Assembly (NCBI GenBank): GCA_963793095.1
Contig: CAWBYY010000011.1
Span: 1,151,631-1,215,630 of the forward strand
Length of the DNA stretch: 64,000 bases
Direction: 5' to 3'
Source of the DNA: an uncultured Chloroflexia bacterium
GTDB taxonomy: Bacteria; Chloroflexota; Anaerolineae; Anaerolineales; UBA4823
In this document: positions 1-64,000 of the stretch, one piece after another
How the letters are laid out: each line of letters begins with the position of its first letter
How positions within the stretch are numbered: the stretch's first letter is position 1
The notes under the pieces: model-generated
The model's input: only the letters and a program-made list of their open reading frames with translations
Told to the model about the DNA's origin: nothing
Database searches by the model: none
Position numbers and translations under genes: made by a program

Positions 1-2680
1 CGGTGGCGGACTGGTATATAATGTTGAGGAGTTGCGGACGATTTGCAGCAGGGGATTATCGGCAAGCATCGTGAACCAGGTACTGGTCGAGGAATCTGTT
101 CTGGGCTGGGAAGAACTGGAACTGGAGGTGGTCAGGGATGCCAAAAACCAGATGATCACGGTCTGTTTTATTGAAAATGTGGATGCCATGGGTGTGCATA
201 CCGGGGATTCATATTGTACGGCACCCATGCTGACCATTGCTCCGGAACTTCAGGAACGCCTTCAGAAATATTCCTATGATATTGTGGAAGCGATTGAGGT
301 TATCGGTGGCACCAATGTTCAATTTGCCCATGATCCCGAAACCGGACAGGGTTGTAGTGATTGAGATCAATCCACGTACATCGCGTTCTTCTGCCCTGGC
401 TTCCAAGGCAACCGGTTTCCCATTGCCTTGGTCTCATCCCTGCTTGCCGGGGGATTGACCATGGATGAGATCCCTTACTGGCGGGATGGCACACTGGAAA
501 AATACACACCTTCGGGAGATTATGTGGTGGTGAAATTTGCCCGATGGGCATTTGAAAAATTTGATGGCCTGGAAGATAAACTCGGTACCCAGATGCAGGC
601 TGTGGGCGAAGTGATGAGTATTGGCAAAAACTATAAGGAAGCCCTTCAGAAAGCCATTCGTTCACTGGAAATCGGTCGGTACGGACTTGGATTTGCCAAG
701 GATTTTAACAAAAAGTCCCTGGATGATCTTATGGCCATGCTCAAACATCCCTCCAGCGAAAGGCAGTTTATTATGTATGAAGCACTGCGCAAAGGGGCAG
801 ATATCGAAGATCTTTTCCAGAGAACCCATATCAAACCCTGGTTCATATCACAGATGAAGGAACTGGTGGAGCTGGAGGAAGAAATCCTCAAATATAAAGG
901 GAAAGCACTGCCGGATGATCTGCTTATACAGGCAAAAAAAGATGGATTTGCTGACAAATATCTATCCAGGCTGCTGGATATTCCTGAAAAGGAGATCCGG
1001 GAAAAACGCATTGCACTGGGAATGAAGGAAGCCTGGGAAGCCTGTTCCGGTAAGCGGGGTTGAAAATGCAGCCTATTATTTTTCCACCTATAATGCACCG
1101 GATACAGGTAGAGGTCAGCGACAGGAAGAAAATCATGGTGCTTGGAGGCGGTCCCAACAGAATCGGACAGGGAATTGAATTTGATTATTGCTGTGTCCAT
1201 GCAGCCTTTGCCATACGGGAATGCCGGATATGAATCCATCATGGTGAACTGTAATCCGGAAACCGTATCGACAGATTATGACACTTCCGACAAACTGTAT
1301 TTTGAACCACTGACCGTCGAAGATGTGTTGAGTATCTATGAAAAGGAGAAACCGGAAGGTGTGATCGTCCAGTTCGGTGGACAGACACCCCTGAATATTG
1401 CCAATGAGCTTGCTGAGGCCGGGGTTAAGATCCTGGGTACCACTCCGGAAACAATTGACCTGGCAGAGGACCGTGACCGTTTTCGAAAGATCATGACAAA
1501 GCTTGGAGATCCCGCAACCGGAATCAGGCATGGCCAGTACCCTTGAAGAGGCTCTCGACGATCGCAGAAAGAATCGGATATCCGCTGATGGTGAGGCCCT
1601 CCTATGTGCTGGGAGGCCGTGCCATGAAGATCATCCTGGATGAAGAAATGCTGGAACAATATGTTGCAGAGGCAGTGGGGGTCTCACCCGACAGGCCCCT
1701 GCTGATTGATATGTTCCTTGAGGATGCCATTGAAGCAGAAGCTGATGCCATTTCTGATGGAAATGATGTATTTGTACCTGCTGTCATGCAGCATATCGAA
1801 TATGCAGGCATTCATTCCGGAGATTCCGCCTGTGTAATACCTCCGGTTATCATTCCCGGGAAACACGAGGAGACCATCAAAGAATACACCAGAAAAATTG
1901 CCATTGAATTGAATGTAGTCGGTTTGATGAATATTCAGTATGCCATCTATGAAGATGTTGTCTATATACTGGAGGCAAATCCCAGGGCATCGCGCACAGT
2001 ACCTCTGGTTTCGAAAGTCTGCAATATTTCCATGGCAAGAATTGCCACCCAGATCCTGCTGGGACAAAAGCTTGCGGATTTTAACCTTAGAGATAAAAAC
2101 ATACCGCACTTTGGGGTCAAGGAAGCTGTATTTCCCTTTAATATGTTTCCGGATGTGGATCCTTTGCTGGGACCTGAAATGCGTTCCACCGGTGAGGTAC
2201 TGGGAATCTCCGACACATATGGCATGTCATTTTTCAAATCCCAGGAGGCAACACAGACCAGTCTTCCCGTCGAAGGACTGTGTGCTGATTACCATTGCGG
2301 ACAGGGACAAGGATAAGATCCTTGAATTTGCGAAAAATTTTCAGGATATGGAATTTAAGATCCTGGCCACCGGAGGCACCAGACAATTCCTGGAGGAACA
2401 TGGGATAGAATCTGAATTTATCAAGAAAGTCCATGAAGGCAGGCCAAATATCGTTGATGCCATTACCAATGGAGAAATCAACCTGGTGGTGAATACCCCT
2501 TCCGGAAAACAATCTGAGTATGATGATTCCTATATCAGGAAGAGCTGCATCAAATACAAGGTGCCCTATATTACCACAACCTCGGCAGCCCTGGCTGCCA
2601 CCAAAGGCATCAAGGACCGGAGAAACGGGGCCTACAAGGTAAAATCCCTGCAGGAATATCACGCTGATATTAAAGATTAA
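1..2680 (+). CDS. carB: carbamoyl-phosphate synthase large subunit (5' end outside window; reading frame broken repeatedly as assembled)
   Basis: ORF pieces 32-364, 237-458, 428-1063, 1142-1546, 1543-2316 and the 3' part of 1940-2680 read consecutively as CarB. Motifs include [49 protein letters not shown] (hand-translated near 1130-1210), [34 protein letters not shown] and a C-terminal MGS-like domain ([16 protein letters not shown]). I count at least 8 frame switches and no stops inside conserved blocks. Confidence 0.9.
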
Positions 2681-5521
2681 AATAGTTCCACAGGTCCCAT
2701 CATCCCCACCGGATAATAGGGTTGCCCGCTGGTCCATCGTTGGGCGGTTTGGTTATCCTTCAGGCTTTTAAGGTAGTTGCCGGCAATGGTGGTTATTTTG
2801 ATCGAGAGGAGGTTATCCCCTTTTTTCAGATGACCTCTTATATTATAAATATGGTTGCCATACCATTTGACACCTATCTATCTGCCCGTTGATGGCCAGC
2901 TCTGATACACCCTGTACCTTTCCAAGGCTTAACAGTGAATGGGCTGCCGTATTGGCTATCTGGATCTCTTTCTCATACACTGCTTCTCCGGCAAAGGATT
3001 TTAAACGGCTGTATTCCAGAAAATCAGCCAGTCTCCTCATCGAGGTTCGTCTTGTATTCCCATTTACATGGTTAAGAACCAGCCGCCATGGACCATTTAT
3101 TTCCGTACCGTCTTCCCTGGTCTTAAGGGACGGGAAGTCTTCACCCTCTCTTGCCTTTTCGAAAACAATGAGCATGGAAGCAGACGGAGCCAGTTCAAGC
3201 TGAACTTCTTTTTTGCCAACCGTTGCCGGGTACCGGTATTTCTTCCCGCTTTCCGGATCCCATACCCAGGGATAGCTGCCCCGTTCATCATGGAATCTTG
3301 CCCTGAAAGAGATTGGTTCCGTCAGGCTGGAATTCACAAAAAAGAAAATTTGAGCTTCACCTGCACGATAACAGACCTGGCTCAGCTGTTTATCGGGCAT
3401 TTCTATAATGACCAGGGGTGATGCCCGACAGCTTCCTGCAGGGAGGCATACCACCCGAGCAAATCCTCACCGGGAGAAGGGAAAAGGATTACATTCTGGC
3501 TGTGATTTTCAAACAACTTGTCCATGGCATCAACCACCTCTTTATCTCTTGCTTCATGTTCCTGGTAATGAGGAGAGCGGAAAGGTTTCTTGCCGATAAA
3601 AACGACCTTTCCCCCGGCCGTCGCCAATGCATCAAGGGCCCCTATGGTCGGCAATTCGATGGTCTCGGTTTCAGGGATCAGTAAGATCTGGTAAGATCGT
3701 TGCCCGTAGACCAGCCTCCCGGACCTGAAGGTGGCATTGTGAAGAATTTTTTCAGAGACATAATCGCAACCATCCCCGTTGTTATGTACCACTTCCCACA
3801 AGATTATGCTGGTAATCCGGATATTCATGGGTGGGGAAAGGATCACGCTGCGGGCCATGTTTCAGCCAGAGGTCTGTTAAAGGTTGCAAGTATGGCCACG
3901 TTGGACTGCAAGTCAGCATTCTGGAACAACCAGGACAGCCGGGTCTTATAGTCGGCCCATAATTTAAAATAGGGCCACCAGGGATTGCGTTCATTGAACC
4001 AGGTTCCGTACTGCACCCAGCCCGGATAGGGTGCTTCAGGGGGGGAATAGTTGAATCCATGCAGGATGGAGTGGGTTACGCCGGACAACATGCTCTGGTC
4101 CCCTGTGATCTTGATCCGCTCCAGGGTGGCCATGAAAACCATCTGGGTATTGGTGATCTCTTCACAGCTTACCAGCCGTTTCCCTGCCAGCCGGGCTCCG
4201 GAAGAAACAAATTTATTGATCATCCAGTATGACCTGCCCTCCGACCCCCTGTCAGGCAATTCACCACCAACCTTGGGCCTTAGCCAGGTTTCACATTCGG
4301 GTATATCGATGAACATGCTGGTTTCCAGGGGATGCATCCCCCGCCCGTAGGCCTGTACCCTTGACCGTACCCCGTTGTCATGGCACCATTGATTGAATGT
4401 ATCTATGAAGCGTTCCCTGAATAGTTCAAGCCGGGTCTTGTAAAAATCAAGCCTCACCCTGTTCAGCACATCCCTTACCCGGGGCGGAAATGTTGTACCG
4501 TATTCCTCTTCTACGGGATTCCCCATATGGCCTACTTTTTTCAGTACAAAGGGAAGATAGGGAAGCAGGGAATAACCGCGTCTTTCTTCAAATTCTTCCG
4601 GCAGGTCATCATTCCAGTTTGCACCTTCAAGCTCCATGCTGTCACAGAACATGGCCCTGAGGTGGTCTCCCATGGGACCGATCTTCTCGGTCAGCACATT
4701 GGATAAGCGATTCAGGTATCGCTCCACAGCGGGTTTGCTGTAATGGTTCAACACGGGACCAGCGGCTCCCGGAGCCCCGTTGATCACCGCCATATACCCT
4801 GTAAGTTTGACCACGTAATAGAGCACATGCCGCCCTTCGGGCACATCCACGACGATGGTCTCTTCGGCCAGCTGATCATCCAGGGAAATCCCCTCAGTGA
4901 ATTCATTTGAAACAGTTGGCACCAGCCTGCAGCATGATCATATCCCTGTAGACCGTCTCATGTTTCGAATGGATCTCAGGATCCACTTTTTGCAGCAATT
5001 CTTCCCGTGGAAAACTGGTATTGCTGTCCTCCCTCAAGGTCCAGGGTTTCAATGGTTACCATCTGGGTCTGCTCTTCCTTTTCCAGGAATTCCCCACCAA
5101 AGGGCCAGCCGGAACCAACGATCATATCGCATACCATGCCCCTTTCCCGGGCTCCCTGTAAGGCCACCTTCAGCATCTCAATCCACTCGTCCCCCAACCA
5201 CTCAAGGGTTTCATATCCAACCGGATCTGCTCCAAAGGGGAATTTGATGGGGTTGATCTCCACGCCGCCTATGCCTGCCTCCTTCATCACATCCAGCTCC
5301 CTCAGGATCTCATCCGCAGTAAGCCGGTCACCATTCCACCACCAACGGACAAAAGGTTTGGCGCTCATCGGGGGATCCTGAAAGCCCAGGTAAAGATCAG
5401 CGAGTTCCTGATCACCGGCATCCGGGGGTGTGCACCGCTGGAACAGCACAGGAGACAGGATCAGTCCCGCAGATGTCAGGGAACCTGTACGGATAAAATC
5501 TCTTCTGTTCAGATAGATCAC
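2677..5521 (-). CDS. Tat-signal glycoside hydrolase, GH106-like (putative alpha-L-rhamnosidase family); about 4 frame breaks as assembled
   Basis: Minus-strand pieces 4976-5521, 3843-4922, 3403-3858 and 2843-3454, plus a hand-translated tail (about 2677-2870: IGVKWYGNHIYNIRGHLKKGDNLLSIKITTIAGNYL...GPVELF stop), form one protein of about 948 codons. The GTG start is followed by a twin-arginine signal (NRRDFIRTGSL). The motifs PFVRWWWNG and GIGGVEINPI match, from memory, the Glyco_hydro_106-type family. The stop overlaps the carB stop by 4 nt (convergent genes). Confidence 0.55.
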
Positions 5522-5529
5522 CTTGTTTT

Positions 5530-6765
5530 TTATAATTGGTTTATGGCCTCAAACATGGCCACAATATTCTCTGCAGGTACGTCCGCCAGGATATTATGCA
5601 CCTGCTGGAATACGAATCCGCCGCCCGGAGCAAGGACCTCTACCTGTTTTTTTACATGATCGGAAACCTCCTGTGGAGTGCCGGTTCTCAAAATGAGCTG
5701 GGTATCACATCCCCCGCCCCAGAACACAAGGTCTTTCCCAAACTCCCGTTTCAGCCTGTCCACCCCCATGTCGGTGCAGGTGAACTGTACCGGGTTGATG
5801 GCATCGAGTCCGGCCTCTATCATGTCCCCCAGCAGGGGATAAACACCACCGCAGCAATGCAGTCCGACTTTTATACCCGGACAGATCTCCTTGGCCCTGT
5901 TCCATAGTATCTTGTGACGGGGTTTAAAAAACTCACGGTACATTTCAGGCGAGAAAAGCGGACCGGTCTGCATGCCCATATCGTCGCCGAACCCGATTAC
6001 ATCAATATACGGCCCTGCGGCTGACAGGTATTTTTCCAGGTTTGCCAGGTGCAATTCCATCAGCCGGTCGAGGAAACGGTGAATTCGATCCGGGTTGGCC
6101 GCCAGCAGGAAGAGGAAATTGTCTATCCTGAATAGGAATTCCCCTGTTTCCACCAGGTTCCCGCCAAATGCCCCGTAGATGGCCCGGTCCGTCCTTTCCC
6201 TCAGCTCCCTGGCCGTTTCCTCCCGGATCCGGAGGCCTTCCCTGTCCAGTCCCGCGGGTGCAGGAGGAGAACCAATCCTCCACCACATCACCTGGTTAAG
6301 ATGATACTCGAGATCTTCGAAGGGTTCATCATCCCTGTCCAAAAAGGGAAAATTGGTCTGTTCAAAAAACAGGGTTCCCTTTTTCTGTATGCAGATCACC
6401 TGGTTCTCGTCACCCCGTACCACCCAGTCATCTCCCTGCTTCTCGACGGGGATAAAAGCCGGGATCTTACAGGGAGTACCATCGGGAAGGGACCAGTCCT
6501 GCCAGTATTCCTCCTTCCGGTAGAATGCCTGTCCCACATCCACCACATCTACCCCAATGATATCCAGGACATCATCCTCAATCACCGCTAGCTGCTGGAT
6601 AAAATCATATACATAAATTGCCGAGGGCGGGAGTCCCAGTATCTCACGCAACCTTATATAGGCCTGTGCCATGATGCCGCTCGAACGGTGTCCCCCGAAA
6701 TCAACCGGGACCCGGTCCGGCTCAACATGGTTCAGTGCCGATTGTACTCGTTCTCTTGATGTCAT
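5530..6765 (-). CDS. uroporphyrinogen decarboxylase (URO-D)/MtaA-like family protein, function unknown
   Basis: Intact 411-aa ORF with an ATG at 6765. The N-terminus MTSRERVQSALNHVEPDRVPVDFGG and the C-terminal block LVFWGGGCDTQ...GGGFVFQQVHNI are typical of the URO-D-like superfamily. It is a paralog of the next gene. Confidence 0.7.
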   Translation of the reverse strand: MTSRERVQSALNHVEPDRVPVDFGGHRSSGIMAQAYIRLREILGLPPSAIYVYDFIQQLAVIEDDVLDIIGVDVVDVGQAFYRKEEYWQDWSLPDGTPCKIPAFIPVEKQGDDWVVRGDENQVICIQKKGTLFFEQTNFPFLDRDDEPFEDLEYHLNQVMWWRIGSPPAPAGLDREGLRIREETARELRERTDRAIYGAFGGNLVETGEFLFRIDNFLFLLAANPDRIHRFLDRLMELHLANLEKYLSAAGPYIDVIGFGDDMGMQTGPLFSPEMYREFFKPRHKILWNRAKEICPGIKVGLHCCGGVYPLLGDMIEAGLDAINPVQFTCTDMGVDRLKREFGKDLVFWGGGCDTQLILRTGTPQEVSDHVKKQVEVLAPGGGFVFQQVHNILADVPAENIVAMFEAINQL

Positions 6766-6774
6766 ATTGCTGAT

Positions 6775-7938
6775 TTATTCAGAAAATCCATACTGATAGG
6801 CAGCTTCGTACATGGCGATGATATTCGCCGGTGGTACTCCTGCCTGTATATTGTGAACATTGTTAAATACATATCCTCCCCCCTGCTTGAAGATTTCGAT
6901 ATTGGCCCTGACATGCTGTTTCACTTCCTCCGGATCAGCAAATGGCAGGACATGCTGGGAATCTATCCCTCCTCCCCAGAAGACCAGTTCCTGCCCGTAA
7001 ACTTCCTTCAGGAAATCCGGTTCCATGCCTTTGCCGGTTATCTGCACAGGATTCAGTATATCGATCCCATTATCAAGCAGTTCGGGGATGTATTCCACAC
7101 AGGAACCGCAGGTATGATACCAGATCTTGGCCCCGGTAAGGGATTTGATGTGCTGCACCAGCTTTTTTTGCCTGGGCTTGACCACCTGACGGTAAAAATC
7201 AGGGTTGAAGAGGGGGCCCCCCTGCCCTGCCAGGTCATCACCGATCATGACCACATCGATGATGTCACCGATCTCCTTCATGAAGCCCGTATAATAATCC
7301 AGCCAGAATTTCAGTGTCTGGTCCAGCAATGCCTCACAGAAAGCCGGGTTCTCAAGCATGTCCATAAACCATCTTTCCAGTCCCCTCATATACCAGCAAA
7401 TCTCATAGACCACCCCCCCTATCCCGGTGGATATGGCATAAGGTGTACTTTCATGCATCCGGATAAGTTCTTCGCGTACCCCTTCAAAACGGGAAGGATC
7501 ACTCCCGTCGGGAAAGGGATGGCTGGCAATATCCTCAACACGGGCCGTGGCCAGGGGATGGTGACTGATGTCCATATACAGGCCATTCTCGTCAGGCATG
7601 GACCAGACGACCCCGAATTCATCCTTCAGGTCATGCCAGAGTTGCCCGTTGCGAAAGTTCTGCCTGATGGACCCGTCGAAACCCGCCGGGCCCTTCGCGG
7701 TGATATACCTGAAATCGATATGCAAAAGCTGAAGGATCTCTTCGCTTGGCCGGACCAGTTGCTGGACAGGATCCAGCATGATGATTTCCTCATCCCGCTC
7801 CAGGTACCTGAGCAACTCAATGTATGCTTTTTTATGGATCCCGGTCTGAAATCCTCCAAGGTCGAGAGGCACACGGTCGGGTGTCTGGAAATTCAGGGCT
7901 GCATGGACCCTTTCCCGGGAGGTCATGGTTTCTTTCAT
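6775..7938 (-). CDS. uroporphyrinogen decarboxylase (URO-D)/MtaA-like family protein, paralog of 5530-6765
   Basis: Intact ORF. The track start at 7947 is GTG, with ATG codons at 7938 and 7926; the 7926 start gives MTSRERVHAALNF, which matches the paralog N-terminus. It shares the blocks DRVPLDLGG, LVFWGGGIDSQ and GGGYVFNNVHNIQ. Confidence 0.7.
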   Translation of the reverse strand: MKETMTSRERVHAALNFQTPDRVPLDLGGFQTGIHKKAYIELLRYLERDEEIIMLDPVQQLVRPSEEILQLLHIDFRYITAKGPAGFDGSIRQNFRNGQLWHDLKDEFGVVWSMPDENGLYMDISHHPLATARVEDIASHPFPDGSDPSRFEGVREELIRMHESTPYAISTGIGGVVYEICWYMRGLERWFMDMLENPAFCEALLDQTLKFWLDYYTGFMKEIGDIIDVVMIGDDLAGQGGPLFNPDFYRQVVKPRQKKLVQHIKSLTGAKIWYHTCGSCVEYIPELLDNGIDILNPVQITGKGMEPDFLKEVYGQELVFWGGGIDSQHVLPFADPEEVKQHVRANIEIFKQGGGYVFNNVHNIQAGVPPANIIAMYEAAYQYGFSE

Positions 7939-8110
7939 ATAGACCACTAAAGTTAAATCTCTTTTCCTTTAAAAAAAACAGAGAAACAAATGACCTGGCG
8001 GTCAGAATGAAAAATGTCAGCTGATATCATATATTATTACCAATTGTGTTATTATTTCGTATTTTTAGATTCAAATAATCATCAGATAAGATTTATTTCA
8101 ATCGAACCAC

Positions 8111-8854
8111 ATGTCACTGGATTTCATTAAACTTCTGAAGACCATTGAAGAGAACAGGATGGATGTGTTCTCAACCGGCGAACTTGCCAGTATGCTAAGC
8201 GTTCCATCGTCCAGTATCCAGAATTATCTGGAGACCCTGGCCAATAATGAACTGATCACCAGGATTGAAAGGGGCAAGTATTGCAGGATCTATGTAAGGG
8301 ACAAATTTGTAATTGGCAGCAGCATTGTCGACGGAGGGGTCGTTTCGCACCAATCTGCATTGGCCTATCACGGAATCGATGAGGATGTGCCCGGTGAGGT
8401 TTATATTTCCTCCAGCCAGCAGAAGAGCAGTAAGACCATATTTGGAAATCACTTCAATTTTATCAGGATCAGGCCTCACAAAAATTTCGGTTCAGTCAGT
8501 GTGACAACCAACAATGGGACTTTTCGGGTTACGGATGCCGAAAAGACCCTCCTGGATTGCTTTGACCTTCCTAAATATGTTGCTTCTTATCCCAGGCTGA
8601 TGAAAAGGTTGATAAAGATTCCCGTGAACGGGGAGAAACTCCTCGAATACGGTCTGCAAATGAAAAATCTATCCATCCTTAAGAGAATGGCATATCTACT
8701 GGATGAAACCATCCCTGTCCAGTATAAAGATTTCCTTGATGAAGTAAGGAGCAGGCTGAATTCGAAATATACCCTTCTGGATCCTGCAGGTGATGATACC
8801 GGCCCATTTATCCCAAAGTGGCGGATCAGAAACAACACGATTATCAATCATTAA
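8111..8854 (+). CDS. AbiEi-like wHTH protein (type IV TA antitoxin / COG5340-like transcriptional regulator)
   Basis: 247-aa ORF. It has an N-terminal wHTH-like segment (FSTGELASMLSVPSSSIQNYLETLANNELITRIERGKY), then VSHQSALAYHGI and RVTDAEKTLLDCFD, blocks I associate with AbiEi-family antitoxins. No AbiEii-like nucleotidyltransferase gene follows. Confidence 0.55.
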   Translation: MSLDFIKLLKTIEENRMDVFSTGELASMLSVPSSSIQNYLETLANNELITRIERGKYCRIYVRDKFVIGSSIVDGGVVSHQSALAYHGIDEDVPGEVYISSSQQKSSKTIFGNHFNFIRIRPHKNFGSVSVTTNNGTFRVTDAEKTLLDCFDLPKYVASYPRLMKRLIKIPVNGEKLLEYGLQMKNLSILKRMAYLLDETIPVQYKDFLDEVRSRLNSKYTLLDPAGDDTGPFIPKWRIRNNTIINH

Positions 8855-8871
8855 TACCAGGCTTAGAATTC

Positions 8872-11800
8872 ATGGCAAAGCAGGAAACCAACCAGCGTAT
8901 CGGGGAATTACAGGAAGAACTTTCCAGAATGTCCGAGCTATTTGAGAATACAAAGATCAATTATCAATTATTGGATCCCAAAGGCATCATCAGGTATGTG
9001 AACAGGTCATGGCTTGCATGCCTGGGGTATTTCCCACATCAGGTCATTGGCAAACAGTTTGAGTCATTCCTGTCCAAGGCCTCTGCTGAGCTTTACCTGA
9101 AGAACATGCAGGCCCTGAAGCGGAGGAGACCCGAAAGATGAAATTGAACTGGTCCTGAGCTGTTCAGACAGATCGGAGATCACCGCGAGTTTTTCCTGTT
9201 TCGGAAGCAGGGATGAAAAAGGGAAATTACTCAACATCCACTGTTCCTTTCATAATATCACCCGGCTCAGGACCGTAGAAAAAGCATTGAAGATCAGTGA
9301 AGACAGGTACGAGAGGATCTTTAACTCCTTTCGTGATGTTTATTACCAGACCGACAAAGATAGCATCATCACACTGATCAGTCCATCCGTCAGGAATATC
9401 GGAGGATACGAACCCGACGAACTCATTGGCAGGTCCGTGGGTGAATTCTTCGCAGAGGATGAAGACCGGCAGAGATTCAGAGAAATAATGTTTGATCAGG
9501 GATTTGTTGATGATTTTGATGTGCGTTTGAAGATCAGGGATGACAGTTATATACATGCTTCACTAAGCGCGCATTTATTCAGGAATGAAAAGGGAGAGAT
9601 TGAAGCCGTTGAAGGGGTTATCCGTGATATTTCAAGGCGGAAAGAGTATGAGTCGGAAATCGCTGCATATAATAGCAGGATGAAGGAAATAACAGATGGT
9701 CTTCCGGGAATTGTTTTCCAGCTTTTGCAAAAGGGCAAAAAACTGGATGTTACGTACATCTCACCCAATATTTCAGAAAAGACCGGCATGACTGCGGACA
9801 TGATCATTGAAGCTCCTCAATCAGTGATCAAAAACGTTTCAAAGGATGACCACAAAAGGATAGCAACCGAACTGCGGAATGCTTTAAAAGAGAACCGAAT
9901 AGCACAGGTAGAATATCAGATTTCTGCAGGAAAGGGCAAGAATGGGTTCTGGTCCCGCACCAGGCTTTCCCACCGGAAGATAAATGCAGAAGAAATCATA
10001 TGGACCGGCATCAGTACTGATATCACAGAGGAGGTATCAATGAAAGAAAGGGTGCGTGAACAGGAAGAACACCTCAAGGCCCTTTTTGAATTCGCCAATG
10101 TTGGCATTGCCACCATGTCGCTGGATGGTGTGGTAACCTCTGTCAATCCGGCTGTTTGCAGGATCACCGGCTATGCCGAGGATGAAATTGTGGGAAAGCA
10201 TTTCAGGAATATCGATATTTTCTACCGGAAAGACCTTTCCTTTTATCTGAAACTATTCAACGATGCCCTTCTTGGCAAAATCCCGGAAGAAAAGGTGGTA
10301 TTCGAATGGAAACATAAAAGCGGTGAAAAAAAGTGGGCTGAATCATACCTGAATCTTGTGCGGAATAAAGGAAGGATCACAGGCTTCCAGGGGGTTTTTA
10401 TGGATGCTACACACAGGATATTATTCCAGCAGGCAGAACTTTCAAAACAAAGGGACACAGAATTCCTGTTCAATGCATCATCCGTTTTGCTCACCATTGA
10501 TTCGGAGGAAGACCTGTTCCGGTTTCTGACCGGGCAGATGAGAAAGCTCCTGCCCGGGATCATCTTTAATCTCAATTCCATTGATGATGATAGCAGATAT
10601 CTCAGGGTCGAAGCCATTAAGGGTGTAAGTGGAAAAATCAGGAGTGCGATACTGAAACTCTTTGATCAAAACCTTGTAGGCAGGATATTCAAGGTCGATT
10701 ACAGTACATTCGACTATGCGGTCCACGGTAAATTATTACAGGTGCATGACAGCCTTTATGAACTTGCATTGCACCAGGTGCCGGAAACGATCTGCATGCA
10801 GATCGAGAAATTGATCAAACTGGAAGAAATATATGAGATATCCCTCGGTGTCGGTGACAGGATCATGGGAGGAGCTGTGATCTTCATCTCGAAGGGGCAG
10901 CGCATGGAACAGGTCAGCCTGCTCGAGATCCTGTTCAGGGAGGCATCGCAGGCGCTTTTAAGACTTCGCACACACCACAGGCTGACCAAGAGTGAAGAAC
11001 TCTACAGGTCACTGGCAGAGAATGCAGGGGATCTCATTCTCAGGGTGGATGAACAAATGAAACCCCTGTATGCCAACCAGGCCTTCCTGAAAACTTTCAG
11101 GATCAGGCCGGAAGAGATCATTCGAAAGGATCTTAAATACCTTGACCTCCCGGCTAGCATGAATGACCTGATTGCATCCACCATCCAACAAACCATTGAA
11201 AGCAGAGAACCCCAGACATGTGATATTGCCGTCAACCTGGAAAACGGCCCACTTTTTTATGAATGGAGGATGTTCCCGGAATATGATAAAAAAAGGCATG
11301 TAACCTCGATTCTTATTTTCATCCGGGATATAACCGGAAGGAAGGAGAATGAGGCCAGGCTCCAGGACAATATCGAGTATAAGAACCGTATCTATTCTCT
11401 GATCAGCCATGACCTAAAAAGCCCCTTCAACAGTATCCTTGGGTTCCTGGAGTTATTGAAAACGGAATACTCAACGCTTTCGGACGAGCTCAGAAAGAAC
11501 TATATCAACCTTGTTTTCGAATCCTCCAAAAACCTTTATAACCTGCTGGACTCACTGCAGGAATGGAGCCACAGATTCCAGGAACAAAGCATCAAACCGG
11601 TCTATTTTGACCTGCAGGAGATGATCCGCAGGACCCTGGACCTGCTGAAAGCCCAGATACTCGAGAAAGAACTTAACATATACAATTCCATCCCTGCGGG
11701 TACCATAATCAAGGCTGATTATAATATGATCTATGCGGCCATCAGGAACATCCTCTCAAATGCCTGTAAATATTCCCAAATGGGAGGGAATATTGATATC

Positions 11801-12067
11801 TATGAAAACGAACAAGAGGAACATATTGTCATCAATATCAAGGATGAAGGGGTGGGCATGTCAGAAATGGAGATCAAAAAACTTTGCAATCTGGAAGAAC
11901 GGTTCACAAAAAATGGTACCATGAATGAAAAAGGTTCCGGACTGGGGTTCAGGTTAGCAAACGAACTGATTGAAATGAACCAGGGCAGGTTGACGGTTAA
12001 AAGCCAAACCGGCAAAGGTTGTACGGTAAGTATCACATTGAAGAAGAATTTAACCAGTATCAAATAG
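8872..12067 (+). CDS. cytoplasmic multi-PAS (plus GAF-like) sensor histidine kinase; one frame break near 9120
   Basis: Pieces 8872-9141 (MAKQETNQRIGELQEEL..., first PAS) and about 9120-12067 join if one base is removed near 9120 (LK|GGDPKDEIELVLS). There are several PAS-like repeats. The H-box is IYSLISHDLKSPFNSILGF, and the HATPase_c motifs are NILSNACKYS, IKDEGVGMS and GSGLGFRLANELI. I saw no TM segment or receiver domain. Confidence 0.85.
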
Positions 12068-12069
12068 CA

Positions 12070-12387
12070 ATGAGATATTCAGCGATTTTATGCCTGCTCA
12101 CAGTGACCTGTATAACTGAAATTGGTACAGCTCAAACGATAACCAAACAATTTGAACAAACCAGATACGATATAAGGGATTTACATATGCTTGACAGCCT
12201 GCACGGATGGGCCACCGGCAGGCAAATTGCCATTCTTGTAAATGAAATAAAGCCTGCGGGTAACCATACTGTTCAATGGGAAGGCACCGATGATAGCGGA
12301 AGGCAAGTATCCTCTGGGGTATTTATATGTAAATTGATCTCCGGTGAAGGGATGGAGAGTAAAATCATAATGATGGTTCAGCGGTGA
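12070..12387 (+). CDS. small signal-peptide protein ending in a T9SS (Por) C-terminal sorting domain; probably a deletion remnant
   Basis: The protein starts MRYSAILCLLTVTCITEIGTAQ (signal peptide). About 35 residues follow, then a typical T9SS CTD / FlgD-Ig-like tail (AILVNEIKPAGNHTVQWEGTDDSGRQVSSGVFICKLISGEGMESKIIMMVQR). No passenger domain lies between the signal and the CTD. Confidence 0.45.
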   Translation: MRYSAILCLLTVTCITEIGTAQTITKQFEQTRYDIRDLHMLDSLHGWATGRQIAILVNEIKPAGNHTVQWEGTDDSGRQVSSGVFICKLISGEGMESKIIMMVQR

Positions 12388-12400
12388 GTATTGCTTGAGA

Positions 12401-14443
12401 TTATTGTCCGATTTCGTATTTTGAAATCAAATTCTGATACCCTGGATGTGTTTTTAAAGGAGCAAAACGGATATCCCAGTCAAACCAGGTTGTGGATATC
12501 CATGATGGAACTGTGAGAAGATATTCAAATTGGTCCAGGGCAAGATCAGGTTCTCCAACCTTGGTGTAGATAACAGCAAGATCAATGATGTGTTGTATAC
12601 CATAAACTGCGTCCAAAGACATGGGTAATAATTCCACCGCTCTTTTCCCCTCTTTAATAGCATCCTCTTTTTGTCCCATACCCGCATACGCGATTCCGAG
12701 AGCGCCGTGATACCTGGGATCATTTGGTATTTCCCTGACCTTTATTTCCAGGAGCTTTACTGCGGTTTCATAATCCTCCCGGGCAAGCTTATCTTTTCCC
12801 AGGTAATCATATATAAAGGCTGAGAAAAGCGTCTTCGGCATCTGCACAAAGTTTATGATTTACGCCCCAGCCAAAGGCTTCAGCTGTCAATAATTGAAGT
12901 GCTGCTTCGTAATTTCCTTCACCGACTTCCTGGTAAAACCAGGACCATAAATACCACTCATGCTCAACATGAACATTTGTGAGGGCGTCACGGGACTCCT
13001 GATCGGGTCCTCTCCAGCTCCAGATTGCAAAAGCTTTATACAAATAGGGCCAGGTTAGTTCAGGATCCATTGCAGTGGCCCGGTTACAGGCATCAACAGC
13101 CTCGCTGTACCGACGCATTAGCCATAATCCCAATGCCAGATCTGTAGGTATTGAAGGGTCCCGTGGACTCAGTTCACAAGCCTTATCAAGCAATGTAATA
13201 TATTCCTCCCAACGACCAAGAGGCTCAAAGATGGCAGCCTTTGCAATCAAAATTTCAACCGCATTCGGAAGATCTTTTTCAGCGATCTCCAGATGTTTGA
13301 GTGCACTTTTGTGATCTCTGTAAGCATATAGATAGTAATAACCCAATGCAAGGTGAACCCTTGGCTGATCCGGTCCAAGCTCCAGGGCTTTAGCAGCTGC
13401 CTCGTCGGACTTCAACAAGCGGGATTCAGACAGATCATGTCTCAGATAATATAACCTGGCATGGGATCTGGCCAGTTCAGCATAAGCCAGCGCAAACCCC
13501 GTATCTATCTCCACCGCCTGCTTGAAAATTCTGCAATGCCAGGTTCCAGTTTTGCAGGGAAAAATGTGGCTGTCCGATATAATAACGTCCTCTCAGATAA
13601 GCCTGATAAGCCTGGAGATTATCCGTTGGCCTTGACTCTATTTTTTCAATCTCATCCGGGGAAAGAATAACGCTTAACTCTTCGGCAATCTTCCTGGCAA
13701 TCTCACTCTGGATGGAGAATACCTGCCTTTTTTCTCTGATATAATCTTCTGACCATAATATGCCTGTCATTTTTGGCATCAATCAGTTGGATCCATATCT
13801 TCAGCTGGTTTTCCTCACATCCGACACTGCCCTCCACCAGATAATTTACATTCAGTTCCTGTCCTATGACGGAACTCGTTTTTTCGGTATTCCTGTAATG
13901 ATCGGAGGAGGTTCTTGATCTTACTGTGAAAGGACTGACTCTATGAAGATGATTCAGGATCTCTTCCCTGATCCCATCACAAAAATATACCTGTGTTGAG
14001 TCCATGCTCAGGTTATGGAATGGTAGCACAGCGATTGTTTTCTCTGACTTTGAAATGTTATCAGCGCTTTTTCCTCCCCTGATAATATTAAGTGCAACCA
14101 GAGATATAATGATCACCACGCTTACATAGGTGGCCATCTTCCATTTAATTGATTCGGCAGGCTTTGCTTTCTCATCAGGTTCACCGGAAGGTTTTGTCTT
14201 TTTTACTCCGCCCGGCGTAATATCATATATCCATGAAAATACGATGCTTATTACAAGACCGATCAACAGGAGAATCAGTACAAGTTTTATTGTCCCCTGG
14301 GGTAATCCCAATGGATCAGCAATAATATCCACCAGTTCGAGCAGCGCAAATGCCGCGGCTGCATACACCGGTATGACTCCGATAACCCTTCTGCGCTTGA
14401 GTTCCTCCCAGAAGTTCAGGGGATTGTCCGGTTTGTTATGCAT
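12401..14443 (-). CDS. membrane-anchored TPR-repeat protein (N-terminal TM region, TolB-N-like segment, C-terminal TPRs); about 3 frame breaks
   Basis: Pieces 13703-14443 (FWEELKRRRVIGVIPVYAAAAFALLELVD plus two hydrophobic segments), 13477-13782, 12807-13514 and 12401-12847 (repeated TPR-like A..Y...G helices) are colinear on the minus strand. Confidence 0.6.
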
Positions 14444-14759
14444 GGGAATAGGATGAGGGGTTTTGTTATTATAAATTTACGTTAACTGTTTACCAATGTC
14501 AAGAACATGATGTAAAAGGATGGATTCACCATCCCCGCGGTATAAACGATGAAACAAAGACCAACCTAGTGTTCATGTATGTAGAAATAAAGCAATTCCT
14601 GGGGTCCATAAAATCTGTATTAGATTTTTTCCCATCATTTGAACAATGAAAAAAATACGTTTTCTAGATTAAGTTAAATATTAAACAATTCAGGTTAAAT
14701 AGATCCAATTCTCTTGCCTGGAACAGAAATTCGGTATTAATTTTGCAATAACTTAAAAA

Positions 14760-14795
14760 AGTACTTAAATTTGTACTTATTTAAATACTTCTAAA
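14760..14795 (+). promoter_or_regulatory. three tandem 12-nt imperfect repeats (AGTACTTAAATT / TGTACTTATTTA / AATACTTCTAAA) abutting the yefM ATG, including a TAAATTTG box at 14766-14773
   Basis: Read directly from the sequence. The period is 12 nt, starting at 14760, 14772 and 14784. TAAATTTG fits the Bacteroidota -7 consensus TAnnTTTG. This is a likely promoter/operator for TA autoregulation. Confidence 0.4.
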
Positions 14796-15050
14796 ATGAT
14801 CGCTGCAAATTTTACGGAATTCAGGACTGCTCTTAAAGATTATCTTGATAGCGTGGAAAACGACAATGAAACACTCATCATTAAGAGAAAATCTGGTAAA
14901 GGGGCTGTGTTAATTTCACTTGAAGAATACAATTCCATCATGGAGACGCTTCATTTACTGAGTTCTAAAGTGAATGCCAAAAGACTTTTTGATTCCATGG
15001 AGCAGATGAAGGATGGCTCAACTGTTCAAAATGGATTGATTGAAGAATGA
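14796..15050 (+). CDS. yefM: type II antitoxin, Phd/YefM family
   Basis: 84-aa ORF. NFTEFRTALKDYLDSVENDNETLIIKRKSGKGAVLISLEEYNSIMETLHLLSS is a classic YefM/Phd sequence. It overlaps the toxin gene by 4 nt. Confidence 0.9.
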   Translation: MIAANFTEFRTALKDYLDSVENDNETLIIKRKSGKGAVLISLEEYNSIMETLHLLSSKVNAKRLFDSMEQMKDGSTVQNGLIEE

Positions 15051-15313
15051 AAAGGATCATCTTTTCTAAAAATGCCTGGGATGATTATTCCTCCTGGCAG
15101 GATGAAGACAAGAAAATGCTCCGAAGAATCAATGCCCTGATTAAAAATATACAATCCAATCCAAGAGAAGGAATCGGCAAACCAGAACCTTTGAAGTTTG
15201 ATTTGACTGGATTATGGTCCCGAAGAATTGACCGGGAACATAGACTCGTGTATAAGGTTGAAGGATCAGATCTGCTTATATATAGTTGCAGGTATCATTA
15301 TGACAGCAAATAA
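15047..15313 (+). CDS. yoeB: type II toxin, YoeB/Txe family mRNA interferase
   Basis: 88-aa ORF. WDDYSSWQDEDKKMLRRINALIKNIQSNPREGIGKPEPLKFDLTGLWSRRIDREHRLVY...CRYHY closely parallels E. coli YoeB. Confidence 0.9.
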   Translation: MKRIIFSKNAWDDYSSWQDEDKKMLRRINALIKNIQSNPREGIGKPEPLKFDLTGLWSRRIDREHRLVYKVEGSDLLIYSCRYHYDSK

Positions 15314-15359
15314 ATCAATATTCCCATATTTTCTTAAATTGTACATTTTATTTTGAGTT

Positions 15360-18121
15360 ATGACCAACCACAGCCTGCTCAGACTGATACCAGGAGTTCT
15401 GGTATTTGTCTCACTTTCATGTACCAATACCTCTGACTCAACTTCCGGGGATAAATTATCTGCATGGCCTGAAATAACAACGACCATGAAACCCTGGACC
15501 CGGTGGTGGTGGATGGGCAGTGCTGTGGATAAGGAAAACATTACCCGGCGGATGGAGGAATTTGCTAGTGCAGGGATGGGCGGCGTTGAGATCACACCCA
15601 TCTACGGGACCAAAGGTTATGAAGACCGCTTCCTGCAACATCTTTCGGTAGAATGGATGGAAATGCTGATCCATACACTGGAAGAGGGAGAGCGACTTGG
15701 AATGGGGATGGATATGATCCTGGGGACCGGCTGGCCTTACGGTGGCCCACAGGTCGAACCCGAATATGCAGCCGGAAAGCTCTACATACAAAGCTTTGAG
15801 CTTAAAAAAGGTGAGCGGATCATCCAAAAGATACAGGTTGGTGAAAATGAACAACCGGACCTGGCGCGGGTACAGTTCTTGTATGCTTTTTATGAAGATG
15901 GACAAAAAACAGACCTGACAGGCAAGCTGGAGGGGAATCAGATAGACTGGAAAGCTGATCAGGATTGCATGCTCTATGCAGTAATTTCAGGGAAAACCGG
16001 CCAGCAGGTAAAACGGTCTGCCCCCGGAGGAGAAGGGTTTCGTACTGGATCACTTCTCTGAAGCCGCACTTGAGGATTATCTCGAGCCTTATGAAGGTGC
16101 CTTGCGACCGGCCCGGGATAAGTTAAGAGCGGTTTTCAATGACAGCTATGAGGTATATGGTGCCGATTATACCCCTGAATTTTTTGATGAATTCCGGCAG
16201 CGGAGGGGATATGATCTCAGCGATCATCTTCCGGTCCTCCATAGCGGCTCCCCGGGTGAAGACCACACGAGGATCATCAGCGACTACCGGCGTACCATTT
16301 CTGAACTGATACTGGAAAATTTTTCGGTGAACTGGACCAGATGGGCAAAAGAGCATTCCTTCAAATCCAAATATCAGGCGCATGGCAGTCCCGGGAACCT
16401 CATTGACCTCTACGCCGAGGCAGATATCCCGGAATGTGAATCCTTTTATGCCACAAAATTCGATATCCCGGGGTTCAGGTGGGAAGATTCCGATGCAAAC
16501 ATAGCAGACCCGGACCCCATCATGCTGAAGTTTGCTTCTTCAGCTGCCCATATAGCTGGCAAACCACTCACATCATCCGAAACATTCACCTGGCTGCGAG
16601 AGCATTTTAAAACCGCACTGTCACAGTGTAAACCCGAGGTGGAACAACTCTTCCTGACCGGGGTCAATCACACCTTTTTCCATGGATCAACCTATTCCCC
16701 GGATGAGGCCCAGTGGCCAGGCTGGAAGTTCTATGCTTCCGTGAATTTCGCATCAAATAATACGATCTGGGAGGATGCACCCTCCATGTTTGCCTATATC
16801 ACCCGGTGTCAGTCCCTCCTGCAATCGGGAGAACCGGACAATGAATTGCTTGTATACTGGCCTTTCTTTGATGCGCTGGATGTTGACCCGGATGGAGATC
16901 TCATTTTACAACTGGGCATACATAACAAAGATAACTGGCTGGTCCCAACCCCCTTCTACCGGCTCGTGAGTGATTTGATCAACAAAGGCTATTCCATTGA
17001 TTATATAAGCGACAGTTACCTTGCATCGGCCAAAGAAAAGAACGGCTATATACAGGTACCGGGGGGCAGGTACAAGGCCCTGATCATACCTGAATGCAAA
17101 AACATGCCCCTGCCTACCTTCGGATACCTGACCAGGTTGCATGAAAATGGTGCCAATGTATTTTTCACAGGACTCCCCGAGTCTGTTCCCGGTTACCATA
17201 GGCATAGCGAACAGACATCCAAATTACAGGAAATGATAGCCGGGGAAAAGGGACAGCTTGCCATTACGGATATTATCGCCCAGGTCCTTGATAACATGGG
17301 AATTGAACGGGAAGTACTGGTTGACACCGGACTGGACTTCCTCCGGAGGAAGATGATGGACGGGAAGGTATATTACCTGGTCAATCATACCCCGAATGAA
17401 ATCAACGGTTATGTTACGATTGGCAGTCCCGCAAAATCTGTCATCATCATGGATCCCCAGACTGGCGTCACCGGAGAAGCCAGGATAGTATCCCGGAACG
17501 GGAACACCGATGTTTACCTCCAGGTCAAGCCGGGCCAGGCATTATTACTAAGGACCTATGAGGAAAAGATGGATGCATCTGCCTGGGAGTACTTTACAGA
17601 AAGCGGTGATCCTGTTGAATTAACCGGTCCCTGGGATGTGAGCTTCATTTCTGGCGGCCCCCGTCTACCCGGCAAGGTCAGGATGCAGGAGCTCCGGTCC
17701 TGGACCCGCTTCGGCAAGGAGGCTGAGGCATTCAGTGGCACAGCCAGATATACCATCCAATTTGAGAACCCCGACCCGGATGTTAGGGCCTGGCTGCTGG
17801 AACTGGGTGATGTCAGGGAAAGTGCCAGGATCCGGGTCAACGGTGAATTCCTGGATTGCCTCTGGGCCAATCCTTTTGAAACGCGGATCCGGTTAAAGCG
17901 AGGGGATCAATACCCTGGAGCTGGAGGTAAGCAATTTGCCTGCCAACCGGCTGAGGGATCTTGAATTAAGCGGAAAGGAATGGAAAATATTCTACGACAT
18001 CAATATGGTGGACCGTCATTATAAAAAGTTTGATGCCACCGGATGGGAGCCCATGCCATCGGGACTCCTGGGAAAGGTCAGGATCACCCCCTGGAACAGG
18101 ATAATAATTAATATCAACAGC
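15360..18121 (+). CDS. lipoprotein glycoside hydrolase, GH106-like (second copy); 2 frame breaks; 3' end uncertain
   Basis: Pieces 15360-16061, 16102-17964 and the first part of 17936-19423 are colinear. The lipoprotein signal is LVFVSLSCTN. The motifs WTRWWWMGS and GMGGVEITPIYG parallel the gene at 2677-5521. The breaks are near 16040 and at the GGGG run 17902-17905. No in-frame stop precedes the next gene's ATG at 18122. Confidence 0.55.
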
Positions 18122-19423
18122 ATGAGATATCTCAGAATTTTATTTGCGTTTACCGGCATACTGGCATTTTCAGGGTGTCATGCACAGGATGGGCAGGACT
18201 GGCCTGATTGGCGTGGAGAAGGGCGGAACGGGGTCTGGAACCAGAAGAATATAATCAAAGAATTCCCCGAACGCGATATCAGACTGAAATGGCGTACGCC
18301 CCTGGGACCAGGCTATTGCGGTCCCACCGTATCGCAGGGCAGGGTCTACGTTATGGACCGGATCACCACTCCGAAAGAAAAGGAGGGGGTTCGCTGCTTC
18401 AACGCTGAAACCGGCATGGAAATATGGACCCATACCTATGATTGCAGGTATGAGGGGGTGGGCTACCAGGCCGGTCCACGGGCCAGTGTGGTGATCGATG
18501 AGGGAAGGGCGTATGCACTGGGGACCATGGGACATCTGTTCTGCCTCGATGCGGTGACCGGCCAGCTTATCTGGGGAAAGGATATGAACATTGAGTATGA
18601 GATTCGCATGCCCGTCTGGGGCATAGCCGCCGCCCCCCTCATTGTGGATGACAAACTGATCCTCCATATCGGTGGCAGCAACAATGCCTGTATCATAGCA
18701 CTGGATAAAAAAAGCGGTAAGGAGATATGGACAGCATCCGGTGACCAGGCCTCCTATACGGCTCCCTACCTGACCACCCAGGCAGGCAGGAAGGTGGTGG
18801 TGGTATGGACAGGTGATCACCTGAACGGCCTGGCACCTGAAACAGGGGAGATATACTGGAAAATCCCCTTCATGATCAAAATGCAGATGGGTGTCAGCAC
18901 GCCGGTACGCTATGGGAATTATCTATTTGTAAGTGCGTTCTTTGACGGATCTCTGCTGGCTGAAATATCTGAAACAGAATTAACAGCGCAAATAAAATGG
19001 ATGAGGAGCGGTGCAAATGAACGCAATACAGATGCCCTGCATTGTGTTATCAATACAGCGGTCATACGGGACGGATATATATACGGGATTGATTCCTACG
19101 GCGAGATGCGATGCCTGGAACTGGAAACCGGTGAGCGGGTCTGGGAAAACACCTCGGCGGTAAATACCAACCGCTGGGCCAATGTTCACTTTGTTCAGAA
19201 CGGGGAAATTACTTGGATGTTTAACGAACATGGGGAATTGATCATATCAAGGCTCTCGCCTGAAGGATTTGAAGAGATCAGCCGGGCCAGGCTCATAGAA
19301 CCCACCACCGCGCAGTTGAACCGGAGCGGGACAGGAGTCACCTGGACCCATCCCGCCTTTGCCGGAAGGCATGTCTATGTCAGGAATGACAGGGAACTGG
19401 TTTGTGCCGACCTGGGCGACTAA
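18122..19423 (+). CDS. secreted PQQ-like (BamB-type) beta-propeller repeat protein
   Basis: It starts MRYLRILFAFTGILAFSGCHAQ (signal/lipobox). Repeated W-containing blades follow (DWPDWRGEGRNGVW, GRVYVMD, TGMEIWT, GQLIWGK, SGKEIWT, TGEIYWK, TGERVWE), as in PQQ-like propellers. Confidence 0.6.
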   Translation: MRYLRILFAFTGILAFSGCHAQDGQDWPDWRGEGRNGVWNQKNIIKEFPERDIRLKWRTPLGPGYCGPTVSQGRVYVMDRITTPKEKEGVRCFNAETGMEIWTHTYDCRYEGVGYQAGPRASVVIDEGRAYALGTMGHLFCLDAVTGQLIWGKDMNIEYEIRMPVWGIAAAPLIVDDKLILHIGGSNNACIIALDKKSGKEIWTASGDQASYTAPYLTTQAGRKVVVVWTGDHLNGLAPETGEIYWKIPFMIKMQMGVSTPVRYGNYLFVSAFFDGSLLAEISETELTAQIKWMRSGANERNTDALHCVINTAVIRDGYIYGIDSYGEMRCLELETGERVWENTSAVNTNRWANVHFVQNGEITWMFNEHGELIISRLSPEGFEEISRARLIEPTTAQLNRSGTGVTWTHPAFAGRHVYVRNDRELVCADLGD

Positions 19424-19449
19424 GGGCTTCTGTACAAGGATCTATGCAA

Positions 19450-20103
19450 TTACCTCGAATCCAGCACTGACTGGATCAGGCCTGCCACTTCTGTATGCCC
19501 GTTGTTGCGGGCAAACAAAGCAGCTGTTTCCCCGTCCTTGTCTTTCAATGCAGGATCTGCACCTCTGTCCAGGAGGAGTTTTGCCACCTCCAGTTGTCCC
19601 TCGGCAGCCGCATGCATGAGGGGTGAGAAATGTTCATCATTATCGACGATATTCGGATCTGAATGATGGTCGAGCAGCAGTTTGACCGTTTCAGGAAAGG
19701 GACCAGTGGACGCATATAATAGTGCCGTACGTCCCAATGCATCCCTGCTTCCAACCCCTGCCCCTTGATCAAGAAGCAAGCGAACGATCTCTGTATGCCC
19801 ATTAAAGGAGGCATACATCAGTGCTGTCCTTCCGTCCTGATCAACATCATCCGGATCTGCACCCTGCCCGATCAATTCCTTAACCCTTTCCAATTCACCG
19901 TTCAGTGCAGCATCATTCATGCCCTGCGGATCAGCGGGGGTGGCTGCTGGCGCTGTCTGATCCGGTACCGTGGTTGATCGGGCATTCTTATTCCCCTTCC
20001 CATTACAATTCATCATGCTCATTGAAACAATCAGTAAAACTGTAAAAAGGAATGAAGGGGAGGATGATACAGATCTTCTCAGACTCATTTTATGCTTTTT
20101 CAT
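19450..20103 (-). CDS. secreted/lipoprotein ankyrin-repeat protein
   Basis: ATG at 20103 (MKKHKMSLRR...), followed by a hydrophobic signal ending MMNCNG. It has at least 4 ankyrin repeats (GRTALMYASFNGHTEIVRLLLDQGA, GRTALLYAS, FSPLMHAAAEGQLEVAKLLLDRGADP, GETAALFARNNGHTEV). Confidence 0.8.
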   Translation of the reverse strand: MKKHKMSLRRSVSSSPSFLFTVLLIVSMSMMNCNGKGNKNARSTTVPDQTAPAATPADPQGMNDAALNGELERVKELIGQGADPDDVDQDGRTALMYASFNGHTEIVRLLLDQGAGVGSRDALGRTALLYASTGPFPETVKLLLDHHSDPNIVDNDEHFSPLMHAAAEGQLEVAKLLLDRGADPALKDKDGETAALFARNNGHTEVAGLIQSVLDSR

Positions 20104-20203
20104 ATCTCCTGCTTTCCACAACGAAGGTAATAAAAAGATCGGGTATTGACATTGGTTATATACTTCCGTATCTTAGGCTTAGGCCCCTTAAAATTATAGC
20201 GTC

Positions 20204-20971
20204 ATGAAAAAATATCTTTATTTATCGCTCACTCCCGAATCACTCGTGGCTTCTCAGCTCCCACCGGTTGATTTCGGTAATTACATGGCTGTGGGAACAC
20301 GCAAGCGGATCCGCGGACAGGCCATATTTTTGGAGATAGACATTGAAAAAATGGAAAACCTGCCACAGGATTACCTGGATGAGAGGCTGGTGCCCTATGA
20401 AGACGGGGAACCCAAAAGGTCCGTTTTTCTTTCCATTTACCGGGTGATGGAAAGCATTACCATGGATGCCCTGAAGAATCTATACCTGGTGACCGATGAT
20501 GGCAAGGTACTGGAACTGGCAGCAGGCAGATACAAACCTCCAACTACAGATATTATCCATCTCTACCAGCAGTTCAATCCCATTACTACCCGTGTTGCCA
20601 GCAAATTATCCCCTCCCGAATTCATCAATTTCCTGACAGACAACAGCAAACCCTTATTTGTACCGAAAATCTTTTTCGCGGAGCTGAAACTGGGCAAGCT
20701 GGCAAGGGATTCCTATGCCCCCATTCATGACCTGCCCTATCCGAACCCTGACCATCTCAGGGATTGCCTCGCCAGGTTAAAATCATCCAGTGAAAGACAG
20801 ACCAAAACAGTCATTCGTCAGTTTAAAGGAGAACTCTCCTACAGGACCATTAAAGATGGCTTTTTCATTGGAGAAAAGGAGGCCTTCCTGTATTATCCAT
20901 TCCCCTCTATTGAGGACCTCGAGGATAAATATTACTACTGGTGGAGGTCTGCTCTGGTACAGTGTTTTTAA
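20204..20971 (+). CDS. conserved-looking hypothetical protein, no signal peptide, family not recognised
   Basis: Intact 255-aa ORF in ordinary coding context, 12 nt upstream of the next gene. I could not place any motif. Confidence 0.5.
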   Translation: MKKYLYLSLTPESLVASQLPPVDFGNYMAVGTRKRIRGQAIFLEIDIEKMENLPQDYLDERLVPYEDGEPKRSVFLSIYRVMESITMDALKNLYLVTDDGKVLELAAGRYKPPTTDIIHLYQQFNPITTRVASKLSPPEFINFLTDNSKPLFVPKIFFAELKLGKLARDSYAPIHDLPYPNPDHLRDCLARLKSSSERQTKTVIRQFKGELSYRTIKDGFFIGEKEAFLYYPFPSIEDLEDKYYYWWRSALVQCF

Positions 20972-20983
20972 ATCCCATTCACC

Positions 20984-22477
20984 ATGAAAAACAATCTCCC
21001 AACCCTGAGAAACCGCCGTGAGTTCGTGAAAAATTCCGGACTCGCTGCCATGGGTCTGATGACCCTGCCATCCCTCCTCGGATCTTTCCGGTTCGCCGCC
21101 GGTCCTGATCTGCCGCATTTTGGCCCGGCTGGCAACTATACGCCCATCATCAGGGCCGCTTTCATCCGGCGTGAAGAAAATTACGGAATGTTGTGGCCCG
21201 GGGAAATTTACGATGGTGAAGCGGCGCGAAAAAATTATATTGAAAAGATCAGGACTGCCGCAAAGGAGATGGGCATGGTGGCCGACATAAGCACCAAACC
21301 CATTTATTCGCTTGAAGAAGGTGAAAAGTGGATACAGGATGCTGTTGATGCGAAGACGGACGGCTTGTTGCTGGTCACACTGGACAGGCAGCAACATACC
21401 TGGCCAACGGTTGGAAAAGCCCTTGACCATAATTTACCGGTAGTGGTATTTTCACCGCTTGGTTCATCATTCACTACCAATACCAGCTTATATAATAAAA
21501 AGGACGGAGCCTTCATTGCCTCTACCGATGATTTCAAGCAGGCCGAGTTCGGGATGAAGATGCTGAAAGCCGGTGCAAAGATCCGTGAAACCAGGTACCT
21601 GGTCATCATTGAAGGGATTGATGAGATCACGGAAGTCTCCCTGAACCATTTCGGGACAAAACTCAGGTTTGTGCCAGCCGGACACTTTATAGATCAGTAT
21701 AATGGCCTCAGGGACAGCAATGAGGCCAGGGAGCTTGCCCGGACCTGCATGAGCCATGCCCATCACATACATGATGCCAGCGAAGAAGACGTGATCAACG
21801 GGGCCAGGAGCTACTATGCCGTAATCCGCCTCCTGGAGCGGGAAAAGGCCGACGCCGTGACGATGGATTGCCTCGGTGTACTGGGTCCGCTCAAGATCAG
21901 CCTCCCCTGCCTGGCCTGGTCAAAACTGAATGATTCCGGCATACCGGCCGCCTGTGAAGGAGACCTCGAAGCCTGCCTGACGCATTGTGTGGTTCAATAC
22001 CTGTTTGATAAGCCAGCCTTCCAGCAGGATCCTGTGGCTGAAACAGCAAAGGGATGCCTGATCGGTTCCCATTGCAGCTGCCCAACCAGACTGGCGGGAC
22101 TGGATGCGGAACCCGAACCATATTCCATAATGAATCACCATGGCAAACGGGATGCTACGCTTAAACCTGACTGGAAGGTTGGACAGACGGTGACGGTTGC
22201 CGATCTGATCCTTCCCGTGGCGCAAAACTCACTCAGGAAACCCTGGGTTGAATATACGGAAGGCAGGCCAAAAATGCTGATATCCACAGGCGAGGTAGTG
22301 GAACAGAAGTCCATTCCACCCGCCGGAGGCTGCGTGGTGGCACCCATGGTGAAACTGCATGGGGTGGAAAGCTACCTCGATTACCCGGGCTTCCACCAGA
22401 TGTTCTTCTACGGCGATCACAAGGATGAACTGAAACATTTCAGCCAGTTGTTCGGAATTACCGCCGAGGTGATTTAA
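20984..22477 (+). CDS. Tat-signal protein with L-fucose/L-arabinose isomerase-like (COG2407-like) features
   Basis: The N-terminus has LRNRREFVKNSGLAAMGL (twin-arginine signal). The internal IPAACEGDLEACLTH and the C-terminal HQMFFYGDHKDELKHFSQLFGI recall FucI/AraA-like isomerase family proteins. This is a tentative assignment from memory. Confidence 0.35.
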   Translation: MKNNLPTLRNRREFVKNSGLAAMGLMTLPSLLGSFRFAAGPDLPHFGPAGNYTPIIRAAFIRREENYGMLWPGEIYDGEAARKNYIEKIRTAAKEMGMVADISTKPIYSLEEGEKWIQDAVDAKTDGLLLVTLDRQQHTWPTVGKALDHNLPVVVFSPLGSSFTTNTSLYNKKDGAFIASTDDFKQAEFGMKMLKAGAKIRETRYLVIIEGIDEITEVSLNHFGTKLRFVPAGHFIDQYNGLRDSNEARELARTCMSHAHHIHDASEEDVINGARSYYAVIRLLEREKADAVTMDCLGVLGPLKISLPCLAWSKLNDSGIPAACEGDLEACLTHCVVQYLFDKPAFQQDPVAETAKGCLIGSHCSCPTRLAGLDAEPEPYSIMNHHGKRDATLKPDWKVGQTVTVADLILPVAQNSLRKPWVEYTEGRPKMLISTGEVVEQKSIPPAGGCVVAPMVKLHGVESYLDYPGFHQMFFYGDHKDELKHFSQLFGITAEVI

Positions 22478-22946
22478 TCAGCACCAATTAGTTATTAATA
22501 ACGAAAATAAATTAGAAAAAAATTTGCTTATTCCAAATACTTAATATCCATGGCATCATTCTCATATATCATGGCGTCAAACCCGGTTCCATTGAAAAAA
22601 AACCAACACCTTAGGCTCTGTTCATCAGTCCGTTATAAAACAGGTCTTAAATCCATAGAAAATCCGGTATTAGAATCAGGAGTAATCCATCCCGTTTAAC
22701 ATGGTAATTTCAAAGGTTTTTTGTTATGACTGGTTTATGTAATTTAAATTTTATGATATATATTTAATAGGCTGAAACATTTTGATGTTTCACTGGTGTC
22801 AAGGCAAAACCTAATTAACCAACCTAAAACCGACCTGCCTATGACGAAAATCTGACCTCATCTCAAGAGCAGGTAGATTTACCATCTCTTCCTACTAAAT
22901 ACTGCTCAACCCAAACTTTCTAGTTATTAACCTAAATCACAAAAGT

Positions 22947-25900
22947 ATGAGACGTACTACAAAATTACCTGGAAGGCGTCCGAAGCAGATGCGAACCTGT
23001 AAGACTTTTCAGGTATTGAGAACTTTATTGATTTTATTTGTGTTTCAGCTATTTGTCATGATTGCTGCAGCACAGCCTGTGACCGTAACAGGAACCATCA
23101 CAGATGCAGCCGGAGAGTCTATTATCGGGGCCAACATTTTAATAAAAGGTACCACCATCGGGACCATTTCTGATGTCAACGGGCAATTCAGCCTGGATGT
23201 GGATGATCCGACGGTCACACTCGTGATCTCCTTTATTGGATACTCCACGCAGGAGGTCGTTCCGGGAGACCAGCAGGTCCTCAGTATCATTATGAATGAA
23301 GATATGGTGGGACTGGACGAAGTGGTAGTGGTCGGCTATGGTACACAGAAAAAAGTGAACCTTACCGGGTCTGTGGGTACAGCCGATGGCGAAGTACTGG
23401 CAGACAGGCCCATCGCTAATACAGGTGAAGGCTTGCAGGGTGTCATACCTAATTTTAATATTACCATCCGGAACGGAGACCCTGCCGACACCCGCACCGA
23501 TTTTAATGTCAGGGGATATGAATCTATCAACGGTGGTAGTCCCCTCATCCTGATCGATGGAGTGCCGGGGGACCTTAACAGGCTGAACCCGAATGACATT
23601 GCAAGTGTCAGCGTATTGAAAGATGCTTCCGCTTCCGCCGTTTATGGTGCCAGGGCAGCTTTTGGTGTAGTCCTGGTTGAGACAAAAAAAGGAAAAGGCC
23701 GGAAGGCGAATGTTTCGTTCGGGGCGGAATTTGGATGGGCCAAGCCCATTTTCCTAATGGACCCGATCACGGACCCGTACCAGTTCGCTCTGGCAAGAAA
23801 CCAGGCCGAGCAGCGCACCAACGGAGCTGACAGTTACAACCAGGAAGCGCTTGATAGATACAAAAGATGGAGTGACAACCCCACTTTTGAAAATGCCTGG
23901 ACGGTCGAAGAGGGAATACTTCGTTTTAATGGGTACAACAATTATTCAGATGATTTGTTAATCGATTATGCCCCGCAGCAGAAGTACGACTTCAATGTTT
24001 CAGGGGCCTCTGAAAATGCATCCTATTATGTATCCTTCGGACACCTGAACAAGGATGGATACCTCAACAACAAGGAGAAGAACGAACACTTCAAACGGTA
24101 TAATGTGCTGCTGAAAGGTGATTTCAAAGTCAATAAATGGTTGTCCGTAGACAGCAGGGCATTGATCTCCACCGAGACAAGTGATATACCCACCTTTTAC
24201 AACTGGGATGTGAACATCAACACCACGGCACGTCAAAATCCAATAGCCCCGATTGCATTCCCGGACCTTCCGTATTACGTAACCCCGGGGGACCATGACG
24301 ATTATACACAGTACATAGGGAAGTATTTTGGTGGGACCAACTTTTTTGAGTACCTCGAAAGAGGCGGACGCAAAACCTTTACCAAAACCAACACCACCCT
24401 GACCCAGGGAGTAACGCTTACCCCCATTAAAGGTTTAAGAATCAGGGGAGACATCTCATATTCCCTCTATAACCGAATTTTCCAGGATGTGCAAAGCAAG
24501 GTGACAGTGATAGATCCAAACCCGGACCTCCTATCGGATAATATCCTGAGTAACGGGTACAGCGGAAATGACTTTATCCAGAACATCACTGACAATGACC
24601 AGTATTTTGTGTTGAATACCTATGCAGATTATACCATTGACCAGGGCTCCCATTATTTCAAGGCCATGGTTGGTTTTAACCAGGAGTGGGGAAGGAATCA
24701 GCAGATCGTCTCACAGGCATTCAGCCTGGTTACCCCTCAAATCACTGATCTGAATGCCACAGTAGGTGCTCAGCAAGCCGATGGTTCGAAGTCACATGTT
24801 GCCCTCAGGGGCGTATTCTACCGTGTGAATTACATCTTTAAGGACCGGTACCTGATAGAAGCCAATGGCCGGTATGACGGAACCTCCAGGTTCCCGAAGG
24901 ACGACAGGTTTGGATTCTTCCCGTCATTTTCTGCCGGATGGAGGATATCAGAAGAAGCATTCATGAGCGGAACAAGCAGCTGGCTGGATAACCTCAAGCT
25001 CCGCGCCAGCTACGGTACACTTGGAAACCAGTTGCTGGGAGACAACTACTATCCCTACATTCCAAGCATGGGAATCGGCAGTTCACCTATTATGTTAAGC
25101 GCCGGCACCAGGTCCCCCTATGTTTCAGCAGCGGGACTGGTTAGCCCGACATTGACATGGGAGACGGTGGTTACCCAGAACCTGGGACTGGATTTTACCA
25201 TGCTGGGGAACAGGCTTGATTTCTCTTTTGACATTTATTCACGGGATACCAAGGACATGTTAACGGATGTTACCTATCCTGATATCCTGGGTACTGATGC
25301 GCCTGAGGCCAATGCTGCCGATCTGAGGACCACTGGCTGGGAAATTGCGGCCACATGGAAAAACAGGATCAATACGAACTGGAACTATGGTGTTACACTG
25401 GCATTATCAGATAATAAAAGTGAAATCACCAAATACGATAATCCGACCGGATCACTCAATGAGCATTATGTCGGAGAGATCATTGGTGAACTATGGGGAT
25501 TTGAAACCCAGGGCATCTTCCAGACAGATGAAGAAGTTTTGGAAATTGACCAGAGCCAGCTGGGCTCCAACTGGAGACCGGGGGACATTCGCTACGCAGA
25601 CCTGAATGGTGACGGCAAAATTACCAGGGGTTCCAACACACTGGATGATCCGGGTGACCAGAAGATCATAGCCTATGAAAGTCCAAGATACAATTTTGGG
25701 ATCAATGGCAACCTGGGATGGAAGGACTTCACCCTGACCATCTTTTTCCAGGGTGTGCTAAAGTATGAGTACTGGCCGCCCAATGGTAACTGGAACGCCT
25801 TCTATCCCTACAATGCAGGGAATGTTGAGTGGTACTACCTGACAGAAACCTGGAGCCCTGAAAATCCAAACGCTTATTTTGCTGCACCGCATATCTCAAC

Positions 25901-26168
25901 AAATACTAAGCAGAATATTCAGGAACAGTCACGCTATGTACAGAATGCCGCCTATATTCGTCTGAAAACGATGACATTGGCCTATAACCTGCCTTCAGCA
26001 TGGGCCGGTAAGGTGGGAATGCAGGCTGCACGGATCTATTTCTCCGGATTGAACATGTGGGAATTTACCAAAATGCACAAGCCCCTTGATCCTGAAGTAC
26101 GGCCAACGCTGACCCAGGAATACTACAAGCAGCGTGTCTATTCTATAGGTCTGAATGTTACATTCTAA
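22947..26168 (+). CDS. susC: SusC/RagA-family TonB-dependent outer-membrane transporter
   Basis: Intact 1073-aa ORF. It has a CarboxypepD_reg-like domain (VTGTITDAAGESIIGANILIKGTTIGTISDVNGQFSL), a plug region (VVVGYGTQKKVNLTGSV) and a C-terminal aromatic residue (VTF). No STN domain is present. A possible later start lies at 22989. Confidence 0.95.
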   Translation: MRRTTKLPGRRPKQMRTCKTFQVLRTLLILFVFQLFVMIAAAQPVTVTGTITDAAGESIIGANILIKGTTIGTISDVNGQFSLDVDDPTVTLVISFIGYSTQEVVPGDQQVLSIIMNEDMVGLDEVVVVGYGTQKKVNLTGSVGTADGEVLADRPIANTGEGLQGVIPNFNITIRNGDPADTRTDFNVRGYESINGGSPLILIDGVPGDLNRLNPNDIASVSVLKDASASAVYGARAAFGVVLVETKKGKGRKANVSFGAEFGWAKPIFLMDPITDPYQFALARNQAEQRTNGADSYNQEALDRYKRWSDNPTFENAWTVEEGILRFNGYNNYSDDLLIDYAPQQKYDFNVSGASENASYYVSFGHLNKDGYLNNKEKNEHFKRYNVLLKGDFKVNKWLSVDSRALISTETSDIPTFYNWDVNINTTARQNPIAPIAFPDLPYYVTPGDHDDYTQYIGKYFGGTNFFEYLERGGRKTFTKTNTTLTQGVTLTPIKGLRIRGDISYSLYNRIFQDVQSKVTVIDPNPDLLSDNILSNGYSGNDFIQNITDNDQYFVLNTYADYTIDQGSHYFKAMVGFNQEWGRNQQIVSQAFSLVTPQITDLNATVGAQQADGSKSHVALRGVFYRVNYIFKDRYLIEANGRYDGTSRFPKDDRFGFFPSFSAGWRISEEAFMSGTSSWLDNLKLRASYGTLGNQLLGDNYYPYIPSMGIGSSPIMLSAGTRSPYVSAAGLVSPTLTWETVVTQNLGLDFTMLGNRLDFSFDIYSRDTKDMLTDVTYPDILGTDAPEANAADLRTTGWEIAATWKNRINTNWNYGVTLALSDNKSEITKYDNPTGSLNEHYVGEIIGELWGFETQGIFQTDEEVLEIDQSQLGSNWRPGDIRYADLNGDGKITRGSNTLDDPGDQKIIAYESPRYNFGINGNLGWKDFTLTIFFQGVLKYEYWPPNGNWNAFYPYNAGNVEWYYLTETWSPENPNAYFAAPHISTNTKQNIQEQSRYVQNAAYIRLKTMTLAYNLPSAWAGKVGMQAARIYFSGLNMWEFTKMHKPLDPEVRPTLTQEYYKQRVYSIGLNVTF

Positions 26169-26189
26169 TAACCAAAAAAGGAAAAGAAA

Positions 26190-27995
26190 ATGAAAAAGCA
26201 TATTATAAAAACAGGTTTGGTTGTTATTGCAACATTTTTGACTTTAAGTTGCAACGATGATTTTCTGGACAGACAACCATTGGATGAGATCAGCAATGAA
26301 TCTTTCTGGAATACCGAGAATGACCTGCTGGTCTACAATAACGGTCTGTATCATATTGCCAGAAATGATGATCTGGTACCCATTTTAATGGCATTCGATG
26401 ATGGTTTTGACAGCCACAAGTATACCAGCTGGAACCTGGACTGCTTCTCCGATAACATTGCACCGCGGGCTGACAGGCTTGATGAGTTCCAGCGGAAACG
26501 TGCGGGCAAACATGCTGTCATACCTGGTAGGGCCTGGTTTGGCTGGGGGGGATGGGACTTCCTAAGAGCCATCAATGTCGGTATGGATAATTATGGAAAG
26601 GCACAAGTTACTGATGAAGTTAGGAATAAATATATCGGTGAGGCACGCCTGCTGCGCGCATGGTTTTATCACGATAAAGTGCGCAAGTTTGGCGATGTGC
26701 AGTGGGTAGATACAGAGTTAAATATCGATGATGAAGATGTCCTCTACGGCGAGCGGGATGACCGTCAAACGGTTATGGCAAATGTGCTGGATGACCTGAA
26801 TTTTGCCTGTGCAAACATCCCGGATGACTGGGGTGACGGAAATGCGCCGGGAAGGTTGGACCGCTGGTGTGCACTTCTGATTAAGGCAAGGGTTTGCCTT
26901 TGGGAGGGCACCTTCCGGAAATACCACGGCGTTGGATCCGATGCTGATATGTGGTTACAACAGGCCGCTGACGCTGCCCAGGAGATCGTGGATAATGGCC
27001 CGTACGCATTGTATACAGGTGATCCTGATGGGAACGATTATAATGCCATACACCGGATGACGGATCTTTCCGGGAACCCGGAAGTAATGTACTGGAGAAG
27101 GTACCAGCTGGGTATCTACACCAATCACACCCAGAGTTATCACAGGGGTTATAATGGAGGAGCTACAAAAAGTATGGTTGAAGATTATCTCTGTACTGAT
27201 GGACTGCCCATTTCCCTTTCACCACTGTACCAGGGGGATGAGGTTTATGAAAATATCTGGGAAAACCGTGATCCAAGGTTAAGGCAGACCGTAATGCATC
27301 CTGACGACCAGCCATATTATTACTATGGGAACGGTATTCCCGAACTTTACCGATATCCCAGAATACAGGGCAATACCGGCGGTGGCATAAAAACCTATAC
27401 CGGATATCATATCATCAAAACGTATGAGAATGTTGCCGCATATAACACCTATAATGTTTCAGAAACCCCTGCCATTATATTGAGGTATGGTGAAGTCCTG
27501 TTAACCTTGGCTGAGGCAAAGGCGGAACTGGGGACCATTACCCAGGGTGATCTTGACGCGACCATCAACGCACTGCGCGACAGAGCGGGCCTCCCGGTCG
27601 AGGCACATCTGATTCTCGGCGCTGAACCAGTGGATCCGCGGTATACCTCATGGCACAGTGATCCGCTCATCGTCGAGATCCGCCGTGAAAGAAGGGTGGA
27701 ATTATTCATGGAAGGTTTCCGCTACTTCGATTTATTACGCTGGAAGTGGGGCAAACTGCTGGAGCAGAAAGATTACGGCATGCGTTGGGATGAGGCAACC
27801 CGCGCCCTGGTTGACCCGGAAGGTACTGTAACAGTAGGGTTTTCCGATGTGGATGGAGTCCCATACCTCGAACCATACCAGGGTACCGACTACGAAACCC
27901 CTGTATTCGATGAATCCAAGCATTATTTATGGCCCATTCCGATCGATGCTATTTCTCAAAATCCAGACCTAGGGCAAAATCCCGGTTGGCAATGA
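26190..27995 (+). CDS. susD: SusD/RagB-family nutrient-binding lipoprotein
   Basis: Intact 601-aa ORF 21 nt after susC. It has a lipoprotein signal (TFLTLSCNDDFLDRQP) and typical SusD blocks (ARLLRAWFYHD, ILRYGEVLLTLAEA, ERRVELFMEGFRYFDLLRW). Confidence 0.95.
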   Translation: MKKHIIKTGLVVIATFLTLSCNDDFLDRQPLDEISNESFWNTENDLLVYNNGLYHIARNDDLVPILMAFDDGFDSHKYTSWNLDCFSDNIAPRADRLDEFQRKRAGKHAVIPGRAWFGWGGWDFLRAINVGMDNYGKAQVTDEVRNKYIGEARLLRAWFYHDKVRKFGDVQWVDTELNIDDEDVLYGERDDRQTVMANVLDDLNFACANIPDDWGDGNAPGRLDRWCALLIKARVCLWEGTFRKYHGVGSDADMWLQQAADAAQEIVDNGPYALYTGDPDGNDYNAIHRMTDLSGNPEVMYWRRYQLGIYTNHTQSYHRGYNGGATKSMVEDYLCTDGLPISLSPLYQGDEVYENIWENRDPRLRQTVMHPDDQPYYYYGNGIPELYRYPRIQGNTGGGIKTYTGYHIIKTYENVAAYNTYNVSETPAIILRYGEVLLTLAEAKAELGTITQGDLDATINALRDRAGLPVEAHLILGAEPVDPRYTSWHSDPLIVEIRRERRVELFMEGFRYFDLLRWKWGKLLEQKDYGMRWDEATRALVDPEGTVTVGFSDVDGVPYLEPYQGTDYETPVFDESKHYLWPIPIDAISQNPDLGQNPGWQ

Positions 27996-28040
27996 TCCAT
28001 AAATAAAACGATAGAGAATACATATCATTGTTGAAGCAAC

Positions 28041-28080
28041 AAAGCCGTAGTTACCCAGGTAATTACGGCTTTATTTCATT
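28041..28080 (+). terminator. stem-loop with T-rich tail after susD (intrinsic terminator or attenuator)
   Basis: AAAGCCGTA (28041-28049) pairs perfectly with TACGGCTTT (28064-28072) across a 14-nt loop. The tail is ATTTCATTTCTC. Confidence 0.6.
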
Positions 28081-28113
28081 TCTCAATTAGTTAATCTAAT
28101 AAACTACGTGCTT

Positions 28114-30085
28114 ATGAAGCCTATTGGTTTCATCCTGTTTTTGTTTTGCTTTCTGGCGGAATACGGGCTTTCAATTCAAGGTGCTGATCCTGTAAAAATC
28201 CAGGTAAGGGAAACATCGGAGATTGAATTGCTCCTTTCCAGATTGGAACTGGAAAGAGTAGAATTGGCCCGGGTTAAAAGTTCCATGACCAATCCGGAAG
28301 AGGCCGCTGCAGCATTACTGGAATACTACCGGGACCGGACTGCGGTCAAACACCCGGTAGACCGTTCATTGAAAGAAAAACTTTTAGGCAATGGCGCTAC
28401 CGAGAGAGACTTTAAATATGCAAACGATGCCCTGCGTCACATATTTGTCGGCCAGTCTGCTTACCCGTCACACTTCTGCGGTGATGACATCAACTGGAAT
28501 ACACGCCCTGTTCCCGATATGGAATGGGTCTGGCAATTGAATCGTATGTATTTCTGGAATGCCATGGGAAAGGTTTACTGGCATACCGGTGAGGAAAAAT
28601 ATGCCCAAGCATGGTGTGAACAGGTCGTCGACTGGATAGTCAAAAATCCGAATGACAGCGAACACAGATATGCATGGCGCTCCATTGAAGCAGGTATCCG
28701 TGGTTACAACTGGACAGGGCTGTACCAGTATTTCCTGGATTCACCCAGTTTCACCAGTGATGTTCTGGTGGCTTTTCTGAACAGTTGCTATGACCATGCT
28801 GAATATTTAATGACCAAATACCGGACCGGAAGCAACTGGGGATTGATGGAAGCTGAAGGGATGGCTTTTATCGCCATTACTTTTCCGGAATTCAAGGATG
28901 CTGAAAAATGGAGAAACGAAGCCTTCCGGCGCCTGAACAATGAGATCAATATCCAGGTATACCCCGACGGACACCAGCGGGAACTGGCCATGGGATATCA
29001 CCTGGGCTGTATCGGGTGGTTTCTAAGAACCTATGAACTGGCAAAACTCAATCACCTGGATGATGTCTTTCCCGACACATACCTTGAGAAGATAGAGAAA
29101 ATGTGTGAGGTTCCCATGAAAATCTGCCTTCCGGATGGGACAAATGTACCCTTCGGAGATGCCTGGGCAGGTAAACCGGGACAGCATGCTGAACGGTTCC
29201 TGGAATGGTCAAAACTGTTTGACCGCAATGATTTTCTGTATTTGGCAACGGAGGGCAAGAAAGGTAGTAAGCCTGAGGCCACAGCCTATGCCTTAAAAGA
29301 AAGCGGATTGTATTCCATGCGCAGCGGTTGGGACAAGCAGGCCATCTGCCTTGTCCTAAAATGCGGTCCGGATGGAGGGGGACATTGCCAGCCTGACAAT
29401 GGAACCTTCGATCTTTATGCAGGAGGCAGGAACCTGATGCCGGATGCAGGTAGTTACATCTACTCCGGTGACCGTGAAGGCCGTGCCTGGTTCCGGCAAA
29501 CCAAAGTACACCAGACACTTACCCTGGATGGCGAGAATTCCGGGTACGCCCCCAAATTACTGCTCTGGAAACCCGGGGATGACCTGGATATGCTGGTAGT
29601 TGAAAATGCCGGGTACGAGCAATTAACCCACCGGCGCGCTGTTTTTTTTGTGGATAAACGATACTTTGTAATCATTGATGAAGCCTATGGAGATGCGATC
29701 AGGAGATATAGGCTTACATTTTCAACTGGCACCCATAGGTGCAGATTTTGACTATGAAAACTTATCTGTCAGCACGGCCTATCAGGATGTCTGGAATGTC
29801 CTTGTATGGACTGAAAAGCAGGAAGGCTTGAAACTCCTTGAAGAGGAAGGACAGGTTTCATTTGAGTACACAAAAAAAGAATCAAGGCCTGCTTTTGGCT
29901 ACCATATGGAGAAAGCACCAGGAGTTGCAGGTTTGCGATTTGTAACCCTGGTAGCTCCATATGAAAAGGAAAAACCAGCCATAAAGATCAAGGTTGTTGG
30001 TGATCTCCAGCCAGGTTCATCCGGACTCCAGCTCGAAATAACGGAAAATGCAGAAACAAGAATAATAGGATATTCCTTACAGTAA
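28114..30085 (+). CDS. heparinase II/III-like polysaccharide lyase family protein (divergent member); one frame break near 29695
   Basis: Pieces 28108-29751 and 29675-30085 join as IIDEAYGDA|GDIGLHFQLAP. It has a signal peptide and alpha/alpha-toroid-type blocks (WVWQLNRMYFW, WRSIEAGIRGYNW, NWGLMEAEGMAFIA, YPDGHQRELAMGYH). HCQPDNGTFDLYAGG is typical of the Hepar_II_III domain. Confidence 0.65.
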
Positions 30086-30120
30086 ATTTCCGGAAAACAT
30101 TCACACTAAACCTAATAATA

Positions 30121-32003
30121 ATGAATAAAACAAAAGCTCTGATCAATTATTTGATCCCTTTCCTGCTTGCAATGCTGATATTAACGGGCTGTTGCATATG
30201 CCGGGGAAGATATTCCTATGCTGGATAACCCCATGACGGTACAATACCTGAAAAAGAACCTCCAAAAATCCCAACCACGGCTGGTTTTGAATGCCAAAAT
30301 TGAAAAAAACCTGAAGAATAAGCTCAAAACCGATCCGGTTATTCAGAATATGTATCAGGCTATCCAGCTAAACGCCGCAGAGGTGCAGCAAAGACCCCTG
30401 CTTGAACGCAGGAAGGTAGGACGGCGTTTGCTCGGCGTATCCAGGGAAATGCTCTGGCGTGTGAATATGCTCGGGATGGTTTACCGCATGGAAAAAGATC
30501 CGGAGATTTTAGACCGGATTAACGAGGAGGTCATAGCGGTATGTAATTTTTCTGACTGGAATCCATCCCATTTCCTGGATGTGGCCGAGATGTCAATGGC
30601 CGTTGCTTTAGCGCTGGACTGGACGGCAGGGGACCTGCCCCAGTCAACGATAACCCTGGCCAAATCTGCCACTCATTGAAAAAGGGATCAAGCCGAGCTG
30701 GCCGGCCAGCGGGAAAGATCCCGGATGGGCATATGGAACCAATAACTGGAACCAGGTCTGCAATGGCGGTATGATTGCCGCCTCCATTGCCATCGCTGAA
30801 GTGGATCCGGAACTGGCCGCCAAGACCATACACAGATCACTGGACGGGATCCCGCATGCACTGGTGGAATACGGACCGGATGGTGTTTATCCGGAAGGAT
30901 CCACCTACTGGGGATACGGTACCGGATTTTCCATAGTGACTGCCGCCATGCTCGAAAGTGCTTTCGGCCATGATTTCGGACATTTTGAATACCCGGCCTT
31001 TAAAGAGAGTGCCATTTTCAGGTCTCTCTCAAATGCACCCTCAGGCTGGTACTACAATTTTGCCGATTGTGGCGATAAACGGGATGAAAACGGAGATATC
31101 CTCCTGGCCTGGTTTGCTTCCAAAACAGGCAATAAAACTTTCTTTGAGAAAGAACGCTTCCTGCGTCCGGCTGAGGAGATGGGTATGTTGCATCGCCTGG
31201 CAGGGGCCGGACTGGTCTGGCTGGCACAGTACGAAGAAAAAGAGGAAGTGAAGGTACCCACCGAATGGAAGGGAGAAGGAGCCAATCCGGTGGTATTTTT
31301 TACCGGGGGAGAAAATGATCCCCATCATTATTATTTCGGGGGAAAAGGAGGCCGCGGAATGGTGAACCACGGGAACATGGACGGGGGTTCCTTTATTTTT
31401 GAATTAAACGGTGTGCGTTGGGTGATCGACCCGGGAAACCAATCCTATCATGCCCTGGAGCAGACAGGTTTTGACCTCTGGGGACGGTGCCAGGCGTGTG
31501 ACCGGTGGACCCTGCTGACAAAAAGCAACTTCGGCCACAGTACAATCTCCATCAATGATTCATTGCACAGGACTGAAGGACTGGTCACCTTGAGTGATTT
31601 TAAATCAGGGGATCAGCCGGAAGCCACCTTTGATATGTCCGCCACATTGGCCGGACAGGTGGCAGGTGCATCCCGTAAATTTGTTAAGGACAGCCCGACT
31701 TCCCTGGTCATAGAGGATGATATAGGACTTTCTGAAGAAACAAAGCTGATCACCTGGCAATTGATGACCACGGCTGATGTGGAAATCATCAATGGAGGTG
31801 CGATACTGAAACAGGATGGTAAGGAGCTCAAACTGGAAAACATTTCCCATCCCGACCTGGATGTGTCAATCATTTCACTTTATCCTGCCCCCCTGGAACT
31901 GGATCGCCAGATTGAAGGATTAAAACGGCTTGAGATCCGCATTCCTGCCTGGACCATTGAAGGCAATACCTGCCAGATCAAGGTAAGGCTTTCAGGAGAT
32001 TAA
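30121..32003 (+). CDS. heparinase II/III-like lyase paralog A (lipoprotein); 2 frame breaks (about 30195 and 30672)
   Basis: ATG at 30121 gives MNKTKALINYLIPFLLAMLILTGC (lipobox). The gene continues in ORFs 30218-30679 and 30771-32003. Motifs are FSDWNPSHFLDVAEMSMAVALALDW, NWNQVCNGGMIAAS, YPEGSTYWGYGT and NHGNMDGGSFIFELNGVRW. Confidence 0.7.
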
Positions 32004-32023
32004 TTAAGAAAAGTAAATCAACC

Positions 32024-33895
32024 ATGAAATCCAAATCACTAATTGTCGTCTGGTTAAGCCTGCTATTGCTTGTTCCGGTCTATTCAAATGTCCAGGCTAA
32101 GTCATTTGATGCTGATCCTCCAATACTTGAAAACCCGGTTACGGCTGACTATTTAAAGAAAAATTTATCAAAGAAATCGCCACGATTAATCCTTACTCCC
32201 AGGATTGAAAAGGATCTGAAAAAAAAGTTAAGATCTGACCCGCTCGTTCAGGGATATTATCAGTATCTGCAAAATGAAGCCCTCAAGATAATTGAAGAAC
32301 CATTGCTGAAGCGGGAGCTTACGGGGTTCCGTTTGCTCTCAGTATCACGCCAGATGGCTGAACGCATGGGCGTTTTGTGTATGGTTTACCGAATGGATAA
32401 GGATCCGGAAATTTTACATCGAATCGATGAAGAACTGCAAGCTGTTTGCACATTCTCTGACTGGAACCCGCAACATTTTCTGGATGTTGCCGAAATGTCC
32501 TTTGCCGTTGCTCTGGCCCTTGACTGGGTTGGAGATGATCTGCCGGACCAGACAGTTGATGTAGCCGAATCTTCTTTGATAGAAAAAGGACTAAAACCGA
32601 GCTATAACGAAGGAGGGACACGTATGTTCTGGATCAGCAGCAGCAACAACTGGAATGCCGTTTGTCACGGGGGGATGATCGCTGCCTCACTGGCCATTGC
32701 GGAAAAGGATCCTGAACTGGCTGCAAAAACCATCGCACGGGCCCTGGAGAAATTGCCAAATTCATTGAAAGAATATGGCCCGGATGGCATTTATCCGGAA
32801 GGACCGAGTTACTGGGGGTATGGAACAAGCTATTCTGTGCTGGCTTCCGAGATGTTAAGAACCGCTCTGGGCAGTGATTTTGGCATATCTGAGAGCCCGG
32901 GCTTTATGGAGAGTGCCAACTTCCGGCTGCTCGCTACGGCACCTTCAGGTGAATACTTCAATTTTGCTGATTCAGATGGCCGCAAAGGCGGGAGTGGTTC
33001 TGTTTTGCTGACCTGGTTTGCCGCAAAAACGGGTGATGAAATTTACCTGGACAAACCTTTTCTGGAAAATCCGGAAAATGCTGGCAGGCTGGCTGGTCCG
33101 GGACTGGTTTGGCTTTTGCAATTCTCACAGACCAGGACTGGTGAATTGCCCCTCGAATGGTATGGAAAAGGTCGGAATCCCATTGCCGTCTTCCGGGGAG
33201 GGAAAGAAGACACCGGGCATTTTTACCTGGCCGTAAAAGGAGGTTCGGCCAATATAAGCCATGGGAATATGGATGCCGGGACTTTCATATTTGAACTTAA
33301 TGGTGTGCGCTGGGTTATCGATCCCGGCAACCAGCCCTATTACCCGTTGAACAGGATCGGTTTTAACCTGTCGGGGCATTGCCAGGATTGCCCGAGGTGG
33401 ACACTGTTGACGAAAAGAAACACCGGGCACAGTACGATTACTGTGAATGATGCCAGGTTTATTGTAGAAGCTGATGCCCCTATAACAAATTTTAAAAAAG
33501 GCGAAAGACCGGAAGTTACGATCGACATGACAGAGATTTACAGAGGAAACCTTACATCATTGCAACGCAGATATATCAAGGAAAGCAACAAGTCTTTTAT
33601 CATTGAAGATCAGATTGAAATGAATGATTCCACCCGGACGATTACCTGGGCATTGATGACCGTCGCCCATGTTACCCCGGTTAAAAATGGAGCGGTCCTG
33701 CATCAGGATGGCAAGGAACTGAGGCTTTCCATTTTAGCTCCCCGGGAGCTTGAGGTTTCAGTCATTTCACTGGATCCTCCACCCATGGAGATTGATAAAA
33801 CCATAGAAAACCTGAAACGCATTGAAATAAGGATCCCGGCTTACCTTTTCCAGGAAAAGAAAGGTTTGATCCGGGTACGGCTCGCGAGCGAATAA
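32024..33895 (+). CDS. heparinase II/III-like lyase paralog B (intact)
   Basis: 623-aa ORF with a signal peptide. In a hand-aligned block with paralog A, 50 of 67 residues are identical (FRLLSVSRQMAERMGVLCMVYRMDKDPEIL...FSDWNPQHFLDVAEMSFAVALALDW). It also has SHGNMDAGTFIFELNGVRW. Confidence 0.75.
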   Translation: MKSKSLIVVWLSLLLLVPVYSNVQAKSFDADPPILENPVTADYLKKNLSKKSPRLILTPRIEKDLKKKLRSDPLVQGYYQYLQNEALKIIEEPLLKRELTGFRLLSVSRQMAERMGVLCMVYRMDKDPEILHRIDEELQAVCTFSDWNPQHFLDVAEMSFAVALALDWVGDDLPDQTVDVAESSLIEKGLKPSYNEGGTRMFWISSSNNWNAVCHGGMIAASLAIAEKDPELAAKTIARALEKLPNSLKEYGPDGIYPEGPSYWGYGTSYSVLASEMLRTALGSDFGISESPGFMESANFRLLATAPSGEYFNFADSDGRKGGSGSVLLTWFAAKTGDEIYLDKPFLENPENAGRLAGPGLVWLLQFSQTRTGELPLEWYGKGRNPIAVFRGGKEDTGHFYLAVKGGSANISHGNMDAGTFIFELNGVRWVIDPGNQPYYPLNRIGFNLSGHCQDCPRWTLLTKRNTGHSTITVNDARFIVEADAPITNFKKGERPEVTIDMTEIYRGNLTSLQRRYIKESNKSFIIEDQIEMNDSTRTITWALMTVAHVTPVKNGAVLHQDGKELRLSILAPRELEVSVISLDPPPMEIDKTIENLKRIEIRIPAYLFQEKKGLIRVRLASE

Positions 33896-33945
33896 TAAAG
33901 ATATGGTGATACCGTTAACTCAAGATAAGGACGGATTATAATAAA

Positions 33946-35821
33946 ATGAATATGAGGTTATTTGGTATCGCATTAGCCCTTGCAATATTGGGTATGGCTG
34001 GATCATGTAAAAAGGAGACAGCACCTCCCAAAGATTTATCGGAAGCAGGACATCCCAGGATACTGCTGCTGAAAGGTGAAGAGCAGCAGATCCATGACCT
34101 GATCGCAGAAGATGAAACCTGGGAAAAAATGCATTTTGCCATTATTGAGAAAAGCACCAGCCTGTTGGGGGAACCACCGCTTGAGCGGGTTATGGTAGGC
34201 CGCCGCCTGTTAGGCACCTCAAGAGAATTATTGAAAAGAGTCTTTTTTCTGTCCTATGCCTACAGGATGACAGGGAATGAACAGTACTTAGAAAAGGCAG
34301 AGGAAGAACTGGTCGCTGTATCCTGGTTCAGTGACTGGAACCCATCACATTTCCTTGATGTTGCCGAGATGACTATGGGGGTGGCCATTGGCTATGACTG
34401 GCTCTATGAGGACCTTTCTGAGATCAACCGGGAGGTGATCAAATCTGCCATTTTAATGAAAGGGATAAATCCTTCCAAAGACAGCCAATATACCTGGTGG
34501 TTAAGCTCTTCCAACAACTGGAACCAGGTTTGCAATGCCGGAATGGTATACGGAGCCCTGGCCATACAGGAAGACTACCCGGACCTGGCTGAAGAGATCA
34601 TTGACCGTGCTTTTCTATCCATTCCAATATCCATGGAAGCTTATCAGCCCGACGGTGTCTATCCCGAGGGATATGGCTACTGGGGATACGGAACAACCTT
34701 CAACATGCTTTTTTTGAGCGCCATAGAAAAGGCCCTGGGTACGGACAAGGGTTTGGCGGCTACACCTGGGTTCCTTGAAACCGGGGACTTCCTGAAACAC
34801 ATGCTCACACCCACCGGAAAAAGCTTTAACTGGGCAGATTGCGGAACGGGAACAAACCTGAATACAGCCATGTTCTGGATCGCAGAACGCACCAATGATC
34901 CTTCTGTGCTCTGGTCTGAAAAAAAGTTTTTGGAAACGAGTAATTTTTCAAAGTTTAATGGGATCAGGTCATTGCCGGCCCTTATGATATGGGCTAAGGA
35001 TATCCCGCTTTCCAACATTACAGAGCCTGAGGAAAAGTTTTTCATGGGTCAGGGAGCAAATCCTGTGGCCATAATGCGTAGCAGCTGGACTGACCCACTG
35101 GCCGTCTACCTTGGATTCAAGGCCGGTTCACCTTCAGTAAACCATGGCCATATGGATATAGGCTCCTTTGTGATGGAGGCCAATAACCGGCGCTGGGCCA
35201 CCGACCTGGGCATGCAGAATTATGAATCCCTTGAGTCGCTGGGGATGAAAATTTTTGGAAAAACACAGGATGCCGAGCGGTGGACCATTTTCCGGATGAA
35301 CACCTATTCCCATAATGTGCTGATCATTGATGACCAGCAGCAGCGCGTGAATGGTTATGCAAAAATTGACAAATATTCTGATACCGAAGATTTCATGTTT
35401 GCCATTTCTGATATCTCCCCAGTCTATAATGGCCAACTGAAAAAGGCCACCCGGGGTGTGGCGATCAAAGACGGGAAATATACCATCATCCGTGACGAGA
35501 TCGAAACACTGGATAAAACCACTTTGGTCCGCTGGAACATGGTGACTTTTTCAGCTGTTGCGCTCGCGAATAAGGAAGCAACGCTTACCGATGATGGTAA
35601 GACGCTTTATCTGAAGGTCCAGGGGCCAGACAACATAATAATGAAAACCTGGAGCACGGCCCCGACCAATAATTACGATGCCGAAAATCCTGGAACAATA
35701 ATGGTTGGATTCGAGTGTGAAGTGCCGGCAAATACTTCTCAGGCCTTTCGAGGTAATCCTGGTTCCGAAACCGGTTGATGCTGAAGCCACATTTTTAGAT
35801 ATCACCCTCGATGAATGGTAA
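33946..35821 (+). CDS. heparinase II/III-like lyase paralog C (lipoprotein); one frame break near 35745
   Basis: ORF 33946-35778 plus a shifted tail, FEVILVPKPVDAEATFLDITLDEW stop at 35819-35821, which matches the tail of paralog D. The lipobox is LGMAGSC. Motifs are FSDWNPSHFLDVAEMTMGVAIGYDW and NHGHMDIGSFVMEANNRRW. Confidence 0.75.
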
Positions 35822-35848
35822 ATATATAAATCCACTAAACCAATAATT

Positions 35849-37702
35849 ATGAAATCCAGATTAACAAAACTTTTCATCGGCGCTGTCATTGTAATGGCGG
35901 CCAATTCCTGCCAGCAGTCAAACTACCCTGAGCATCCAAGGATCTTGCTCTTTGAAGGAGAGGAAAAAGCCCTGCTGGAGCAGTTAGAAAAAACCGAAAC
36001 CTGGAGGAAAATTCACGGAGTCATCCTGGATGAGTGTGAAAATATCCTCCAGCAGGAACCACTCGAAAGAATTCAAATAGGCAGACGGCTCTTAAGTACA
36101 TCACGTGAGTATTTGCGAAGGGTGTTTTACCTGTCTTATGCTTACCGGATGACAGGCGACGAACGCTTTTCGGCACATGCAGAACGGCATTTGCTAAAGG
36201 CCGCAGGCTTCAGCGACTGGAACCCGACACATTTTCTGGATGTCGCTGAAATGACCATGGCTTTGGCCATTGGGTATGACTGGCTGTTTGATGAATTACC
36301 CGAAACCTCAAAACAGACCATAAGAGAGGCCATTGTTAATAAAGGGCTGGAACCTTCCTACAATGAAGATTATAACTGGTTCTTACAGGCGGAGCATAAC
36401 TGGAACCAGGTATGCAATGCTGGCATGGCCTTCGGGGCCCTGGCCATACGTGAAGACCATCCCGGACTTGCAGATTCTGTGATTGACCGTGCTTTTAAAA
36501 CCATTCCCCTGGCCATGCATGATTACAGGCCAGATGGTGCTTATCCTGAGGGATATGGATACTGGGGTTACGGGACATCCTTCAATGTAATATTTTTAAG
36601 TGCGGTTGAAAAAGCACTGGGAACGGACAGGGGACTTAGCGCATCTCCCGGGTTTTTGAAAACCGCCGGCTTTCTTCAGCACATGCTGGCCCCTTCCAAT
36701 GTATGTTACAACTGGGGCGATTGCGGGGCAAGGGGAAACCTAAACCCTGCCATGTTCTGGTTTGCTGCAAAAAATAACGATCCCTCACTGCTGTGGTCAG
36801 AAAGAAAATTCCTGGAAAATGATGATTTCTCAAGATTTGCCCGTCAACAGTTCCTGCCTGCCATGATGATCTGGGGCAAGGATATCCAATTGGATCAGAT
36901 CCAGGTCCCGGACTCCAAAGTCTGGATGGGACAGGGAAAAAATCCCGTTTGCCTCATGCGCACCTCGTGGACCGATCCCGGTGCCATTTACCTTGGTTTC
37001 AAGGCCGGTTCTCCTTCGGTGAATCATGCCCACATGGATGTCGGTTCATTTATGATGGAAGCAGAAGGTATCCGTTGGGTTTCAGATTTTGGTTCCCAGA
37101 ATTATGAGTCTCTGGAGTCGAAGGGGATGTCGATATTTGGAAGGACCCAGGATGCCCAGCGTTGGACCATTTTCAGGTTGAATAACTATGCACACTCAAC
37201 ATTGACCATCAATGATCAGTTGCAAAAGGTGGAGGGATATGCCAAAATAGACCGGCATTCGGAACAGGATGATTTCATGTTTGCCATATCGGATATCTCT
37301 TCTCTTTACAATGGCCTGTTAAAAAAGGCGGTCCGGGGTGCCGGCATCAAAGACGGTAAGTACATTGTTGTCCGTGATCAGATTGAAACCAATGACAAGC
37401 CCGCAAAGCTGCGGTGGAACCTGGTTACACCAGCCGATGTGGAACTGGGTGAAAAAGGAGCCATGCTGACCAGGGATGGAGAAACCTTATACCTGAAAGT
37501 CCGGGGCCCCGGCAACATCAAAATGAAAACCTGGAGCACCGCCCCCACCAATGATTACGATGCCGAAAATCCGGAGACCATCATGGTCGGGTTCGAGTGT
37601 ACTTTGGCGGCAAATACAAGCGAATCATTTGAGGTCCTGCTTGTCCCGGCGAAATCGAAAGAAGATGCTGATTTCCTGGATGTATCACTCGATGAATGGT
37701 AA
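35849..37702 (+). CDS. heparinase II/III-like lyase paralog D (intact)
   Basis: 617-aa ORF. In a hand-aligned block with paralog C, 49 of 72 residues are identical. Motifs are FSDWNPTHFLDVAEMTMALAIGYDW, NHAHMDVGSFMMEAEGIRW and the C-terminal DFLDVSLDEW. Confidence 0.75.
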   Translation: MKSRLTKLFIGAVIVMAANSCQQSNYPEHPRILLFEGEEKALLEQLEKTETWRKIHGVILDECENILQQEPLERIQIGRRLLSTSREYLRRVFYLSYAYRMTGDERFSAHAERHLLKAAGFSDWNPTHFLDVAEMTMALAIGYDWLFDELPETSKQTIREAIVNKGLEPSYNEDYNWFLQAEHNWNQVCNAGMAFGALAIREDHPGLADSVIDRAFKTIPLAMHDYRPDGAYPEGYGYWGYGTSFNVIFLSAVEKALGTDRGLSASPGFLKTAGFLQHMLAPSNVCYNWGDCGARGNLNPAMFWFAAKNNDPSLLWSERKFLENDDFSRFARQQFLPAMMIWGKDIQLDQIQVPDSKVWMGQGKNPVCLMRTSWTDPGAIYLGFKAGSPSVNHAHMDVGSFMMEAEGIRWVSDFGSQNYESLESKGMSIFGRTQDAQRWTIFRLNNYAHSTLTINDQLQKVEGYAKIDRHSEQDDFMFAISDISSLYNGLLKKAVRGAGIKDGKYIVVRDQIETNDKPAKLRWNLVTPADVELGEKGAMLTRDGETLYLKVRGPGNIKMKTWSTAPTNDYDAENPETIMVGFECTLAANTSESFEVLLVPAKSKEDADFLDVSLDEW

Positions 37703-37736
37703 ACTTAGCGTATCTTAATCAAATAAATAAACAGCG

Positions 37737-38963
37737 ATGAATAAAAATGGCCTCTATTTTTTACTGTCCATTTCTGCTTTATTATGTTCAAATTGCACCC
37801 AAAATACAAGCCATCATACGCTTACAGAATTTCCTGCTGAACAGAAAGAGATCAGAGACAGGAACACCGGGGTTCCTATCTCGCAACTCACCAATTACAA
37901 AGGGCACAGCCATCATTTTTATTTTACCAATCCAGGCTGGTTTGATGGCGGACAAAAACTGTTGTTCTCATCTGACAGAAATAACCGCACCAATTTGTTC
38001 AGTATAGATCTGAGGGACTATACCATTCAGCAATTAACCAACCTTGAACCTGTTCCTTTGCCCCGTGAAGTAGAATTTTTCAGGGCCTGCAAAAATCCGG
38101 TTAAGGATGAGGCCTATTTCTGGCATGATCTTGAACTGATAGCACTTGATCTGGAATCCCTGCATCAATCGACCATTTTTAAACTTGATTCGGGATGGAA
38201 CATATCCATGTCCAATTGTTCCGCAGACGGGAAGAATGTATATTTTGGCACATGGGAAGACCTGTCCCATCTTTTCGAGGTGGATTTGTTGCGTGGATAT
38301 ATCGGTTTTGAGGAAACCTGGAAAGCAAAACCACGCAGTAAAATAATCAGAGTGGCAACCGATGGTTCAGAAAATGAAGTGATCTTTGAAGAAGATTACT
38401 GGATCGGTCATGTAAACACCTCTCCCACCCGCAGTGATTTGATCACATTTTGTCATGAAGGTCCATGGCAAAAAGTGGACAACAGGATCTGGTGCATGAA
38501 TGTTGAAACGAAAGAAGTCTGGAAAATCCGGCCCAGGACAATGGAAGGGGAAAGAGTGGGACATGAATACTGGTTTGCTGATGGTGAAACCATCGGTTTT
38601 CATGGCTCCAGGACCGATGGCAGTGCATTTCTCGGTCACATCCGCTTTGACAACACACAGCATCTGGAGGTAGACTTCTCAAGCAATACCGGCCATATTC
38701 ATTCCAACGATGAGAGCCTGATTGTAGGTGATGGCGAAGGGTTTATTAAACTCTGGAAATGGAACGGAGTAACGTATGATGGGCCAAGAATCCTTTGTGA
38801 ACATAAATCCTCTCAGCAAACCCAGCATTCCCACCCGCATCCCCGGTTCAATGAAGCGGGGAACCAGGTCCTGTACACCTCCGATATTACAGGTTACTGT
38901 AATGTTTATCTGGTGGATATACCGGAATTTGATTCACTACCCTATCTGGATGAAAAAAAATAA
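37737..38963 (+). CDS. oligogalacturonate lyase (PL22)-like beta-propeller protein
   Basis: 408-aa ORF with a signal/lipobox (LLCSNC). It parallels Yersinia/Dickeya Ogl in blocks I recall: HHFYFTNPGW..DG.KLLFSSDR, ITFCHEGPW, VGHEYWF, SLIVGDGEG, HSHPHPRFNEAGNQVLYTSD. Confidence 0.75.
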   Translation: MNKNGLYFLLSISALLCSNCTQNTSHHTLTEFPAEQKEIRDRNTGVPISQLTNYKGHSHHFYFTNPGWFDGGQKLLFSSDRNNRTNLFSIDLRDYTIQQLTNLEPVPLPREVEFFRACKNPVKDEAYFWHDLELIALDLESLHQSTIFKLDSGWNISMSNCSADGKNVYFGTWEDLSHLFEVDLLRGYIGFEETWKAKPRSKIIRVATDGSENEVIFEEDYWIGHVNTSPTRSDLITFCHEGPWQKVDNRIWCMNVETKEVWKIRPRTMEGERVGHEYWFADGETIGFHGSRTDGSAFLGHIRFDNTQHLEVDFSSNTGHIHSNDESLIVGDGEGFIKLWKWNGVTYDGPRILCEHKSSQQTQHSHPHPRFNEAGNQVLYTSDITGYCNVYLVDIPEFDSLPYLDEKK

Positions 38964-38971
38964 GCCCTCAT

Positions 38972-40375
38972 ATGAAAAAGACCAGCCTTTATTCATTTAT
39001 GTGCCTGCTGTTTGCCCTCCATGCCTGCTCACCGGCAGATCAAAAACCCATGGTGATTGATGAAACCGGCAACTCCGAAACAATTGAAGAGGTTATTGAG
39101 ATTGATCTGGTCTGGGCAGGCCATCCGACGGGTTTTTGTCTCCTGACCCATGGCGATCGGCAGTATATTGCTTACTACAATGCCAACAGGAACATGATAG
39201 TCGGACAGAGAAACCTGGATGAAGATGATTTTTCACTTCACATTATGCCTCCGACCTATCGGGAAACAGCTGGCGGGACAAGTACGGTCCTGGGCTGGGA
39301 CAGCCATAATTCGGTTACACTGGGCATTGATAAAGAGGGTTTTATTCACCTTTCAGGAAACATGCATGCCAATCCGCTCACTTATTTCAGGAGCAAAAAG
39401 CCAAACGATATTTCCTCCCTTGTTCAGGTTTGGGAGATGGTCGGCCGTGAGGAGAATAGATGTACCTATCCGAAATTCCTTTATTCACGTGAAGGGGAGA
39501 TGATATACACCTACCGGGATGGCGGCAGCGGGAACGGTAACCAGATCTATAACATCTATGATACCGGGTCCAAATCCTGGTCAAGACTACTGGATACCCC
39601 CTTAACTGACGGACAGGGACTGATGAACGCCTATATTTCAAGTCCCGAGTTAAGAAGTGACAACTGGTACCATGCCTACTGGGTCTGGCGGGATACGCCG
39701 GATTGCCAGACAAACCATGACCTGTCCTATATGAAAAGTCCCGATCTGCAGCAATGGTTCAATGCATTTGGTGATTCTATTGAGCTGCCGGCATCCTACC
39801 CGACAAGCCAGGTTGTGGTGGACCCGATCCCGGCAGAGGGCGGGATCATCAACCTGGCAGCAAAATTCGTCCTGGATGCAAAGGACAACCCGGTTTTTGC
39901 CTATCACAAATATGATTCAGCAGGGAACCTCCAGTTCTATACCGCGCAGATCCTGGATGACAGGTGGATCTACAAACAGGTGACAAACTGGGATTACCGG
40001 TGGGAGTTCAACGGAAGGGGGAGCATTAACAGCGAGGTTATTCTGAAGGGTTTCAATGAAAGGGGGGATGGTTTTTATGAGCTGGATTACTGGCACATAA
40101 AATATGGCAACGGGTGCATCCTCTTAAATGGTGAATTTGAGTCTTGTGGGACTGTATTAAAAGCAGAACCACTCAGAACCCGTTTAAAGCCAGAAGGTGA
40201 TTTCCCGGGATTAATGGTTCAGACATTCGGGGACATTGGTAAGACTGGAGAAGTGGGAGTCAGGTATATGCTAAAGTGGGAAACACTGAACCGGAACCGC
40301 GACCGGCCCCGTCCGGAGCCATGGCCGGAACCCAGCCAGTTGTACCTGTATAAATTTATTTCCGGTATCAAATAG
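38972..40375 (+). CDS. BNR-4 repeat-containing family protein (Pfam BNR_4-like), lipoprotein
   Basis: 467-aa ORF with lipobox FALHAC. Blocks such as YIAYYNANRNMIVGQR and GWDSHNSVTLGIDKEGFIHLSGNMHANPLTYFRS match my memory of this family. Its function is uncharacterised to my knowledge. Confidence 0.5.
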   Translation: MKKTSLYSFMCLLFALHACSPADQKPMVIDETGNSETIEEVIEIDLVWAGHPTGFCLLTHGDRQYIAYYNANRNMIVGQRNLDEDDFSLHIMPPTYRETAGGTSTVLGWDSHNSVTLGIDKEGFIHLSGNMHANPLTYFRSKKPNDISSLVQVWEMVGREENRCTYPKFLYSREGEMIYTYRDGGSGNGNQIYNIYDTGSKSWSRLLDTPLTDGQGLMNAYISSPELRSDNWYHAYWVWRDTPDCQTNHDLSYMKSPDLQQWFNAFGDSIELPASYPTSQVVVDPIPAEGGIINLAAKFVLDAKDNPVFAYHKYDSAGNLQFYTAQILDDRWIYKQVTNWDYRWEFNGRGSINSEVILKGFNERGDGFYELDYWHIKYGNGCILLNGEFESCGTVLKAEPLRTRLKPEGDFPGLMVQTFGDIGKTGEVGVRYMLKWETLNRNRDRPRPEPWPEPSQLYLYKFISGIK

Positions 40376-40387
40376 TTTCTTGGCAAA

Positions 40388-40517
40388 ATGTACGTACATC
40401 TGCACAATGTACACGCAACGTATACGCTATGTACATAGTAAATTTATATGTGCATAAATCCTTGTTTTATGTACATACTTTATTAAATTTGTACATGATT
40501 ATCAAATAATGTATACA
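40388..40517. repeat. array of eight short TGTACA-type palindromes in the fic upstream region
   Basis: Read directly from the sequence. The copies are ATGTACGTACAT 40388-40399, AATGTACAC 40406-40414, CGTATACG 40419-40426, TATGTACATA 40428-40437, TATGTGCATA 40447-40456, TATGTACATA 40468-40477, TGTACA 40490-40495 and TGTATACA 40510-40517. The centres of the last four are spaced 21, 20 and 21 bp. Confidence 0.8.
40484..40491 (+). promoter_or_regulatory. candidate -7 promoter box TAAATTTG for fic
   Basis: It matches the Bacteroidota TAnnTTTG consensus 37 nt upstream of the ATG at 40528 and overlaps the seventh palindrome. The same 11-mer, TAAATTTGTAC, occurs upstream of yefM at 14766. Confidence 0.35.
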
Positions 40518-40527
40518 ATATCTAACC

Positions 40528-41625
40528 ATGGTTAAGACTGATCCGGCTATCCCTTACAATTCGCTGCCAAAACTGCCACCTAAAATTGATTTTGAAACAA
40601 AACAGATTTTGAGAAAAGTAGCAAGTGCCAGGGCTGCCTTAGCTGAAATGAAGGGTACAGGAGCCATAATACCAAATCTGGCCATGCTTATTAATACCCT
40701 GACGTTACGGGAGGCAAAGGACAGTTCTGAAATTGAGAATATTGTGACTACGCAAGACGAATTGTACGTTGCTTTTGCTACACAACAAAAAAAAATCAGT
40801 CCATCGATAAAAGAAGTCTTAAATTACAGGCAAGCCTTATGGTATGGCTACAATCTGATCAAAAAAAGGAAAATACTAACCATCAACGACATTACCAGTA
40901 TCCAGCAAATAATCATCGGGAATAGTGCTGGTATCCGCACACAACCCGGAACACAGTTAATAAACATGACGACCGGTGAAGTGATCTATACACCACCAGA
41001 AGGGGAAGAAGTGATACGTAAATTGCTTAAAAACCTGGAGGATTACATTAATTTGGATGACAATGGAATAGATCCCCTTATTAAAATGGCTGTGATTCAC
41101 CATCAATTTGAATCAATCCACCCTTTTTATGACGGGAATGGAAGAACGGGGAGAATTACAAATATACTTTACCTGGTTATGAAAGGATTACTGGATATTC
41201 CAATATTGTATCTAAGTTCCCATATCATTAAGAAAAAAAGGGAATATTACAGATTGCTTTCCGAAATCAGAAATGATAACAATTGGGAGGAATGGGTTTA
41301 TTATATACTCCATGGTATAGAAGAAACAGCGAATCAAACAACCATATTAATCAAAAAGATCAAAGAATTATTGGAAGTAATGATTGAAAAGATCAGAACA
41401 GAATTACCATCTGTATATTCCAAGGATTTGGTGGAAACCATCTTTGAGCAGCCCTATTGCAGGGTTGCTTCGATAGTTGATAAAGGATTGTATGAAAGAA
41501 GAACAGCCATGAAATATTTACGAGAGCTTGAAAGGATTGGTTTACTAAAAGCGATCCCTAAAGGAAACCAGATACTATTCCTCAATATAAGTCTCTATGA
41601 TCTGCTCAAACAGGATTTCAATTAA
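40528..41625 (+). CDS. Fic-family protein (class II, self-inhibited AMPylase type) with C-terminal wHTH
   Basis: 365-aa ORF. The Fic motif is HPFYDGNGRTGR. The N-terminal inhibitory motif SSEIEN fits (S/T)xxxE(G/N). The C-terminus RTAMKYLRELERIGLLKAIPKGNQILF looks like a winged helix. The gene is noticeably AT-rich by eye. Confidence 0.9.
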   Translation: MVKTDPAIPYNSLPKLPPKIDFETKQILRKVASARAALAEMKGTGAIIPNLAMLINTLTLREAKDSSEIENIVTTQDELYVAFATQQKKISPSIKEVLNYRQALWYGYNLIKKRKILTINDITSIQQIIIGNSAGIRTQPGTQLINMTTGEVIYTPPEGEEVIRKLLKNLEDYINLDDNGIDPLIKMAVIHHQFESIHPFYDGNGRTGRITNILYLVMKGLLDIPILYLSSHIIKKKREYYRLLSEIRNDNNWEEWVYYILHGIEETANQTTILIKKIKELLEVMIEKIRTELPSVYSKDLVETIFEQPYCRVASIVDKGLYERRTAMKYLRELERIGLLKAIPKGNQILFLNISLYDLLKQDFN

Positions 41626-41631
41626 TACCGC

Positions 41632-42894
41632 CTAGATCCGCGGTCCGTTTTCCAGCAGATATTCTTCTGCTTCGGCGTTCCAGAGTCCGTCATGCAGTTT
41701 CACTATTTTATGCAGGGCTGAAAAAATGGGATCTTCTTTGCCCTTCTCCGCGAATTCCTCAATGGCTGTCAGGGGAAGATCGATATGGGTATAGATCAGT
41801 TTTTTGCTCCCGGGGATACCGGGCAGGTTACAGGTAGCCTGAATAACGGCATTCAGTCCGCCGACATGGGTAACCAGGTAGGCCGGACTGATACGCCCGT
41901 CGACCATCATCCCGATGGACTTCCGAATATCATCCGTATTACCACCATTCGTTGCCACTATATGTGTGGCATTGTAATGGACATTGTAAAAGTTCAGGTC
42001 AGCCCTGAATTGTGTGTCAGCAGGTCCTGCAAAGAAGTTAAGGCAGCCATCTGTAGCTAGTAAGCTGTCTCCCTGTTCGACCAATGGTTTAACAGGGGCA
42101 AATACAAGTACATCGTCATAGCCTTTCTGTTCCCCTGCCAGGGATCTCAGATATGCTTCCGCGTCCTCATGGTCCGAGGTATTGACATAGTACAGGTCTA
42201 TACCCAGGCTGGCGGCCTCCTCCCTGGTGACAAGGCCGGCAATATAGTCCAAGCGTTTCTTGTCGATATCGGTCACAACCAGCAAGGAGGGCCTCCTTTC
42301 TGTATGAACAATAAAATCAATAGCAGCGATTCCCATAGGACCTGCGGCAGCGAGCATGGCCATTTTGCCTCCTTCCTTGATGCCCATCTTATGGACATAG
42401 GATCCAAAAGTTGTATGATAATGGGCCTCGAAGGTTCCGGCCACGCAGGAATAGGGTTCTGCCAGGGAACTCATAAAGTATGAATCGGCCTCGAAGGGGA
42501 TGATGCAATCCTGTTCCAGATATACCGCCGGGATGATCACATGTGTGGCATCTCCACCGAAATAGGGGAAAGAATAACCGGCTGCTTCCAGGGTCAGTGC
42601 CCCGAGTGCGGGCTGTACCGTAAATTTGTCCCCCGGCTTGAATTTGTGCTTCCACTTATCCCCTACTTCCAGGATTCTGCCGGCAAATTCATGTCCCACA
42701 ATGGTAGGGTTGTCCGCCACATCATTGGGCACCCTTTTGTGATCGGCACCAAGCCTGGCCGCCTTATAGGATGACATGCAGAGGCTGTCTGATATGACTT
42801 CGGCCAGGATCTCATCATCCTTCATGGCAGGCAATTCAAACTCCTCAAGCCTGAGGTCTTCCTTACCGTATAATCGAACCGCTTTCGTCTTCAT
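41632..42894 (-). CDS. zinc-dependent alcohol/polyol dehydrogenase (MDR family)
   Basis: 420-aa ORF. It has the GHEFAGRILEVG zinc motif and an N-terminal GroES-like fold pattern (AVRLYGKEDLRLEEFELP). It is the last gene of the minus-strand operon. Confidence 0.75.
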   Translation of the reverse strand: MKTKAVRLYGKEDLRLEEFELPAMKDDEILAEVISDSLCMSSYKAARLGADHKRVPNDVADNPTIVGHEFAGRILEVGDKWKHKFKPGDKFTVQPALGALTLEAAGYSFPYFGGDATHVIIPAVYLEQDCIIPFEADSYFMSSLAEPYSCVAGTFEAHYHTTFGSYVHKMGIKEGGKMAMLAAAGPMGIAAIDFIVHTERRPSLLVVTDIDKKRLDYIAGLVTREEAASLGIDLYYVNTSDHEDAEAYLRSLAGEQKGYDDVLVFAPVKPLVEQGDSLLATDGCLNFFAGPADTQFRADLNFYNVHYNATHIVATNGGNTDDIRKSIGMMVDGRISPAYLVTHVGGLNAVIQATCNLPGIPGSKKLIYTHIDLPLTAIEEFAEKGKEDPIFSALHKIVKLHDGLWNAEAEEYLLENGPRI

Positions 42895-42909
42895 ATCTGA
42901 TTTTCATTT

Positions 42910-44916
42910 TTAGTTCAACATGGTTTGTCCCCCTGTCACAGGCAGTGCCTGTCCCGTTTCATATTCCTGATCCATGATGTACAGCACCGCCTTCAGCACA
43001 TCCTCCACCCGGCAGCCCCTGCCCATCGGGACCTGCTGCTCATAGTGCCTGCGGACATCCTCGATGGTTTTTGCACCAGGTACCTTTCCTGCATTCAGGT
43101 ATTGTATAAATAAGCCATTTTCAGGATCGGACCAGAGGGGTCCCTCGAAAAAGTTACCCGGACAAACGGAATTTACCTTGATCCTGTATGGTGCCAGCTC
43201 CAGGGCAAAGGACTGGGTGAGTCCAATCCCCCCGAACTTACCCCCGGCATAGGCAAAGTTCTTTTTACTGCCGGTCAGTCCCGATTTTGAATTTATCTGG
43301 ATGATGTCCATAAAATATTCGCTGTCATATGCATGCTGCCTTTTCATTATGGCTGAAGCATATTTGGCGCAGTAAAAATAGGCATTGTAGTTGATCTTTG
43401 TGACCAGATCAAAGGTCTTTTCATCCATTTCATCAAGTCCGCCTGCACGCAGTATCCCGGCATTGCTGATAAATACATCGAGTCCGCCAAAAGCCTCCAC
43501 CGTCTCCTTCATAAGATCCTGCAGACTTTTGCTGTCTGACACATTGGTCTTTACAAAAATTGCCTGGTTTTTCCTTTTCAGGCTGTCAAGTGTTTCCTTG
43601 AACTCTTTCCCTGCATCCTCATTGATATCGGCGATTACCACATTGGCCCCTTCTTCGAACAATCCCCTGGCAATGCCTGCACCGAATCCCATGGCGGCGC
43701 CGGTAACAATAATAATTTTTGGCGCTGCTTTCCCCCCGTCCGCATCGCCGGCAGCTGTTTTGCGCCGGTAATTTTCAACCTCCCAGGTATCGATGAACTG
43801 AATATCTTCCGGGCTCATGAAATGTTGTCCGCCGAAGGATTCGCTCAGCCATGAAATCTTCATCATGTCTTCAAATACATCCAGGATGATATCCGCACCG
43901 CTTGCATCGTCTCCGACCGCCACCATGCCGAGTCCCTTGATAAGGATCACCTTCGGCAAAAATCCAAATGCCTTCTCAAATGCAGCGATGTGGGATTGCA
44001 GGTCTCCCAGCATTTCCTCCGGAGGGTCTGTTGCTTCACAATAAATATAATGTGACTTGCAATATACTATGATATCCGGGGTGAAGGGTTTGCTGATCTT
44101 CTGATAATTGCTGGCAGAACGGGTGAAATGTTCAACAAGTGCATTGTTGCGTATCCTCAAAGTCTTGCCTCCGCTCTTTGACAACATCATACGAAGGGCC
44201 GGGAGAATATCAGTAACCCTTCCGTTTACCTCCAGATCCCCTTCCGGAGTATCCTTTTGAATGACAGATCCAACTTTGGAAAAAACCTCCTCGTATGTTT
44301 TATGTATCTCCCCGGTCGTTTCCGCACTTACAAAGATCCCATGATTCTGAAGCAGGATAATGGCCGGATCCTTTCCGGTTTTCTCCCGGTATTCCTGCAA
44401 CTTCTTTTCGACTTCCTTGAAAAGGATGTAACCTGGATCTGTGTATGGGATATACAGGGCTTCCTCTCCAAAGAGTTTTGATACATGGTTCACCACATCA
44501 TTGCCGCACATCAGTCCGTTCACCAGGGTGGGATGAAGATGGACCACAAATCTATATTGTATTAGGTCATGGAGGGATGTTTCAACAGAGGGACGACGGT
44601 CCGGGGTAAGATTGGCATCGGCCAGGTCATCCTTGATCTCACGTTCCCGCTGGAAGGGATCGGATGAATACTCAGCGGATGAAATCCGCTTCAATTTGTC
44701 ACGGTCGAGCATGGCAAAACCACCATCTGTGATATCGGAAAGCGCAAAGCCACTGGCCTTGATCCATATCCTGTCAGGGGTTTTCATTGAGGTATTGCCC
44801 CCTCCGGCAATGACATAACGTTTGTTCTGCCCGTAAAACCGGGAAATATTGTACAAGTTCCTGCAGATCTTCTTGCATGGGTGTATATTATGATGTGAAT
44901 TCCTTAATGACCGCAT
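42910..44916 (-). CDS. bifunctional class II aldolase / short-chain dehydrogenase (RhaEW-like)
   Basis: The N-terminal half is class II aldolase/adducin-like (YVIAGGGNTSMKT...WIKASGFAL, FVVHLHP). The C-terminal half is an SDR (IIIVTGAAMGFGAGIARGLFEEGANVVIADIN, NSKSG...YAGGKFGGIGLTQSFALE). The start is uncertain: the ATG at 44916 overlaps the upstream gene by 29 nt, and the track start at 45036 seems too long. Confidence 0.7.
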   Translation of the reverse strand: MRSLRNSHHNIHPCKKICRNLYNISRFYGQNKRYVIAGGGNTSMKTPDRIWIKASGFALSDITDGGFAMLDRDKLKRISSAEYSSDPFQREREIKDDLADANLTPDRRPSVETSLHDLIQYRFVVHLHPTLVNGLMCGNDVVNHVSKLFGEEALYIPYTDPGYILFKEVEKKLQEYREKTGKDPAIILLQNHGIFVSAETTGEIHKTYEEVFSKVGSVIQKDTPEGDLEVNGRVTDILPALRMMLSKSGGKTLRIRNNALVEHFTRSASNYQKISKPFTPDIIVYCKSHYIYCEATDPPEEMLGDLQSHIAAFEKAFGFLPKVILIKGLGMVAVGDDASGADIILDVFEDMMKISWLSESFGGQHFMSPEDIQFIDTWEVENYRRKTAAGDADGGKAAPKIIIVTGAAMGFGAGIARGLFEEGANVVIADINEDAGKEFKETLDSLKRKNQAIFVKTNVSDSKSLQDLMKETVEAFGGLDVFISNAGILRAGGLDEMDEKTFDLVTKINYNAYFYCAKYASAIMKRQHAYDSEYFMDIIQINSKSGLTGSKKNFAYAGGKFGGIGLTQSFALELAPYRIKVNSVCPGNFFEGPLWSDPENGLFIQYLNAGKVPGAKTIEDVRRHYEQQVPMGRGCRVEDVLKAVLYIMDQEYETGQALPVTGGQTMLN

Positions 44917-46106
44917 TGCCCAGGTCCCGGTAATAATCCTGGTTCTCAACTTCCATATTCCCCTGTCCATTAATAAAACCTTGTTGTCCCCTGGCAAGCA
45001 GGTATTGATGGGCAGCAAGCACACAGCATCCTTCATAGGATATCTTCTTCAGACGGGGAGGCAGGTCCCTGTCCTTTTCCACCTTTACGGTTATGGGGAA
45101 AAGTCCCGGGGAATTGTGCTCTGTCCCAAAAGATATCACATATTTCCTGCCATGGAAAAAGTCAACAAATTCCTCAAGCTTTTCAAGGGAATTCCGCAGG
45201 GGGATCAGTTCCAGGCAGGATACACCAAAGGATTGCAGCACCTCATCCATCCGGTCCCAGTCCCCTTCGAACCCCGTCATATTCCCCTTGGGGTCATCCA
45301 GCAGGACCGGATAACAGGGTATTCCTTTTGCATCCAGGATGAAGTCATATGATCGTTTGAAGGTCAGGAAACGCCTCCTTGTCCTCCGGCACAAAGGCCC
45401 TGCCCCCTGTCTTCAGCAAGACCGAGCGGATCTCATTTTCCACAGCGGAGGGATCATTCAGGGCAGCAGTCAAGGGCCTTCCATCAAACATTGATTCGAA
45501 GAAGCCGTTCTGATCCTCCGGGGAATAATGATCCATCACAGCTTCTCTGATGGCCCTGGCGATATGTCTTTCACGTACCAGCTTATTGGCATATTTTTCC
45601 CTGATCTGCCCATAGTCAATACTGAACCGGGCATTGATCGAACTGAGATGGGCATCTGCCTTTCGTATCATTTCTTTTACCTGGTCCTGGCTGTTCCGCT
45701 GCAGATCCTCGAAAAACATCCTGTTCTGATCAGAGATGGAAAGCGGATGCTTTAATGCCTTCCCGCTGAAATAGGTCCTTCCGGGATTGTTCGGATCGTT
45801 GACGCGTATACCCTGCTCCTGCATATCCAGCATCAGTCCCATGAATTCTATATTGAACAGCGGAAATATCCTGTTCTGCTGTCCCGCCCGGGCAAACTCA
45901 TCATACCCGTCTACCGTGAAGAAATCATTTATCCCGAGGACCTTCACCCCTTCTTCCACGGCCATTCGAAACATCTGTTCAATGCTGTCAAAGGCACAGA
46001 AGGAATTCGGGCTGTGAAGATGTCCGTTCACTTCAGGTACCTGCCGGTCGTGACCGTGCATACCCAGCAGTGCCTCCGGTGCGGGAAGGTTTTGTAAGAA
46101 ATCCAT
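44888..46106 (-). CDS. PHP-domain-like metal-dependent phosphoesterase family protein, function unknown; one frame break near 45365
   Basis: Pieces 45345-46106 and 44888-45394 join as EDKEAF|LTFKRSYDFILDAKG. The N-terminal VNGHLHSPNSF...VKVLGINDFF resembles PHP motifs I and II, with the second His replaced, and FGTEHNSPG lies near the C-terminus. The assignment is tentative. Confidence 0.4.
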
Positions 46107-46129
46107 ATTTTCTGTTTTATGCTTTCATC

Positions 46130-48599
46130 CTAAATTCCCCTCAGGGCCCTCCAGATTTTTTTCTCATCTGTAAAATCATTGCTGACCTTATGCCCTTTCA
46201 GGGGCAGTATCTTTTCATGGATGGCATCCACTATCCATTCGGCCTGGGGAAAGAAATAATCTTCCAGCTCATGTGCCGGGATGATCCAGTTCCTGGAACC
46301 CACAACCACAGGTGGGGCATCCAGGTCATCGAAGGCCATTTCGGTAATGTTCTGTGCCATATCCTTCAGGAAAGAGCCTCTTTCACTGGCATCACTGGTC
46401 AGCAGTATCCTGCCGGTTTTTTCCACCGATTGCAGGACAGGTTCGTAATTGAATGGGACCAGGGTCCGGGCATCGATCAGTTCAACCGACAGGCCATGCT
46501 TCTCCTCGAGGATATCCGCAGCTTCCCTGGCCCGGTAAAGGGTGGCTCCAATGCTCAGTATGGTGATGTCTTTTCCTTCCCTTTTAATATCCGGTTCCCC
46601 GAGGGGGATCTCATAATAACCTTCCGGAACCCCCTCCTTATGGAATTCCTCGCCAATCACCATATATCCGCTGGCTTTCGAAGAAGATCACCGGGTCCGT
46701 ACCCTGCAGGGCAGCATTCATCAATCCTTTTGCATCGTAGGGAGTAGCCGGGAAAACCACCTTGATCCCGGGTATATGCGCCACAAGTGAGGACCAGTCC
46801 TGAGAATGCTGCGCCCCGTATTTGGAGCCTACGGATACCCTGACCACGACCGGCATCCTGATGAGGTTCCCGCTCATGGCCTGCCACTTGGGCAACTGGT
46901 TGAAGACCTCGTCGCCAGCGCGTCCCAGGAAATCACAATACATGATCTCGGGGATCACCCGACCGCCACACATCCCGTAACCGATGGCTGTTCCAACAAT
47001 GGCTCCCTCGGAGATGGGGGAATTGAACAGGCGGTGATAGGGAAGCGCTTCCGTCAATCCGCGGTATACGGCAAAAGCCCCGCCCCAGTCACGGTTTTCC
47101 TCACCGTAGGCCACCAGGGTCGGATCTTTATAGAAGCGGTCGATGATGGCTTCAAACAGTCCGTCGCGCAACTGGTACTGTTTCATTCCCGAGTAAGGTT
47201 TCCCCTCGGCATCAAATGCATACCGCTCCTTGTTCGATATCTGTTTCACCCGTGGATTCTCTGCCATGGGAAGGGATACCTCAGGTTTCCTGTCTTCCAT
47301 CCTATCGATGGACTGGTCAGAGAACATCATTTCACCGATCATTTCCTGCGATTTTACCAGGTCCATTCGTGGTGATATATTGTCATCTATAGATAAGGTC
47401 ATGGCCCATTTGACCAGTTCTGCTGTTTCCTCTTTGATCTTGTTCAGGGCCGGTCTTGCTGCTACCCCTGCATTCATCAGCTCTTCTCCGTAGGTAATGA
47501 TGGAATCGACCCCCTGCCATGCTTCCAGTTCCTCCTTGCTGCGATAGGTTGAGGCATCAGAGGGAGAGTGGCCGCTGAAACGGTAGGTCAGTACATCCAG
47601 GAAAATGGGACCCTGTTTCTGCCGGATCACATCCATTTTCCTGCGATAGGCATCGATCACGGCCAGGGGATTGTAACCATCTACCCGCTCGGCATGCATA
47701 TTATGCTTGTTCAGGGCAGCACCTACGCGGGCGGCAACCTCGTAACCCATGGTTTCACCGCAGGTCTGTCCCCCCATACCGTACTGGTTATTCATGATGT
47801 TGAAGATCAGGGGCAATCCGCCCTTCTGGTCTCCTTCCCAGAGCTGATGGAACTGGTCCATCGTGGCAAAGGCCAGGCCTTCCCAAACGGGACCGCAACC
47901 CAGGGATGCATCCCCGATATTGGCCACCACAATGCCCGGTTTCCGGTTCACCTTCTTGTACAATGCCGCACCCACGGAAATGTCTCCCGAGCCCCCCACA
48001 ATGGCATTGTTCGGATAGATGCCGAAGGGCGTAAAAAAGGCATGCATGGAACCTCCGAGTCCCTTGTTAAATCCTGTCTCCCTGGCAAAGATCTCTGAGA
48101 GCGTGCCATAGATCAGGAAACGAATGGCCAGGGATTTCACATCTCCCTTATGGTCCTTTTCCACGATTCCCAGGATTTGTCCGCCGAAGTATTTCTTCAT
48201 GATATCCATCAGGGAATCATCATCAAGCTTCTGAATGGCCGACAATCCCTTTGCCAGAATCTCTCCATGTGAACGGTGGGATCCGAAGATGTAGTCATCC
48301 TGGTCCAGCAGGTAAGCCATACCCACAGCGGATGCCTCCTGTCCGATGGAAAGGTGGGCCGGACCCGGATGATTGTAGGAGATCCCCTGGTATTCACCCG
48401 TGGTTTTGATCAGGTTAAGCATGGTTTCAAATTCACGAATGATAACCATATCACGAAAAATCCTTAAAAAATCATCCTTGGCAAAATTCACCTTTTCCTC
48501 TTCAATTGATTTATCATAGGCATTTACCGGTATCGGATCTATGTTCAGTGTCCTTGGTTTCCTGATCTGCTCCGGATCTAAAAATTGTCGTTTAGGCAT
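46130..48599 (-). CDS. TPP-dependent 2-oxoacid/acetoin-type dehydrogenase E1 component, fused alpha-beta subunits; one frame break near 46660
   Basis: ORF 46638-48599 holds the E1-alpha region ([12 protein letters not shown]-binding region [35 protein letters not shown]) running into E1-beta ([28 protein letters not shown]). ORF 46130-46663 supplies the E1-beta C-terminus ([21 protein letters not shown]). Confidence 0.8.
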
Positions 48600-48603
48600 T
48601 TTA

Positions 48604-49986
48604 TTATTGTTTTATTAAGTCGTGATCAAATGTTTCAATTTCATTCTTTATCCCGGCCAGCAACAGCGTGGCTGGTCCGCCGTCGAGGGCCCTGTGATCA
48701 TAGGTCAGTGAAAGACCCATGTAAGGCACAAATCCAAAGGCCCCTCCCTCCAGCTGTGCAGGCCGCTGGATGATGGTATTCACCCCCAGTATCCCTGCCT
48801 GGGGCAGGTTGATAACAGGCGTAAACATTTCCACCCCGTAAGCACCCAGGTTGGATATGGTAAATGTTGCTGCTTCGGGCTGCAGCAGGTCCGGATCCAC
48901 ATTGCCGCCCCGGCAGGCTGCCGCCAGCGCGGAAAGCTGGGCCGAGAGTCCGGGCAGCGATAGATCATCCGCATTCCTGAGGGCCGGGACCATGAGTCCA
49001 CGCTCAGTATCCACGGCCATCCCCAGGTGAACCTTCCTGAAATACCGAATGGAATCTCCCAGAAAATGGACGTTTGCGTCCGGATGTTTCTTCAGGGCCC
49101 TGATGAGGGCATAACTGACCATATCATTCAGGGTGATATTGTATTCATAACCTTCCGCTATTAATTTTTTTACCTTTTCCCGGAGTGAAAGGATCTTCCG
49201 GGCATCGGCACCCAGGTGGTGGGTGAGCTGGGCTGAATTTTGAAGGGATGCATGCATGGCCCTGGAGATCAGTTTGCGCATATTGCTGAGCGGCCTGACT
49301 TCTGCATCCTCCGTGAAGGAAAATACCGGAGCCGGTTTGGACTGATCTGCCGGTATCGGGGCCGTGGCTACTTCTCCAGGGGATGGTGCAGCAGCAGGAG
49401 CTTCATCCTTGATTGGCGGTTCTGCAACCGGGGGCTCTTCAGCGGCGGCCAGGGTCTCAAAAGGCGGAATACTTCCATCCATAATGGCCTCAATATCCCT
49501 GACAATGATCCTGCCATTCGGACCGCTGCCCTTGATAGCGTCTATGCTGATTCCCTTATCACCGGCTATTCTGCGGGCCCTGGGAGATATCCTGGTCTTT
49601 CCATCCGGACCCGGCCTAGAGGTTTCCTGCAGGGTGGCTAGGGCCATCCCGGCGGCAACAGTTTCCGGTGCGGTTGACGGTGACTGCTCAGGTGCTGTTA
49701 CAGCAGCGGTATCGGCTCCGAAAACGAGGGGTCTTTCAACCGCTTCACCTGGTTCACCAATAACGGCAACTTCTGCCAGGACAGGTACCTCATCACCTCC
49801 CCCATAGAAAATATCCAGCAGGATGCCCTCTGCCTTGGACTCTTCCTCAAAGGATGCCTTGTCCGTTTCATAGCTGAAAAGAACATCACCAATTGCTACT
49901 TTGTCCCCTTTTTTCTTGAACCATTCCGTAATGATGCAGGTCTCCACCGATTGTCCCTGCTTGGGTAATATTACCGTTGTTGCCAT
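48604..49986 (-). CDS. dihydrolipoamide acyltransferase (E2) component
   Basis: ATG at 49986 ([22 protein letters not shown]). It has a lipoyl domain with ETDKASFE, a Pro/Ala-rich linker, a subunit-binding domain ([28 protein letters not shown]) and the catalytic [12 protein letters not shown]. Only 4 nt separate it from the E1 gene. Confidence 0.9.
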
Positions 49987-50002
49987 AGTCAGTGTTTTAA
50001 CT

Positions 50003-50018
50003 ACTTGTATATACAAGT
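50003..50018. promoter_or_regulatory. 16-bp perfect palindrome ACTTGTATATACAAGT, candidate GntR/HutC-type operator for the E2 operon
   Basis: Perfect palindrome read directly from the sequence. Its core GTATATAC fits the HutC-subfamily consensus GT-M-TA-K-AC. It lies between a minus-strand TAATTTTG box (50020-50027) and the E2 ATG (49986). Confidence 0.5.
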
Positions 50019-50019
50019 G

Positions 50020-50027
50020 CAAAATTA
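50020..50027 (-). promoter_or_regulatory. candidate -7 promoter box (TAATTTTG on minus strand) for the E2-E1-PHP-aldolase/SDR-ADH operon
   Basis: Plus-strand CAAAATTA equals minus-strand TAATTTTG, which matches TAnnTTTG. It lies 34 nt upstream of the E2 start. Confidence 0.35.
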
Positions 50028-50119
50028 AGATTATTTATTGAACCACAAAGAGATTTTGTTAAATTGTTAAAACATTTCGTAAAATATTGATTAGCTGTTG
50101 TTTTGAAGTATATTATTAT

Positions 50120-50127
50120 TATATTTG
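50120..50127 (+). promoter_or_regulatory. candidate -7 promoter box TATATTTG for the GntR gene
   Basis: Matches TAnnTTTG 67 nt upstream of the ATG at 50194. Confidence 0.3.
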
Positions 50128-50169
50128 TCAGCACAATACATTACGACTTATCTTTACAATATGTTTCAT

Positions 50170-50181
50170 ATGTAATTACAT
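50170..50181. promoter_or_regulatory. 12-bp perfect palindrome ATGTAATTACAT, second candidate GntR operator
   Basis: Read directly from the sequence. It has the same TGTA-NN-TACA half-site arrangement as 50003-50018 and lies between the candidate promoter box and the GntR start codon. Confidence 0.45.
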
Positions 50182-50193
50182 GTAAAGAAGCTC

Positions 50194-50916
50194 ATGGTAC
50201 ACAAAACAGCATACCGGTTACCCAGGTACAGGGAGCTTTACGAGCAACTGCGACGGCATATTGAGGAAGGGATATATGATCCCGGGGACTTGCTCCCATC
50301 GGAAAATGAATTGTGTGCGGTCAACCAGGTCACCCGTCCCACTGTAAGAAGGGCCCTGGATCTGCTGGCCAACGAAGGATATATTAAAAAGCACCAGGGA
50401 CTGGGATCCGTGGTTCAGCATCCCCCGAAGGGGATCGGCATCTTATCCTTTTCCGGCACCACCTCAGCCATCGGGAAGGATAACCTGAGGACGGTCGCCA
50501 TTGTCAAACCCTATGTCAGGCCATGGCCGGATCAGTTTATTTTTGACCTGATGGATACTGAGCGGGAATCGGGCTGCATCTATTTTGAGCGGCTCAGATA
50601 TGTGAATGACATTCCCGTGTTTTATGACCTCTCCTACCTGCCAAATATTAACCTGCCCCGGTTCACTTCCCGGAACCTGAACAATGCTTCCCTGTTTGAT
50701 ATTTTAAGAGAGCATTACCGGATTGAAATCAAGGGCGGCGTGCAATACATAGAAGCCATCCCTGCCACGAAGAATTGCCAGAGACACCTGGGTGTGGATC
50801 CTGACAGGCCCATCCTGAAATTGCAGAGAAAGCTCAGCACCAACCGCCTGGATTACTCGGTCTATTCAATCCTCTTTTGTAATACTGAAGAGCATAGTTT
50901 GTACGGGGAGTTTTGA
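50194..50916 (+). CDS. GntR-family transcriptional regulator, HutC subfamily (UTRA effector domain)
   Basis: 240-aa ORF. It has an N-terminal wHTH (LPSENELCAVNQVTRPTVRRALDLLANEGYIKKHQGLGSVV) and a C-terminal UTRA-like region. It is divergent from the E2 operon. Confidence 0.85.
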   Translation: MVHKTAYRLPRYRELYEQLRRHIEEGIYDPGDLLPSENELCAVNQVTRPTVRRALDLLANEGYIKKHQGLGSVVQHPPKGIGILSFSGTTSAIGKDNLRTVAIVKPYVRPWPDQFIFDLMDTERESGCIYFERLRYVNDIPVFYDLSYLPNINLPRFTSRNLNNASLFDILREHYRIEIKGGVQYIEAIPATKNCQRHLGVDPDRPILKLQRKLSTNRLDYSVYSILFCNTEEHSLYGEF

Positions 50917-50959
50917 CCCCTGCTATCGGGAGGTTTGTTTATCCAAACAAAAGAAATGG

Positions 50960-51160
50960 GAACTTCTCTGTAAGTGTACAAATCATTGAGTTGACATCCT
51001 CCCCCACGTAAACGAAGGGGATTCCATCGGCTTTTACGAAGCCACGGGCAGTACTTCCTCACGGTTTCCTGCAGGTTCCTGCTTCCGACCACTTATGCGG
51101 TTCGATCCACAGGCCATCCCCGTCTGCCCGACGGTTAAAATGTTTTTGGCAGCATTCACA
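50960..51160 (-). ncRNA. predicted omega (re)RNA region of TnpB; position inferred, not demonstrated
   Basis: In characterised TnpB systems the guide RNA derives from the 3' end of tnpB plus the right end of the element. Here that maps to the minus strand around the tnpB stop (51034) and the terminal motif at 50994-51044. I could not verify any secondary-structure model. Confidence 0.3.
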
Positions 51161-52254
51161 TCTGCATGCTGCTCATATCCGCAATCCAAACATACAAAAA
51201 CATCCTGTGATCTCCTGTTCTCCTTTGATGTATATCCACAACGCGAACATTGCTGGGAGGTGTATCTGTAATCCACTTCAACAAGCTTTCCTCCCTGCCA
51301 GTCAAGCTTGTAATCAAGCTGGCGTCTGAACTCATACCATCCCTGGTCTAGGATGGATTTGTTCAACCCTGCCTTTGACCTGACATGGCTTCCCGGATCA
51401 GCTTCTGTACCCCTGGCCGATCCACTCATGCCCCTTATGTTCAGCCTTTCGACATGCACCCTGGCGTGGCTCTTGCTGGTTTGGGTGCTGAGTTTATGAA
51501 GAAAGTCCAAACGTATACATGATATGGTATGATGAATCCCTGATATCTTCTGTTTTTGTTTTTTCCAGTTCTGCGACCCCTTCAGTGCTCTTGATAGTTT
51601 CCTTTGCTCACGGGCAAGGGCATCTTCATGCCTGCGGAAGCTGTGCACCCCCTCTATCATGGTGCCATCAGAAAACACAGCAAAGCAGTTTATACCAGCA
51701 TCAATTCCTATTGCTGAATTTGAAGGGTGCTTTGGTATATCAATATCCTGTTCAACCTGTATCGATGCATACCACCTGTCCGCTTTCCTGGTTATGGTGA
51801 TATTCTTTACCCTGCCATCAATATCCCTGCTCTTGTGAAACCCCACCCATCCGATCTTGGGAAGAAAGATTCTGCGGTTATCAATCCTGAAACCCTGGGG
51901 AAAGCGGATACCATCACCCCTTCCTTGCTTTTTGAAAACAGGAAGGCGCTTCAGGGGCTGTTTCCGGTCAAAACAATCCCGGAAGGCCCTTTCCAGGTCC
52001 ATCAGCTTCTGTTGCAGAACCTGAGAGGGGCATTCTTTCAGAAAACAATACTCTTCGGATTGTTTCCAGAGCCTCAGCCAGAAGGCAAGTTCATTGTACC
52101 AGAGTATACCCTGTCCCTTTTCAAGGCGCTTAAGGTTCATCGCCAGGGATTTGTTCCAAAGAAAACGCGATGAACCGCAGAAACGAACCAGCTTTGTCTC
52201 GGTATCAAGATTGGTCTTCAACCTTACTTTGTATGCTTTTCGTATATTGGGCAT
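51034..52254 (-). CDS. tnpB: TnpB (OrfB_IS605) RNA-guided nuclease, apparently intact
   Basis: The likely start is the ATG at 52254 (MPNIRKAYKVRLKTN), giving 406 aa. RuvC-like triad candidates are AIGIDAGIN, VHVERLNIRGM and HADVNAAKNI. The zinc finger is CSRCG...CLDCG. The tail KQEPAG is typical. Confidence 0.9.
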   Translation of the reverse strand: MPNIRKAYKVRLKTNLDTETKLVRFCGSSRFLWNKSLAMNLKRLEKGQGILWYNELAFWLRLWKQSEEYCFLKECPSQVLQQKLMDLERAFRDCFDRKQPLKRLPVFKKQGRGDGIRFPQGFRIDNRRIFLPKIGWVGFHKSRDIDGRVKNITITRKADRWYASIQVEQDIDIPKHPSNSAIGIDAGINCFAVFSDGTMIEGVHSFRRHEDALAREQRKLSRALKGSQNWKKQKQKISGIHHTISCIRLDFLHKLSTQTSKSHARVHVERLNIRGMSGSARGTEADPGSHVRSKAGLNKSILDQGWYEFRRQLDYKLDWQGGKLVEVDYRYTSQQCSRCGYTSKENRRSQDVFVCLDCGYEQHADVNAAKNILTVGQTGMACGSNRISGRKQEPAGNREEVLPVAS

Positions 52255-52284
52255 ATACCTTAATTTACTAAAAATAGTCAACTT

Positions 52285-52693
52285 ATGCAAGATACTAGAA
52301 CAAAAAGAGTGTGGTTTTTCACTACACCTGAATTTGGTCTTTGTAACCAAATACCGCAAAAAGGTCTTCAATTCATTAATGACAGAAAAGCTCAAATATC
52401 ATTTCCAATGAGTATGAAATGATATTGGATGCAGGCTTATTGAAGCAAGTGGTGAAGGAGATCATAAGCACCTGCTGATGGATCACCTGCCGCATACAAC
52501 ACCCTTAAGGATTGTCAATGGTCTGACTTGAAAAGGCGCTATTTGAGCAAAGGAGTTTCGTCCGGATTCCTGTGACAGGAATTTCCTGAACTGGAAATGC
52601 ACTAATGGAAAGGGGGATTGTGGTAGCCAAGTAAGTTTGTGCTTATATCCCCTCCCAGAAGTGAAGGGATTTTACGCACATGTGGATAACTAA
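52285..52693 (+). pseudogene. tnpA: IS200-type Y1 transposase TnpA, degraded (frame breaks and stop codons)
   Basis: Recognisable fragments lie in different frames: LHLNLVFVTKYRKKVF (52094-52411 frame), GEGDHKHLLMDHLPHTTPLRIVNGL, then stops, then a tail ending at 52687-52693. No single frame is open across the gene. Confidence 0.7.
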
Positions 52694-52764
52694 TTTTCAG
52701 TAACTTTACTTACCCAGGAATCAACCGTAAAAACCATTTCATCATTAATAGTTTTTATTTTTGT

Positions 52765-54504
52765 ATGTTCAATTCACGATCCTTCATAATATATTCCATT
52801 TTCTTACTGTTGTTGGGTACAGCATGTTCATGTTCTCGGCAAAGCAAATCTTCCCCCGGAATGCCCAATATCATATTGGTGATGATAGATAATGTTGGAT
52901 TTGATGAGATTGGCATCAACGGCAATGAGTTGGTGAGTACTCCTCACCTGGACAGCTTTGCCAGCCAGGGAGTTCAATTCAGCCGTTTCTACAGTAATCC
53001 CATGTGCGCTCCAACAAGGGCCAGCCTTATGACCGGGCGCTACCATTACCGCACCGGCGTTATACATACTTCTCGAGGCGGGGCCAAGATGCACGGAGAT
53101 GAGGTTACCGTCGCAGAACTGCTTAAGGAGGCCGGATATGCTACGGGTATTTTCGGAAAATGGCACCTGGGAGACAATTATCCAATGAGGCCACAGGACC
53201 AGGGCTTCGATGAGACCCTTTTTCATAAGTCCGGCAGGCTGGGTCAGGTTCCGGAATATACCACCTATATCAATCCCGGATTGTGGGAGAATGGAATATG
53301 GGTGCAAAAGCAGGGATATTGCACTGATATTTTTTTCGATGCAGCGATTAAATTTATGGAAAAGCACCACCATCATCCTTTTTTTATTTATTTGCCCACC
53401 AATATCGCTCATGCCTCCTCCGAAGTCGGATTGGAGGTTCCCCGGAAATACAGTGACAAATATGTAAGCAAGGGAATGGAACCAGGGAAAGCAACAGTTT
53501 GTGGGATGTTGGAGAATTTTGATGAAAACTTCGGCCGCTTGATTGCCAGACTTGATACCCTTGAGTTGAGAGAAAATACACTTGTAATATTTCTCAGTGA
53601 CGACGGAAATGTAAGGGTAAATACAGGGCACTACCGTGGGAAGGGATATTCATCACCATATGAAGGCAGCATCAGGGTGCCCTGTTTTGTCCAGTGGCCG
53701 GGCCATTTCCCTGGCGGAAAAACCATTCGGAACATCGCCAGTCATATCGATATTTTACCCACCATATGCGAAATTACCGGAGTACTCTCAGAAACCGATC
53801 TGACGGTGGACGGATTAAGCCTTCTGCCACTGCTGCAGGGCCGTACCGGCCAATGGCCGGACCGCATGCTGTTCCTGCAATGCAGTCGCGGAATGACCCC
53901 TCACAGGTACCAGAACTGCGCGGTAATAACAGATACCTTTAAACTTGTCTGTTACCCGGGTACATTCGAAGACAGGCAGCTGGAGACATCAAGAGATAAT
54001 CCGGTCCTGGAGCTTTACAATATTCCAGACGATCCGATTGAAGCTGATAATCTGGCAGGGCAGTATCCCGAGGTGACGGCTGAATTACTTGCAGCCTATG
54101 ACAAATGGTTTGATGACGTTAAAAGCTCAAGGAATTTCTCCCCCGGTCTGATCCATATTGGTTCGGATGCCGAAAACCCTACATACCTCAGCCGGTACCA
54201 GGATGCAAGTTATATCGATAGAAAACCTGCCGGCTGGCCTGTCTTTATTGAAAGCCCCGGTAAGTATGAGCTTAGGGTTAACCGGGATGAGTCACTGGTA
54301 CCGGGCAAAATGTGTATCCGGTATGATTCCACGCTCGCGGCCCTTCCCTTAAGCCAGGGGGAATATCAGGCCATCTTTTCCTTGCCCAGGGGCAAAGTCA
54401 ACCTTAATATCTGGGTAGAGGAAGATGGCAGGGATTACATCCCGCGTCCGGATGAAGACAGGATCGGGGATGTCCAGATCAGACGATTATCAAAGGATGA
54501 ATAA
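52765..54504 (+). CDS. formylglycine-dependent (S1 family) sulfatase, lipoprotein
   Basis: Intact 579-aa ORF with signal LLLLGTACSC. The sulfatase signature is CAPTRASLMTGR, with the GKWHLG motif and LSDDG downstream. Confidence 0.9.
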   Translation: MFNSRSFIIYSIFLLLLGTACSCSRQSKSSPGMPNIILVMIDNVGFDEIGINGNELVSTPHLDSFASQGVQFSRFYSNPMCAPTRASLMTGRYHYRTGVIHTSRGGAKMHGDEVTVAELLKEAGYATGIFGKWHLGDNYPMRPQDQGFDETLFHKSGRLGQVPEYTTYINPGLWENGIWVQKQGYCTDIFFDAAIKFMEKHHHHPFFIYLPTNIAHASSEVGLEVPRKYSDKYVSKGMEPGKATVCGMLENFDENFGRLIARLDTLELRENTLVIFLSDDGNVRVNTGHYRGKGYSSPYEGSIRVPCFVQWPGHFPGGKTIRNIASHIDILPTICEITGVLSETDLTVDGLSLLPLLQGRTGQWPDRMLFLQCSRGMTPHRYQNCAVITDTFKLVCYPGTFEDRQLETSRDNPVLELYNIPDDPIEADNLAGQYPEVTAELLAAYDKWFDDVKSSRNFSPGLIHIGSDAENPTYLSRYQDASYIDRKPAGWPVFIESPGKYELRVNRDESLVPGKMCIRYDSTLAALPLSQGEYQAIFSLPRGKVNLNIWVEEDGRDYIPRPDEDRIGDVQIRRLSKDE

Positions 54505-54508
54505 ATAT

Positions 54509-56426
54509 ATGAAAACCTCAAAACTTAAGAGAGGGTATATACCCTTCTTCATTTATCTCCTGATCCAGGCTTGCTCCGGTCCCACATCGGAAATATCCCC
54601 AAACCTTACATTGATCCGGGGAGATATTAATGGCGCCATCATTAAATCAGGCAGGAACCGTCTCGTCGTCTATGGCGATCCGGCCCAGGTATTGCCCCGT
54701 GCTGAAATGGTATTGTTCACGCACGCACGCAGAGATGTTGTATGGGCAGGAAAGGGCCTTGTTGTAAAAGGGGCAAAGGCAATTGTTCCCTCCGGTGAAT
54801 CTAATCTGTTCACCGGGATTGATTCATTCTGGAATGATTTCACCATGTCCCGGTATCATGATTACAATCAGCAGTCCACAAAGTGGCTCACGGAGCCCCT
54901 CCAAATTCACCGGAGTGTCAGGGGAGGTGATTCCATTCTGTGGCACGGGATCCCGATCAGGGTCATTGACAGCAAAGGATACACAAGGGGAGCTGTTTCC
55001 TATCTTGTTAACATTGATGGTATGGATGTCGCATTTGTGGGGGATTTAATATACGGCGATGGACAGATCCTGGACATTTACAGCATGCAGGATCAGATCG
55101 AGGAAGCGAATGTCGGGGGTTATCATGGTTATGCTGCACGGATGGCCGACCTGATTACAAGCCTTGAAAATATGGCTGAACTGAAGCCTGATATCCTGGT
55201 GCCTGTGCGTGGACCCGTCATTGAGGAACCGGATGAAGCCATGGCAGAACTGATAACCCGGCTCCGGAAACTCTATGAGAATTACCTGTCCGTAAATGCA
55301 TTCCGTTGGTATACAGGTCAGGAAAGACATGATATAATGGCGGCAAGGGTATTACCGCCGGATATGCCCGTCGACTGGATGCCCATGGCTGAAACCGGGA
55401 AAAATCCGCACTGGTTGATCCATCATGACAATTCAAAACTCATCATTTCCGCGGATGGTTCCGGATTCCTGATTGATTGTGGCGTGCAAAGCGTATTCAG
55501 CGATATGATGAAAGTGCAGGATAATTTCCCCTGTTCGAATATTGAAGGAATGTTCATAACACATTACCATGACGACCATACCGATTACGTGAACGGGATC
55601 CGGGAAAAATACGACTGCCCGGTCTATGTGACACCGGAAATGGAAGACATACTCAGACACCCGCAAGCCTACCGCCTACCTGCCATGACATCCGAACCGA
55701 TTGACGGCCTGGTCATTGTTCCTGATGCTTCCAGCATGACCTGGAAGGAGTTTACATTTACCTTCTATTACCTGCCCGGCCAGACACTATACCATGATGG
55801 ATTGCTGGTTGAGAAACAAGATGGTGAAAAGATCTTCCTGGCAGGGGATTCATTCTCGCCGACAGGGCTCGATGATTACTGTCTTGCTGAACCGGAATTT
55901 TATCCAGCCCGGAACGGGCTATCTGTATTGCCTGGATCTGCTTCGCAAACTGCCCGGGAATTGCTGGATCGTGAACCAGCATATCGAACCGACATTTAAA
56001 TTCACAACGCAACAGCTGGATTTCATGACTCAAAAACTTCATGAGCGAAAAACCCTGATGCGTGAACTCTTTCCATGGGATGAGCCCAACTATGGTATTG
56101 ATGAAAGATGGGCGAGAATGTATCCATATGGACAGGCAATTCAGCCAGGCCAGCAAGCCACGTTCAGCGTTTTCATCCTCAATCACAGTGACCGGACCAA
56201 TGAATATACGGTCCGTCCGGTTCCCGGTCCGGATGGTTTGACTGTTTCACCCGGGCAGCTTGTGATCAAGGTACCCCCGAAAGAGGAGGGTAGGGCAGAA
56301 TTTGTCCTGCAGGTATCCGGAGATGCATCCCCCGGGATCAGGATCCAAACAGTTGACATCCGTTTTAATGAGTGGAATCTGCATGAGTGGTGCGAGTCCA
56401 TCATCGAAATTGAGGTCCCCTCCTAA
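54509..56426 (+). CDS. secreted tandem metallo-beta-lactamase-fold protein with C-terminal Ig-like domain; one frame break near 55885
   Basis: ATG at 54509 (MKTSKLKRGYIPFFIYLLIQACSG, lipobox). The first MBL-like half has a degenerate metal motif (FTHARRD). The second half has the canonical FITHYHDDHTD. ORF 55794-56426 supplies the C-terminus after the break (DDYCL|LNRNFIQPG). Confidence 0.6.
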
Positions 56427-56434
56427 TGCAGAGC

Positions 56435-56677
56435 TTACAGACTTTCTTCTTTAAGCTTTTCAGAAATAAAAACCTTGATAACACTTTGGCGTGTTACCCC
56501 AAGTCGTTTAGCTACTTTATCCAACTTCTGTACCATCCATACTGGAAAATCAACGCTGACTCTTTTCTGTTCCAATCCGGGTCTCAAAGCCTGGTCAAGA
56601 TTTAAATATGAGGATAGATCTTCACCCGATTCAAATTTTTCTTCGAACTCAGTAGCTGTTATATATTTCTTTTTCAT
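56435..56677 (-). CDS. brnA: BrnA-family antitoxin (RHH/CopG-like)
   Basis: 80-aa ORF immediately downstream of brnT and overlapping it. RVSVDFPVWMVQKLDKVAKRLGVTRQSVIKVFISEKL is typical of BrnA. Confidence 0.8.
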   Translation of the reverse strand: MKKKYITATEFEEKFESGEDLSSYLNLDQALRPGLEQKRVSVDFPVWMVQKLDKVAKRLGVTRQSVIKVFISEKLKEESL

Positions 56678-56909
56678 TTCTCCTTGATTTGCGAACCGAT
56701 ATTATTCTGATCTTATTCTTCCGTTTCGTAAATACAGCAGACCAATACTCATCTTCAATTACTGCAATTAGCAGATACCTTGATTCATTTACCCACTGTG
56801 CTGGAATTTCAAGCCTTTTGGGATCATCCCAAAGTTTCATTGCCGTCGTAAAATCTATCCCGTGTTTTATTTTATTAGATCTGCTTTTGTTTTCATCAAA
56901 TTCAAACAT
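56649..56909 (-). CDS. brnT: BrnT-family toxin (DUF497 ribonuclease)
   Basis: 86-aa ORF. MFEFDENKSRSNKIKHGIDFTTAMKLWDDP...RIISVRKSRRNEKEIY matches the BrnT pattern. Confidence 0.85.
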   Translation of the reverse strand: MFEFDENKSRSNKIKHGIDFTTAMKLWDDPKRLEIPAQWVNESRYLLIAVIEDEYWSAVFTKRKNKIRIISVRKSRRNEKEIYNSY

Positions 56910-56927
56910 TGAAAAGCAATTATTGTT

Positions 56928-56935
56928 CCAAAATT
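56928..56935 (-). promoter_or_regulatory. candidate -7 promoter box (TAATTTTG on minus strand) for brnTA
   Basis: Plus-strand CAAAATTA lies 19 nt upstream of the brnT ATG at 56909. Confidence 0.3.
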
Positions 56936-57015
56936 AATCAATTTATAATTAATAATTGTACCTTTTTTGCACTATTCAATTGTGATTAATTCATGCTGTT
57001 TCTAATCCCGATGAT

Positions 57016-58403
57016 TTACTTTATACCCAGTTTCTCCTGCATTTTCTCCAGAGATATGCCCTTGGTTTCAGGCATAACCAGCAGAACCCATATCAGTTGC
57101 CCGACCATGCAGATGGCATAAATGGTGAAAATATGACCACCGGAAGCTTCTGCAAATATGGGAAAGGTCCATGAGATGGCTGCAGCCATAAACCAGTGGG
57201 TAAAACTCCCCAGTGCCTGTCCCCTGGCCCTGACCCTGTTGGGAAATATCTCACTGATAAATACCCAGATCACGGCTCCCTGTCCAAATGCATGGGCGGC
57301 AATAAATACCAGCAGGCTTACCAGGACAACTGTACTGCCCGCCTGGTTGAAATCGGTACCCTGCCGGTAGAAGGTCCAGGCGGTAGTCCCGAGACTGATG
57401 ATGTATCCAATGGAACCAACCAGCATCAGTTTTTTCCTGCCAAAATGATCGATGATCAACATGGCTGTCATGGTGAATATTAAATTCACAAAGCCCACGC
57501 CAACCGAGCTGAGCATGGCAGATCCCTCTGCAAATCCAGCCATCCCGAAAATACGCGGGGCATAGTACATCAGGGCATTGATCCCCGATAACTGGTTAAA
57601 GATGGCTATGGCAACAGCCAGCATGATGGGTTTCATATACCTGGCCTGAAACAATGGCTTCTTTAGGGCCGTCCTTTTCAGCTTTCAAGGAGTCTTGTAT
57701 CTCCAGGATTTCCTCCTCCACATTGTCAGCGTCGGCCCCCAGTCTCCAGATTACATTTCTCGCTTCTTCGACCCTGTTCTGGGCAATCAACCAGCGGGGA
57801 CTCCTGGGATTGGTAAACAGAAGGAAGAAAAAAGTTATGGCCGGCAAAGCTTCAACACCAAACATCCATCGCCAGGTGGTATCCCCCAGGTCCAGTGAAC
57901 TGATGATATAATTTGAAGAGAAAGCCAGCAGTACACCAAACACAATATTGAACTGGGTAAGCGCAACCATGCGTCCCCGGAACCTGGCCGGTGAGATCTC
58001 CGCATTGTACATGGGTGCGACAACCGACGATCCTCCGACGGCCAATCCTCCGATAAAACGGAAAATAACGAATGAAGCCCAGTTCCATGCCAGTCGCACT
58101 TCCAAGTGCCGAAATAAAATAGAATGCCCCCAGGACAAATAATATTGTTCTTCGTCCATGCCTGTCCGCCGGTCTTCCAACCAGGAGGGAACCAATGATG
58201 GTCCCGATCAGGGCCGTGGCCACTGTGAAGCCATGCCAGGATCCGGGATTTCCAATGAATCCCGAAAGTGATCCATATGTATCTGAGAATATGAGCTTTA
58301 ATGTGCCCTCGGCTCCTGAAATAACAGCGGTGTCAAATCCGAAGAGAAGACCCCCAAGGGCTGCAATAGCTGCACTTCTTAACAGTGCTCCTTTAATCTT
58401 CAT
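57016..58403 (-). CDS. MFS sugar porter-family transporter; 2 frame breaks
   Basis: Pieces 57852-58403, 57596-58195 and 57016-57654 are colinear. Motifs are GGLLFGFDTAVISGA, GRPADRHGRR, PRSPRWL and the C-terminal PETKGISLE. Its start overlaps the GH32 stop by 11 nt. Confidence 0.85.
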
Positions 58404-60082
58404 AGATGTTTTTCATCTGCCAGGCATCGAGCGAAATGAGTTCACTGCTGCTGCCCTGGGAACGAAGGGATACTCCAATACTATCATCTCTTCCGGGATA
58501 TACACGCGTGGCCACACATTGCTTTCCGTTCACAAATACCTCAACAACGCTTTTATCAATGAATATCCTGAGTTTAACCGTCTCTTCCTCTCCGATGAGT
58601 ACCTGGGCAGTTTCGGCGGCACGGGCCAAGGCTCCGGGAAGGGCCGATGAATGGCTTGTCTCCAGTGAGACCAGGCTGGGTGTTGCTGTTCTTATCCTCC
58701 CTTCTCCGGGTACGCTCCAATAATTGCGCCCGGAACGATACCCTCTTTCGGGCAGTATGGAAATGGTGGTGTATTCTTCACTTTTGGGGGACTCCAACAC
58801 ATTGATTTCAATCATGTTGGCTTCTTTTGTATCCATTTCTGCATAAATCTCCATGGCATTGCCACGGATATTTTTCAGCTTGATCGTCTTTGTTTGCCGG
58901 AAGGGTCATTGCATCCACATGTTCATGGTTATATCGCAGTGATTCAATATCTCCGGCAGGTTCTATCGCGATCTCATCGGCTGAGATCAGTGTAAGCCTT
59001 CGGGGGAGTGTCATGATCTGGTCCCACCCCTTGGTAGCCATTCCCGGATTCATGTTAAAAATGATAATCACTCCATCTTTGCCATCGGGGGTGGCCGAGG
59101 GGGCATGAACACCGGCAGGCCCCGAAGGCCCGAAATTGAAATTGCCATGATTGGTGACCACAAATTTTTGACGTTCAGTGTCATAATCGCCCAGGAGGTA
59201 TTGTCCGCCGCTCATATGGCTGTAGAATGGCAAAATATAGCGGTTACCGATGGGCCAGAAGTAGGGACAGGCGTAATCGTCACCGATCAAGGTAAAGCGA
59301 TCGTCCTCTACAAATGGGTGCATGTACTGCCAGTGCTCCAGGTCGAGTGAGCGAAAGAGATAGGCGGTTGCTACCGGTTTGTTACCAGGGCCCTCGTTTA
59401 CCCTGCCGGCAAGCAGGGCATAATAGACACTGTCCTGCTTCCAGATGCAGGGATCATACACACTATAGGGAAGGGGGAATCCCGATGGATCGTCTATTGG
59501 AATGACGGCCCCTGCCCGAAACCTTTTCCCAGTTCAGCAGCAGCGGATCGTTCGAAACGGCAGCCATGCTGCCAACTTCCGTACCGTGATAAAATGCGAT
59601 CACCCGCTCCTCGTCTACATATGCCGATCCGCTATAGCAGGCCCGCTCCGGTCCGGGGTAGATGGCCAGGGGCAGGTCCTCCCAGTGGATCAGGTCCTTG
59701 CTGACAGCATGGCCCCAATGCTGGCGGGGGAATTCAGGTGGATAGGCCTGGTAGAAAAGGTGCCAGTTGCCCTGCCAGAAACAGAGACCGTTGGGGTCAT
59801 TCAAACGGCCTTCCGGATTAACGTAATGATATATGGGCCTGTGGGGATCATCTGACATCTTTTGCCTTGATTCCTTAAACCGCAACAGGAGGGGATTTGT
59901 CTCAAGCTCTTCGGCCTGCTCTTCAAGGGTCGAGGAGAAGGTGTAGCTGGGGACTATGGAAGTGTAATCCTCGACTGTCCTCCTGGGCCGCTAAAGGTTG
60001 CAGCCCAAATCCGACAATCAACCCTGTCAGCATAGACCATGCGGATGATTCCGCTTAATGTTTTTTCTTTCAGATTTTTCAT
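58393..60082 (-). CDS. glycoside hydrolase family 32 (beta-fructofuranosidase/fructanase-type); about 3 frame breaks
   Basis: Pieces from the ATG at 60082 (MKNLKEK...), 59463-59990, 58808-59461 and 58393-58854 are colinear. The catalytic N-terminal motif is LNDPNGLCFWQGNWHLFYQ, followed by a C-terminal beta-sandwich (LRIFIDKSVVEVFVNGKQ). Confidence 0.85.
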
Positions 60083-60174
60083 TAATAATGCTCCTTTTTC
60101 CAGAACACAAAATACACAATGTTTTAATTTTTGTCTATATTCAATCTCCCTAAATAATACTGAATTACCAAACA

Positions 60175-61386
60175 TTGAAAAGAATTGCATTTGCCACCCT
60201 TATCTTAACCTGCCTGATGGTTTCGTGCTCCTCCCCGGGGAAGGAATATTTCATTGCTTCCTATTATTTCCCCAATTATCATGTGGATGCCCGCAACACT
60301 CAAAGATTTGGGGATGGCTGGATGGAATGGGAACTGGTGAAGGATGCCAGGCCCAGGTTTCCCGGCCATCACCAGCCAAATGTGCCTGCCTGGGGCTATA
60401 CGGATGAAGCCAATCCGGCTCATATGGAACAAAAGATCGATGCAGCTGCAGATCATGGGATTGATGCCTTCATATTCGACTGGTATTACTATGATGACGG
60501 TCTTTTTCTGGAGCGGGGTATTGAGGAAGGATTTTTTGGCGCAAAGAATAATAATCGGCTAAAATTCGGATTGATGTGGGCCAACCATGACTGGATCGAT
60601 ATCCACCCGGCAGACACCGCGTCCCTGCTCCGGGAGGGAGGTCCCGAATTACTATATCCAGGAGCGGTTACTCCGGAGACCTGGGACAGGATGACGGACT
60701 ATATCATTGAAACCTATTTCAAGCATCCCTCCTACTGGCTGATCGACGGATCTCCTTATTTTTCAATTTACGATCTTTCCAGATTGGTAAGGAGTTTCGG
60801 GACTGTTCCTGCGACAGCCAAAGCCATGGATCGATTTGAGAAAAAAGTTATCGGCGCCGGGTTCAAGGGCCTGCATTTGAATGCCGTGGTCTGGGGTCAT
60901 ACCATCCTGCCCTCCGAAGAAATCGTTGATATTGAAGACATGAATGGATTTCTGAAGGAGCTTGGGATTTTCTTCGGCCACATCCTATGTCTGGATCCAC
61001 CATGTGAGACTTGACTTCCCTGAACATCCCTATACAGACGTCCAGGAGAAGTATTTTAAGTATGCAGATCATTTTGCAGGATCCATTGATCTTCCCTATT
61101 ATCCGAATGTAACGATGGGATGGGACAGCAGTCCCCGGGCAAGCCAGGAGGATCCTTATGAGAATCACGGTTATCCTTTCATGGGAACGATCGCCGACAA
61201 TACACCTGAAAACTTTAAAAATGCTCTGATTCAGGTCAGGGAGTACCTGGACAGACATCCAGGGGCAAAAACATATTTAACATCAATTGCTGGAACGAAT
61301 GGACAGAAGGAAGCTATCTTGAGCCGGATACCATCAACGGGATGGCCTACCTGGAGGCCATAAAAGAGGTTTTTGGCGATCAGTAG
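60175..61386 (+). CDS. GH99-like / WbsX-family domain lipoprotein; 2 frame breaks
   Basis: The TTG start gives MKRIAFATLILTCLMVSCSS (lipobox). ASYYFPNYHVDARNTQRFGDGWMEWELV and IDAFIFDWYYY are typical of the Glyco_tran_WbsX/GH99-like family. The gene continues in ORF 60962-61363 and a third frame ending ...CWNEWTEGSYLEPD...EVFGDQ with the stop at 61384-61386. Confidence 0.6.
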
Positions 61387-61474
61387 AAATCAGGCTAGCG
61401 TATTTAGAGACATTAGTCTCATTTTGTGCAACATAAATCCCAAAATATTCATTGAATTGATTGCTCAGAAAAGG

Positions 61475-61482
61475 TACTTTTG
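61475..61482 (+). promoter_or_regulatory. candidate -7 promoter box TACTTTTG for rhaT-rhaM-rhaA
   Basis: Matches TAnnTTTG 28 nt upstream of the probable rhaT ATG at 61510. Confidence 0.3.
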
Positions 61483-61509
61483 ATTATAACAACACACCAA
61501 ACCATACTC

Positions 61510-62529
61510 ATGATTGGCATTCTTCTCATTGCAATAGGCAGCCTCGGTGCTGCCAGTTTTTATGTTCCCTTTAAAAAGGTTAAGGTCTGGGCATGGGAGT
61601 CTTACTGGATTAGCCAGGGACTTGCAGCCTGGATCATCTTTCCGTGGGTTTTTGCCCTGTTAACGGTACCTTCAGGTACCCTGATGGATATTATCCATGA
61701 CGCACCCACATCTGCCAAATGGCTGAGCATCATGTTCGGTGCTCTATGGGGTGTTGGCGGACTCACATTCGGGCTCAGCATCAGGTATATGGGCATTGCC
61801 CTGGGCCAGAGCCTTGTACTGGGACTCACAGCCGCCCTGGGTACCCTGATACCTTCCATAGTTGCAGGTGAAAACCTGTTCGCAACCAGGGCCGGAATAC
61901 TGACCATGATCGGTGTGGCCGTTGCGCTGGCGGGAATTACAATAGTCGGTTACGCCGGGGTCCTTAAGAACAAAAACCTGACCGAAGATGAGAGAAAGGC
62001 TGCAGTGAAGGATTTTGCCCTGAAAAAGGGAATCCCGATCGCCATTATTTCAGGTATCATGAGTGCGTGCTTTGCCTATGGTTTCCAGTCAGGGAAACCC
62101 ATCGATGAAGTTGCAGCCCAATATGGCACCCATGAATTGTTCGTCAGTAATCCCACCCTCATCTTTATCCTGCTGGGCGGATTTGTTACCAATTTCATTT
62201 ACTGTGTCTGGCTGAATATTAAAAACGGCAGCTATAAGGATTATATTAGCGTATCCGGAGGAGTCCTCCTGAATAACATTGCCTTCACATTCCTGGCCGG
62301 ATTGCTTTGGTTCCTTCAGTTCCATTTTTACGGAATGGGGAAAAGCCAGGTACCTGCTACAATGGAAGCCTTCTCATGGAGCATCCTTATGGCACTGAGT
62401 ATCTCTTTCAGCAATATATGGGGACTCTTCCTCAAGGAGTGGAAAGGAGTGGGCAGGAAAACCATCATGGTACTGATCATCGGGATCATCATCCTGATCC
62501 TTTCAACCTTTGTCATCAACCTTAATTAA
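61510..62529 (+). CDS. rhaT: L-rhamnose/proton symporter
   Basis: The probable start is MIGILLIAIGSLGAASFYVPFKKVKVWAWESYW, which parallels E. coli RhaT (FYAPFKKVKKWSWE). The protein is polytopic and hydrophobic throughout. Confidence 0.85.
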   Translation: MIGILLIAIGSLGAASFYVPFKKVKVWAWESYWISQGLAAWIIFPWVFALLTVPSGTLMDIIHDAPTSAKWLSIMFGALWGVGGLTFGLSIRYMGIALGQSLVLGLTAALGTLIPSIVAGENLFATRAGILTMIGVAVALAGITIVGYAGVLKNKNLTEDERKAAVKDFALKKGIPIAIISGIMSACFAYGFQSGKPIDEVAAQYGTHELFVSNPTLIFILLGGFVTNFIYCVWLNIKNGSYKDYISVSGGVLLNNIAFTFLAGLLWFLQFHFYGMGKSQVPATMEAFSWSILMALSISFSNIWGLFLKEWKGVGRKTIMVLIIGIIILILSTFVINLN

Positions 62530-62538
62530 AGTATTGTC

Positions 62539-62858
62539 ATGTATAAGAGAAAGGCATTTAAAATGAAGCTGAACCCGGGGATGCTTGAGGAATATAAGAA
62601 AAGGCATGATGACCTCTGGCCAGAACTGCACAGCTTGTTGAAAAGACAGCGGATTATCGGAGTATAGCATCTTTTTCGATGAGGAAACCAATATTCTGTT
62701 TGCCTTCCAGAAAGCAGGCAGGTGACCAGGGCTCGCAGGATCTGGGACAAACAGAGATTGTACAGAAATGGTGGAAGTACATGGCAGATATCATGGAAAC
62801 AAACCCGGATAACTCGCCTGTTTCCAAAGAGCTGGTTGAAGTTTTTTACATGGAATAA
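62539..62858 (+). CDS. rhaM: L-rhamnose mutarotase; 2 frame breaks
   Basis: The hand-joined sequence is [35 protein letters not shown]|[25 protein letters not shown]|[45 protein letters not shown]. It parallels E. coli RhaM/YiiL. The first break lies at the AAAA run 62641-62644. Confidence 0.8.
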
Positions 62859-62883
62859 CCAACATCAAAATATTTATACACTT

Positions 62884-64000
62884 ATGGCAAAATCAGAGAA
62901 TATCCAGAAGGCTTTCGAGCTGGCAAAAGCACAATACGCTGAACTTGGCGTCGACGTCGGGGAAGCACTGGCAAAACTTGAAGATTTCCAGATCTCACTT
63001 CATTGCTGGCAGGCTGACGATGTGGGTGGATTTGAATCACCGGATGCCGGTTTATCGGGAGGCATCCAGGCTACGGGAAATTACCCGGGAAAGGCACGTA
63101 ACATTGAGGAGCACAGGAAGGATGTTGAGAAAGCAATGGACCTTATACCCGGAAAGCAAAGGTTGAACCTCCACGCTATTTATGGGGATTTTAAGGGGGA
63201 AGTGGTGGACCGGGACCAGATCGAAACGAGACATTTTCAAAGCTGGATAGACTGGGCCAGTGAACTGGGCATCGGAATCGATTTCAATTGTACTGCTTTT
63301 TCCCATCCCAAGGCTGATGATAATCTTACCCTATCCCATAAAAATACGGATATCAGGGACTTCTGGATTGAACACACCAAACGATGCAGGAGGATATCTG
63401 CGGATATGGGAAAACAACTGGGCACTCCCTGTATTCACAATATCTGGATCCCGGATGGTTCCAAAGGATGTACCGGTGGACAGGTATACACACCGGGCAT
63501 TGCTCAAGGATTCCCTCGACCAGATCTTTGCAGAAAAATTACCCGCCGAGCATCTCAAGGATGCCATAGAAAGCAAATTATTCGGCATTGGGGTTGAAGC
63601 AATGACCGTTGGTTCATCTGACTTTTACCTGGGTTATGCCATCCAGAATCAAACACTGATCTGCCTGGACAGCGGACATTTCCATCCAACCGAACAGGTT
63701 GGTGACAAGATCTCGGCATGCCTGTTGTTCGTCCCGGAAATACTGCTCCATGTAACCAGACCCATCAGATGGGACAGCGACCATGTGGTTACCATGAATG
63801 ATGATACCCTGATGATCGCCCAGGAGATTGTTCGTTGTGATGCACTTGAAAGGGTTCATATGGGACTGGACTTCTTCGATGCCAGTATCAACAGGATCGG
63901 GGCATATGTGGTAGGCACAAGGGCTGCCTTGCAAACCATGTTGTTCGCCCTGCTTGAGCCAAGGAAACAGCTGCTTGAATACGAAAACAATGGTCAGTTC
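62884..64000 (+). CDS. rhaA: L-rhamnose isomerase (3' end outside window); one frame break near 63466
   Basis: MAKSENIQKAFELAKAQYAELGVDV...ISLHCWQADDVGGFE...LNLHAIY continues after the break (IWIPDGSK|DVPVDRYTHR...) with SDFYLGYA, CLDSGHFHPTE and RWDSDHVV to the window edge. Confidence 0.85.

Follow-up and report, generated by a model that had tools for sequence, protein, structure and literature searches.

Gene content and organization

The window, that is, the whole 64-kb stretch of DNA analysed, carries between positions 22947 and 40375 susC, susD, a hairpin, five Hepar_II_III-fold genes, a Pectate_lyase22 gene and a BNR_4 gene, all on the plus strand and in the order given in a preliminary description of this DNA. 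These features, and a candidate accessory pair 5' of susC, are as follows:

20204–22477, plus strand: candidate accessory pair, an unannotated 255-aa protein and a Tat-signal 497-aa protein
22947–26168, plus strand: SusC-like TonB-dependent transporter, 1073 aa (Pfam CarbopepD_reg_2, Plug, TonB_dep_Rec_b-barrel)
26190–27995, plus strand: SusD-like surface glycan-binding lipoprotein, 601 aa (Pfam SusD_RagB, E 7e-49)
28041–28082, plus strand: terminator- or attenuator-like hairpin directly 3' of susD, with a 14-bp stem and 4-nt loop (28041–28072) and a T-rich tail
28108–30085, plus strand: PL12 heparinase-III-type lyase, SPI-type signal peptide, 658 aa when repaired (Hepar_II_III_N, E 1.5e-100; Hepar_II_III_C)
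30121–32003, plus strand: PL35-1, clade B, lipoprotein signal, about 625 aa when repaired
32024–33895, plus strand: PL35-2, clade B, signal peptide, 623 aa (8KHV, E 1e-101; 8KHW, E 8e-84)
33946–35778, plus strand: PL35-3, clade A, lipoprotein signal, 610 aa (Pfam Hepar_II_III_C)
35849–37702, plus strand: PL35-4, clade A, lipoprotein signal, 617 aa (8KHV, GAGase II, E 5e-220)
37737–38963, plus strand: PL22-like beta-propeller lyase, lipoprotein signal, 408 aa (Pectate_lyase22, 111 bits against a cutoff of 30)
38972–40375, plus strand: PL42-like (formerly GH145) BNR_4 beta-propeller lyase, lipoprotein signal, 467 aa (BNR_4, E 2e-84)

The exported lyases number seven: one PL12, four PL35, one PL22-like and one PL42-like. 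The intergenic gaps 3' of the hairpin are 35, 20, 50, 70, 34 and 8 nt, a range of 8–70 nt rather than the 8–50 nt first given. The SusC protein, in which a Pfam scan detected no STN domain, is 62–66% identical to SusC of the homologous lyase PULs L007, L039 and L090, and SusD is 55–67% identical to its counterparts in L002, L007, L008, L039 and L090. The latter five PULs also possess a strong hairpin after susD (best 60-nt windows of -20 to -32 kcal/mol, taken without a shuffled control). As had been stated, no HTCS or ECF regulator adjoins susC. We favour the view that the cluster, which comes from a member of the Bacteroidota, is an operon-like PUL, one variant of a widespread lyase-rich Bacteroidota PUL family.

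The 497-aa protein of the upstream pair has the fold of L-arabinose/L-fucose isomerases (AlphaFold pLDDT 88; Foldseek 4F2D and 2AJT, E 1e-19). In L006 both genes of the pair are syntenic with the lyases and in L001 only the 497-aa gene is; L082 has a 46% homologue next to sulfatase-related genes, among them one that is 59% identical to part of the Maribellus sulfatase-GH78 hybrid. It is possible that the pair belongs to the lyase system.

Five consecutive lyase-fold genes had been described and all five are present (28108–37702), but two, PL12 and PL35-1, are not intact ORFs, being broken by single-base frameshifts in the present sequence. The PL12 gene is split into 28108–29751 and 29675–30085, with a +1 nt change near 29698–29701. 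PL35-1 is in three pieces (30121–30228, 30218–30679 and 30771–32003) with two frame changes, at about 30190–30215 and at 30671/30672.

Heparinase-like lyases

The repaired PL12 product gave full-length matches to 4MMI/4MMH [E 1e-134] and 5JMD [E 5e-128], and is 39% identical to Pedobacter (P. heparinus) heparinase III; the other close PL12 match is B. thetaiotaomicron heparinase III (E 1e-128 versus 1e-134 for P. heparinus). As read from the alignment, it keeps equivalents of Asn240, Tyr294 and His424, the PL12 residues named in PMC12088678.

The four PL35 genes form two old tandem pairs, clade B (PL35-1, PL35-2) and clade A (PL35-3, PL35-4), of a family of characterised hyaluronan/chondroitin/heparan "GAGases" (PMC11262172, PMC12088678). 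PL35-1 is 91% identical to an intact orthologue (L006:4835-6739) and 54% identical to PL35-2; it keeps Asn192, Tyr246 and His401, with the Mn ligand His403 replaced by Asn. PL35-2, which also matches the PL35 chondroitinase 9O3Q [E 7e-74], is 34% identical to GAGase II and likewise keeps the catalytic Asn, Tyr and His with Asn in place of His403. In clade A the catalytic residues and Mn ligands are all kept. Identity to the characterised GAGase II is 50% for PL35-3 and 54% for PL35-4, and the two are 61% identical to each other. Position 191 of PL35-4 is His, giving a His-Asn pair as in the alginate-active GAGase III (PMC12088678).

The locus was earlier said to have no obvious known substrate; with one PL12 and four PL35 genes it has an obvious candidate specificity, that of GAG lyases, and nothing pointed to PL27, which had been named among the families with this fold. 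The preliminary description was to fall if all five genes lay in subfamilies of a single characterised specificity and the locus was syntenic with a characterised PUL. The families are indeed characterised as GAG lyases, but clade B is only 34–35% identical to any tested enzyme and no syntenic characterised PUL was found.

Beta-propeller lyases

The PL22-like protein gave full-length PDB matches to oligogalacturonate lyase [3C5M, E 1e-31; 3PE7, E 1e-28]. Its orthologues (74–75% identity) adjoin PL11 rhamnogalacturonan lyases in other SusCD PULs, and PL22 occurs in three of 26 related lyase loci, all three from the lineage of the window.

The BNR_4 protein matches members of the BT3686 family [4IRT, 5MVH, 5MUK; E about 1e-39] and FoRham1 [7ESK, E 9e-15]. 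Its D110, H112, H132, Y166, R182, Y221, R240 and N294 correspond to FoRham1 D83, H85, H105, Y150, R166, Y202, R220 and N275, a comparison confined to alignable residues, of which Arg220 and Asn275 are the rhamnose-contacting ones. [quoted passage not shown] The orthologues form a clade of their own, 57–88% conserved across the sampled genome and metagenome loci, and where they occur away from lyase loci, GH106- or GH78-like genes are nearby. An identical BNR_4 gene was found in the short-read run ERR12037369.

Homologous loci and wider genomic context

A conserved PUL type rich in lyases recurs in 26 genome and metagenome loci, each with BNR_4 plus at least two lyases, and the present locus is a trimmed form of it. 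PL12 is found in 15 of these, and PL35 clade A, PL35 clade B and PL8 in 14 each. Co-linear SusC/SusD (55–67% identity), both PL35 clades, BNR_4 and PL12 occur in Maribellus maritimus (L008), Negadavirga shengliensis (L002), Fulvivirgaceae BMA12 (L007) and many metagenome contigs. The locus is unusually lyase-heavy, as had been remarked, and the trait is conserved among PULs of this type.

Relatives often add PL8, more heparinase-fold lyases and GH88. Sister loci also carry a chondroitinase-B domain, UxaC, UxuA, GFO/IDH/MocA oxidoreductases, a true GH88, a GH88 or GH88-like gene directly 3' of BNR_4, and genes with the Alginate_lyase domain reported in RiPL38. Sulfatase-GH78 hybrids built like the ulvan enzyme P36 are found in L008, L028 and L039 and, beside BNR_4, in L037, though among the 13 metagenome loci of 12 kb or more that bear lyases just two have one. 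In an unbiased scan of BNR_4 orthologues in 26 loci of at least 12 kb, such lyases were present in 13 and a rhamnosidase-like gene in seven.

The rhamnose context previously ascribed to the window stands in so far as it holds two GH106-like genes (both fragmented), a sulfatase, RhaT and the start of RhaA, the rhamnose genes lying 5–20 kb from the locus. The presumed rhamnulose-1-P aldolase/SDR (42910–45036) reaches 237 bits where the equivalog cutoff is 568, and its link to rhamnose is therefore not secure. Neither PL8, GH78 nor GH88 (queried with the GH88-like protein and its closest relatives) was found across the 64 kb, nor was a sulfatase-GH78 hybrid; PL11 is absent from locus and window, PL13, PL15 and an adjacent sulfatase from the locus. 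Pfam scans of the larger ORFs revealed no PL1, PL9, GH28, GH105, GH43 or galactanase domains.

Proposed mechanism and substrate

From families, catalytic residues and conserved gene order we suggest that the locus may serve to depolymerise an acidic glycan rich in glucuronate, with beta-elimination doing nearly all of the work, and our tentative preference is for a rhamnose-bearing GAG-like or ulvan-like polymer. PL12 and both PL35 clades would make endolytic cuts at X-(1,4)-beta-D-glucuronate bonds, presumably with an Asn neutraliser, a Tyr/His acid-base pair and, in clade A, Mn, and SusCD would be the entry route for the oligosaccharides. The PL42-like lipoprotein would take non-reducing terminal alpha-L-rhamnose, or a similar sugar, off glucuronate to leave a new 4,5-unsaturated end, while the PL22-like lipoprotein may cut short uronate oligomers; removal of unsaturated uronate (GH88/GH105) would fall to genes elsewhere in the genome. 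The substrate might combine the beta-GlcA-(1,4)-alpha-sugar-(1,4) pattern common to heparosan/heparan sulfate and ulvan with alpha-L-Rha-(1,4)-GlcA linkages, and be an algal, cyanobacterial or bacterial, maybe sulfated, GAG-like glycan rather than animal heparin.

A rhamnose-bearing substrate is suggested because the PL42 catalytic triad and the Arg220/Asn275 equivalents are invariant, because sister loci have P36-like sulfatase-GH78 hybrids and GH88 or GH88-like genes directly 3' of BNR_4, because the PL22-like orthologues adjoin PL11, which cuts Rha-(1,4)-GalA, and because GH106, RhaT and RhaA occur in the window. The rhamnose-uronate theme proposed at the outset is independently supported by the PL42 active site, the PL22-like/PL11 neighbours and these hybrids. 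It is also relevant that a PL40 ulvan lyase, whose closest structural neighbour is PL12 heparinase III, has the same fold and the Asn-Trp / Tyr / His-x-His-Mn design seen here (PMC12915356), and that the activities of PL35 and PL38 on commercial GAGs are reported to be low (PMC11262172, PMC13027841). Neither ulvan nor glucuronan is mentioned in the text of the principal paper on PL35 (PMC11262172).

A strong rival, which we consider a real possibility if on balance unlikely, is that this is a conventional GAG PUL. PL12 would then act on heparosan/heparan sulfate and the PL35 paralogues on hyaluronan, chondroitin and low-sulfated HS, the two propellers would be exo-lyases acting on sugars other than rhamnose, such as terminal alpha-GlcNAc-(1,4)-GlcA, and GH88 and sulfatases would be encoded elsewhere. 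The nearest characterised homologues are all GAG lyases (PMC11262172, PMC12088678, PMC12269599), as is every biochemically tested PL12 and PL35 enzyme, PL35-4 being 54% identical to one of these and the PL12 gene 39% to another. Among relatives, induction has been shown by experiment only for the Roseihalotalea PL8-PL35-PL38 PUL, and there the inducer is chondroitin sulfate. The PL8, chondroitinase-B domain, UxaC and UxuA of sister loci fit GAGs equally well, as do their true GH88 and GFO/IDH/MocA genes; the hybrid, moreover, is rare among metagenome lyase loci and the window's rhamnose genes, given their distance, may be unrelated. Certain bacterial members of GH145/PL42 are reportedly inactive on gum arabic although their pocket is conserved, which also speaks against rhamnose. 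A plain GAG locus would, however, leave the conserved rhamnose-contacting residues and the sister-locus hybrids without a role, and would explain neither the PL22-like orthologues beside PL11 nor the BNR_4 orthologues near GH106- or GH78-like genes outside lyase loci.

It is improbable that the frameshifts are real and that the cluster is pseudogenising, no longer a working unit in a genome with many broken genes. Three frame disruptions lie within 4 kb, many further genes in the window are split, and the locus is without a gene (PLx) that close relatives carry. Where relatives allow a check, however, the disruptions prove to be isolated insertions of one base outside homopolymers, distributed evenly across the window, a pattern for which sequencing or assembly error is a better fit than selective decay. 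The housekeeping gene carB is split too, though without a close relative here for comparison, and susCD and the remaining five enzyme genes are intact, with conserved catalytic residues.

Taken alone, the Pectate_lyase22 and BNR_4/PL42 matches might imply a PUL for pectin, rhamnogalacturonan-I or gum-arabic caps, as might the PL11 neighbours of PL22-like orthologues and the GH106 genes in the window. Such a PUL is very improbable, given the lack of PL11 in the window and of the other pectinolytic and galactanase domains in its larger ORFs, the five of seven lyases which belong to PL12 and PL35, and the restriction of PL22 to three of the 26 related lyase loci, all three of this lineage.

Comparison with known systems

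The heparin/heparan sulfate PUL of B. thetaiotaomicron (BT4652–BT4675) resembles the locus in combining SusCD with a PL12 heparinase III (BT4657-type 5JMD, E 5e-128 against the window PL12). It is not known to have PL35, PL22 or PL42. The window, on the other hand, is without PL13, PL15, GH88, an adjacent sulfatase and a hybrid two-component regulator, and the earlier remark that this is not a textbook heparin PUL was correct.

The PL35 GAGases (GAGase I–VIII; 8KHV, 8KHW) and BcPL35 (9O3Q) belong to the same family as four of the locus genes, all of which share Asn192, Tyr246 and His401 with the GAGases and, in clade A, the Mn site (PMC12088678); clade B differs from GAGase II in its 34–35% identity and the change of His403 to Asn. 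None of the characterised PL35 enzymes comes from a locus with four paralogues and PL42. The GAG-PUL of Roseihalotalea indica, a marine member of the Bacteroidota, consists of SusC, SusD, PL8, PL35, PL38 and CE19 (PMC13027841). It too is SusCD-led, lyase-only and PL35-containing, and sister loci of the present one also have PL8 and Alginate_lyase-domain genes. The window lacks PL8, PL38 and CE19, and has instead PL12, four PL35, PL22-like and PL42-like genes. The Roseihalotalea strain grows on chondroitin sulfate, yet all three of its lyases prefer hyaluronan, and the specific activities of RiPL35 and RiPL38 are only about 0.1 U/mg (PMC13027841). In Bacteroides caccae PUL25 (PL35, GH88, GH109 and a GH154-type dehydratase; PMC12269599) PL35 is likewise an endo-acting keystone lyase, but there a single PL35 is backed by hydrolases and a dehydratase, whereas the window has lyases only and no GH88.

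Formosa agariphila ulvan PUL H comprises PL28, PL40, GH105, the sulfatase-GH78 hybrid P36 and the dehydratase P29 (PMC8511951). It resembles the locus in the bond type that the latter would target, alpha-L-Rha-(1,4)-GlcA/IdoA, in the hybrid and GH88 of sister loci, and in the fold and catalytic design that PL40 shares with PL12 and PL35 (PMC12915356), while GH78 and an adjacent sulfatase are absent from the window itself, as is GH105 from the Pfam scans of its larger ORFs. No ulvan-cutting PL12 or PL35 enzyme is known, and in PDB sequence searches the PL24, PL25 and PL28 ulvan-lyase chains did not match the heparinase-fold lyases, PL24 giving weak matches to the BNR_4 protein only. The latter is distant from BT3686 (177 bits against an NCBIfam equivalog cutoff of 700) and lies in a PL12/PL35 locus, not an arabinogalactan-protein PUL, but has in common with the PL42 L-rhamnose-alpha-1,4-D-glucuronate lyases FoRham1 and BT3686 the BNR_4 fold and the eight aligned residues.

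Organization of the locus

Open reading frames and Pfam domains place a SusC-like and SusD-like pair at the head of the PUL, followed by co-oriented CAZyme genes. All nine genes lie on the + strand and are spaced 8–112 nt apart.

Features of the PUL (coordinates in the window, strand, description)
22947–26168, +, SusC-like transporter with Plug and TonB barrel domains but lacking STN
26190–27995, +, SusD-like gene
28041–28072, +, hairpin directly 3' of susD, 14-bp stem and T-rich tail
between 28108 and 37702, +, five genes with Pfam Hepar_II_III domains
37737–38963, +, Pectate_lyase22 gene
38972–40375, +, BNR_4 gene

Downstream of the hairpin the spacing is 35, 20, 50, 70, 34 and 8 nt. Inspected by eye, all seven enzymes carry N-terminal signal peptides, with a lipoprotein-type Cys in the PL22-like protein, the BNR_4 protein and three (PL35-1, PL35-3 and PL35-4) of the four PL35 lyases, which are numbered in gene order.

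A strong hairpin and T residues directly 3' of susD were found in six of six homologous PULs examined, the window included; the others are at ~1629 in Negadavirga shengliensis (L002), ~7376 in Fulvivirgaceae BMA12 (L007), ~717 in Maribellus maritimus (L008), ~4069 in locus L039 and ~5438 in locus L090. The hairpin core AAAGCCGT...ACGGCTTT is common to the window, L008 and L039. A sigma-70 promoter scan gave 31 sites against 30.8 expected and is uninformative. As the preliminary description had noted, no HTCS, SusR-like or ECF regulator adjoins the locus, the closest regulators being a PAS histidine kinase (9287–12067) and a GntR gene (50194–50916).

The heparinase-fold lyases

One of the five lyases has the PL12 architecture, with Pfam Hepar_II_III_N [1.5e-100] and Hepar_II_III_C [6.5e-27] domains. 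Its frame-repaired product (658 aa) matches heparinase III of Pedobacter heparinus over residues 52–653 with 39% identity [1e-134, 4MMI] and that of B. thetaiotaomicron [5e-128, 5JMD]. In pairwise alignment it retains the equivalents of catalytic Asn240, Tyr294 and His424 (P. heparinus numbering), residues named in Table 4 of PMC12088678; the motifs GSNWG, MGYH and GGGHCQPDNG stand opposite QGNHR, PIYH and GEFHAQPDNG of the enzyme. By family, this gene is of the heparinase III type and its product a predicted lyase.

The remaining four belong to PL35. PL35-4 matches the characterised GAGase II [5e-220, 8KHV], while PL35-2 matches both this enzyme [1e-101] and a PL35 chondroitinase [7e-74, 9O3Q]; PL35-1 and PL35-3 were placed in the family by alignment (35% and 50% identity to GAGase II). 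They form two clades: A (PL35-3 and PL35-4; 61% mutual identity, 50–54% to GAGase II) and B (PL35-1 and PL35-2; 54% and 34–35%, respectively). The neutraliser Asn192 and the catalytic Tyr246 and His401 are conserved in all four paralogues. Each of the Mn2+ ligands His403, Asp405, Asp421 and His457 is present in PL35-3 and PL35-4; His403 is replaced by Asn in PL35-1 and PL35-2. PL35-4 has a His at position 191, giving a His-Asn pair of the kind tied to polyM-alginate activity in GAGase III [PMC12088678]. The only Pfam domains on the PL35 genes are Hepar_II_III_C, with or without DUF4962. Since the matches are to PL12 and PL35, and no PL27-labelled chain occurs among the PDB matches of the lyases, membership of PL27, a family named in the preliminary description, was provisionally set aside.

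Two of the lyase genes are interrupted. The PL12 reading frame lies in two pieces (28108–29751 and 29675–30085) and that of PL35-1 in three (30121–30228, 30218–30679 and 30771–32003). Compared with metagenome locus L006, which is 84% identical and has both genes intact, the PL12 frame is broken by one additional base near 29698–29701. PL35-1 has one additional base at 30671/30672 and a second frame change at ~30190–30215, between the lipobox and the mature domain. Comparison with two relatives revealed further unbalanced single-base insertions at 44851, 45348 and 46658. Also split are carB, two GH106 genes, and the PHP-domain, 2-oxoacid dehydrogenase E1, MFS sugar transporter and GH32 genes (split-gene regions 428–2680; 2843–5521, -; 15360–17964; 44888–46106, -; 46130–48599, -; 57016–58403, -; 58393–59461, -). 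In the PHP and E1 genes, which could be compared with relatives, the frames are broken by isolated single-base insertions that do not fall in homopolymers. Gene splitting throughout the window suggests either an error-prone assembly or genome-wide pseudogenisation. Sequence error appears the likelier source, because the insertions checked lie outside homopolymers and are evenly spread in the window and because the housekeeping gene carB is split as well; genuine pseudogenisation, with the locus in decay, seems improbable. In exact-sequence look-ups aimed at an independent assembly of the region, PL35-2, PL35-4 and the 497-aa protein encoded upstream of susC had no match, and only BNR_4 had one.

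The PL22-like and PL42-like proteins

The Pectate_lyase22 gene scores 111 bits against a Pfam cutoff of 30, and its product matches oligogalacturonate lyases over its full length, residues 38–398 [1e-31, 3C5M; 1e-28, 3PE7]. Enterobacterial Ogl is cytoplasmic; the N-terminus of the PL22-like protein, MNKNGLYFLLSISALLCSNC, reads by eye as a lipoprotein signal, which does not fit that location. In other SusCD PULs (L091, 8773–11206; L093, 8301–11257), orthologues with 74–75% identity directly follow a PL11 rhamnogalacturonan lyase gene, in one case also with a glucuronoyl-esterase-like gene. Near these pairs are GH20, PIG-L deacetylase, sulfatase and CE15-like esterase genes, an association that may represent a second type of PUL, as yet uncharacterised.

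The BNR_4 protein is a seven-bladed propeller [Pfam, 2e-84] that matches the BT3686 family [~1e-39; 4IRT, 5MVH, 5MUK] and the fungal FoRham1 [9e-15]. The latter is an L-Rha-alpha-1,4-GlcA lyase whose residues were defined by neutron crystallography [bioRxiv 10.1101/2022.08.29.505653]. FoRham1 Asp83, His85, His105, Tyr150, Arg166 and Tyr202 correspond to D110, H112, H132, Y166, R182 and Y221 of BNR_4, and the rhamnose-binding Arg220 and Asn275 to R240 and N294; the other two rhamnose-binding residues, Tyr26 and Arg331, fall beyond the aligned region. The eight aligned residues are invariant in 32 orthologues. Since the protein reaches 177 bits against the cutoff of 700 for the NCBIfam BT3686 equivalog, it is classed here as a distant, separate subfamily of PL42 (formerly GH145) and not as a BT3686 orthologue.

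Neighbouring genes

Upstream of susC is a pair of + strand genes:

20204–20971, +, partner gene of the 497-aa gene, encoding an unannotated 255-aa protein (hyp255)
20984–22477, +, 497-aa protein, twin-arginine signal (RNRREF), without a Pfam or NCBIfam assignment

The 497-aa protein represents a large unannotated family, with 1411 matches in Bacteroidota, Planctomycetota, Omnitrophota and Verrucomicrobiota. It is modelled with the fold of L-arabinose/L-fucose isomerases (pLDDT 88; Foldseek E 1e-19), which would be unusual in an exported protein. The modelled fold contains neither an (alpha/alpha)6 barrel nor a DNA-binding domain, which argues against a role as the missing uronyl hydrolase or regulator. 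The gene adjoins lyases in close relatives. In L082 a 46% identical homologue lies beside sulfatase-related genes, one of which shares 59% identity with a portion of the Maribellus sulfatase-GH78 hybrid.

Downstream are the following:

40528–41625, +, Fic/DOC-family gene, flanked by BNR_4 and the dehydrogenase gene of the opposite strand
41632–50022, -, cluster of a 420-aa Zn-dehydrogenase-like gene, bifunctional class II aldolase/SDR, PHP-domain gene and 2-oxoacid dehydrogenase E1 and E2

The Fic gene is missing at this place in L012 and L013, and its position in the region of lowest G+C of the window (0.41 at 40001–42000) suggests a recent insertion. The opposite-strand cluster is retained directly beside the lyases in L001, L012 and L013 and may serve to catabolise something that the PUL releases; its aldolase/SDR scores under the RhaD equivalog cutoff. 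Elsewhere in the window there are an IS605-family OrfB/TnpB-like gene with OrfB_IS605 and Cas12f1-like TNB domains (51034–52395, -), two URO-D-family paralogues of 411 and 390 aa adjoining a fragmented GH106 rhamnosidase gene (5530–7947, -), an AbiEi-type antitoxin-like gene (8111–8854, +) and an ankyrin-repeat gene (19450–20121, -). An ankyrin gene is also found upstream of the locus in L006.

Related loci

Close relatives, MAG and metagenome contigs with 79–93% protein identity, have the same parts in reshuffled order. More distant genomes share the core along with orthologous SusC and SusD (55–67% identical).

Gene content of related loci
L006: hyp255, Tat-signal 497-aa gene, PL12, PL35-1, PL35-4, PL22, BNR_4
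L011: PL35-2, PL35-3, PL35-4, PLx, BNR_4
L013: PL35-4, PLx, PL22, BNR_4, then the opposite-strand dehydrogenase cluster of the window
L001 ("Bacteroides sp. SM23_62"): 497-aa gene, PL35-4, PLx, then the opposite-strand dehydrogenase cluster
Fulvivirgaceae BMA12: ECF sigma factor, anti-sigma factor, SusC, SusD, PL35, BNR_4, PL12
Maribellus maritimus: SusD, PL12, PL35, hypothetical, PL8, PL35, BNR_4, PL12, PL8, second BNR_4, sulfatase-GH78 hybrid, further lyase
Negadavirga shengliensis: SusD, Alginate_lyase-domain gene, PL35, PL8, PL8, PL35, BNR_4, PL12, further lyase

PLx is an extra heparinase-fold lyase of ~700 aa with DUF4962 and Hepar_II_III_C domains, ~23% identical to PL35. It lies 3' of PL35-4 in L001, L003, L011 and L013, before PL22 and BNR_4 where these are present; in the window the corresponding gap (37702–37737) is only 34 nt, and PLx is absent. 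Assignment of PLx to PL40 was tentatively rejected, given its ~700 aa against ~860 aa for the PL40 ulvan lyase Uly1040 and best matches (~1e-17) to PL35 or other heparinase-fold chains.

A metagenome scan with a BNR_4 alignment yielded 80 loci. Among the 26 of at least 12 kb used for counts, lyases of the PL12, PL35 or PL8 type occur in 13, with four or more in six of these, and a rhamnosidase-like gene is present in seven. When genome loci and the metagenome scan were pooled, 26 loci had BNR_4 and at least two lyases.

Composition of the 26 pooled loci
PL12: 15/26
PL35 clade A: 14/26
PL35 clade B: 14/26
PL8: 14/26
PLx: 13/26
PL22: 3/26, only in the lineage of the window

Directly 3' of BNR_4, related loci recurrently have a true GH88 or a weakly GH88-like 405-aa protein. 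Other recurrent extras are DUF2961 and Alginate_lyase-domain proteins, GFO/IDH/MocA oxidoreductases, sulfatases, a chondroitinase-B domain, UxaC and UxuA. The locus is best described as a variant within a conserved type of PUL.

Substrate and proposed mechanism

Four observations, all independent of the neighbouring genes in the window, point to rhamnose. The active site of PL42 is conserved, with two residues that contact rhamnose among those retained, and the PL22-like clade is paired with PL11 in other PULs. Sulfatase-GH78 hybrids are found in sister loci L008, L028 and L039, adjoin BNR_4 in L037 and occur as partial copies in L057, L081 and L082. Their architecture is that of P36 of the Formosa agariphila ulvan PUL, an enzyme that takes the sulfate off Rha3S and cleaves rhamnose from Rha-GlcA/IdoA-Rha3S [PMC8511951]. 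Beyond the lyase loci, BNR_4 orthologues are often near GH106-like or GH78-like genes. Heparosan/HS and ulvan have in common a beta-GlcA-(1,4)-alpha-sugar-(1,4) backbone pattern. Uly1040 shares the two-domain fold and the Asn-Trp / Tyr / His-x-His-Mn design of PL12 and PL35, its closest structural neighbour being heparinase III [PMC12915356]; the fold has thus already been recruited for alpha-L-Rha3S-(1,4)-GlcA/IdoA bonds. As substrate we tentatively favour a GAG-like or ulvan-like polymer that contains rhamnose over a conventional GAG. The preliminary description put it too strongly in seeing no obvious substrate, its observation itself being essentially right, and its suggestion of a rhamnose- and uronate-containing glycan gains more support from the PL42 site, the sulfatase-GH78 hybrids and the PL11 pairing than from the evidence it cited.

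A conventional GAG is a less probable substrate, if a serious contender. The PL12 and PL35 enzymes tested are all GAG lyases [PMC11262172, PMC12088678, PMC12269599], and the sole relative with known induction, the PL8-PL35-PL38 PUL of Roseihalotalea, responds to chondroitin sulfate [PMC13027841]. RiPL35 and RiPL38 have very low specific activities, and enzyme preference is mismatched with the growth substrate [PMC13027841]; ulvan, glucuronan, gellan and xanthan go unmentioned in the body text of the GAGase study [PMC11262172]. Against rhamnose in the polymer it may be said that the sulfatase-GH78 hybrid is not universal and absent from the window, that the GH106, RhaT and RhaA genes of the window are 5–20 kb away, and that the "RhaD-like" aldolase/SDR falls below its family cutoff. 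A pectin or gum-arabic target is very improbable.

Gene content, export signals, conserved catalytic residues and conserved synteny are established; the steps that follow are a proposal. PL12 and both PL35 clades would cut endolytically at X-(1,4)-GlcA bonds, either on the cell surface or within the periplasm, and SusCD would import the oligosaccharides. The PL42-like lipoprotein would then take terminal alpha-L-rhamnose, or a similar sugar, off GlcA, leaving a new unsaturated end, and the PL22-like lipoprotein would break down short uronate oligomers. GH88/GH105 activity would have to come from another part of the genome.

It is possible, though doubtful, that PL12 and PL35, together with PL8 and two unclassified heparinase-fold families in sister loci, are endo-lyases for a sulfated rhamnoglucuronan, whether an ulvan-like one or an exopolysaccharide of cyanobacterial or bacterial origin, with PL42 as the exo-lyase. 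PL42 would turn Rha-GlcA-... directly into rhamnose and an unsaturated end, a single step in place of the GH78 and the P29 dehydratase of the known ulvan pathway. If so, this widespread PUL type would be the signature of an acidic glycan, abundant but so far overlooked, in the carbon cycle of marine and sediment habitats.

Comparison with known systems

No description of a PUL combining PL12, PL35 and PL42 was found in the literature searched, nor any characterised PUL with such a combination, a four-fold PL35 expansion and no glycoside hydrolases. Unlike the textbook heparin/HS PUL of the B. thetaiotaomicron type, the locus has no GH88, PL13/PL15, sulfatases or hybrid two-component sensor, which bears out the initial view that it departs from that model. 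Neither tblastn nor Pfam scans found a GH88 in the window. Tblastn of the window with GH88, GH88-like, PL8, PLx, PLy, GH78-hybrid, DUF2961, Alginate_lyase, PL11 and GFO queries returned nothing beyond the known lyases and a single stand-alone sulfatase, leaving no candidate for a hidden GH88 substitute. The GH88 and sulfatase-GH78 hybrid of the F. agariphila type of ulvan PUL are likewise absent from the window and are found only in sister loci; no PL24, PL25 or PL28 ulvan-lyase chain was among the PDB matches of the heparinase-fold lyases.

PL35 and PL12 are now read as markers of GAG degradation in genomes and metagenomes. Here they sit with a predicted PL42 rhamnose-glucuronate lyase in a conserved PUL of seven to nine lyases from several Bacteroidota families, to which some relatives add an ulvan-type sulfatase-GH78 hybrid. 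Should the substrate truly be a GAG-like or ulvan-like polymer with rhamnose in it, calls of "GAG degradation" made on marine or sediment metagenomes would need revision and new lyase specificities would be to hand. Homologous PULs in cultured strains (Maribellus maritimus, Negadavirga shengliensis and Fulvivirgaceae BMA12) make the system testable. The components are of known families (PL12, PL35, PL22-like and PL42-like) and the architecture is that of a standard PUL; the value lies in the widespread PUL family exposed, more than in the trimmed and possibly error-ridden copy of the window.

Follow-up and report, generated by a model that had tools for sequence, protein, structure and literature searches.

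Why should one small fic gene be preceded by eight copies of a TGTACA-type palindrome, and which protein reads them? We addressed this question in a 64,000-nucleotide stretch of DNA (hereafter, the window), in which the first-pass annotation had placed eight such boxes between 40388 and 40517. Sequence comparison indicates that the array is most likely the operator through which Fic would shut off its own gene.

A phased array of TGTACA-type boxes

All eight boxes were recovered. They are listed below by position in the window, without strand, together with an insertion that carries one of them.

40388-40399: box S1, ATGTACGTACAT, a perfect 12-bp palindrome with the in-phase core TGTACG at 40389-94; equivalent to the -127 box of orthologues
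40407-40414: box S2, ATGTACAC, core TGTACA at 40408-13; equivalent to the -108 box of orthologues
40417-40427: 11-bp insertion, AACGTATACGC, specific to the window and lacking from orthologues in the alignment
40419-40426: box S3, CGTATACG, inside the insertion and the weakest of the eight
40428-40437: box S4, TATGTACATA, palindromic over all 10 bp; mean column identity 0.91 (10 sequences)
40447-40456: box S5, TATGTGCATA, core TGTGCA
40468-40477: box S6, TATGTACATA, between the candidate -33 and -7 elements; mean column identity 0.94
40488-40497: box S7, TTTGTACATG, overlapping the candidate -7 box; mean column identity 0.93
40508-40517: box S8, AATGTATACA, core TGTATA at 40510-15 (one mismatch); about 15 bp ahead of the ATG, within the presumed 5' leader

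The core centres lie at 40391.5, 40410.5, 40422.5 (S3), 40432.5, 40451.5, 40472.5, 40492.5 and 40512.5, giving spacings from S1 to S8 of 19, 22 (12 + 10, through S3), 19, 21, 20 and 20 bp. Helical phasing had initially been ascribed to the last four boxes. Their steps of about 20 bp were confirmed, but the limit to these four was not, since the whole array is phased. The 11-bp insertion amounts to one extra helical turn and keeps the phase; it is apparently a diverged tandem duplication of the preceding box and spacer (40406-22 compared with 40417-33).

Box number was compared with that in 20,000 shuffled versions of the 152-bp intergenic region itself, with dinucleotide content preserved. With up to one mismatch allowed, ATGTACAT occurred seven times against a shuffle mean of 0.72, a count reached in none of the 20,000 shuffles, and exact TGTACA occurred four times against a mean of 0.38 (4 of 20,000 shuffles). 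Box density was therefore far above the expectation from local composition, and this shuffling check, proposed at the outset, showed that AT-richness does not account for the motif count. Other 152-bp stretches of the 64-kb window held at most two ATGTACAT matches (up to one mismatch) and at most one exact TGTACA, and all near-match pairs 19-22 or 40-42 bp apart fell within the fic array. Tandem Repeats Finder reported no tandem repeat at the array, since repetition is limited to the 8-bp boxes and does not extend to the spacers. The array is therefore no tandem repeat in the ordinary meaning of the term.

The gene encodes a SoFic-like class II Fic protein

The features of the coding sequence are as follows.

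40528-41625, + strand: SoFic-like class II Fic gene, 365 aa, with Fic_N, Fic and SoFic-like_C wHTH domains
40723-40740, + strand: codons of the inhibitory motif SSEIEN, aa 66-71, of the pattern (S/T)xxxE(G/N)
41119-41154, + strand: codons of the catalytic Fic motif HPFYDGNGRTGR, aa 198-209, fitting HPFx[D/E]GN[G/K]R
41494-41535, + strand: codons of the wHTH recognition helix, aa 323-336, E323-R-R-T-A-M-K-Y-L...

Pfam matches to Fic_N (PF13784, 4.8e-27), Fic (PF02661, 3.6e-18) and SoFic-like_C wHTH (PF21248, 2.8e-24) were all above the gathering scores. In an AF2 model of the protein (pLDDT 88.8), ERRTAMKYL begins the third helix of a canonical wHTH. The combination of catalytic motif, inhibitory motif and C-terminal winged helix, first read from the translation, was thus confirmed by HPFYDGNGRTGR, SSEIEN, PF21248 and the AF2 model.

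This domain architecture is shared with SoFic of Shewanella oneidensis (SO_4266, mloA), to which the window protein is 45-46% identical. The fold agrees with solved SoFic structures along its full length: a Foldseek comparison with SoFic structure 3zcn_A gave a TM score of 0.95 and an rmsd of 1.5 Å at 45% identity, and phmmer matched 9tch and 3eqx with E values of about 1e-98. The inhibitory SSEIEN aligns with the SSEIEN of SoFic, E73 included. At the positions of SoFic L50 and L51 the window protein has I47 and I48; in SoFic, L50 (L47 in EcSofic) is the site of a hydrophobic contact through which the N-terminal helix mediates homodimerisation. The score against the NCBIfam equivalog model NF046030 was 443.7 bits, below the cutoff of 550, and the protein is therefore a member of the SoFic family, not an equivalog by the NCBI threshold.

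PADLOC lists the SoFic family among anti-phage defence systems, and the window protein matched profile PDLC03963 SoFic at 2e-114 over profile positions 8-360 of 361. In the literature, phage protection and EF-Tu AMPylation are described for the S. oneidensis and E. coli proteins only. In E. coli H397, a small antitoxin gene, AS1 (47 aa), lies downstream of fic. No AS1-like gene follows fic in the window, where 41625 is the last base of its stop codon and a convergent gene ends at 41632, leaving no room between the two.

The array is conserved and travels with the gene

The comparison of orthologous upstream regions suggested in the first-pass annotation was carried out on nine distinct loci with 72-82% protein identity and upstream sequence included. 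Orthologues from Bacteroidota, together with the SusC/SusD genes upstream, indicate Bacteroidota as the phylum of the source. The array was kept in every orthologue that could be checked, with the same spacing in all nine loci. Box centres lie near -148, -127, -108, -97, -78, -57, -37 and -16 (spacings 21, 19, 11, 19, 21, 20 and 21), and in the alignment with the window the mean column identity was 0.83 in boxes versus 0.71 in spacers.

DNA similarity delimits a compact unit.

40420-41661, + strand: mobile fic and operator module, extent of DNA homology, 70-89% identical DNA across window-clade loci

Homology within the clade spans 40420-41625, and extends to 41661 for one locus (L081). The flanks beyond 40420-41661 aligned to no clade locus, and the neighbouring genes of the clade loci are mutually unrelated. 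Because homology ends at the edges of the array and the gene in the loci with flanking sequence, we conclude that both travel as one module. The comparative data show this unit of gene and operator moving between phyla. As first noted, the module is AT-rich (about 36% GC versus about 49% in the flanks), and it looks horizontally acquired.

Box sequence follows the recognition helix across the family

A wider set comprised 123 distinct loci outside the window clade. In these loci, direct 6-mer repeats showed a sharp peak at 41 bp (27 loci, versus 1-9 at nearby distances), and inverted 6-mers were enriched at 17-25 bp. Judged from these upstream regions, the family rule is one of boxes that alternate in orientation with a period of 20.5 bp. 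In Phenylobacterium, boxes at -56, -36 and -15 are the counterparts of S6, S7 and S8. The view that such a dense array is unusual for one gene was not upheld, since SoFic homologues are commonly preceded by phased multi-box arrays; many homologues also lie in operons without any array.

In an alignment of 37 homologues (A1), R324 and A327 were invariant and T326 nearly so, while positions 323, 325, 328 and 329 varied. Helix class, defined by residues 323-325, tracked box sequence. TGYRCA boxes went with ERRTA[MST]KYL proteins, even those from spirochaetes at just 50-54% identity, and the mean number of such boxes per 180 bp was 5.1 in the ERR class (14 loci) versus at most 0.35 in the other multi-locus classes. 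Among the single-locus classes, SRN (L107) had four such boxes and SRT one. QRQAAS and KRQTAS helices were paired with TGTCG/CGACA boxes, SRI and SRL helices with TGTATAG/CTATACA boxes, the KRK helix with ATGTCCAT and the SRK helix with ATAGGACAA. TGYRCA boxes were missing in four loci with an ERRTAGKYL helix (L018, L022, L096 and L098). The correlation between helix and box is partly confounded by phylogeny.

The last three boxes cover a candidate promoter and leader

Two candidate promoter elements were assigned upstream of the gene.

40461-40464, + strand: candidate -33 element, CTTG, inferred from the Bacteroides consensus only; TTG is kept in orthologues
40484-40491, + strand: candidate -7 box, TAAATTTG, compared with the Bacteroides consensus TAnnTTTG (PMC4747536); TAAGTTTG or TATCTTTG in orthologues

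The interval between the two elements is 19 nt. The first-pass annotation had set the seventh box on the -7 box, and TAAATTTG at 40484-91 does overlap S7. A sigma-70 promoter scan, whose model is not applicable to Bacteroidota, returned eight candidates, close to the mean of 5.1 for shuffled sequence (sd 2.3). The search for an intrinsic terminator gave none, and an Rfam scan of 40200-41800 yielded one chance-level match only and no known RNA element. The polysaccharide utilization locus reported upstream of fic was substantiated by SusC/SusD.

Two other roles for the repeats were considered and rejected. An iteron or replication origin was dismissed because a rep gene is missing and the boxes are palindromes, not direct repeats. 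An invertible promoter was dismissed because neither long flanking inverted repeats nor a recombinase gene was seen, and orientation is fixed in all orthologues.

DNA binding by related Fic proteins

A recent preprint reports specific binding of the SoFic dimer within the 100 bp that precede the SoFic start codon; the text searched names no motif and reports no regulation test (bioRxiv 10.64898/2026.07.09.737422). The SoFic promoter carries 8-bp ATGTCGAT boxes related to ATGTACAT of the window, and the promoter fragment F1 (Table S2), bound by SoFic in vitro, contains three of the five ATGTCGAT/ATCGACAT boxes of the region. With three ATGTCGAT boxes, the bound fragment therefore fits the family box pattern. 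The two loci differ in detail: the recognition helix is KRQTAS (KRQTASVYL) in SoFic and ERRTAM in the window protein, and the five S. oneidensis boxes are oriented and less regularly spaced, whereas the eight of the window are palindromic and in strict two-turn phase.

CccR of Yersinia pseudotuberculosis, also a Fic enzyme with a C-terminal HTH, is both a toxin and an autorepressor. Its autorepression has been footprinted: a dimer occupies inverted boxes near its own -35 and -10 elements, and regulation and toxicity are separable (PMC9755527). CccR is distant from the window protein (18% identity, TM 0.59), and its operator is one pair of 10-bp boxes separated by 26 bp (centres 36 bp apart), compared with eight boxes at a period of 19-22 bp in the window. 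It is also a T6SS effector. The CccR dimer is back to back, unlike the SoFic dimer, and we therefore dropped the 70 Å helix separation of CccR as a cause of the 20.5-bp period.

Like the window protein, CbFic2 of Coxiella burnetii belongs to the class II Fic proteins and carries a wHTH at its C-terminus (20% identity, TM 0.64). DNA binding induces its dimerisation and switches its activity (PMC10628234). CbFic2 binds random DNA with nanomolar affinity and no defined operator, and its target is host histone H3.

A parallel in operator geometry alone is ArgR, a cooperative winged-helix oligomer that binds tandem ARG boxes, which are palindromes on one DNA face with centres about 21 bp apart. The protein is unrelated to Fic, usually uses two boxes and depends on a co-repressor.

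Probable negative autoregulation by Fic

Autorepression by the winged helix of Fic itself, already proposed in the first-pass annotation, is strongly supported by comparative sequence evidence, namely conservation of the array, its joint movement with the gene, helix-box co-variation and the precedent of relatives; the filament-like or looping form also suggested there is speculative. We infer that Fic binds these boxes and represses the gene, and the stoichiometry and geometry described below are predictions. The protein would be a homodimer in which the C-terminal winged helix of each subunit, through recognition helix 323-336, reads one aTGYRCAt box. The box period of about 20.5 bp would correspond to two helical turns and place all boxes on one DNA face, so that one two-fold-symmetric dimer can bridge neighbours. 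Each box is palindromic in this clade; therefore, any adjacent pair would be valid, and the array might accommodate as many as four adjoining dimers. Filled boxes S6-S8, which cover the -33/-7 interval, the -7 box and the leader in that order, would block RNA polymerase, with cooperativity added by upstream boxes S1-S5. In this way Fic, which may be toxic at even slight over-expression, would keep its own expression under tight negative control. Wild-type EcSofic was uncloneable in a vector with a single lac operator, three being needed against leaky expression, which suggests selection for tight repression. As a whole, this explanation, with Fic dimers on phased boxes and negative autoregulation, is in our judgment quite probable. 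It makes the array a clear case of regulation of a known type, not a new system.

The comparative data define an operator that can be tested, with a box of 8 bp, an alternating grammar of 20.5 bp and three boxes at the core promoter, and they single out residues 323, 325 and 328 as candidates for specificity. These features provide a basis for footprinting, specificity-swap and reporter experiments and possibly for orthogonal repressor-operator pairs, and they bear on how SoFic, a single-gene abortive-infection toxin, stays silent and gets triggered.

Alternative explanations for the array

Cross-talk with YefM-YoeB had been raised earlier because a yefM-yoeB pair lies at 14796-15313, and the presence of this pair was confirmed. 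A factor encoded elsewhere, either this YefM-YoeB or a host regulator, could bind the boxes and tie fic to another module. The E. coli YefM operator contains paired TGTACA cores, its hexamers lying 12 bp centre to centre (PMC1802561). It shares with the fic array the palindromic TGTACA core, the promoter overlap and the toxin-module setting, and it mediates autorepression by YefM-YoeB. The local yefM promoter likewise has GTAC-core boxes, and the 12-mer TTAAATTTGTAC is common to it and the fic promoter. However, E. coli YefM-YoeB uses two hexamers and an antitoxin of the Phd/YefM fold, whereas fic has eight boxes about 20 bp apart and no antitoxin partner. The local yefM has its own operator pair, AGTACT and TGTACT at 14760-65 and 14772-77, 12 bp centre to centre before yefM at 14796. 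At fic, no TGTACA-type pair stands at 12 bp; its sole 12-bp step, S2-S3, ends on the non-TGTACA box CGTATACG. A TGTACA-like hexamer pair at 12 bp within 80 bp upstream of a yefM gene is absent from fic, which has no yefM downstream. Moreover, a host factor would not explain why the array accompanies fic across unrelated genomic settings and other phyla, nor why its sequence follows the Fic recognition helix. The cross-talk thus found no support, and we consider control by an outside factor very unlikely.

Alternatively, the array might serve mainly as a DNA scaffold controlling the enzyme, through SoFic dimer assembly and the AMPylation/deAMPylation balance or as a toxin store, with repression as a side effect; loss of the DNA-bound state in phage infection would then release activity. 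The switching of the related CbFic2 by DNA (PMC10628234) is in line with this, as is the requirement for homodimerisation in both EF-Tu AMPylation and DNA binding by SoFic, and eight boxes, five of them upstream of the core promoter, exceed the need of simple promoter occlusion. Yet CbFic2 is activated by random DNA rather than a specific array, one chromosomal array holds only a handful of dimers and would make a poor enzyme store, and the positions best conserved across phyla are the three boxes over promoter and leader, which points to transcription control. A primary scaffolding role is accordingly improbable. It is scarcely credible that the cluster has no function, whether as a by-product of AT-rich acquired DNA or as a relic of mobile-element terminal repeats. 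The AT-richness and apparent horizontal acquisition of the module, and the blank Tandem Repeats Finder result, would fit such an origin. The conservation data already contradict it, as spacers drift while boxes are conserved and box positions relative to the start codon are retained across phyla. In addition, local-dinucleotide shuffles never reached the observed box count, and fic is the sole gene of the homologous stretch 40420-41661, with no transposase or integrase gene.

Negative autoregulation by Fic remains the preferred explanation; a broader proposal is improbable. SoFic proteins might share a portable recognition code in which the invariant Arg/Thr/Ala core would read ATGT and residues 323, 325 and 328 the next two to three bases. 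Side-by-side dimers on up to eight boxes at the 20.5-bp period would form a cooperative nucleoprotein array that silences the gene and keeps the enzyme dimeric, and disturbance of the array in phage infection would release both expression and activity. If this were true, the operator would belong to the sensing mechanism of a single-gene defence system.

A phased array of palindromes precedes fic

Eight aTGTACAt-type palindromes (S1–S8, 40388–40517) were found in the 152-bp gap (GC 28%) between the end of a BNR_4-family gene (40375) and the fic ATG (40528). We compared this gap with dinucleotide-preserving shuffles made from the 152-bp region itself. ATGTACAT with at most one mismatch was observed seven times against 0.72 expected, a count that none of 20000 shuffles reached, and exact TGTACA four times against 0.38 expected. 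Elsewhere in the window, 152-bp stretches contained at most two such near-matches and one exact TGTACA. These results confirmed the eight boxes reported by the first-pass annotation. The ~20-bp phasing that it had described for the last four boxes also held and extended over the entire array (core-centre spacings of 19, 22, 19, 21, 20, and 20 bp), and all near-match pairs at 19–22 or 40–42 bp spacing in the 64 kb fell within it. The 22-bp step is divided into 12 + 10 bp by the weak box S3, which lies within an 11-bp insertion. Aligned orthologues do not have this insertion, which resembles the preceding box and spacer as if copied in tandem and then diverged. Tandem Repeats Finder reported no repeat in the array, because the spacers do not repeat. 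Array length varied by helical-turn-sized steps with the phase kept: the window gained 11 bp and one box (40406–40433), and ~22 bp, including one box and the −33 TTG, were lost upstream of the homologous locus L083.

A TTG (40462–64) and a TAnnTTTG (40484–91), both conserved in orthologues, are separated by the spacing expected of Bacteroides −33 and −7 elements (PMC4747536), and form a candidate promoter based on the Bacteroides consensus only. Box 6 lies between the two elements, box 7 overlaps the −7 element, as proposed earlier, and the presumed leader contains box 8.

The array is conserved with the gene

Scanning of genome and metagenome collections yielded 160 loci. A comparison of upstream regions among homologues had been suggested as a check, and the array was kept in all nine distinct loci with 72–82% protein identity and upstream sequence. 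These were Bacteroidota MAGs and unassigned metagenome contigs; L084 is a duplicate of L002, and L081 (89% identical) starts inside the gene and so has no upstream sequence. Ortholog box centres lay at about −148, −127, −108, −97, −78, −57, −37, and −16 (spacings of 21, 19, 11, 19, 21, 20, and 21 bp). Mean column identity was 0.91–0.94 for S4, S6, and S7, and overall identity was 0.83 in boxes versus 0.71 in spacers. A weight matrix from 65 boxes was symmetric (a-T-G-Y-R-C-A-t). DNA homology to these loci was confined to 40420–41625 (up to 41661 for L081), and the genes flanking fic were unrelated between loci, indicating that gene and predicted operator are one transferable unit.

The Fic protein is the probable reader of the boxes

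The 365-aa product of the ORF (40528–41625) contains Fic_N, Fic, and SoFic-like_C domains. The protein matched solved structures of SoFic, the Shewanella oneidensis class II Fic enzyme (SO_4266, mloA), over its full length (E ~1e-98), and also hit the SoFic defence model of PADLOC (2e-114). Its score of 443.7 bits did not reach the NCBIfam SoFic equivalog cutoff (550 bits). The AF2 model (pLDDT 88.8) superposed on 3zcn_A with a TM of 0.95 and contained a canonical winged helix (H299–306, strand 310–312, H313–318, H324–336, wing hairpin 340–353), with H324–336 as the recognition helix, beginning with E323-R-R-T-A-M-K-Y-L331. Together with HPFYDGNGRTGR (aa 198–209) and SSEIEN (aa 66–71), this agrees with the catalytic motif, inhibitory motif, and C-terminal winged helix noted previously. 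The locus is a SoFic-type Fic-wHTH enzyme with a predicted self-operator, a known kind.

Three lines of evidence point to Fic itself as the binder, and support the earlier suggestion that the array is an operator for autorepression by its wHTH. One is precedent: CccR, a Fic-HTH toxin of Yersinia pseudotuberculosis, represses its own promoter via two inverted boxes, according to footprinting, EMSA, ITC, and reporter assays (PMC9755527), and the first 100 bp 5′ of the SoFic start codon are specifically bound by the SoFic dimer, not the monomer (bioRxiv 10.64898/2026.07.09.737422). Another is the S. oneidensis promoter sequence itself (Table S2 therein), in which five ATGTCGAT/ATCGACAT boxes occur, three of them in the bound fragment F1. 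The third is that, family-wide, box sequence changed with the recognition helix. The ERR class (ERRTA[MSTG]KYL; 14 distinct loci), which takes in spirochaete proteins only 50–54% identical, had a mean of 5.1 TGYRCA sites per 180 bp; among the other helix classes, all those represented by two or more loci had means of ≤0.35.

Table. Recognition helices and their upstream boxes
QRQAAS and KRQTAS helices: TGTCG/CGACA boxes
SRI/SRL helices: TGTATAG/CTATACA boxes
Sphingobacterium SRI/SRT/SRP helices: TTTACATGA boxes
KRK helix: ATGTCCAT boxes
SRK helix: ATAGGACAA boxes
KKK helix: ATGCCC boxes

The SoFic helix, KRQTASVYL, agrees with the KRQTAS pairing. In an alignment of 37 homologues (A1), R324 and A327 were invariant, T326 nearly so, and 323, 325, 328, and 329 variable. 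The helix–box correlation is partly phylogenetic. Four loci with the helix ERRTAGKYL (L018, L022, L096, and L098), which differs from that of the window solely by Gly at position 328, had no TGYRCA boxes within the 200 bp upstream scanned. Their regulation may differ, or binding may be affected by residue 328.

Many homologues were operon-embedded, often behind restriction-modification genes, and had no array. At L010, L016, L017, L021, L032, L052, L055, L056, and others, an upstream ORF ended close to the start codon, at most a few dozen bases away, and by eye its C-terminus looked like that of a type I restriction-modification subunit. The lack of any box array at these distant SoFic homologues suggests variants that are embedded in operons within defence islands and are not autoregulated.

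Upstream of S. oneidensis mloA, four TGTATAG/CTATACA boxes in alternating orientation, exactly 20 bp apart, were seen at −254 to −194, in fragments F3 and F2, additional to the gene-proximal ATGTCGAT boxes (Table S2, bioRxiv 10.64898/2026.07.09.737422). Elsewhere, this box type pairs with SRI/SRL-helix homologues, not with SoFic's KRQ helix.

The alternative reader floated earlier was YefM-YoeB, and the yefM-yoeB pair at 14796–15313 is real. Its promoter contains AGTACT (14760–65) and TGTACT (14772–77), centred 12 bp apart and overlapping a TAAATTTG −7 box. Paired hexamers 12 bp apart are the published YefM layout (PMC1802561), and 14759–14778 shows this classic operator layout with a GTAC core. 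The fic array contained no TGTACA-type hexamer pair at 12 bp, and unrelated genomes have acquired it together with fic; cross-talk accordingly has no support and seems unlikely. The 12-mer TTAAATTTGTAC is common to the yefM-yoeB and fic (40483–40494) promoters.

Box spacing across the family

We then analyzed exact 6-mers in the 130 bp upstream at 123 distinct loci that do not belong to the clade of the window. Direct repeats peaked sharply at 41 bp (27 loci versus 1–9 at adjacent distances), and inverted 6-mers were enriched at 17–25 bp (19–30 loci, 12 at 24 bp, versus ~4 in shuffles), the signature of a 20.5-bp period with alternating orientation. Such two-turn alternation is what a two-fold-symmetric dimer on one DNA face would require. 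As the box is palindromic in the window's clade, every adjacent pair there would qualify. Boxes in Phenylobacterium and related loci, at −56(<), −36(>), and −15(<), equal S6, S7, and S8 in position, and the 11, 20, 21 pattern recurred in one spirochaete locus. The recognition helices of CccR are reportedly 70.2 Å apart, but its dimer is back-to-back, differing from that of SoFic, and this distance is CccR's alone. The operator motif, 20.5-bp grammar, and helix–box pairing were absent from searchable papers, and are useful and testable but incremental.

Proposed mechanism

Fic dimers would fill the phased boxes cooperatively; S6–S8, when occupied, would block the promoter, and the boxes further upstream would make the response sharper, together clamping the toxin level. 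Wild-type EcSofic, the E. coli counterpart of SoFic, could not be cloned in a single-lac-operator vector, three operators being needed against leaky expression, and tight self-repression is thus plausible for a module without an antitoxin. An antitoxin gene resembling E. coli AS1 would not fit 3′ of fic. As a secondary possibility, the array may act on the enzyme as well: SoFic AMPylation requires the homodimer, and DNA drives dimerisation of CbFic2, a wHTH-containing Fic of Coxiella burnetii.

Genomic setting

On one side of the module (GC ~36% versus ~49% in the flanks) is a polysaccharide-utilisation locus, in which SusC/SusD (22947–27995) are followed by lyases and the BNR_4-family gene; on the other is a dehydrogenase operon in convergent orientation. 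This is consistent with the AT-rich module described in the first-pass annotation. Homology to L081 extends 36 bp beyond the fic stop (41626–41661) and then ends. Since this segment takes in the ten codons that end the convergent dehydrogenase gene (41632–42894), the inserted module may have supplied or rewritten that 3′ end. Just 5′ of the orthologous module in L003, a gene pair (2098–3794) resembles an AbiEi/AbiEii-type toxin-antitoxin, as judged from N-terminal sequences only, which hints at a defence-island setting in that genome.

What the first reader, a model, noticed from the sequence alone, without database searches (positions are those of the whole stretch)
41632..49986. Tightly packed five-gene operon combining acetoin/2-oxoacid-type E2 and fused E1 alpha-beta with a PHP-like protein, an aldolase/SDR fusion and a Zn-ADH
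Seen in the sequence: the five minus-strand genes are separated by 4, 23, -29 (overlap) and 15 nt, face a divergent GntR/HutC regulator, and include no E3 (lipoamide dehydrogenase) gene. Established knowledge: aldolase/SDR fusions of this size are known as RhaEW, combining rhamnulose-1-phosphate aldolase with lactaldehyde dehydrogenase. E1/E2 pairs of this type oxidatively cleave 2-oxoacids or acetoin-like alpha-hydroxyketones to acyl-CoA. Inference: I know of no described 6-deoxyhexose pathway that needs a TPP/lipoate E1-E2 step or a PHP phosphoesterase. The combination suggests an undescribed lower pathway, for example one converting a C3 or C4 hydroxy-carbonyl product of the aldolase into an acyl-CoA, with a phosphatase step. 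The PHP-like protein has its motif-II histidine replaced (INDF), so its chemistry is unclear.
Basis: partly seen in the sequence, partly recalled or inferred. Interest (0 to 1): 0.6.

Follow-up and report, generated by a model that had tools for sequence, protein, structure and literature searches.

The report
Uncharacterised deoxy-sugar operon with E1–E2 complex
This five-gene operon recurs next to rhamnose and fucose genes in Bacteroidota and in at least one Actinomycetota genome, and it joins sugar-phosphate dehydrogenases and an odd PHP-fold protein to a thiamine/lipoate E1–E2 complex, which suggests an undescribed route from 6-deoxy sugars to acetyl-CoA; the gene breaks in this copy are most likely sequencing errors.

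Summary
Three of them (E1, PHP-like, aldolase/SDR) are each broken here by one extra base. The "-29 overlap" is an artefact of one of these; the true gap is 9 nt. The same single-base insertions break carB, rhaA, GH106, GH32 and other genes in the window. Corrected ORFs are full length with dN/dS 0.05–0.18. I therefore read the breaks as assembly errors.

The gene set is strongly conserved. E2–E1–PHP–(aldolase)SDR–MDR with a GntR recurs in many Bacteroidales and Marinilabiliales. Distant versions occur in an Acidimicrobiales MAG and a second distant contig, with E1 58–59% identical. An operator (TTGTAwwTACAA) is conserved upstream of E2. Rhamnose/fucose genes flank 14 of 39 loci with E1 and 0 of 48 without.

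The PHP–Ald/SDR–MDR triad also occurs alone. E3 is present in relatives. The fusion is not an RhaEW orthologue (24% identity, below the NCBIfam cutoff). No paper found describes the cluster.

Best reading: an undescribed oxidative lower branch of 6-deoxyhexose catabolism that ends in acetyl-CoA. The exact chemistry, and the PHP-like protein's role, remain unknown.

The parts
50194..50916 (+). GntR/HutC-family regulator (wHTH + UTRA effector domain), divergent from the operon
   Evidence: Pfam GntR 63.5 bits and UTRA 67.6 bits. It co-occurs with E2/E1 in 33 of 39 E1-containing loci and in none of 48 loci without E1.
50003..50018 (.). Perfect 16-bp palindrome ACTTGTATATACAAGT, the likely GntR operator. 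It lies 16 nt upstream of the E2 start codon.
   Evidence: It is the only match in the 64 kb at up to 3 mismatches. The core TTGTAwwTACAA recurs 1-3 times in the GntR-E2 intergenic region of most related loci that carry GntR and E2, in several genera, and was not seen upstream of rha genes in those loci.
50020..50049 (-). Putative Bacteroidetes-type promoter for the operon: -33 TTTG (50049-50046), an 18-nt spacer, then -7 TAATTTTG (50027-50020), directly abutting the operator
   Evidence: Read from the sequence against the published Bacteroides consensus TTTG/TAnnTTTG, which I recall from memory. This is inference only. The sigma-70 scan shows no enrichment.
48604..49986 (-). E2 dihydrolipoyl acyltransferase (lipoyl domain with TDKA, E3-binding domain, catalytic domain with DHRALDG)
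   Evidence: Pfam; motifs read from the translation. NCBIfam PDH/OGDH E2 models match but fall below their cutoffs.
46130..48599 (-). Fused E1 alpha-beta, TPP-dependent, 822 aa after correction. It is interrupted here by one extra base at or near 46657.
   Evidence: The 120 best database relatives are 806-836 aa (nearly all 822) and at least 78% identical. Versions in two distant loci are 58-59% identical.
44888..46106 (-). PHP-fold protein of 405 aa with a remodelled metal site (HxH kept; motif II is N-D). It is interrupted here by one extra base at or near 45347.
   Evidence: AF2 model pLDDT 87. Foldseek top hits are TrpH-type PHP phosphoesterases 3e0f, 2yb1 and RNase AM, at 14-15% identity.
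42910..44878 (-). Class II aldolase-like domain + linker domain + SDR fusion, 655 aa after correction. True start is ATG 44878. One extra base at or near 44848 shifts the frame after codon 10.
   Evidence: The aldolase domain keeps the GGGNTS, KASG, SVET, HLH and NHG motifs. The SDR half is closest to sorbitol-6-phosphate dehydrogenase 5o3z, E = 1e-43.
41632..42894 (-). Atypical 420-aa Zn-dependent MDR dehydrogenase, polyol / 2,3-butanediol dehydrogenase-like
   Evidence: Pfam ADH_N is above its cutoff and ADH_zinc_N just below. PDB hits are ketose reductase 1e3j, sorbitol DH and (R,R)-butanediol DH 6ie0. Cys / His-Glu / Glu zinc ligands and GPMG are read from the translation.
61480..64000 (+). 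Context: rhaT (61480-62529) and rhaA (from 62722, frameshifted near 63465, running off the window)
   Evidence: Pfam RhaT 236 bits and RhaA 299 bits; three-frame translation compared with the L091 RhaA.

Best explanation
The locus is a functional operon, E2-E1-PHP-like-Ald/SDR-MDR. The breaks in it are sequence errors. It is repressed by the divergent HutC-type GntR through the palindrome that overlaps the promoter.

It encodes a conserved, so far uncharacterised, oxidative 'lower' branch of 6-deoxyhexose (L-rhamnose/L-fucose) catabolism. The methyl-bearing C4-C6 half of the sugar ends as acetyl-CoA, rather than as lactaldehyde or propanediol.

Proposed working (all steps inferred):
1. Isomerase and FGGY kinase, encoded nearby, make the 6-deoxy-ketohexose 1-phosphate.
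2. The MDR, in the manner of a butanediol or sorbitol dehydrogenase, oxidises the penultimate CH3-CHOH- group to a methyl ketone. This creates an acetoin-like CH3-CO-CHOH-R motif.
3. The TPP-dependent E1 cleaves the C4-C5 bond. E2 passes the acetyl group to CoA. E3, encoded elsewhere in this genome, reoxidises the lipoamide.
4. The SDR, in the manner of the RhaW aldehyde dehydrogenase, oxidises the remaining C4 aldehyde phosphate to 3-oxo-tetronate 4-phosphate.
5. The fused class II aldolase-like domain releases DHAP (plus CO2, in the manner of OtnC).

Net result: DHAP + acetyl-CoA + CO2.

Shown: gene content, intact catalytic motifs, conservation, the operator, and linkage to rha/fuc genes. 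Inferred: the substrates, the order of steps, and the role of the PHP-like protein. That protein is a metal-dependent hydrolase or isomerase acting on a phosphorylated intermediate, and it is left unassigned.
For: - Conserved gene order in close and distant Bacteroidota.
- Cross-phylum recurrence of PHP-like + MDR + E2(+E3) + fused ~820-aa E1 next to FucI-like, FGGY, FucU and sugar ABC transporter genes in an Acidimicrobiales MAG (L094), and next to a FucI-like gene and a sugar ABC transporter on a second distant contig (L096). E1 there is 58-59% identical and the PHP-like protein 31-32%.
- Rha/Fuc genes lie within 10 kb in 14 of 39 E1-containing loci against 0 of 48 without E1 (Fisher p = 2.8e-6). 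rhaT-rhaA are in this window.
- Loci with isomerase + kinase but no aldolase within 10 kb exist (L091, L094). A common variant has lost the class II aldolase core. Both point to E1 as the C-C-cleaving step.
- The regulators are sugar-phosphate-type (HutC/UTRA here, SorC in distant loci), not PdhR-type.
- The operator is conserved.
- The MDR resembles sorbitol and (R,R)-butanediol dehydrogenases. The SDR resembles sorbitol-6-P dehydrogenase and the RhaEW SDR.
- The aldolase domain keeps its zinc triad, catalytic Glu and phosphate site.
- E1/E2 motifs are intact, and dN/dS is 0.05-0.33.
Against: - There is no experimental datum at all; the chemistry rests on family analogies.
- By sequence, E1/E2 are closest to pyruvate dehydrogenase models, not to any acetoin-specific model.
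- The PHP-like protein, one of the most constant members, has no role in the scheme.
- In the variants without the aldolase core, the last step has no assigned enzyme.
- The PHP-Ald/SDR-MDR triad occurs in 48 loci without E1/E2 or rha/fuc genes within 10 kb, often with an FSA/TalC-like gene instead. Its substrate therefore need not be a deoxyhexose derivative.
- The association statistics are not corrected for phylogenetic relatedness.
Confidence: 0.4

Rival explanations
1. Classical route with known chemistry. The fusion works like RhaEW: an aldolase gives DHAP + L-lactaldehyde, and the SDR oxidises lactaldehyde to L-lactate. Lactate becomes pyruvate. E1-E2(-E3) is simply a dedicated pyruvate dehydrogenase complex making acetyl-CoA. 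The MDR is a lactaldehyde/propanediol oxidoreductase used for redox balance.
For: The fusion has the same two-domain architecture as RhaEW over 98-100% of its length. RhaEW activities were shown in vitro (PMC3870299). The best NCBIfam matches for E1 and E2 are PDH models. The overall stoichiometry is identical to that of the preferred scheme.
Against: The fusion fails the RhaEW equivalog cutoff (237 against 568 bits) and is 24% identical to a true RhaEW. No lactate-to-pyruvate enzyme (Lut, LldD, LDH) appears in any locus. Variants lack the aldolase core, and several have no aldolase within 10 kb. PHP-like and MDR, both constant members, have no necessary role. E1/E2 fall below every PDH cutoff.
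Confidence: 0.25
2. The module acts on a different sugar phosphate, such as a polyol phosphate, a 5-deoxypentose from 5'-deoxyadenosine, or a higher sugar as proposed for the E. coli ydj cluster. Its link to rhamnose/fucose loci is secondary.
For: The triad occurs without rha/fuc genes in 48 loci, often followed by an FSA/TalC-like gene. Adenosine deaminase is a neighbour in 15 loci. PfkB kinase, HAD phosphatases, a YdjG-like AKR and a FucA-like aldolase are neighbours in others. The SDR half is closest to sorbitol-6-P dehydrogenase. One PHP-like protein is fused to a mannitol-dehydrogenase-family domain.
Against: Whenever E1/E2 are present, the only recurrent recognisable sugar-specific neighbours are rha/fuc genes, and this holds in two phyla. 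The fusion proteins are singletons on single contigs.
Confidence: 0.2
3. Two unrelated units lie side by side: a housekeeping 2-oxoacid dehydrogenase (source annotation '2-oxoisovalerate dehydrogenase E1') with its GntR regulator, and a separate sugar operon. There is no shared pathway.
For: The GntR operator lies only in front of E2. The triad exists without the E module. Other genes are inserted between E1 and PHP in some loci, and the E module lies downstream in L044.
Against: Gaps are 4-23 nt in this clade. Linkage is kept through rearrangements, different regulators and different phyla. All four E1-anchored look-ups landed next to PHP/SDR/MDR genes, although PHP was not called in L091.
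Confidence: 0.07
4. In this genome the operon is a decaying pseudogene cluster, with three real frameshifts.
For: Three of the five genes are frameshifted, and an IS605-type TnpB gene and a Fic gene have been inserted at the flanks.
Against: The same kind of single-base insertion breaks carB, rhaA, GH106, GH32, an MFS transporter and an MBL-fold gene. Every uncompensated coding indel, apart from a few at gene ends or boundaries seen against single relatives, is a +1 insertion, and those inspected are not in homopolymer runs. Corrected ORFs have no other defects, and dN/dS is 0.05-0.18.
Confidence: 0.06

Closest known systems
RhaEW (YuxG): bifunctional L-rhamnulose-1-phosphate aldolase / L-lactaldehyde dehydrogenase (Rodionova et al. 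2013, PMC3870299)
   Same: N-terminal class II aldolase-type domain + linker domain + C-terminal classical SDR, about 650-700 aa, aligned over the full length. Zinc triad, catalytic Glu and phosphate-binding motifs are present. It is found in the neighbourhood of rhamnose genes.
   Different: Only 24% identical to an RhaEW encoded inside a rha operon. It scores below the NCBIfam equivalog cutoff (237 against 568). It is not adjacent to rhaA/rhaB but is embedded between a PHP-like gene and an MDR gene, downstream of E1/E2. A common sister variant has lost the aldolase core altogether.
2,3-Butanediol dehydrogenase + acetoin dehydrogenase enzyme system (AcoA/B/C/L)
   Same: An MDR secondary-alcohol dehydrogenase plus an E1(alpha, beta)-E2-E3 TPP/lipoate complex. 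That complex cleaves a CH3-CO-CHOH-R compound into acetyl-CoA and an aldehyde. This is the chemical logic proposed here.
   Different: E1 here is a single fused 822-aa chain and matches no acetoin-specific model. The E2 match to the acetoin E2 model PRK14875 is confined to the lipoyl end (65.8 against 307 bits). The regulator is HutC/SorC-type, not AcoR/sigma-54. The genomic context is sugar catabolism. The substrate is presumed to be phosphorylated.
Pyruvate dehydrogenase complex (alpha2beta2-type E1, E2, E3)
   Same: It gives the best sequence matches for both E1 halves and for E2. The TPP motif, lipoyl-Lys, E3-binding domain and DHRxxDG are present.
   Different: All scores are below the PDH equivalog cutoffs. 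E1 is fused with a long alpha part. The complex is operonic with sugar-phosphate enzymes and is controlled by a sugar-type repressor rather than PdhR.
TrpH/YciV-type PHP phosphoesterases (Cv1693 pAp phosphatase 2yb1, BAD_1165 3e0f, RNase AM)
   Same: The same PHP barrel with an inserted helical domain (Foldseek E about 1e-11, target TM 0.69), and the N-terminal HxH motif.
   Different: Identity is 14-15%. The motif-II His is replaced by Asn-Asp. Invariant Asp/Glu residues (D270, E299, E329) lie at or just after predicted strands beta4-beta6; I read these as replacing metal-binding His, but that comparison rests on recalled PHP motifs. The helical insert is larger. The context is sugar catabolism, not nucleotide or RNA metabolism.
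OtnC, 3-oxo-tetronate 4-phosphate decarboxylase (class II aldolase family) of the threonate/erythronate pathways (recalled from Zhang et al. 2016 PNAS; not read here)
   Same: A class II aldolase-fold enzyme that yields DHAP from a phosphorylated C4 beta-keto acid. The stand-alone aldolase-family neighbour c27 has OtnC as its best NCBIfam match (174 bits against a cutoff of 250).
   Different: No OtnK, OtnI or LtnD genes are present. Whether the fused domain decarboxylates or performs aldol cleavage is untested.

Membership tests
RhaEW (bifunctional rhamnulose-1-P aldolase / lactaldehyde dehydrogenase) | Two-domain architecture: class II aldolase-type N-terminus + SDR C-terminus, about 650-700 aa | tested here: met
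   Pfam Aldolase_II at 24-208 and adh_short at 400-588. The protein aligns over 98-100% of its length to annotated fusions.
RhaEW (bifunctional rhamnulose-1-P aldolase / lactaldehyde dehydrogenase) | Sequence membership: a score above the NCBIfam equivalog cutoff (TIGR02632 / NF006189) | tested here: not met
   237.4 bits against a cutoff of 567.75, and 208 against 634. It is 24% identical to the RhaEW of the Rhodococcus pLRE138 rha operon.
RhaEW (bifunctional rhamnulose-1-P aldolase / lactaldehyde dehydrogenase) | Encoded within the rha operon next to rhamnose isomerase and rhamnulokinase | tested here: not met
   Its neighbours here are the PHP-like gene and the MDR gene. rhaT/rhaA lie about 16.6 kb from the fusion gene (11.5 kb from GntR) on the other strand. 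In relatives the rha genes lie outside the GntR-E2...MDR block.
RhaEW (bifunctional rhamnulose-1-P aldolase / lactaldehyde dehydrogenase) | Aldolase and lactaldehyde dehydrogenase activities | not testable with these tools
   Only motif conservation can be shown: GGGNTS, KASG, SVET, HLH, NHG; SDR TGxxxGxG and YxxxK.
2-oxoacid / acetoin dehydrogenase multienzyme complex | E1 with a TPP-binding fold (alpha + beta parts) and E2 with a lipoyl domain, E3-binding domain and catalytic DHRxxDG | tested here: met
   Pfam E1_dh, Transket_pyr, Transketolase_C, Biotin_lipoyl, E3_binding and 2-oxoacid_dh. GDAS...NN, TDKA and DHRALDG are seen in the translations.
2-oxoacid / acetoin dehydrogenase multienzyme complex | E3 (dihydrolipoamide dehydrogenase) available | tested here: inconclusive
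   No E3 gene is in the window. E3 lies between E2 and E1 in 14 of 39 related loci and in L094. The rest of this genome could not be examined.
Pyruvate dehydrogenase complex (equivalog level) | Scores above the NCBIfam PDH E1-alpha, E1-beta and E2 cutoffs | tested here: not met
   E1-beta 229.5 against 321; E1-alpha 194.3 against 393.85; E2 241.7 against 445.
PHP phosphoesterase (TrpH/Cv1693 subgroup) | PHP barrel fold with a helical insertion | tested here: met
   AF2 model pLDDT 87. Foldseek hits 3e0f, 2yb1 and 9etk at E about 1e-11, TM 0.5 (query) and 0.69 (target). Pfam PHP scores 28.0 against 26.4, on the N-terminal 64 residues only.
PHP phosphoesterase (TrpH/Cv1693 subgroup) | Full set of His/Asp/Glu ligands of the trinuclear metal site (HxH, motif-II His, and so on) | tested here: not met
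   HxH (H29, H31) and E87 are invariant, but motif II is N60-D61. The invariant residues at or just after the later predicted strands are D270, E299 and E329-H330. A profile search against PDB sequences finds no PHP enzyme.
Zn-dependent MDR polyol dehydrogenases | GroES-like domain with catalytic zinc ligands and a Rossmann domain | tested here: inconclusive
   ADH_N scores 29.2 (cutoff 23.5); ADH_zinc_N scores 30.5 (cutoff 31.8). The Cys, His-Glu, Glu and GPMG motifs are present. PDB similarity is mostly confined to the N-terminal 100 residues; the 6ie0 and 7y9p hits extend to about residue 220. The protein is 420 aa, against about 350 for typical members.
GntR/HutC repressors | N-terminal GntR wHTH + C-terminal UTRA domain, with a palindromic operator near the regulated promoter | tested here: met
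   Pfam. A conserved palindrome lies in the divergent intergenic region. Binding and the effector were not testable.

The most novel reading that the evidence does not exclude
The E1-E2-E3 complex is not a 2-oxoacid dehydrogenase. It is a sugar-phosphate 'acyloin' dehydrogenase that itself performs the C-C cleavage of a 5-keto-6-deoxy-ketohexose 1-phosphate. This would give an aldolase-independent, lactaldehyde-free route from L-rhamnose/L-fucose to acetyl-CoA + DHAP + CO2. In this reading the PHP-fold protein has been recruited for non-phosphatase chemistry (isomerase, decarboxylase or C-C hydrolase) at a carboxylate-rich metal site.
Probability: 0.2. Interest if true: 0.85.

Novelty: new variant of a known kind. 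Interest (0 to 1): 0.62.

Why it matters
[quoted passage not shown] Their known bacterial routes all pass through lactaldehyde or through 2-keto-3-deoxy acids.

A conserved module that brings a TPP/lipoate complex, an atypical MDR and a remodelled PHP-fold protein into these loci would add a new way of harvesting the methyl-bearing half of the sugar as acetyl-CoA. It would give a first function to a widespread family of fused 820-aa E1 proteins, now mis-annotated as '2-oxoisovalerate dehydrogenase'. It would also give a first function to a PHP subfamily represented by 659 clusters at 50% identity and carried by at least 549 species-level genomes.

Such an assignment would change how carbon and redox budgets are predicted for sediment and marine Bacteroidota. 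Cultured carriers exist (Draconibacterium, Mangrovibacterium, Saccharicrinis, Sunxiuqinia), so the hypothesis can be tested directly.

Tried and rejected
- Pseudogene reading of the three frameshifts: rejected in favour of assembly error. carB and many other genes carry the same +1 insertions, and the corrected ORFs are perfect.
- 'It is RhaEW': rejected at the orthologue level.
- Sequence search of the PHP-like profile against the PDB gave nothing relevant. Only the fold search worked.
- Rosetta-stone fusions (PHP-like + aldolase II; mannitol-DH + PHP-like): each is a single contig, one of them truncated. I treat them as weak hints only.
- The sigma-70 promoter and terminator scan showed no enrichment over shuffles. 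It is not informative for Bacteroidota.
- The GntR operator was searched in the whole window and in the loci. I found no sites in front of the rha or PUL genes in this window, or in front of the rha genes of the related loci, so regulon-based linkage to rhamnose could not be shown.
- Eight completed literature searches and the Rodionova 2013 paper gave no description of the cluster. Two further calls (15, 33) were rejected for term syntax and re-run.
- An MtnB-like dehydratase + enolase-phosphatase analogy for aldolase II + PHP was considered. I set it aside because the aldolase core is dispensable in a common variant.

Full report
**1. What is in the sequence**

ORF listing and Pfam scans confirm five minus-strand genes between 41632 and 49986:
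- E2 (48604-49986): lipoyl, E3-binding and acyltransferase domains.
- A fused E1 alpha-beta.
- A PHP-like protein.
- A class II aldolase + SDR fusion.
- A 420-aa Zn-MDR (41632-42894).

A divergent GntR+UTRA (HutC-type) gene lies at 50194-50916. No E3 gene was found anywhere in the window.

Three of the genes are broken in the sequence as given:
- E1 is split into 46638-48599 and 46130-46663.
- The PHP-like gene is split into 45345-46106 and 44888-45394.
- The aldolase/SDR gene starts at ATG 44878 but shifts frame after about 10 codons.

Alignment with 9-10 related contigs of 82-93% nucleotide identity shows that each break is one extra base in the window, at or near 46657, 45347 and 44848. With the true start of the fusion gene, the intergenic gaps are 4, 23, 9 and 15 nt.

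**2. Are the breaks real?**

Deleting the three bases restores ORFs of 822, 405 and 655 aa. These are the exact lengths of the orthologues in L001. They contain no further stops, and dN/dS against L001 is 0.05, 0.09 and 0.18.

The same type of lesion breaks many other genes in the window:
- the housekeeping carB gene, in at least three pieces;
- two GH106 genes;
- an MBL-fold gene, an MFS transporter and a GH32 gene;
- rhaA.

Apart from a few sites at gene ends or boundaries seen against single relatives, every uncompensated coding indel relative to relatives is a +1 insertion. Those whose context I inspected are not in homopolymer runs. I conclude that the window comes from a low-accuracy assembly and that the operon is intact in the organism. 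Real pseudogenisation is a minor rival.

**3. Conservation**

*The PHP-like family.* The corrected PHP-like protein belongs to a roughly 405-aa family. It has 4410 database hits at E <= 1e-3. It has 659 representatives at 50% clustering. At least 549 species-level genomes carry a relative. The named relatives in the loci retrieved are mostly Bacteroidales and Marinilabiliales. The nearest named relative is the MAG 'Bacteroides sp. SM23_62'.

*Core and accessory genes.* I clustered the ORFs of 86 loci. The core is PHP -> Ald/SDR -> MDR (84, 81 and 70 loci). E1, E2 and GntR are present in 38, 32 and 30 loci, usually directly upstream.

*E1.* E1 is remarkably constrained. The 120 best hits are 806-836 aa (nearly all 822) and at least 78% identical.

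*A second arrangement.* Four look-ups anchored on such E1 proteins all landed next to the same partners: GntR<>E2-E1-PHP-SDR(393 aa)-HAD-MDR. PHP was not called in one of them, L091. In this arrangement the SDR protein aligns only to residues 220-655 of the fusion, so the class II aldolase core is absent.

*Other phyla.*
- In an Acidimicrobiales MAG (L094), a 32%-identical PHP-like gene lies between Zn-dependent dehydrogenases. It is next to SorC-E2-E3-E1 (820 aa, 59% identical). The same locus carries FucU, a FucI-like isomerase, an FGGY kinase and a sugar ABC transporter.
- On a second distant contig (L096) the order is SDR, PHP-like, Ald/SDR, MDR, SorC, E2, E1 (816 aa, 58% identical), beside a FucI-like gene.

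Linkage that survives changes of gene order, regulator and phylum is strong evidence for a shared function.

**4. Link to 6-deoxyhexoses**

In the deduplicated set, RhaA, RhaM, RhaT, rhamnulokinase-type FGGY, FucI, GH78, GH106 or GH29 genes, or the tandem class II aldolase gene (c27) that accompanies them, lie within 10 kb in 14 of 39 loci with E1. They lie within 10 kb in 0 of 48 loci without E1 (Fisher p = 2.8e-6). For loci of at least 18 kb the counts are 13 of 30 against 0 of 24. The test is not corrected for relatedness.

The window fits this pattern. It is a polysaccharide-utilisation locus that contains:
- SusC/D;
- five heparinase II/III-like lyases;
- a PL22-like lyase and a BNR_4 protein;
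- two GH106 rhamnosidases and a sulfatase;
- rhaT-rhaA, 11.5 kb from GntR.

Several loci carry isomerase and kinase genes but no aldolase within 10 kb (L091, L094).

**5. Regulation**

A perfect 16-bp palindrome, ACTTGTATATACAAGT (50003-50018), lies 16 nt upstream of the E2 start. It is unique in the window at up to 3 mismatches. Its core, TTGTAwwTACAA, recurs one to three times in the GntR-E2 spacer of most related loci that carry GntR and E2, across several genera.

It abuts a Bacteroidetes-type -7 box (TAATTTTG) with a TTTG 18 nt further upstream. This is read against the published consensus and is inference only. The arrangement implies repression at the transcription start.

I found no copies before the rha or PUL genes in this window, or before the rha genes of the related loci. 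The regulator therefore appears local to this operon. The distant loci use SorC-type regulators instead. Both regulator families typically sense sugar phosphates (established knowledge).

**6. The individual proteins**

*Ald/SDR.* The protein fails all NCBIfam equivalog cutoffs for bifunctional aldolase/SDR proteins. It is 24% identical to the RhaEW of a genuine Rhodococcus rha operon. Its aldolase domain keeps the phosphate-binding, His-x-His...His and Glu motifs. Its SDR half is closest to sorbitol-6-phosphate dehydrogenase (E = 1e-43).

*MDR.* The catalytic zinc and NAD motifs are present. It weakly resembles ketose reductase, sorbitol dehydrogenase and (R,R)-butanediol dehydrogenase.

*E1 and E2.* Both resemble PDH/BCKDH-type enzymes but fall below every curated cutoff.

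*PHP-like.* It models confidently (pLDDT 87). It is structurally nearest to TrpH-type PHP phosphoesterases at 14-15% identity. However, motif II is Asn-Asp, and invariant carboxylates lie at or just after the later predicted strands where I would expect metal-binding His. Its chemistry is open.

**7. Mechanism**

The constant set across all variants is PHP-like + MDR + a second dehydrogenase + E1/E2(/E3). The aldolase core is dispensable.

I therefore favour a scheme in which E1 is the C-C-cleaving enzyme:
1. The MDR oxidises the CH3-CHOH- end of the 6-deoxy-ketohexose 1-phosphate to an acetoin-like methyl ketone.
2. E1/E2/E3 release acetyl-CoA.
3. The SDR oxidises the C4 aldehyde phosphate.
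4. The aldolase-like domain yields DHAP and CO2.

Each step has a family precedent: butanediol DH with acetoin DH, RhaW, and OtnC. None has been tested, and the PHP-like protein remains unassigned. Confidence is 0.4.

The main rival has the same net stoichiometry. It runs RhaEW-like aldolase/lactaldehyde DH -> lactate -> pyruvate -> a dedicated PDH (confidence 0.25). It lacks a lactate-oxidising enzyme in every locus, and it does not explain the aldolase-less variants.

A third reading is a different sugar-phosphate substrate (confidence 0.2). It is supported by the 48 triad-only loci. These often carry an FSA/TalC-like gene instead of E1/E2 (28 of 48 against 8 of 39).

**8. Novelty**

No paper in the searchable library describes this cluster. 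The enzyme families are all known. What is new is their conserved combination and its attachment to deoxyhexose loci. I classify it as a new variant of a known kind (a sugar catabolic operon), with a realistic chance of new chemistry.

Noticed in passing
window 428-2680; 2843-5521; 15360-17964; 54425-56426; 57016-58195; 58393-60131; 62722-64000: Single-base insertions fragment many genes across the whole window: carB, two GH106 genes, an MBL-fold gene, an MFS sugar transporter, GH32 and rhaA. Nearly all uncompensated coding indels relative to relatives are +1 insertions, and those inspected are not in homopolymer runs. This points to a low-accuracy assembly.
   Followed up: yes
window 40528-41625: A Fic/DOC-family gene (Fic_N + Fic + SoFic-like_C) with low GC (0.41) lies convergent to the MDR gene, only 6 nt away. 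The stretch is absent from the syntenic relatives L008 and L010, so it is a recent insertion.
   Followed up: partly
window 51034-54504: An IS605-type TnpB (OrfB_IS605 + Cas12f1-like TNB) and a sulfatase lie between GntR and the MBL-fold gene. In L005, L007 and L009 the MBL-fold gene follows GntR directly, so this block is an insertion. I did not look for a TnpB guide RNA.
   Followed up: partly
window 5530-7947; L091 19177-22469: Two adjacent URO-D-family genes lie next to a GH106 rhamnosidase here, and URO-D genes flank a GH29 fucosidase in L091. They may be MtaA-like methyltransferases for O-methylated deoxy sugars. This is pure speculation.
   Followed up: no
L019-L086 (for example L033 14910-15575): In loci without E1/E2, the PHP-Ald/SDR-MDR triad is usually followed by a 221-aa FSA/TalC-like gene (TIGR00875, 203 bits against a cutoff of 246). 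It is present in 28 of 48 loci without E1 and in 8 of 39 with E1. The FSA-like enzyme and E1/E2 may be alternative C-C-cleaving partners, or the pattern may be a lineage effect.
   Followed up: partly
L019, L021, L024, L027, L028, L030, L034, L037, L041, L043, L050, L052, L053, L071, L078: An adenosine deaminase gene (NF006850, 535 bits) lies upstream of the PHP-like gene in 15 loci, directly adjacent in most, often together with an uncharacterised 176-aa protein. This could hint at 5'-deoxynucleoside salvage, or it could be coincidence.
   Followed up: no
L067, L075, L077, L080, L082, L084: Some loci add HAD-IIA and HAD phosphatases, a YdjG-like aldo-keto reductase, a FucA-like aldolase, a PfkB kinase and a second MDR around the triad. 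This is reminiscent of the E. coli ydj cluster of unknown substrate (recalled from memory).
   Followed up: no
window 28108-40375: The polysaccharide-utilisation locus has an unusual run of five heparinase II/III-like lyase genes, plus a PL22-like oligogalacturonate lyase and a BNR_4 protein. GH106, a sulfatase and rhaT are nearby. This suggests a sulfated, uronic-acid- and rhamnose-containing glycan as the target (ulvan-like or rhamnan-like).
   Followed up: no
window 46100-46130: The 23-nt E1-PHP spacer is an insertion specific to this genome. In L001 the two genes overlap by one base.
   Followed up: partly
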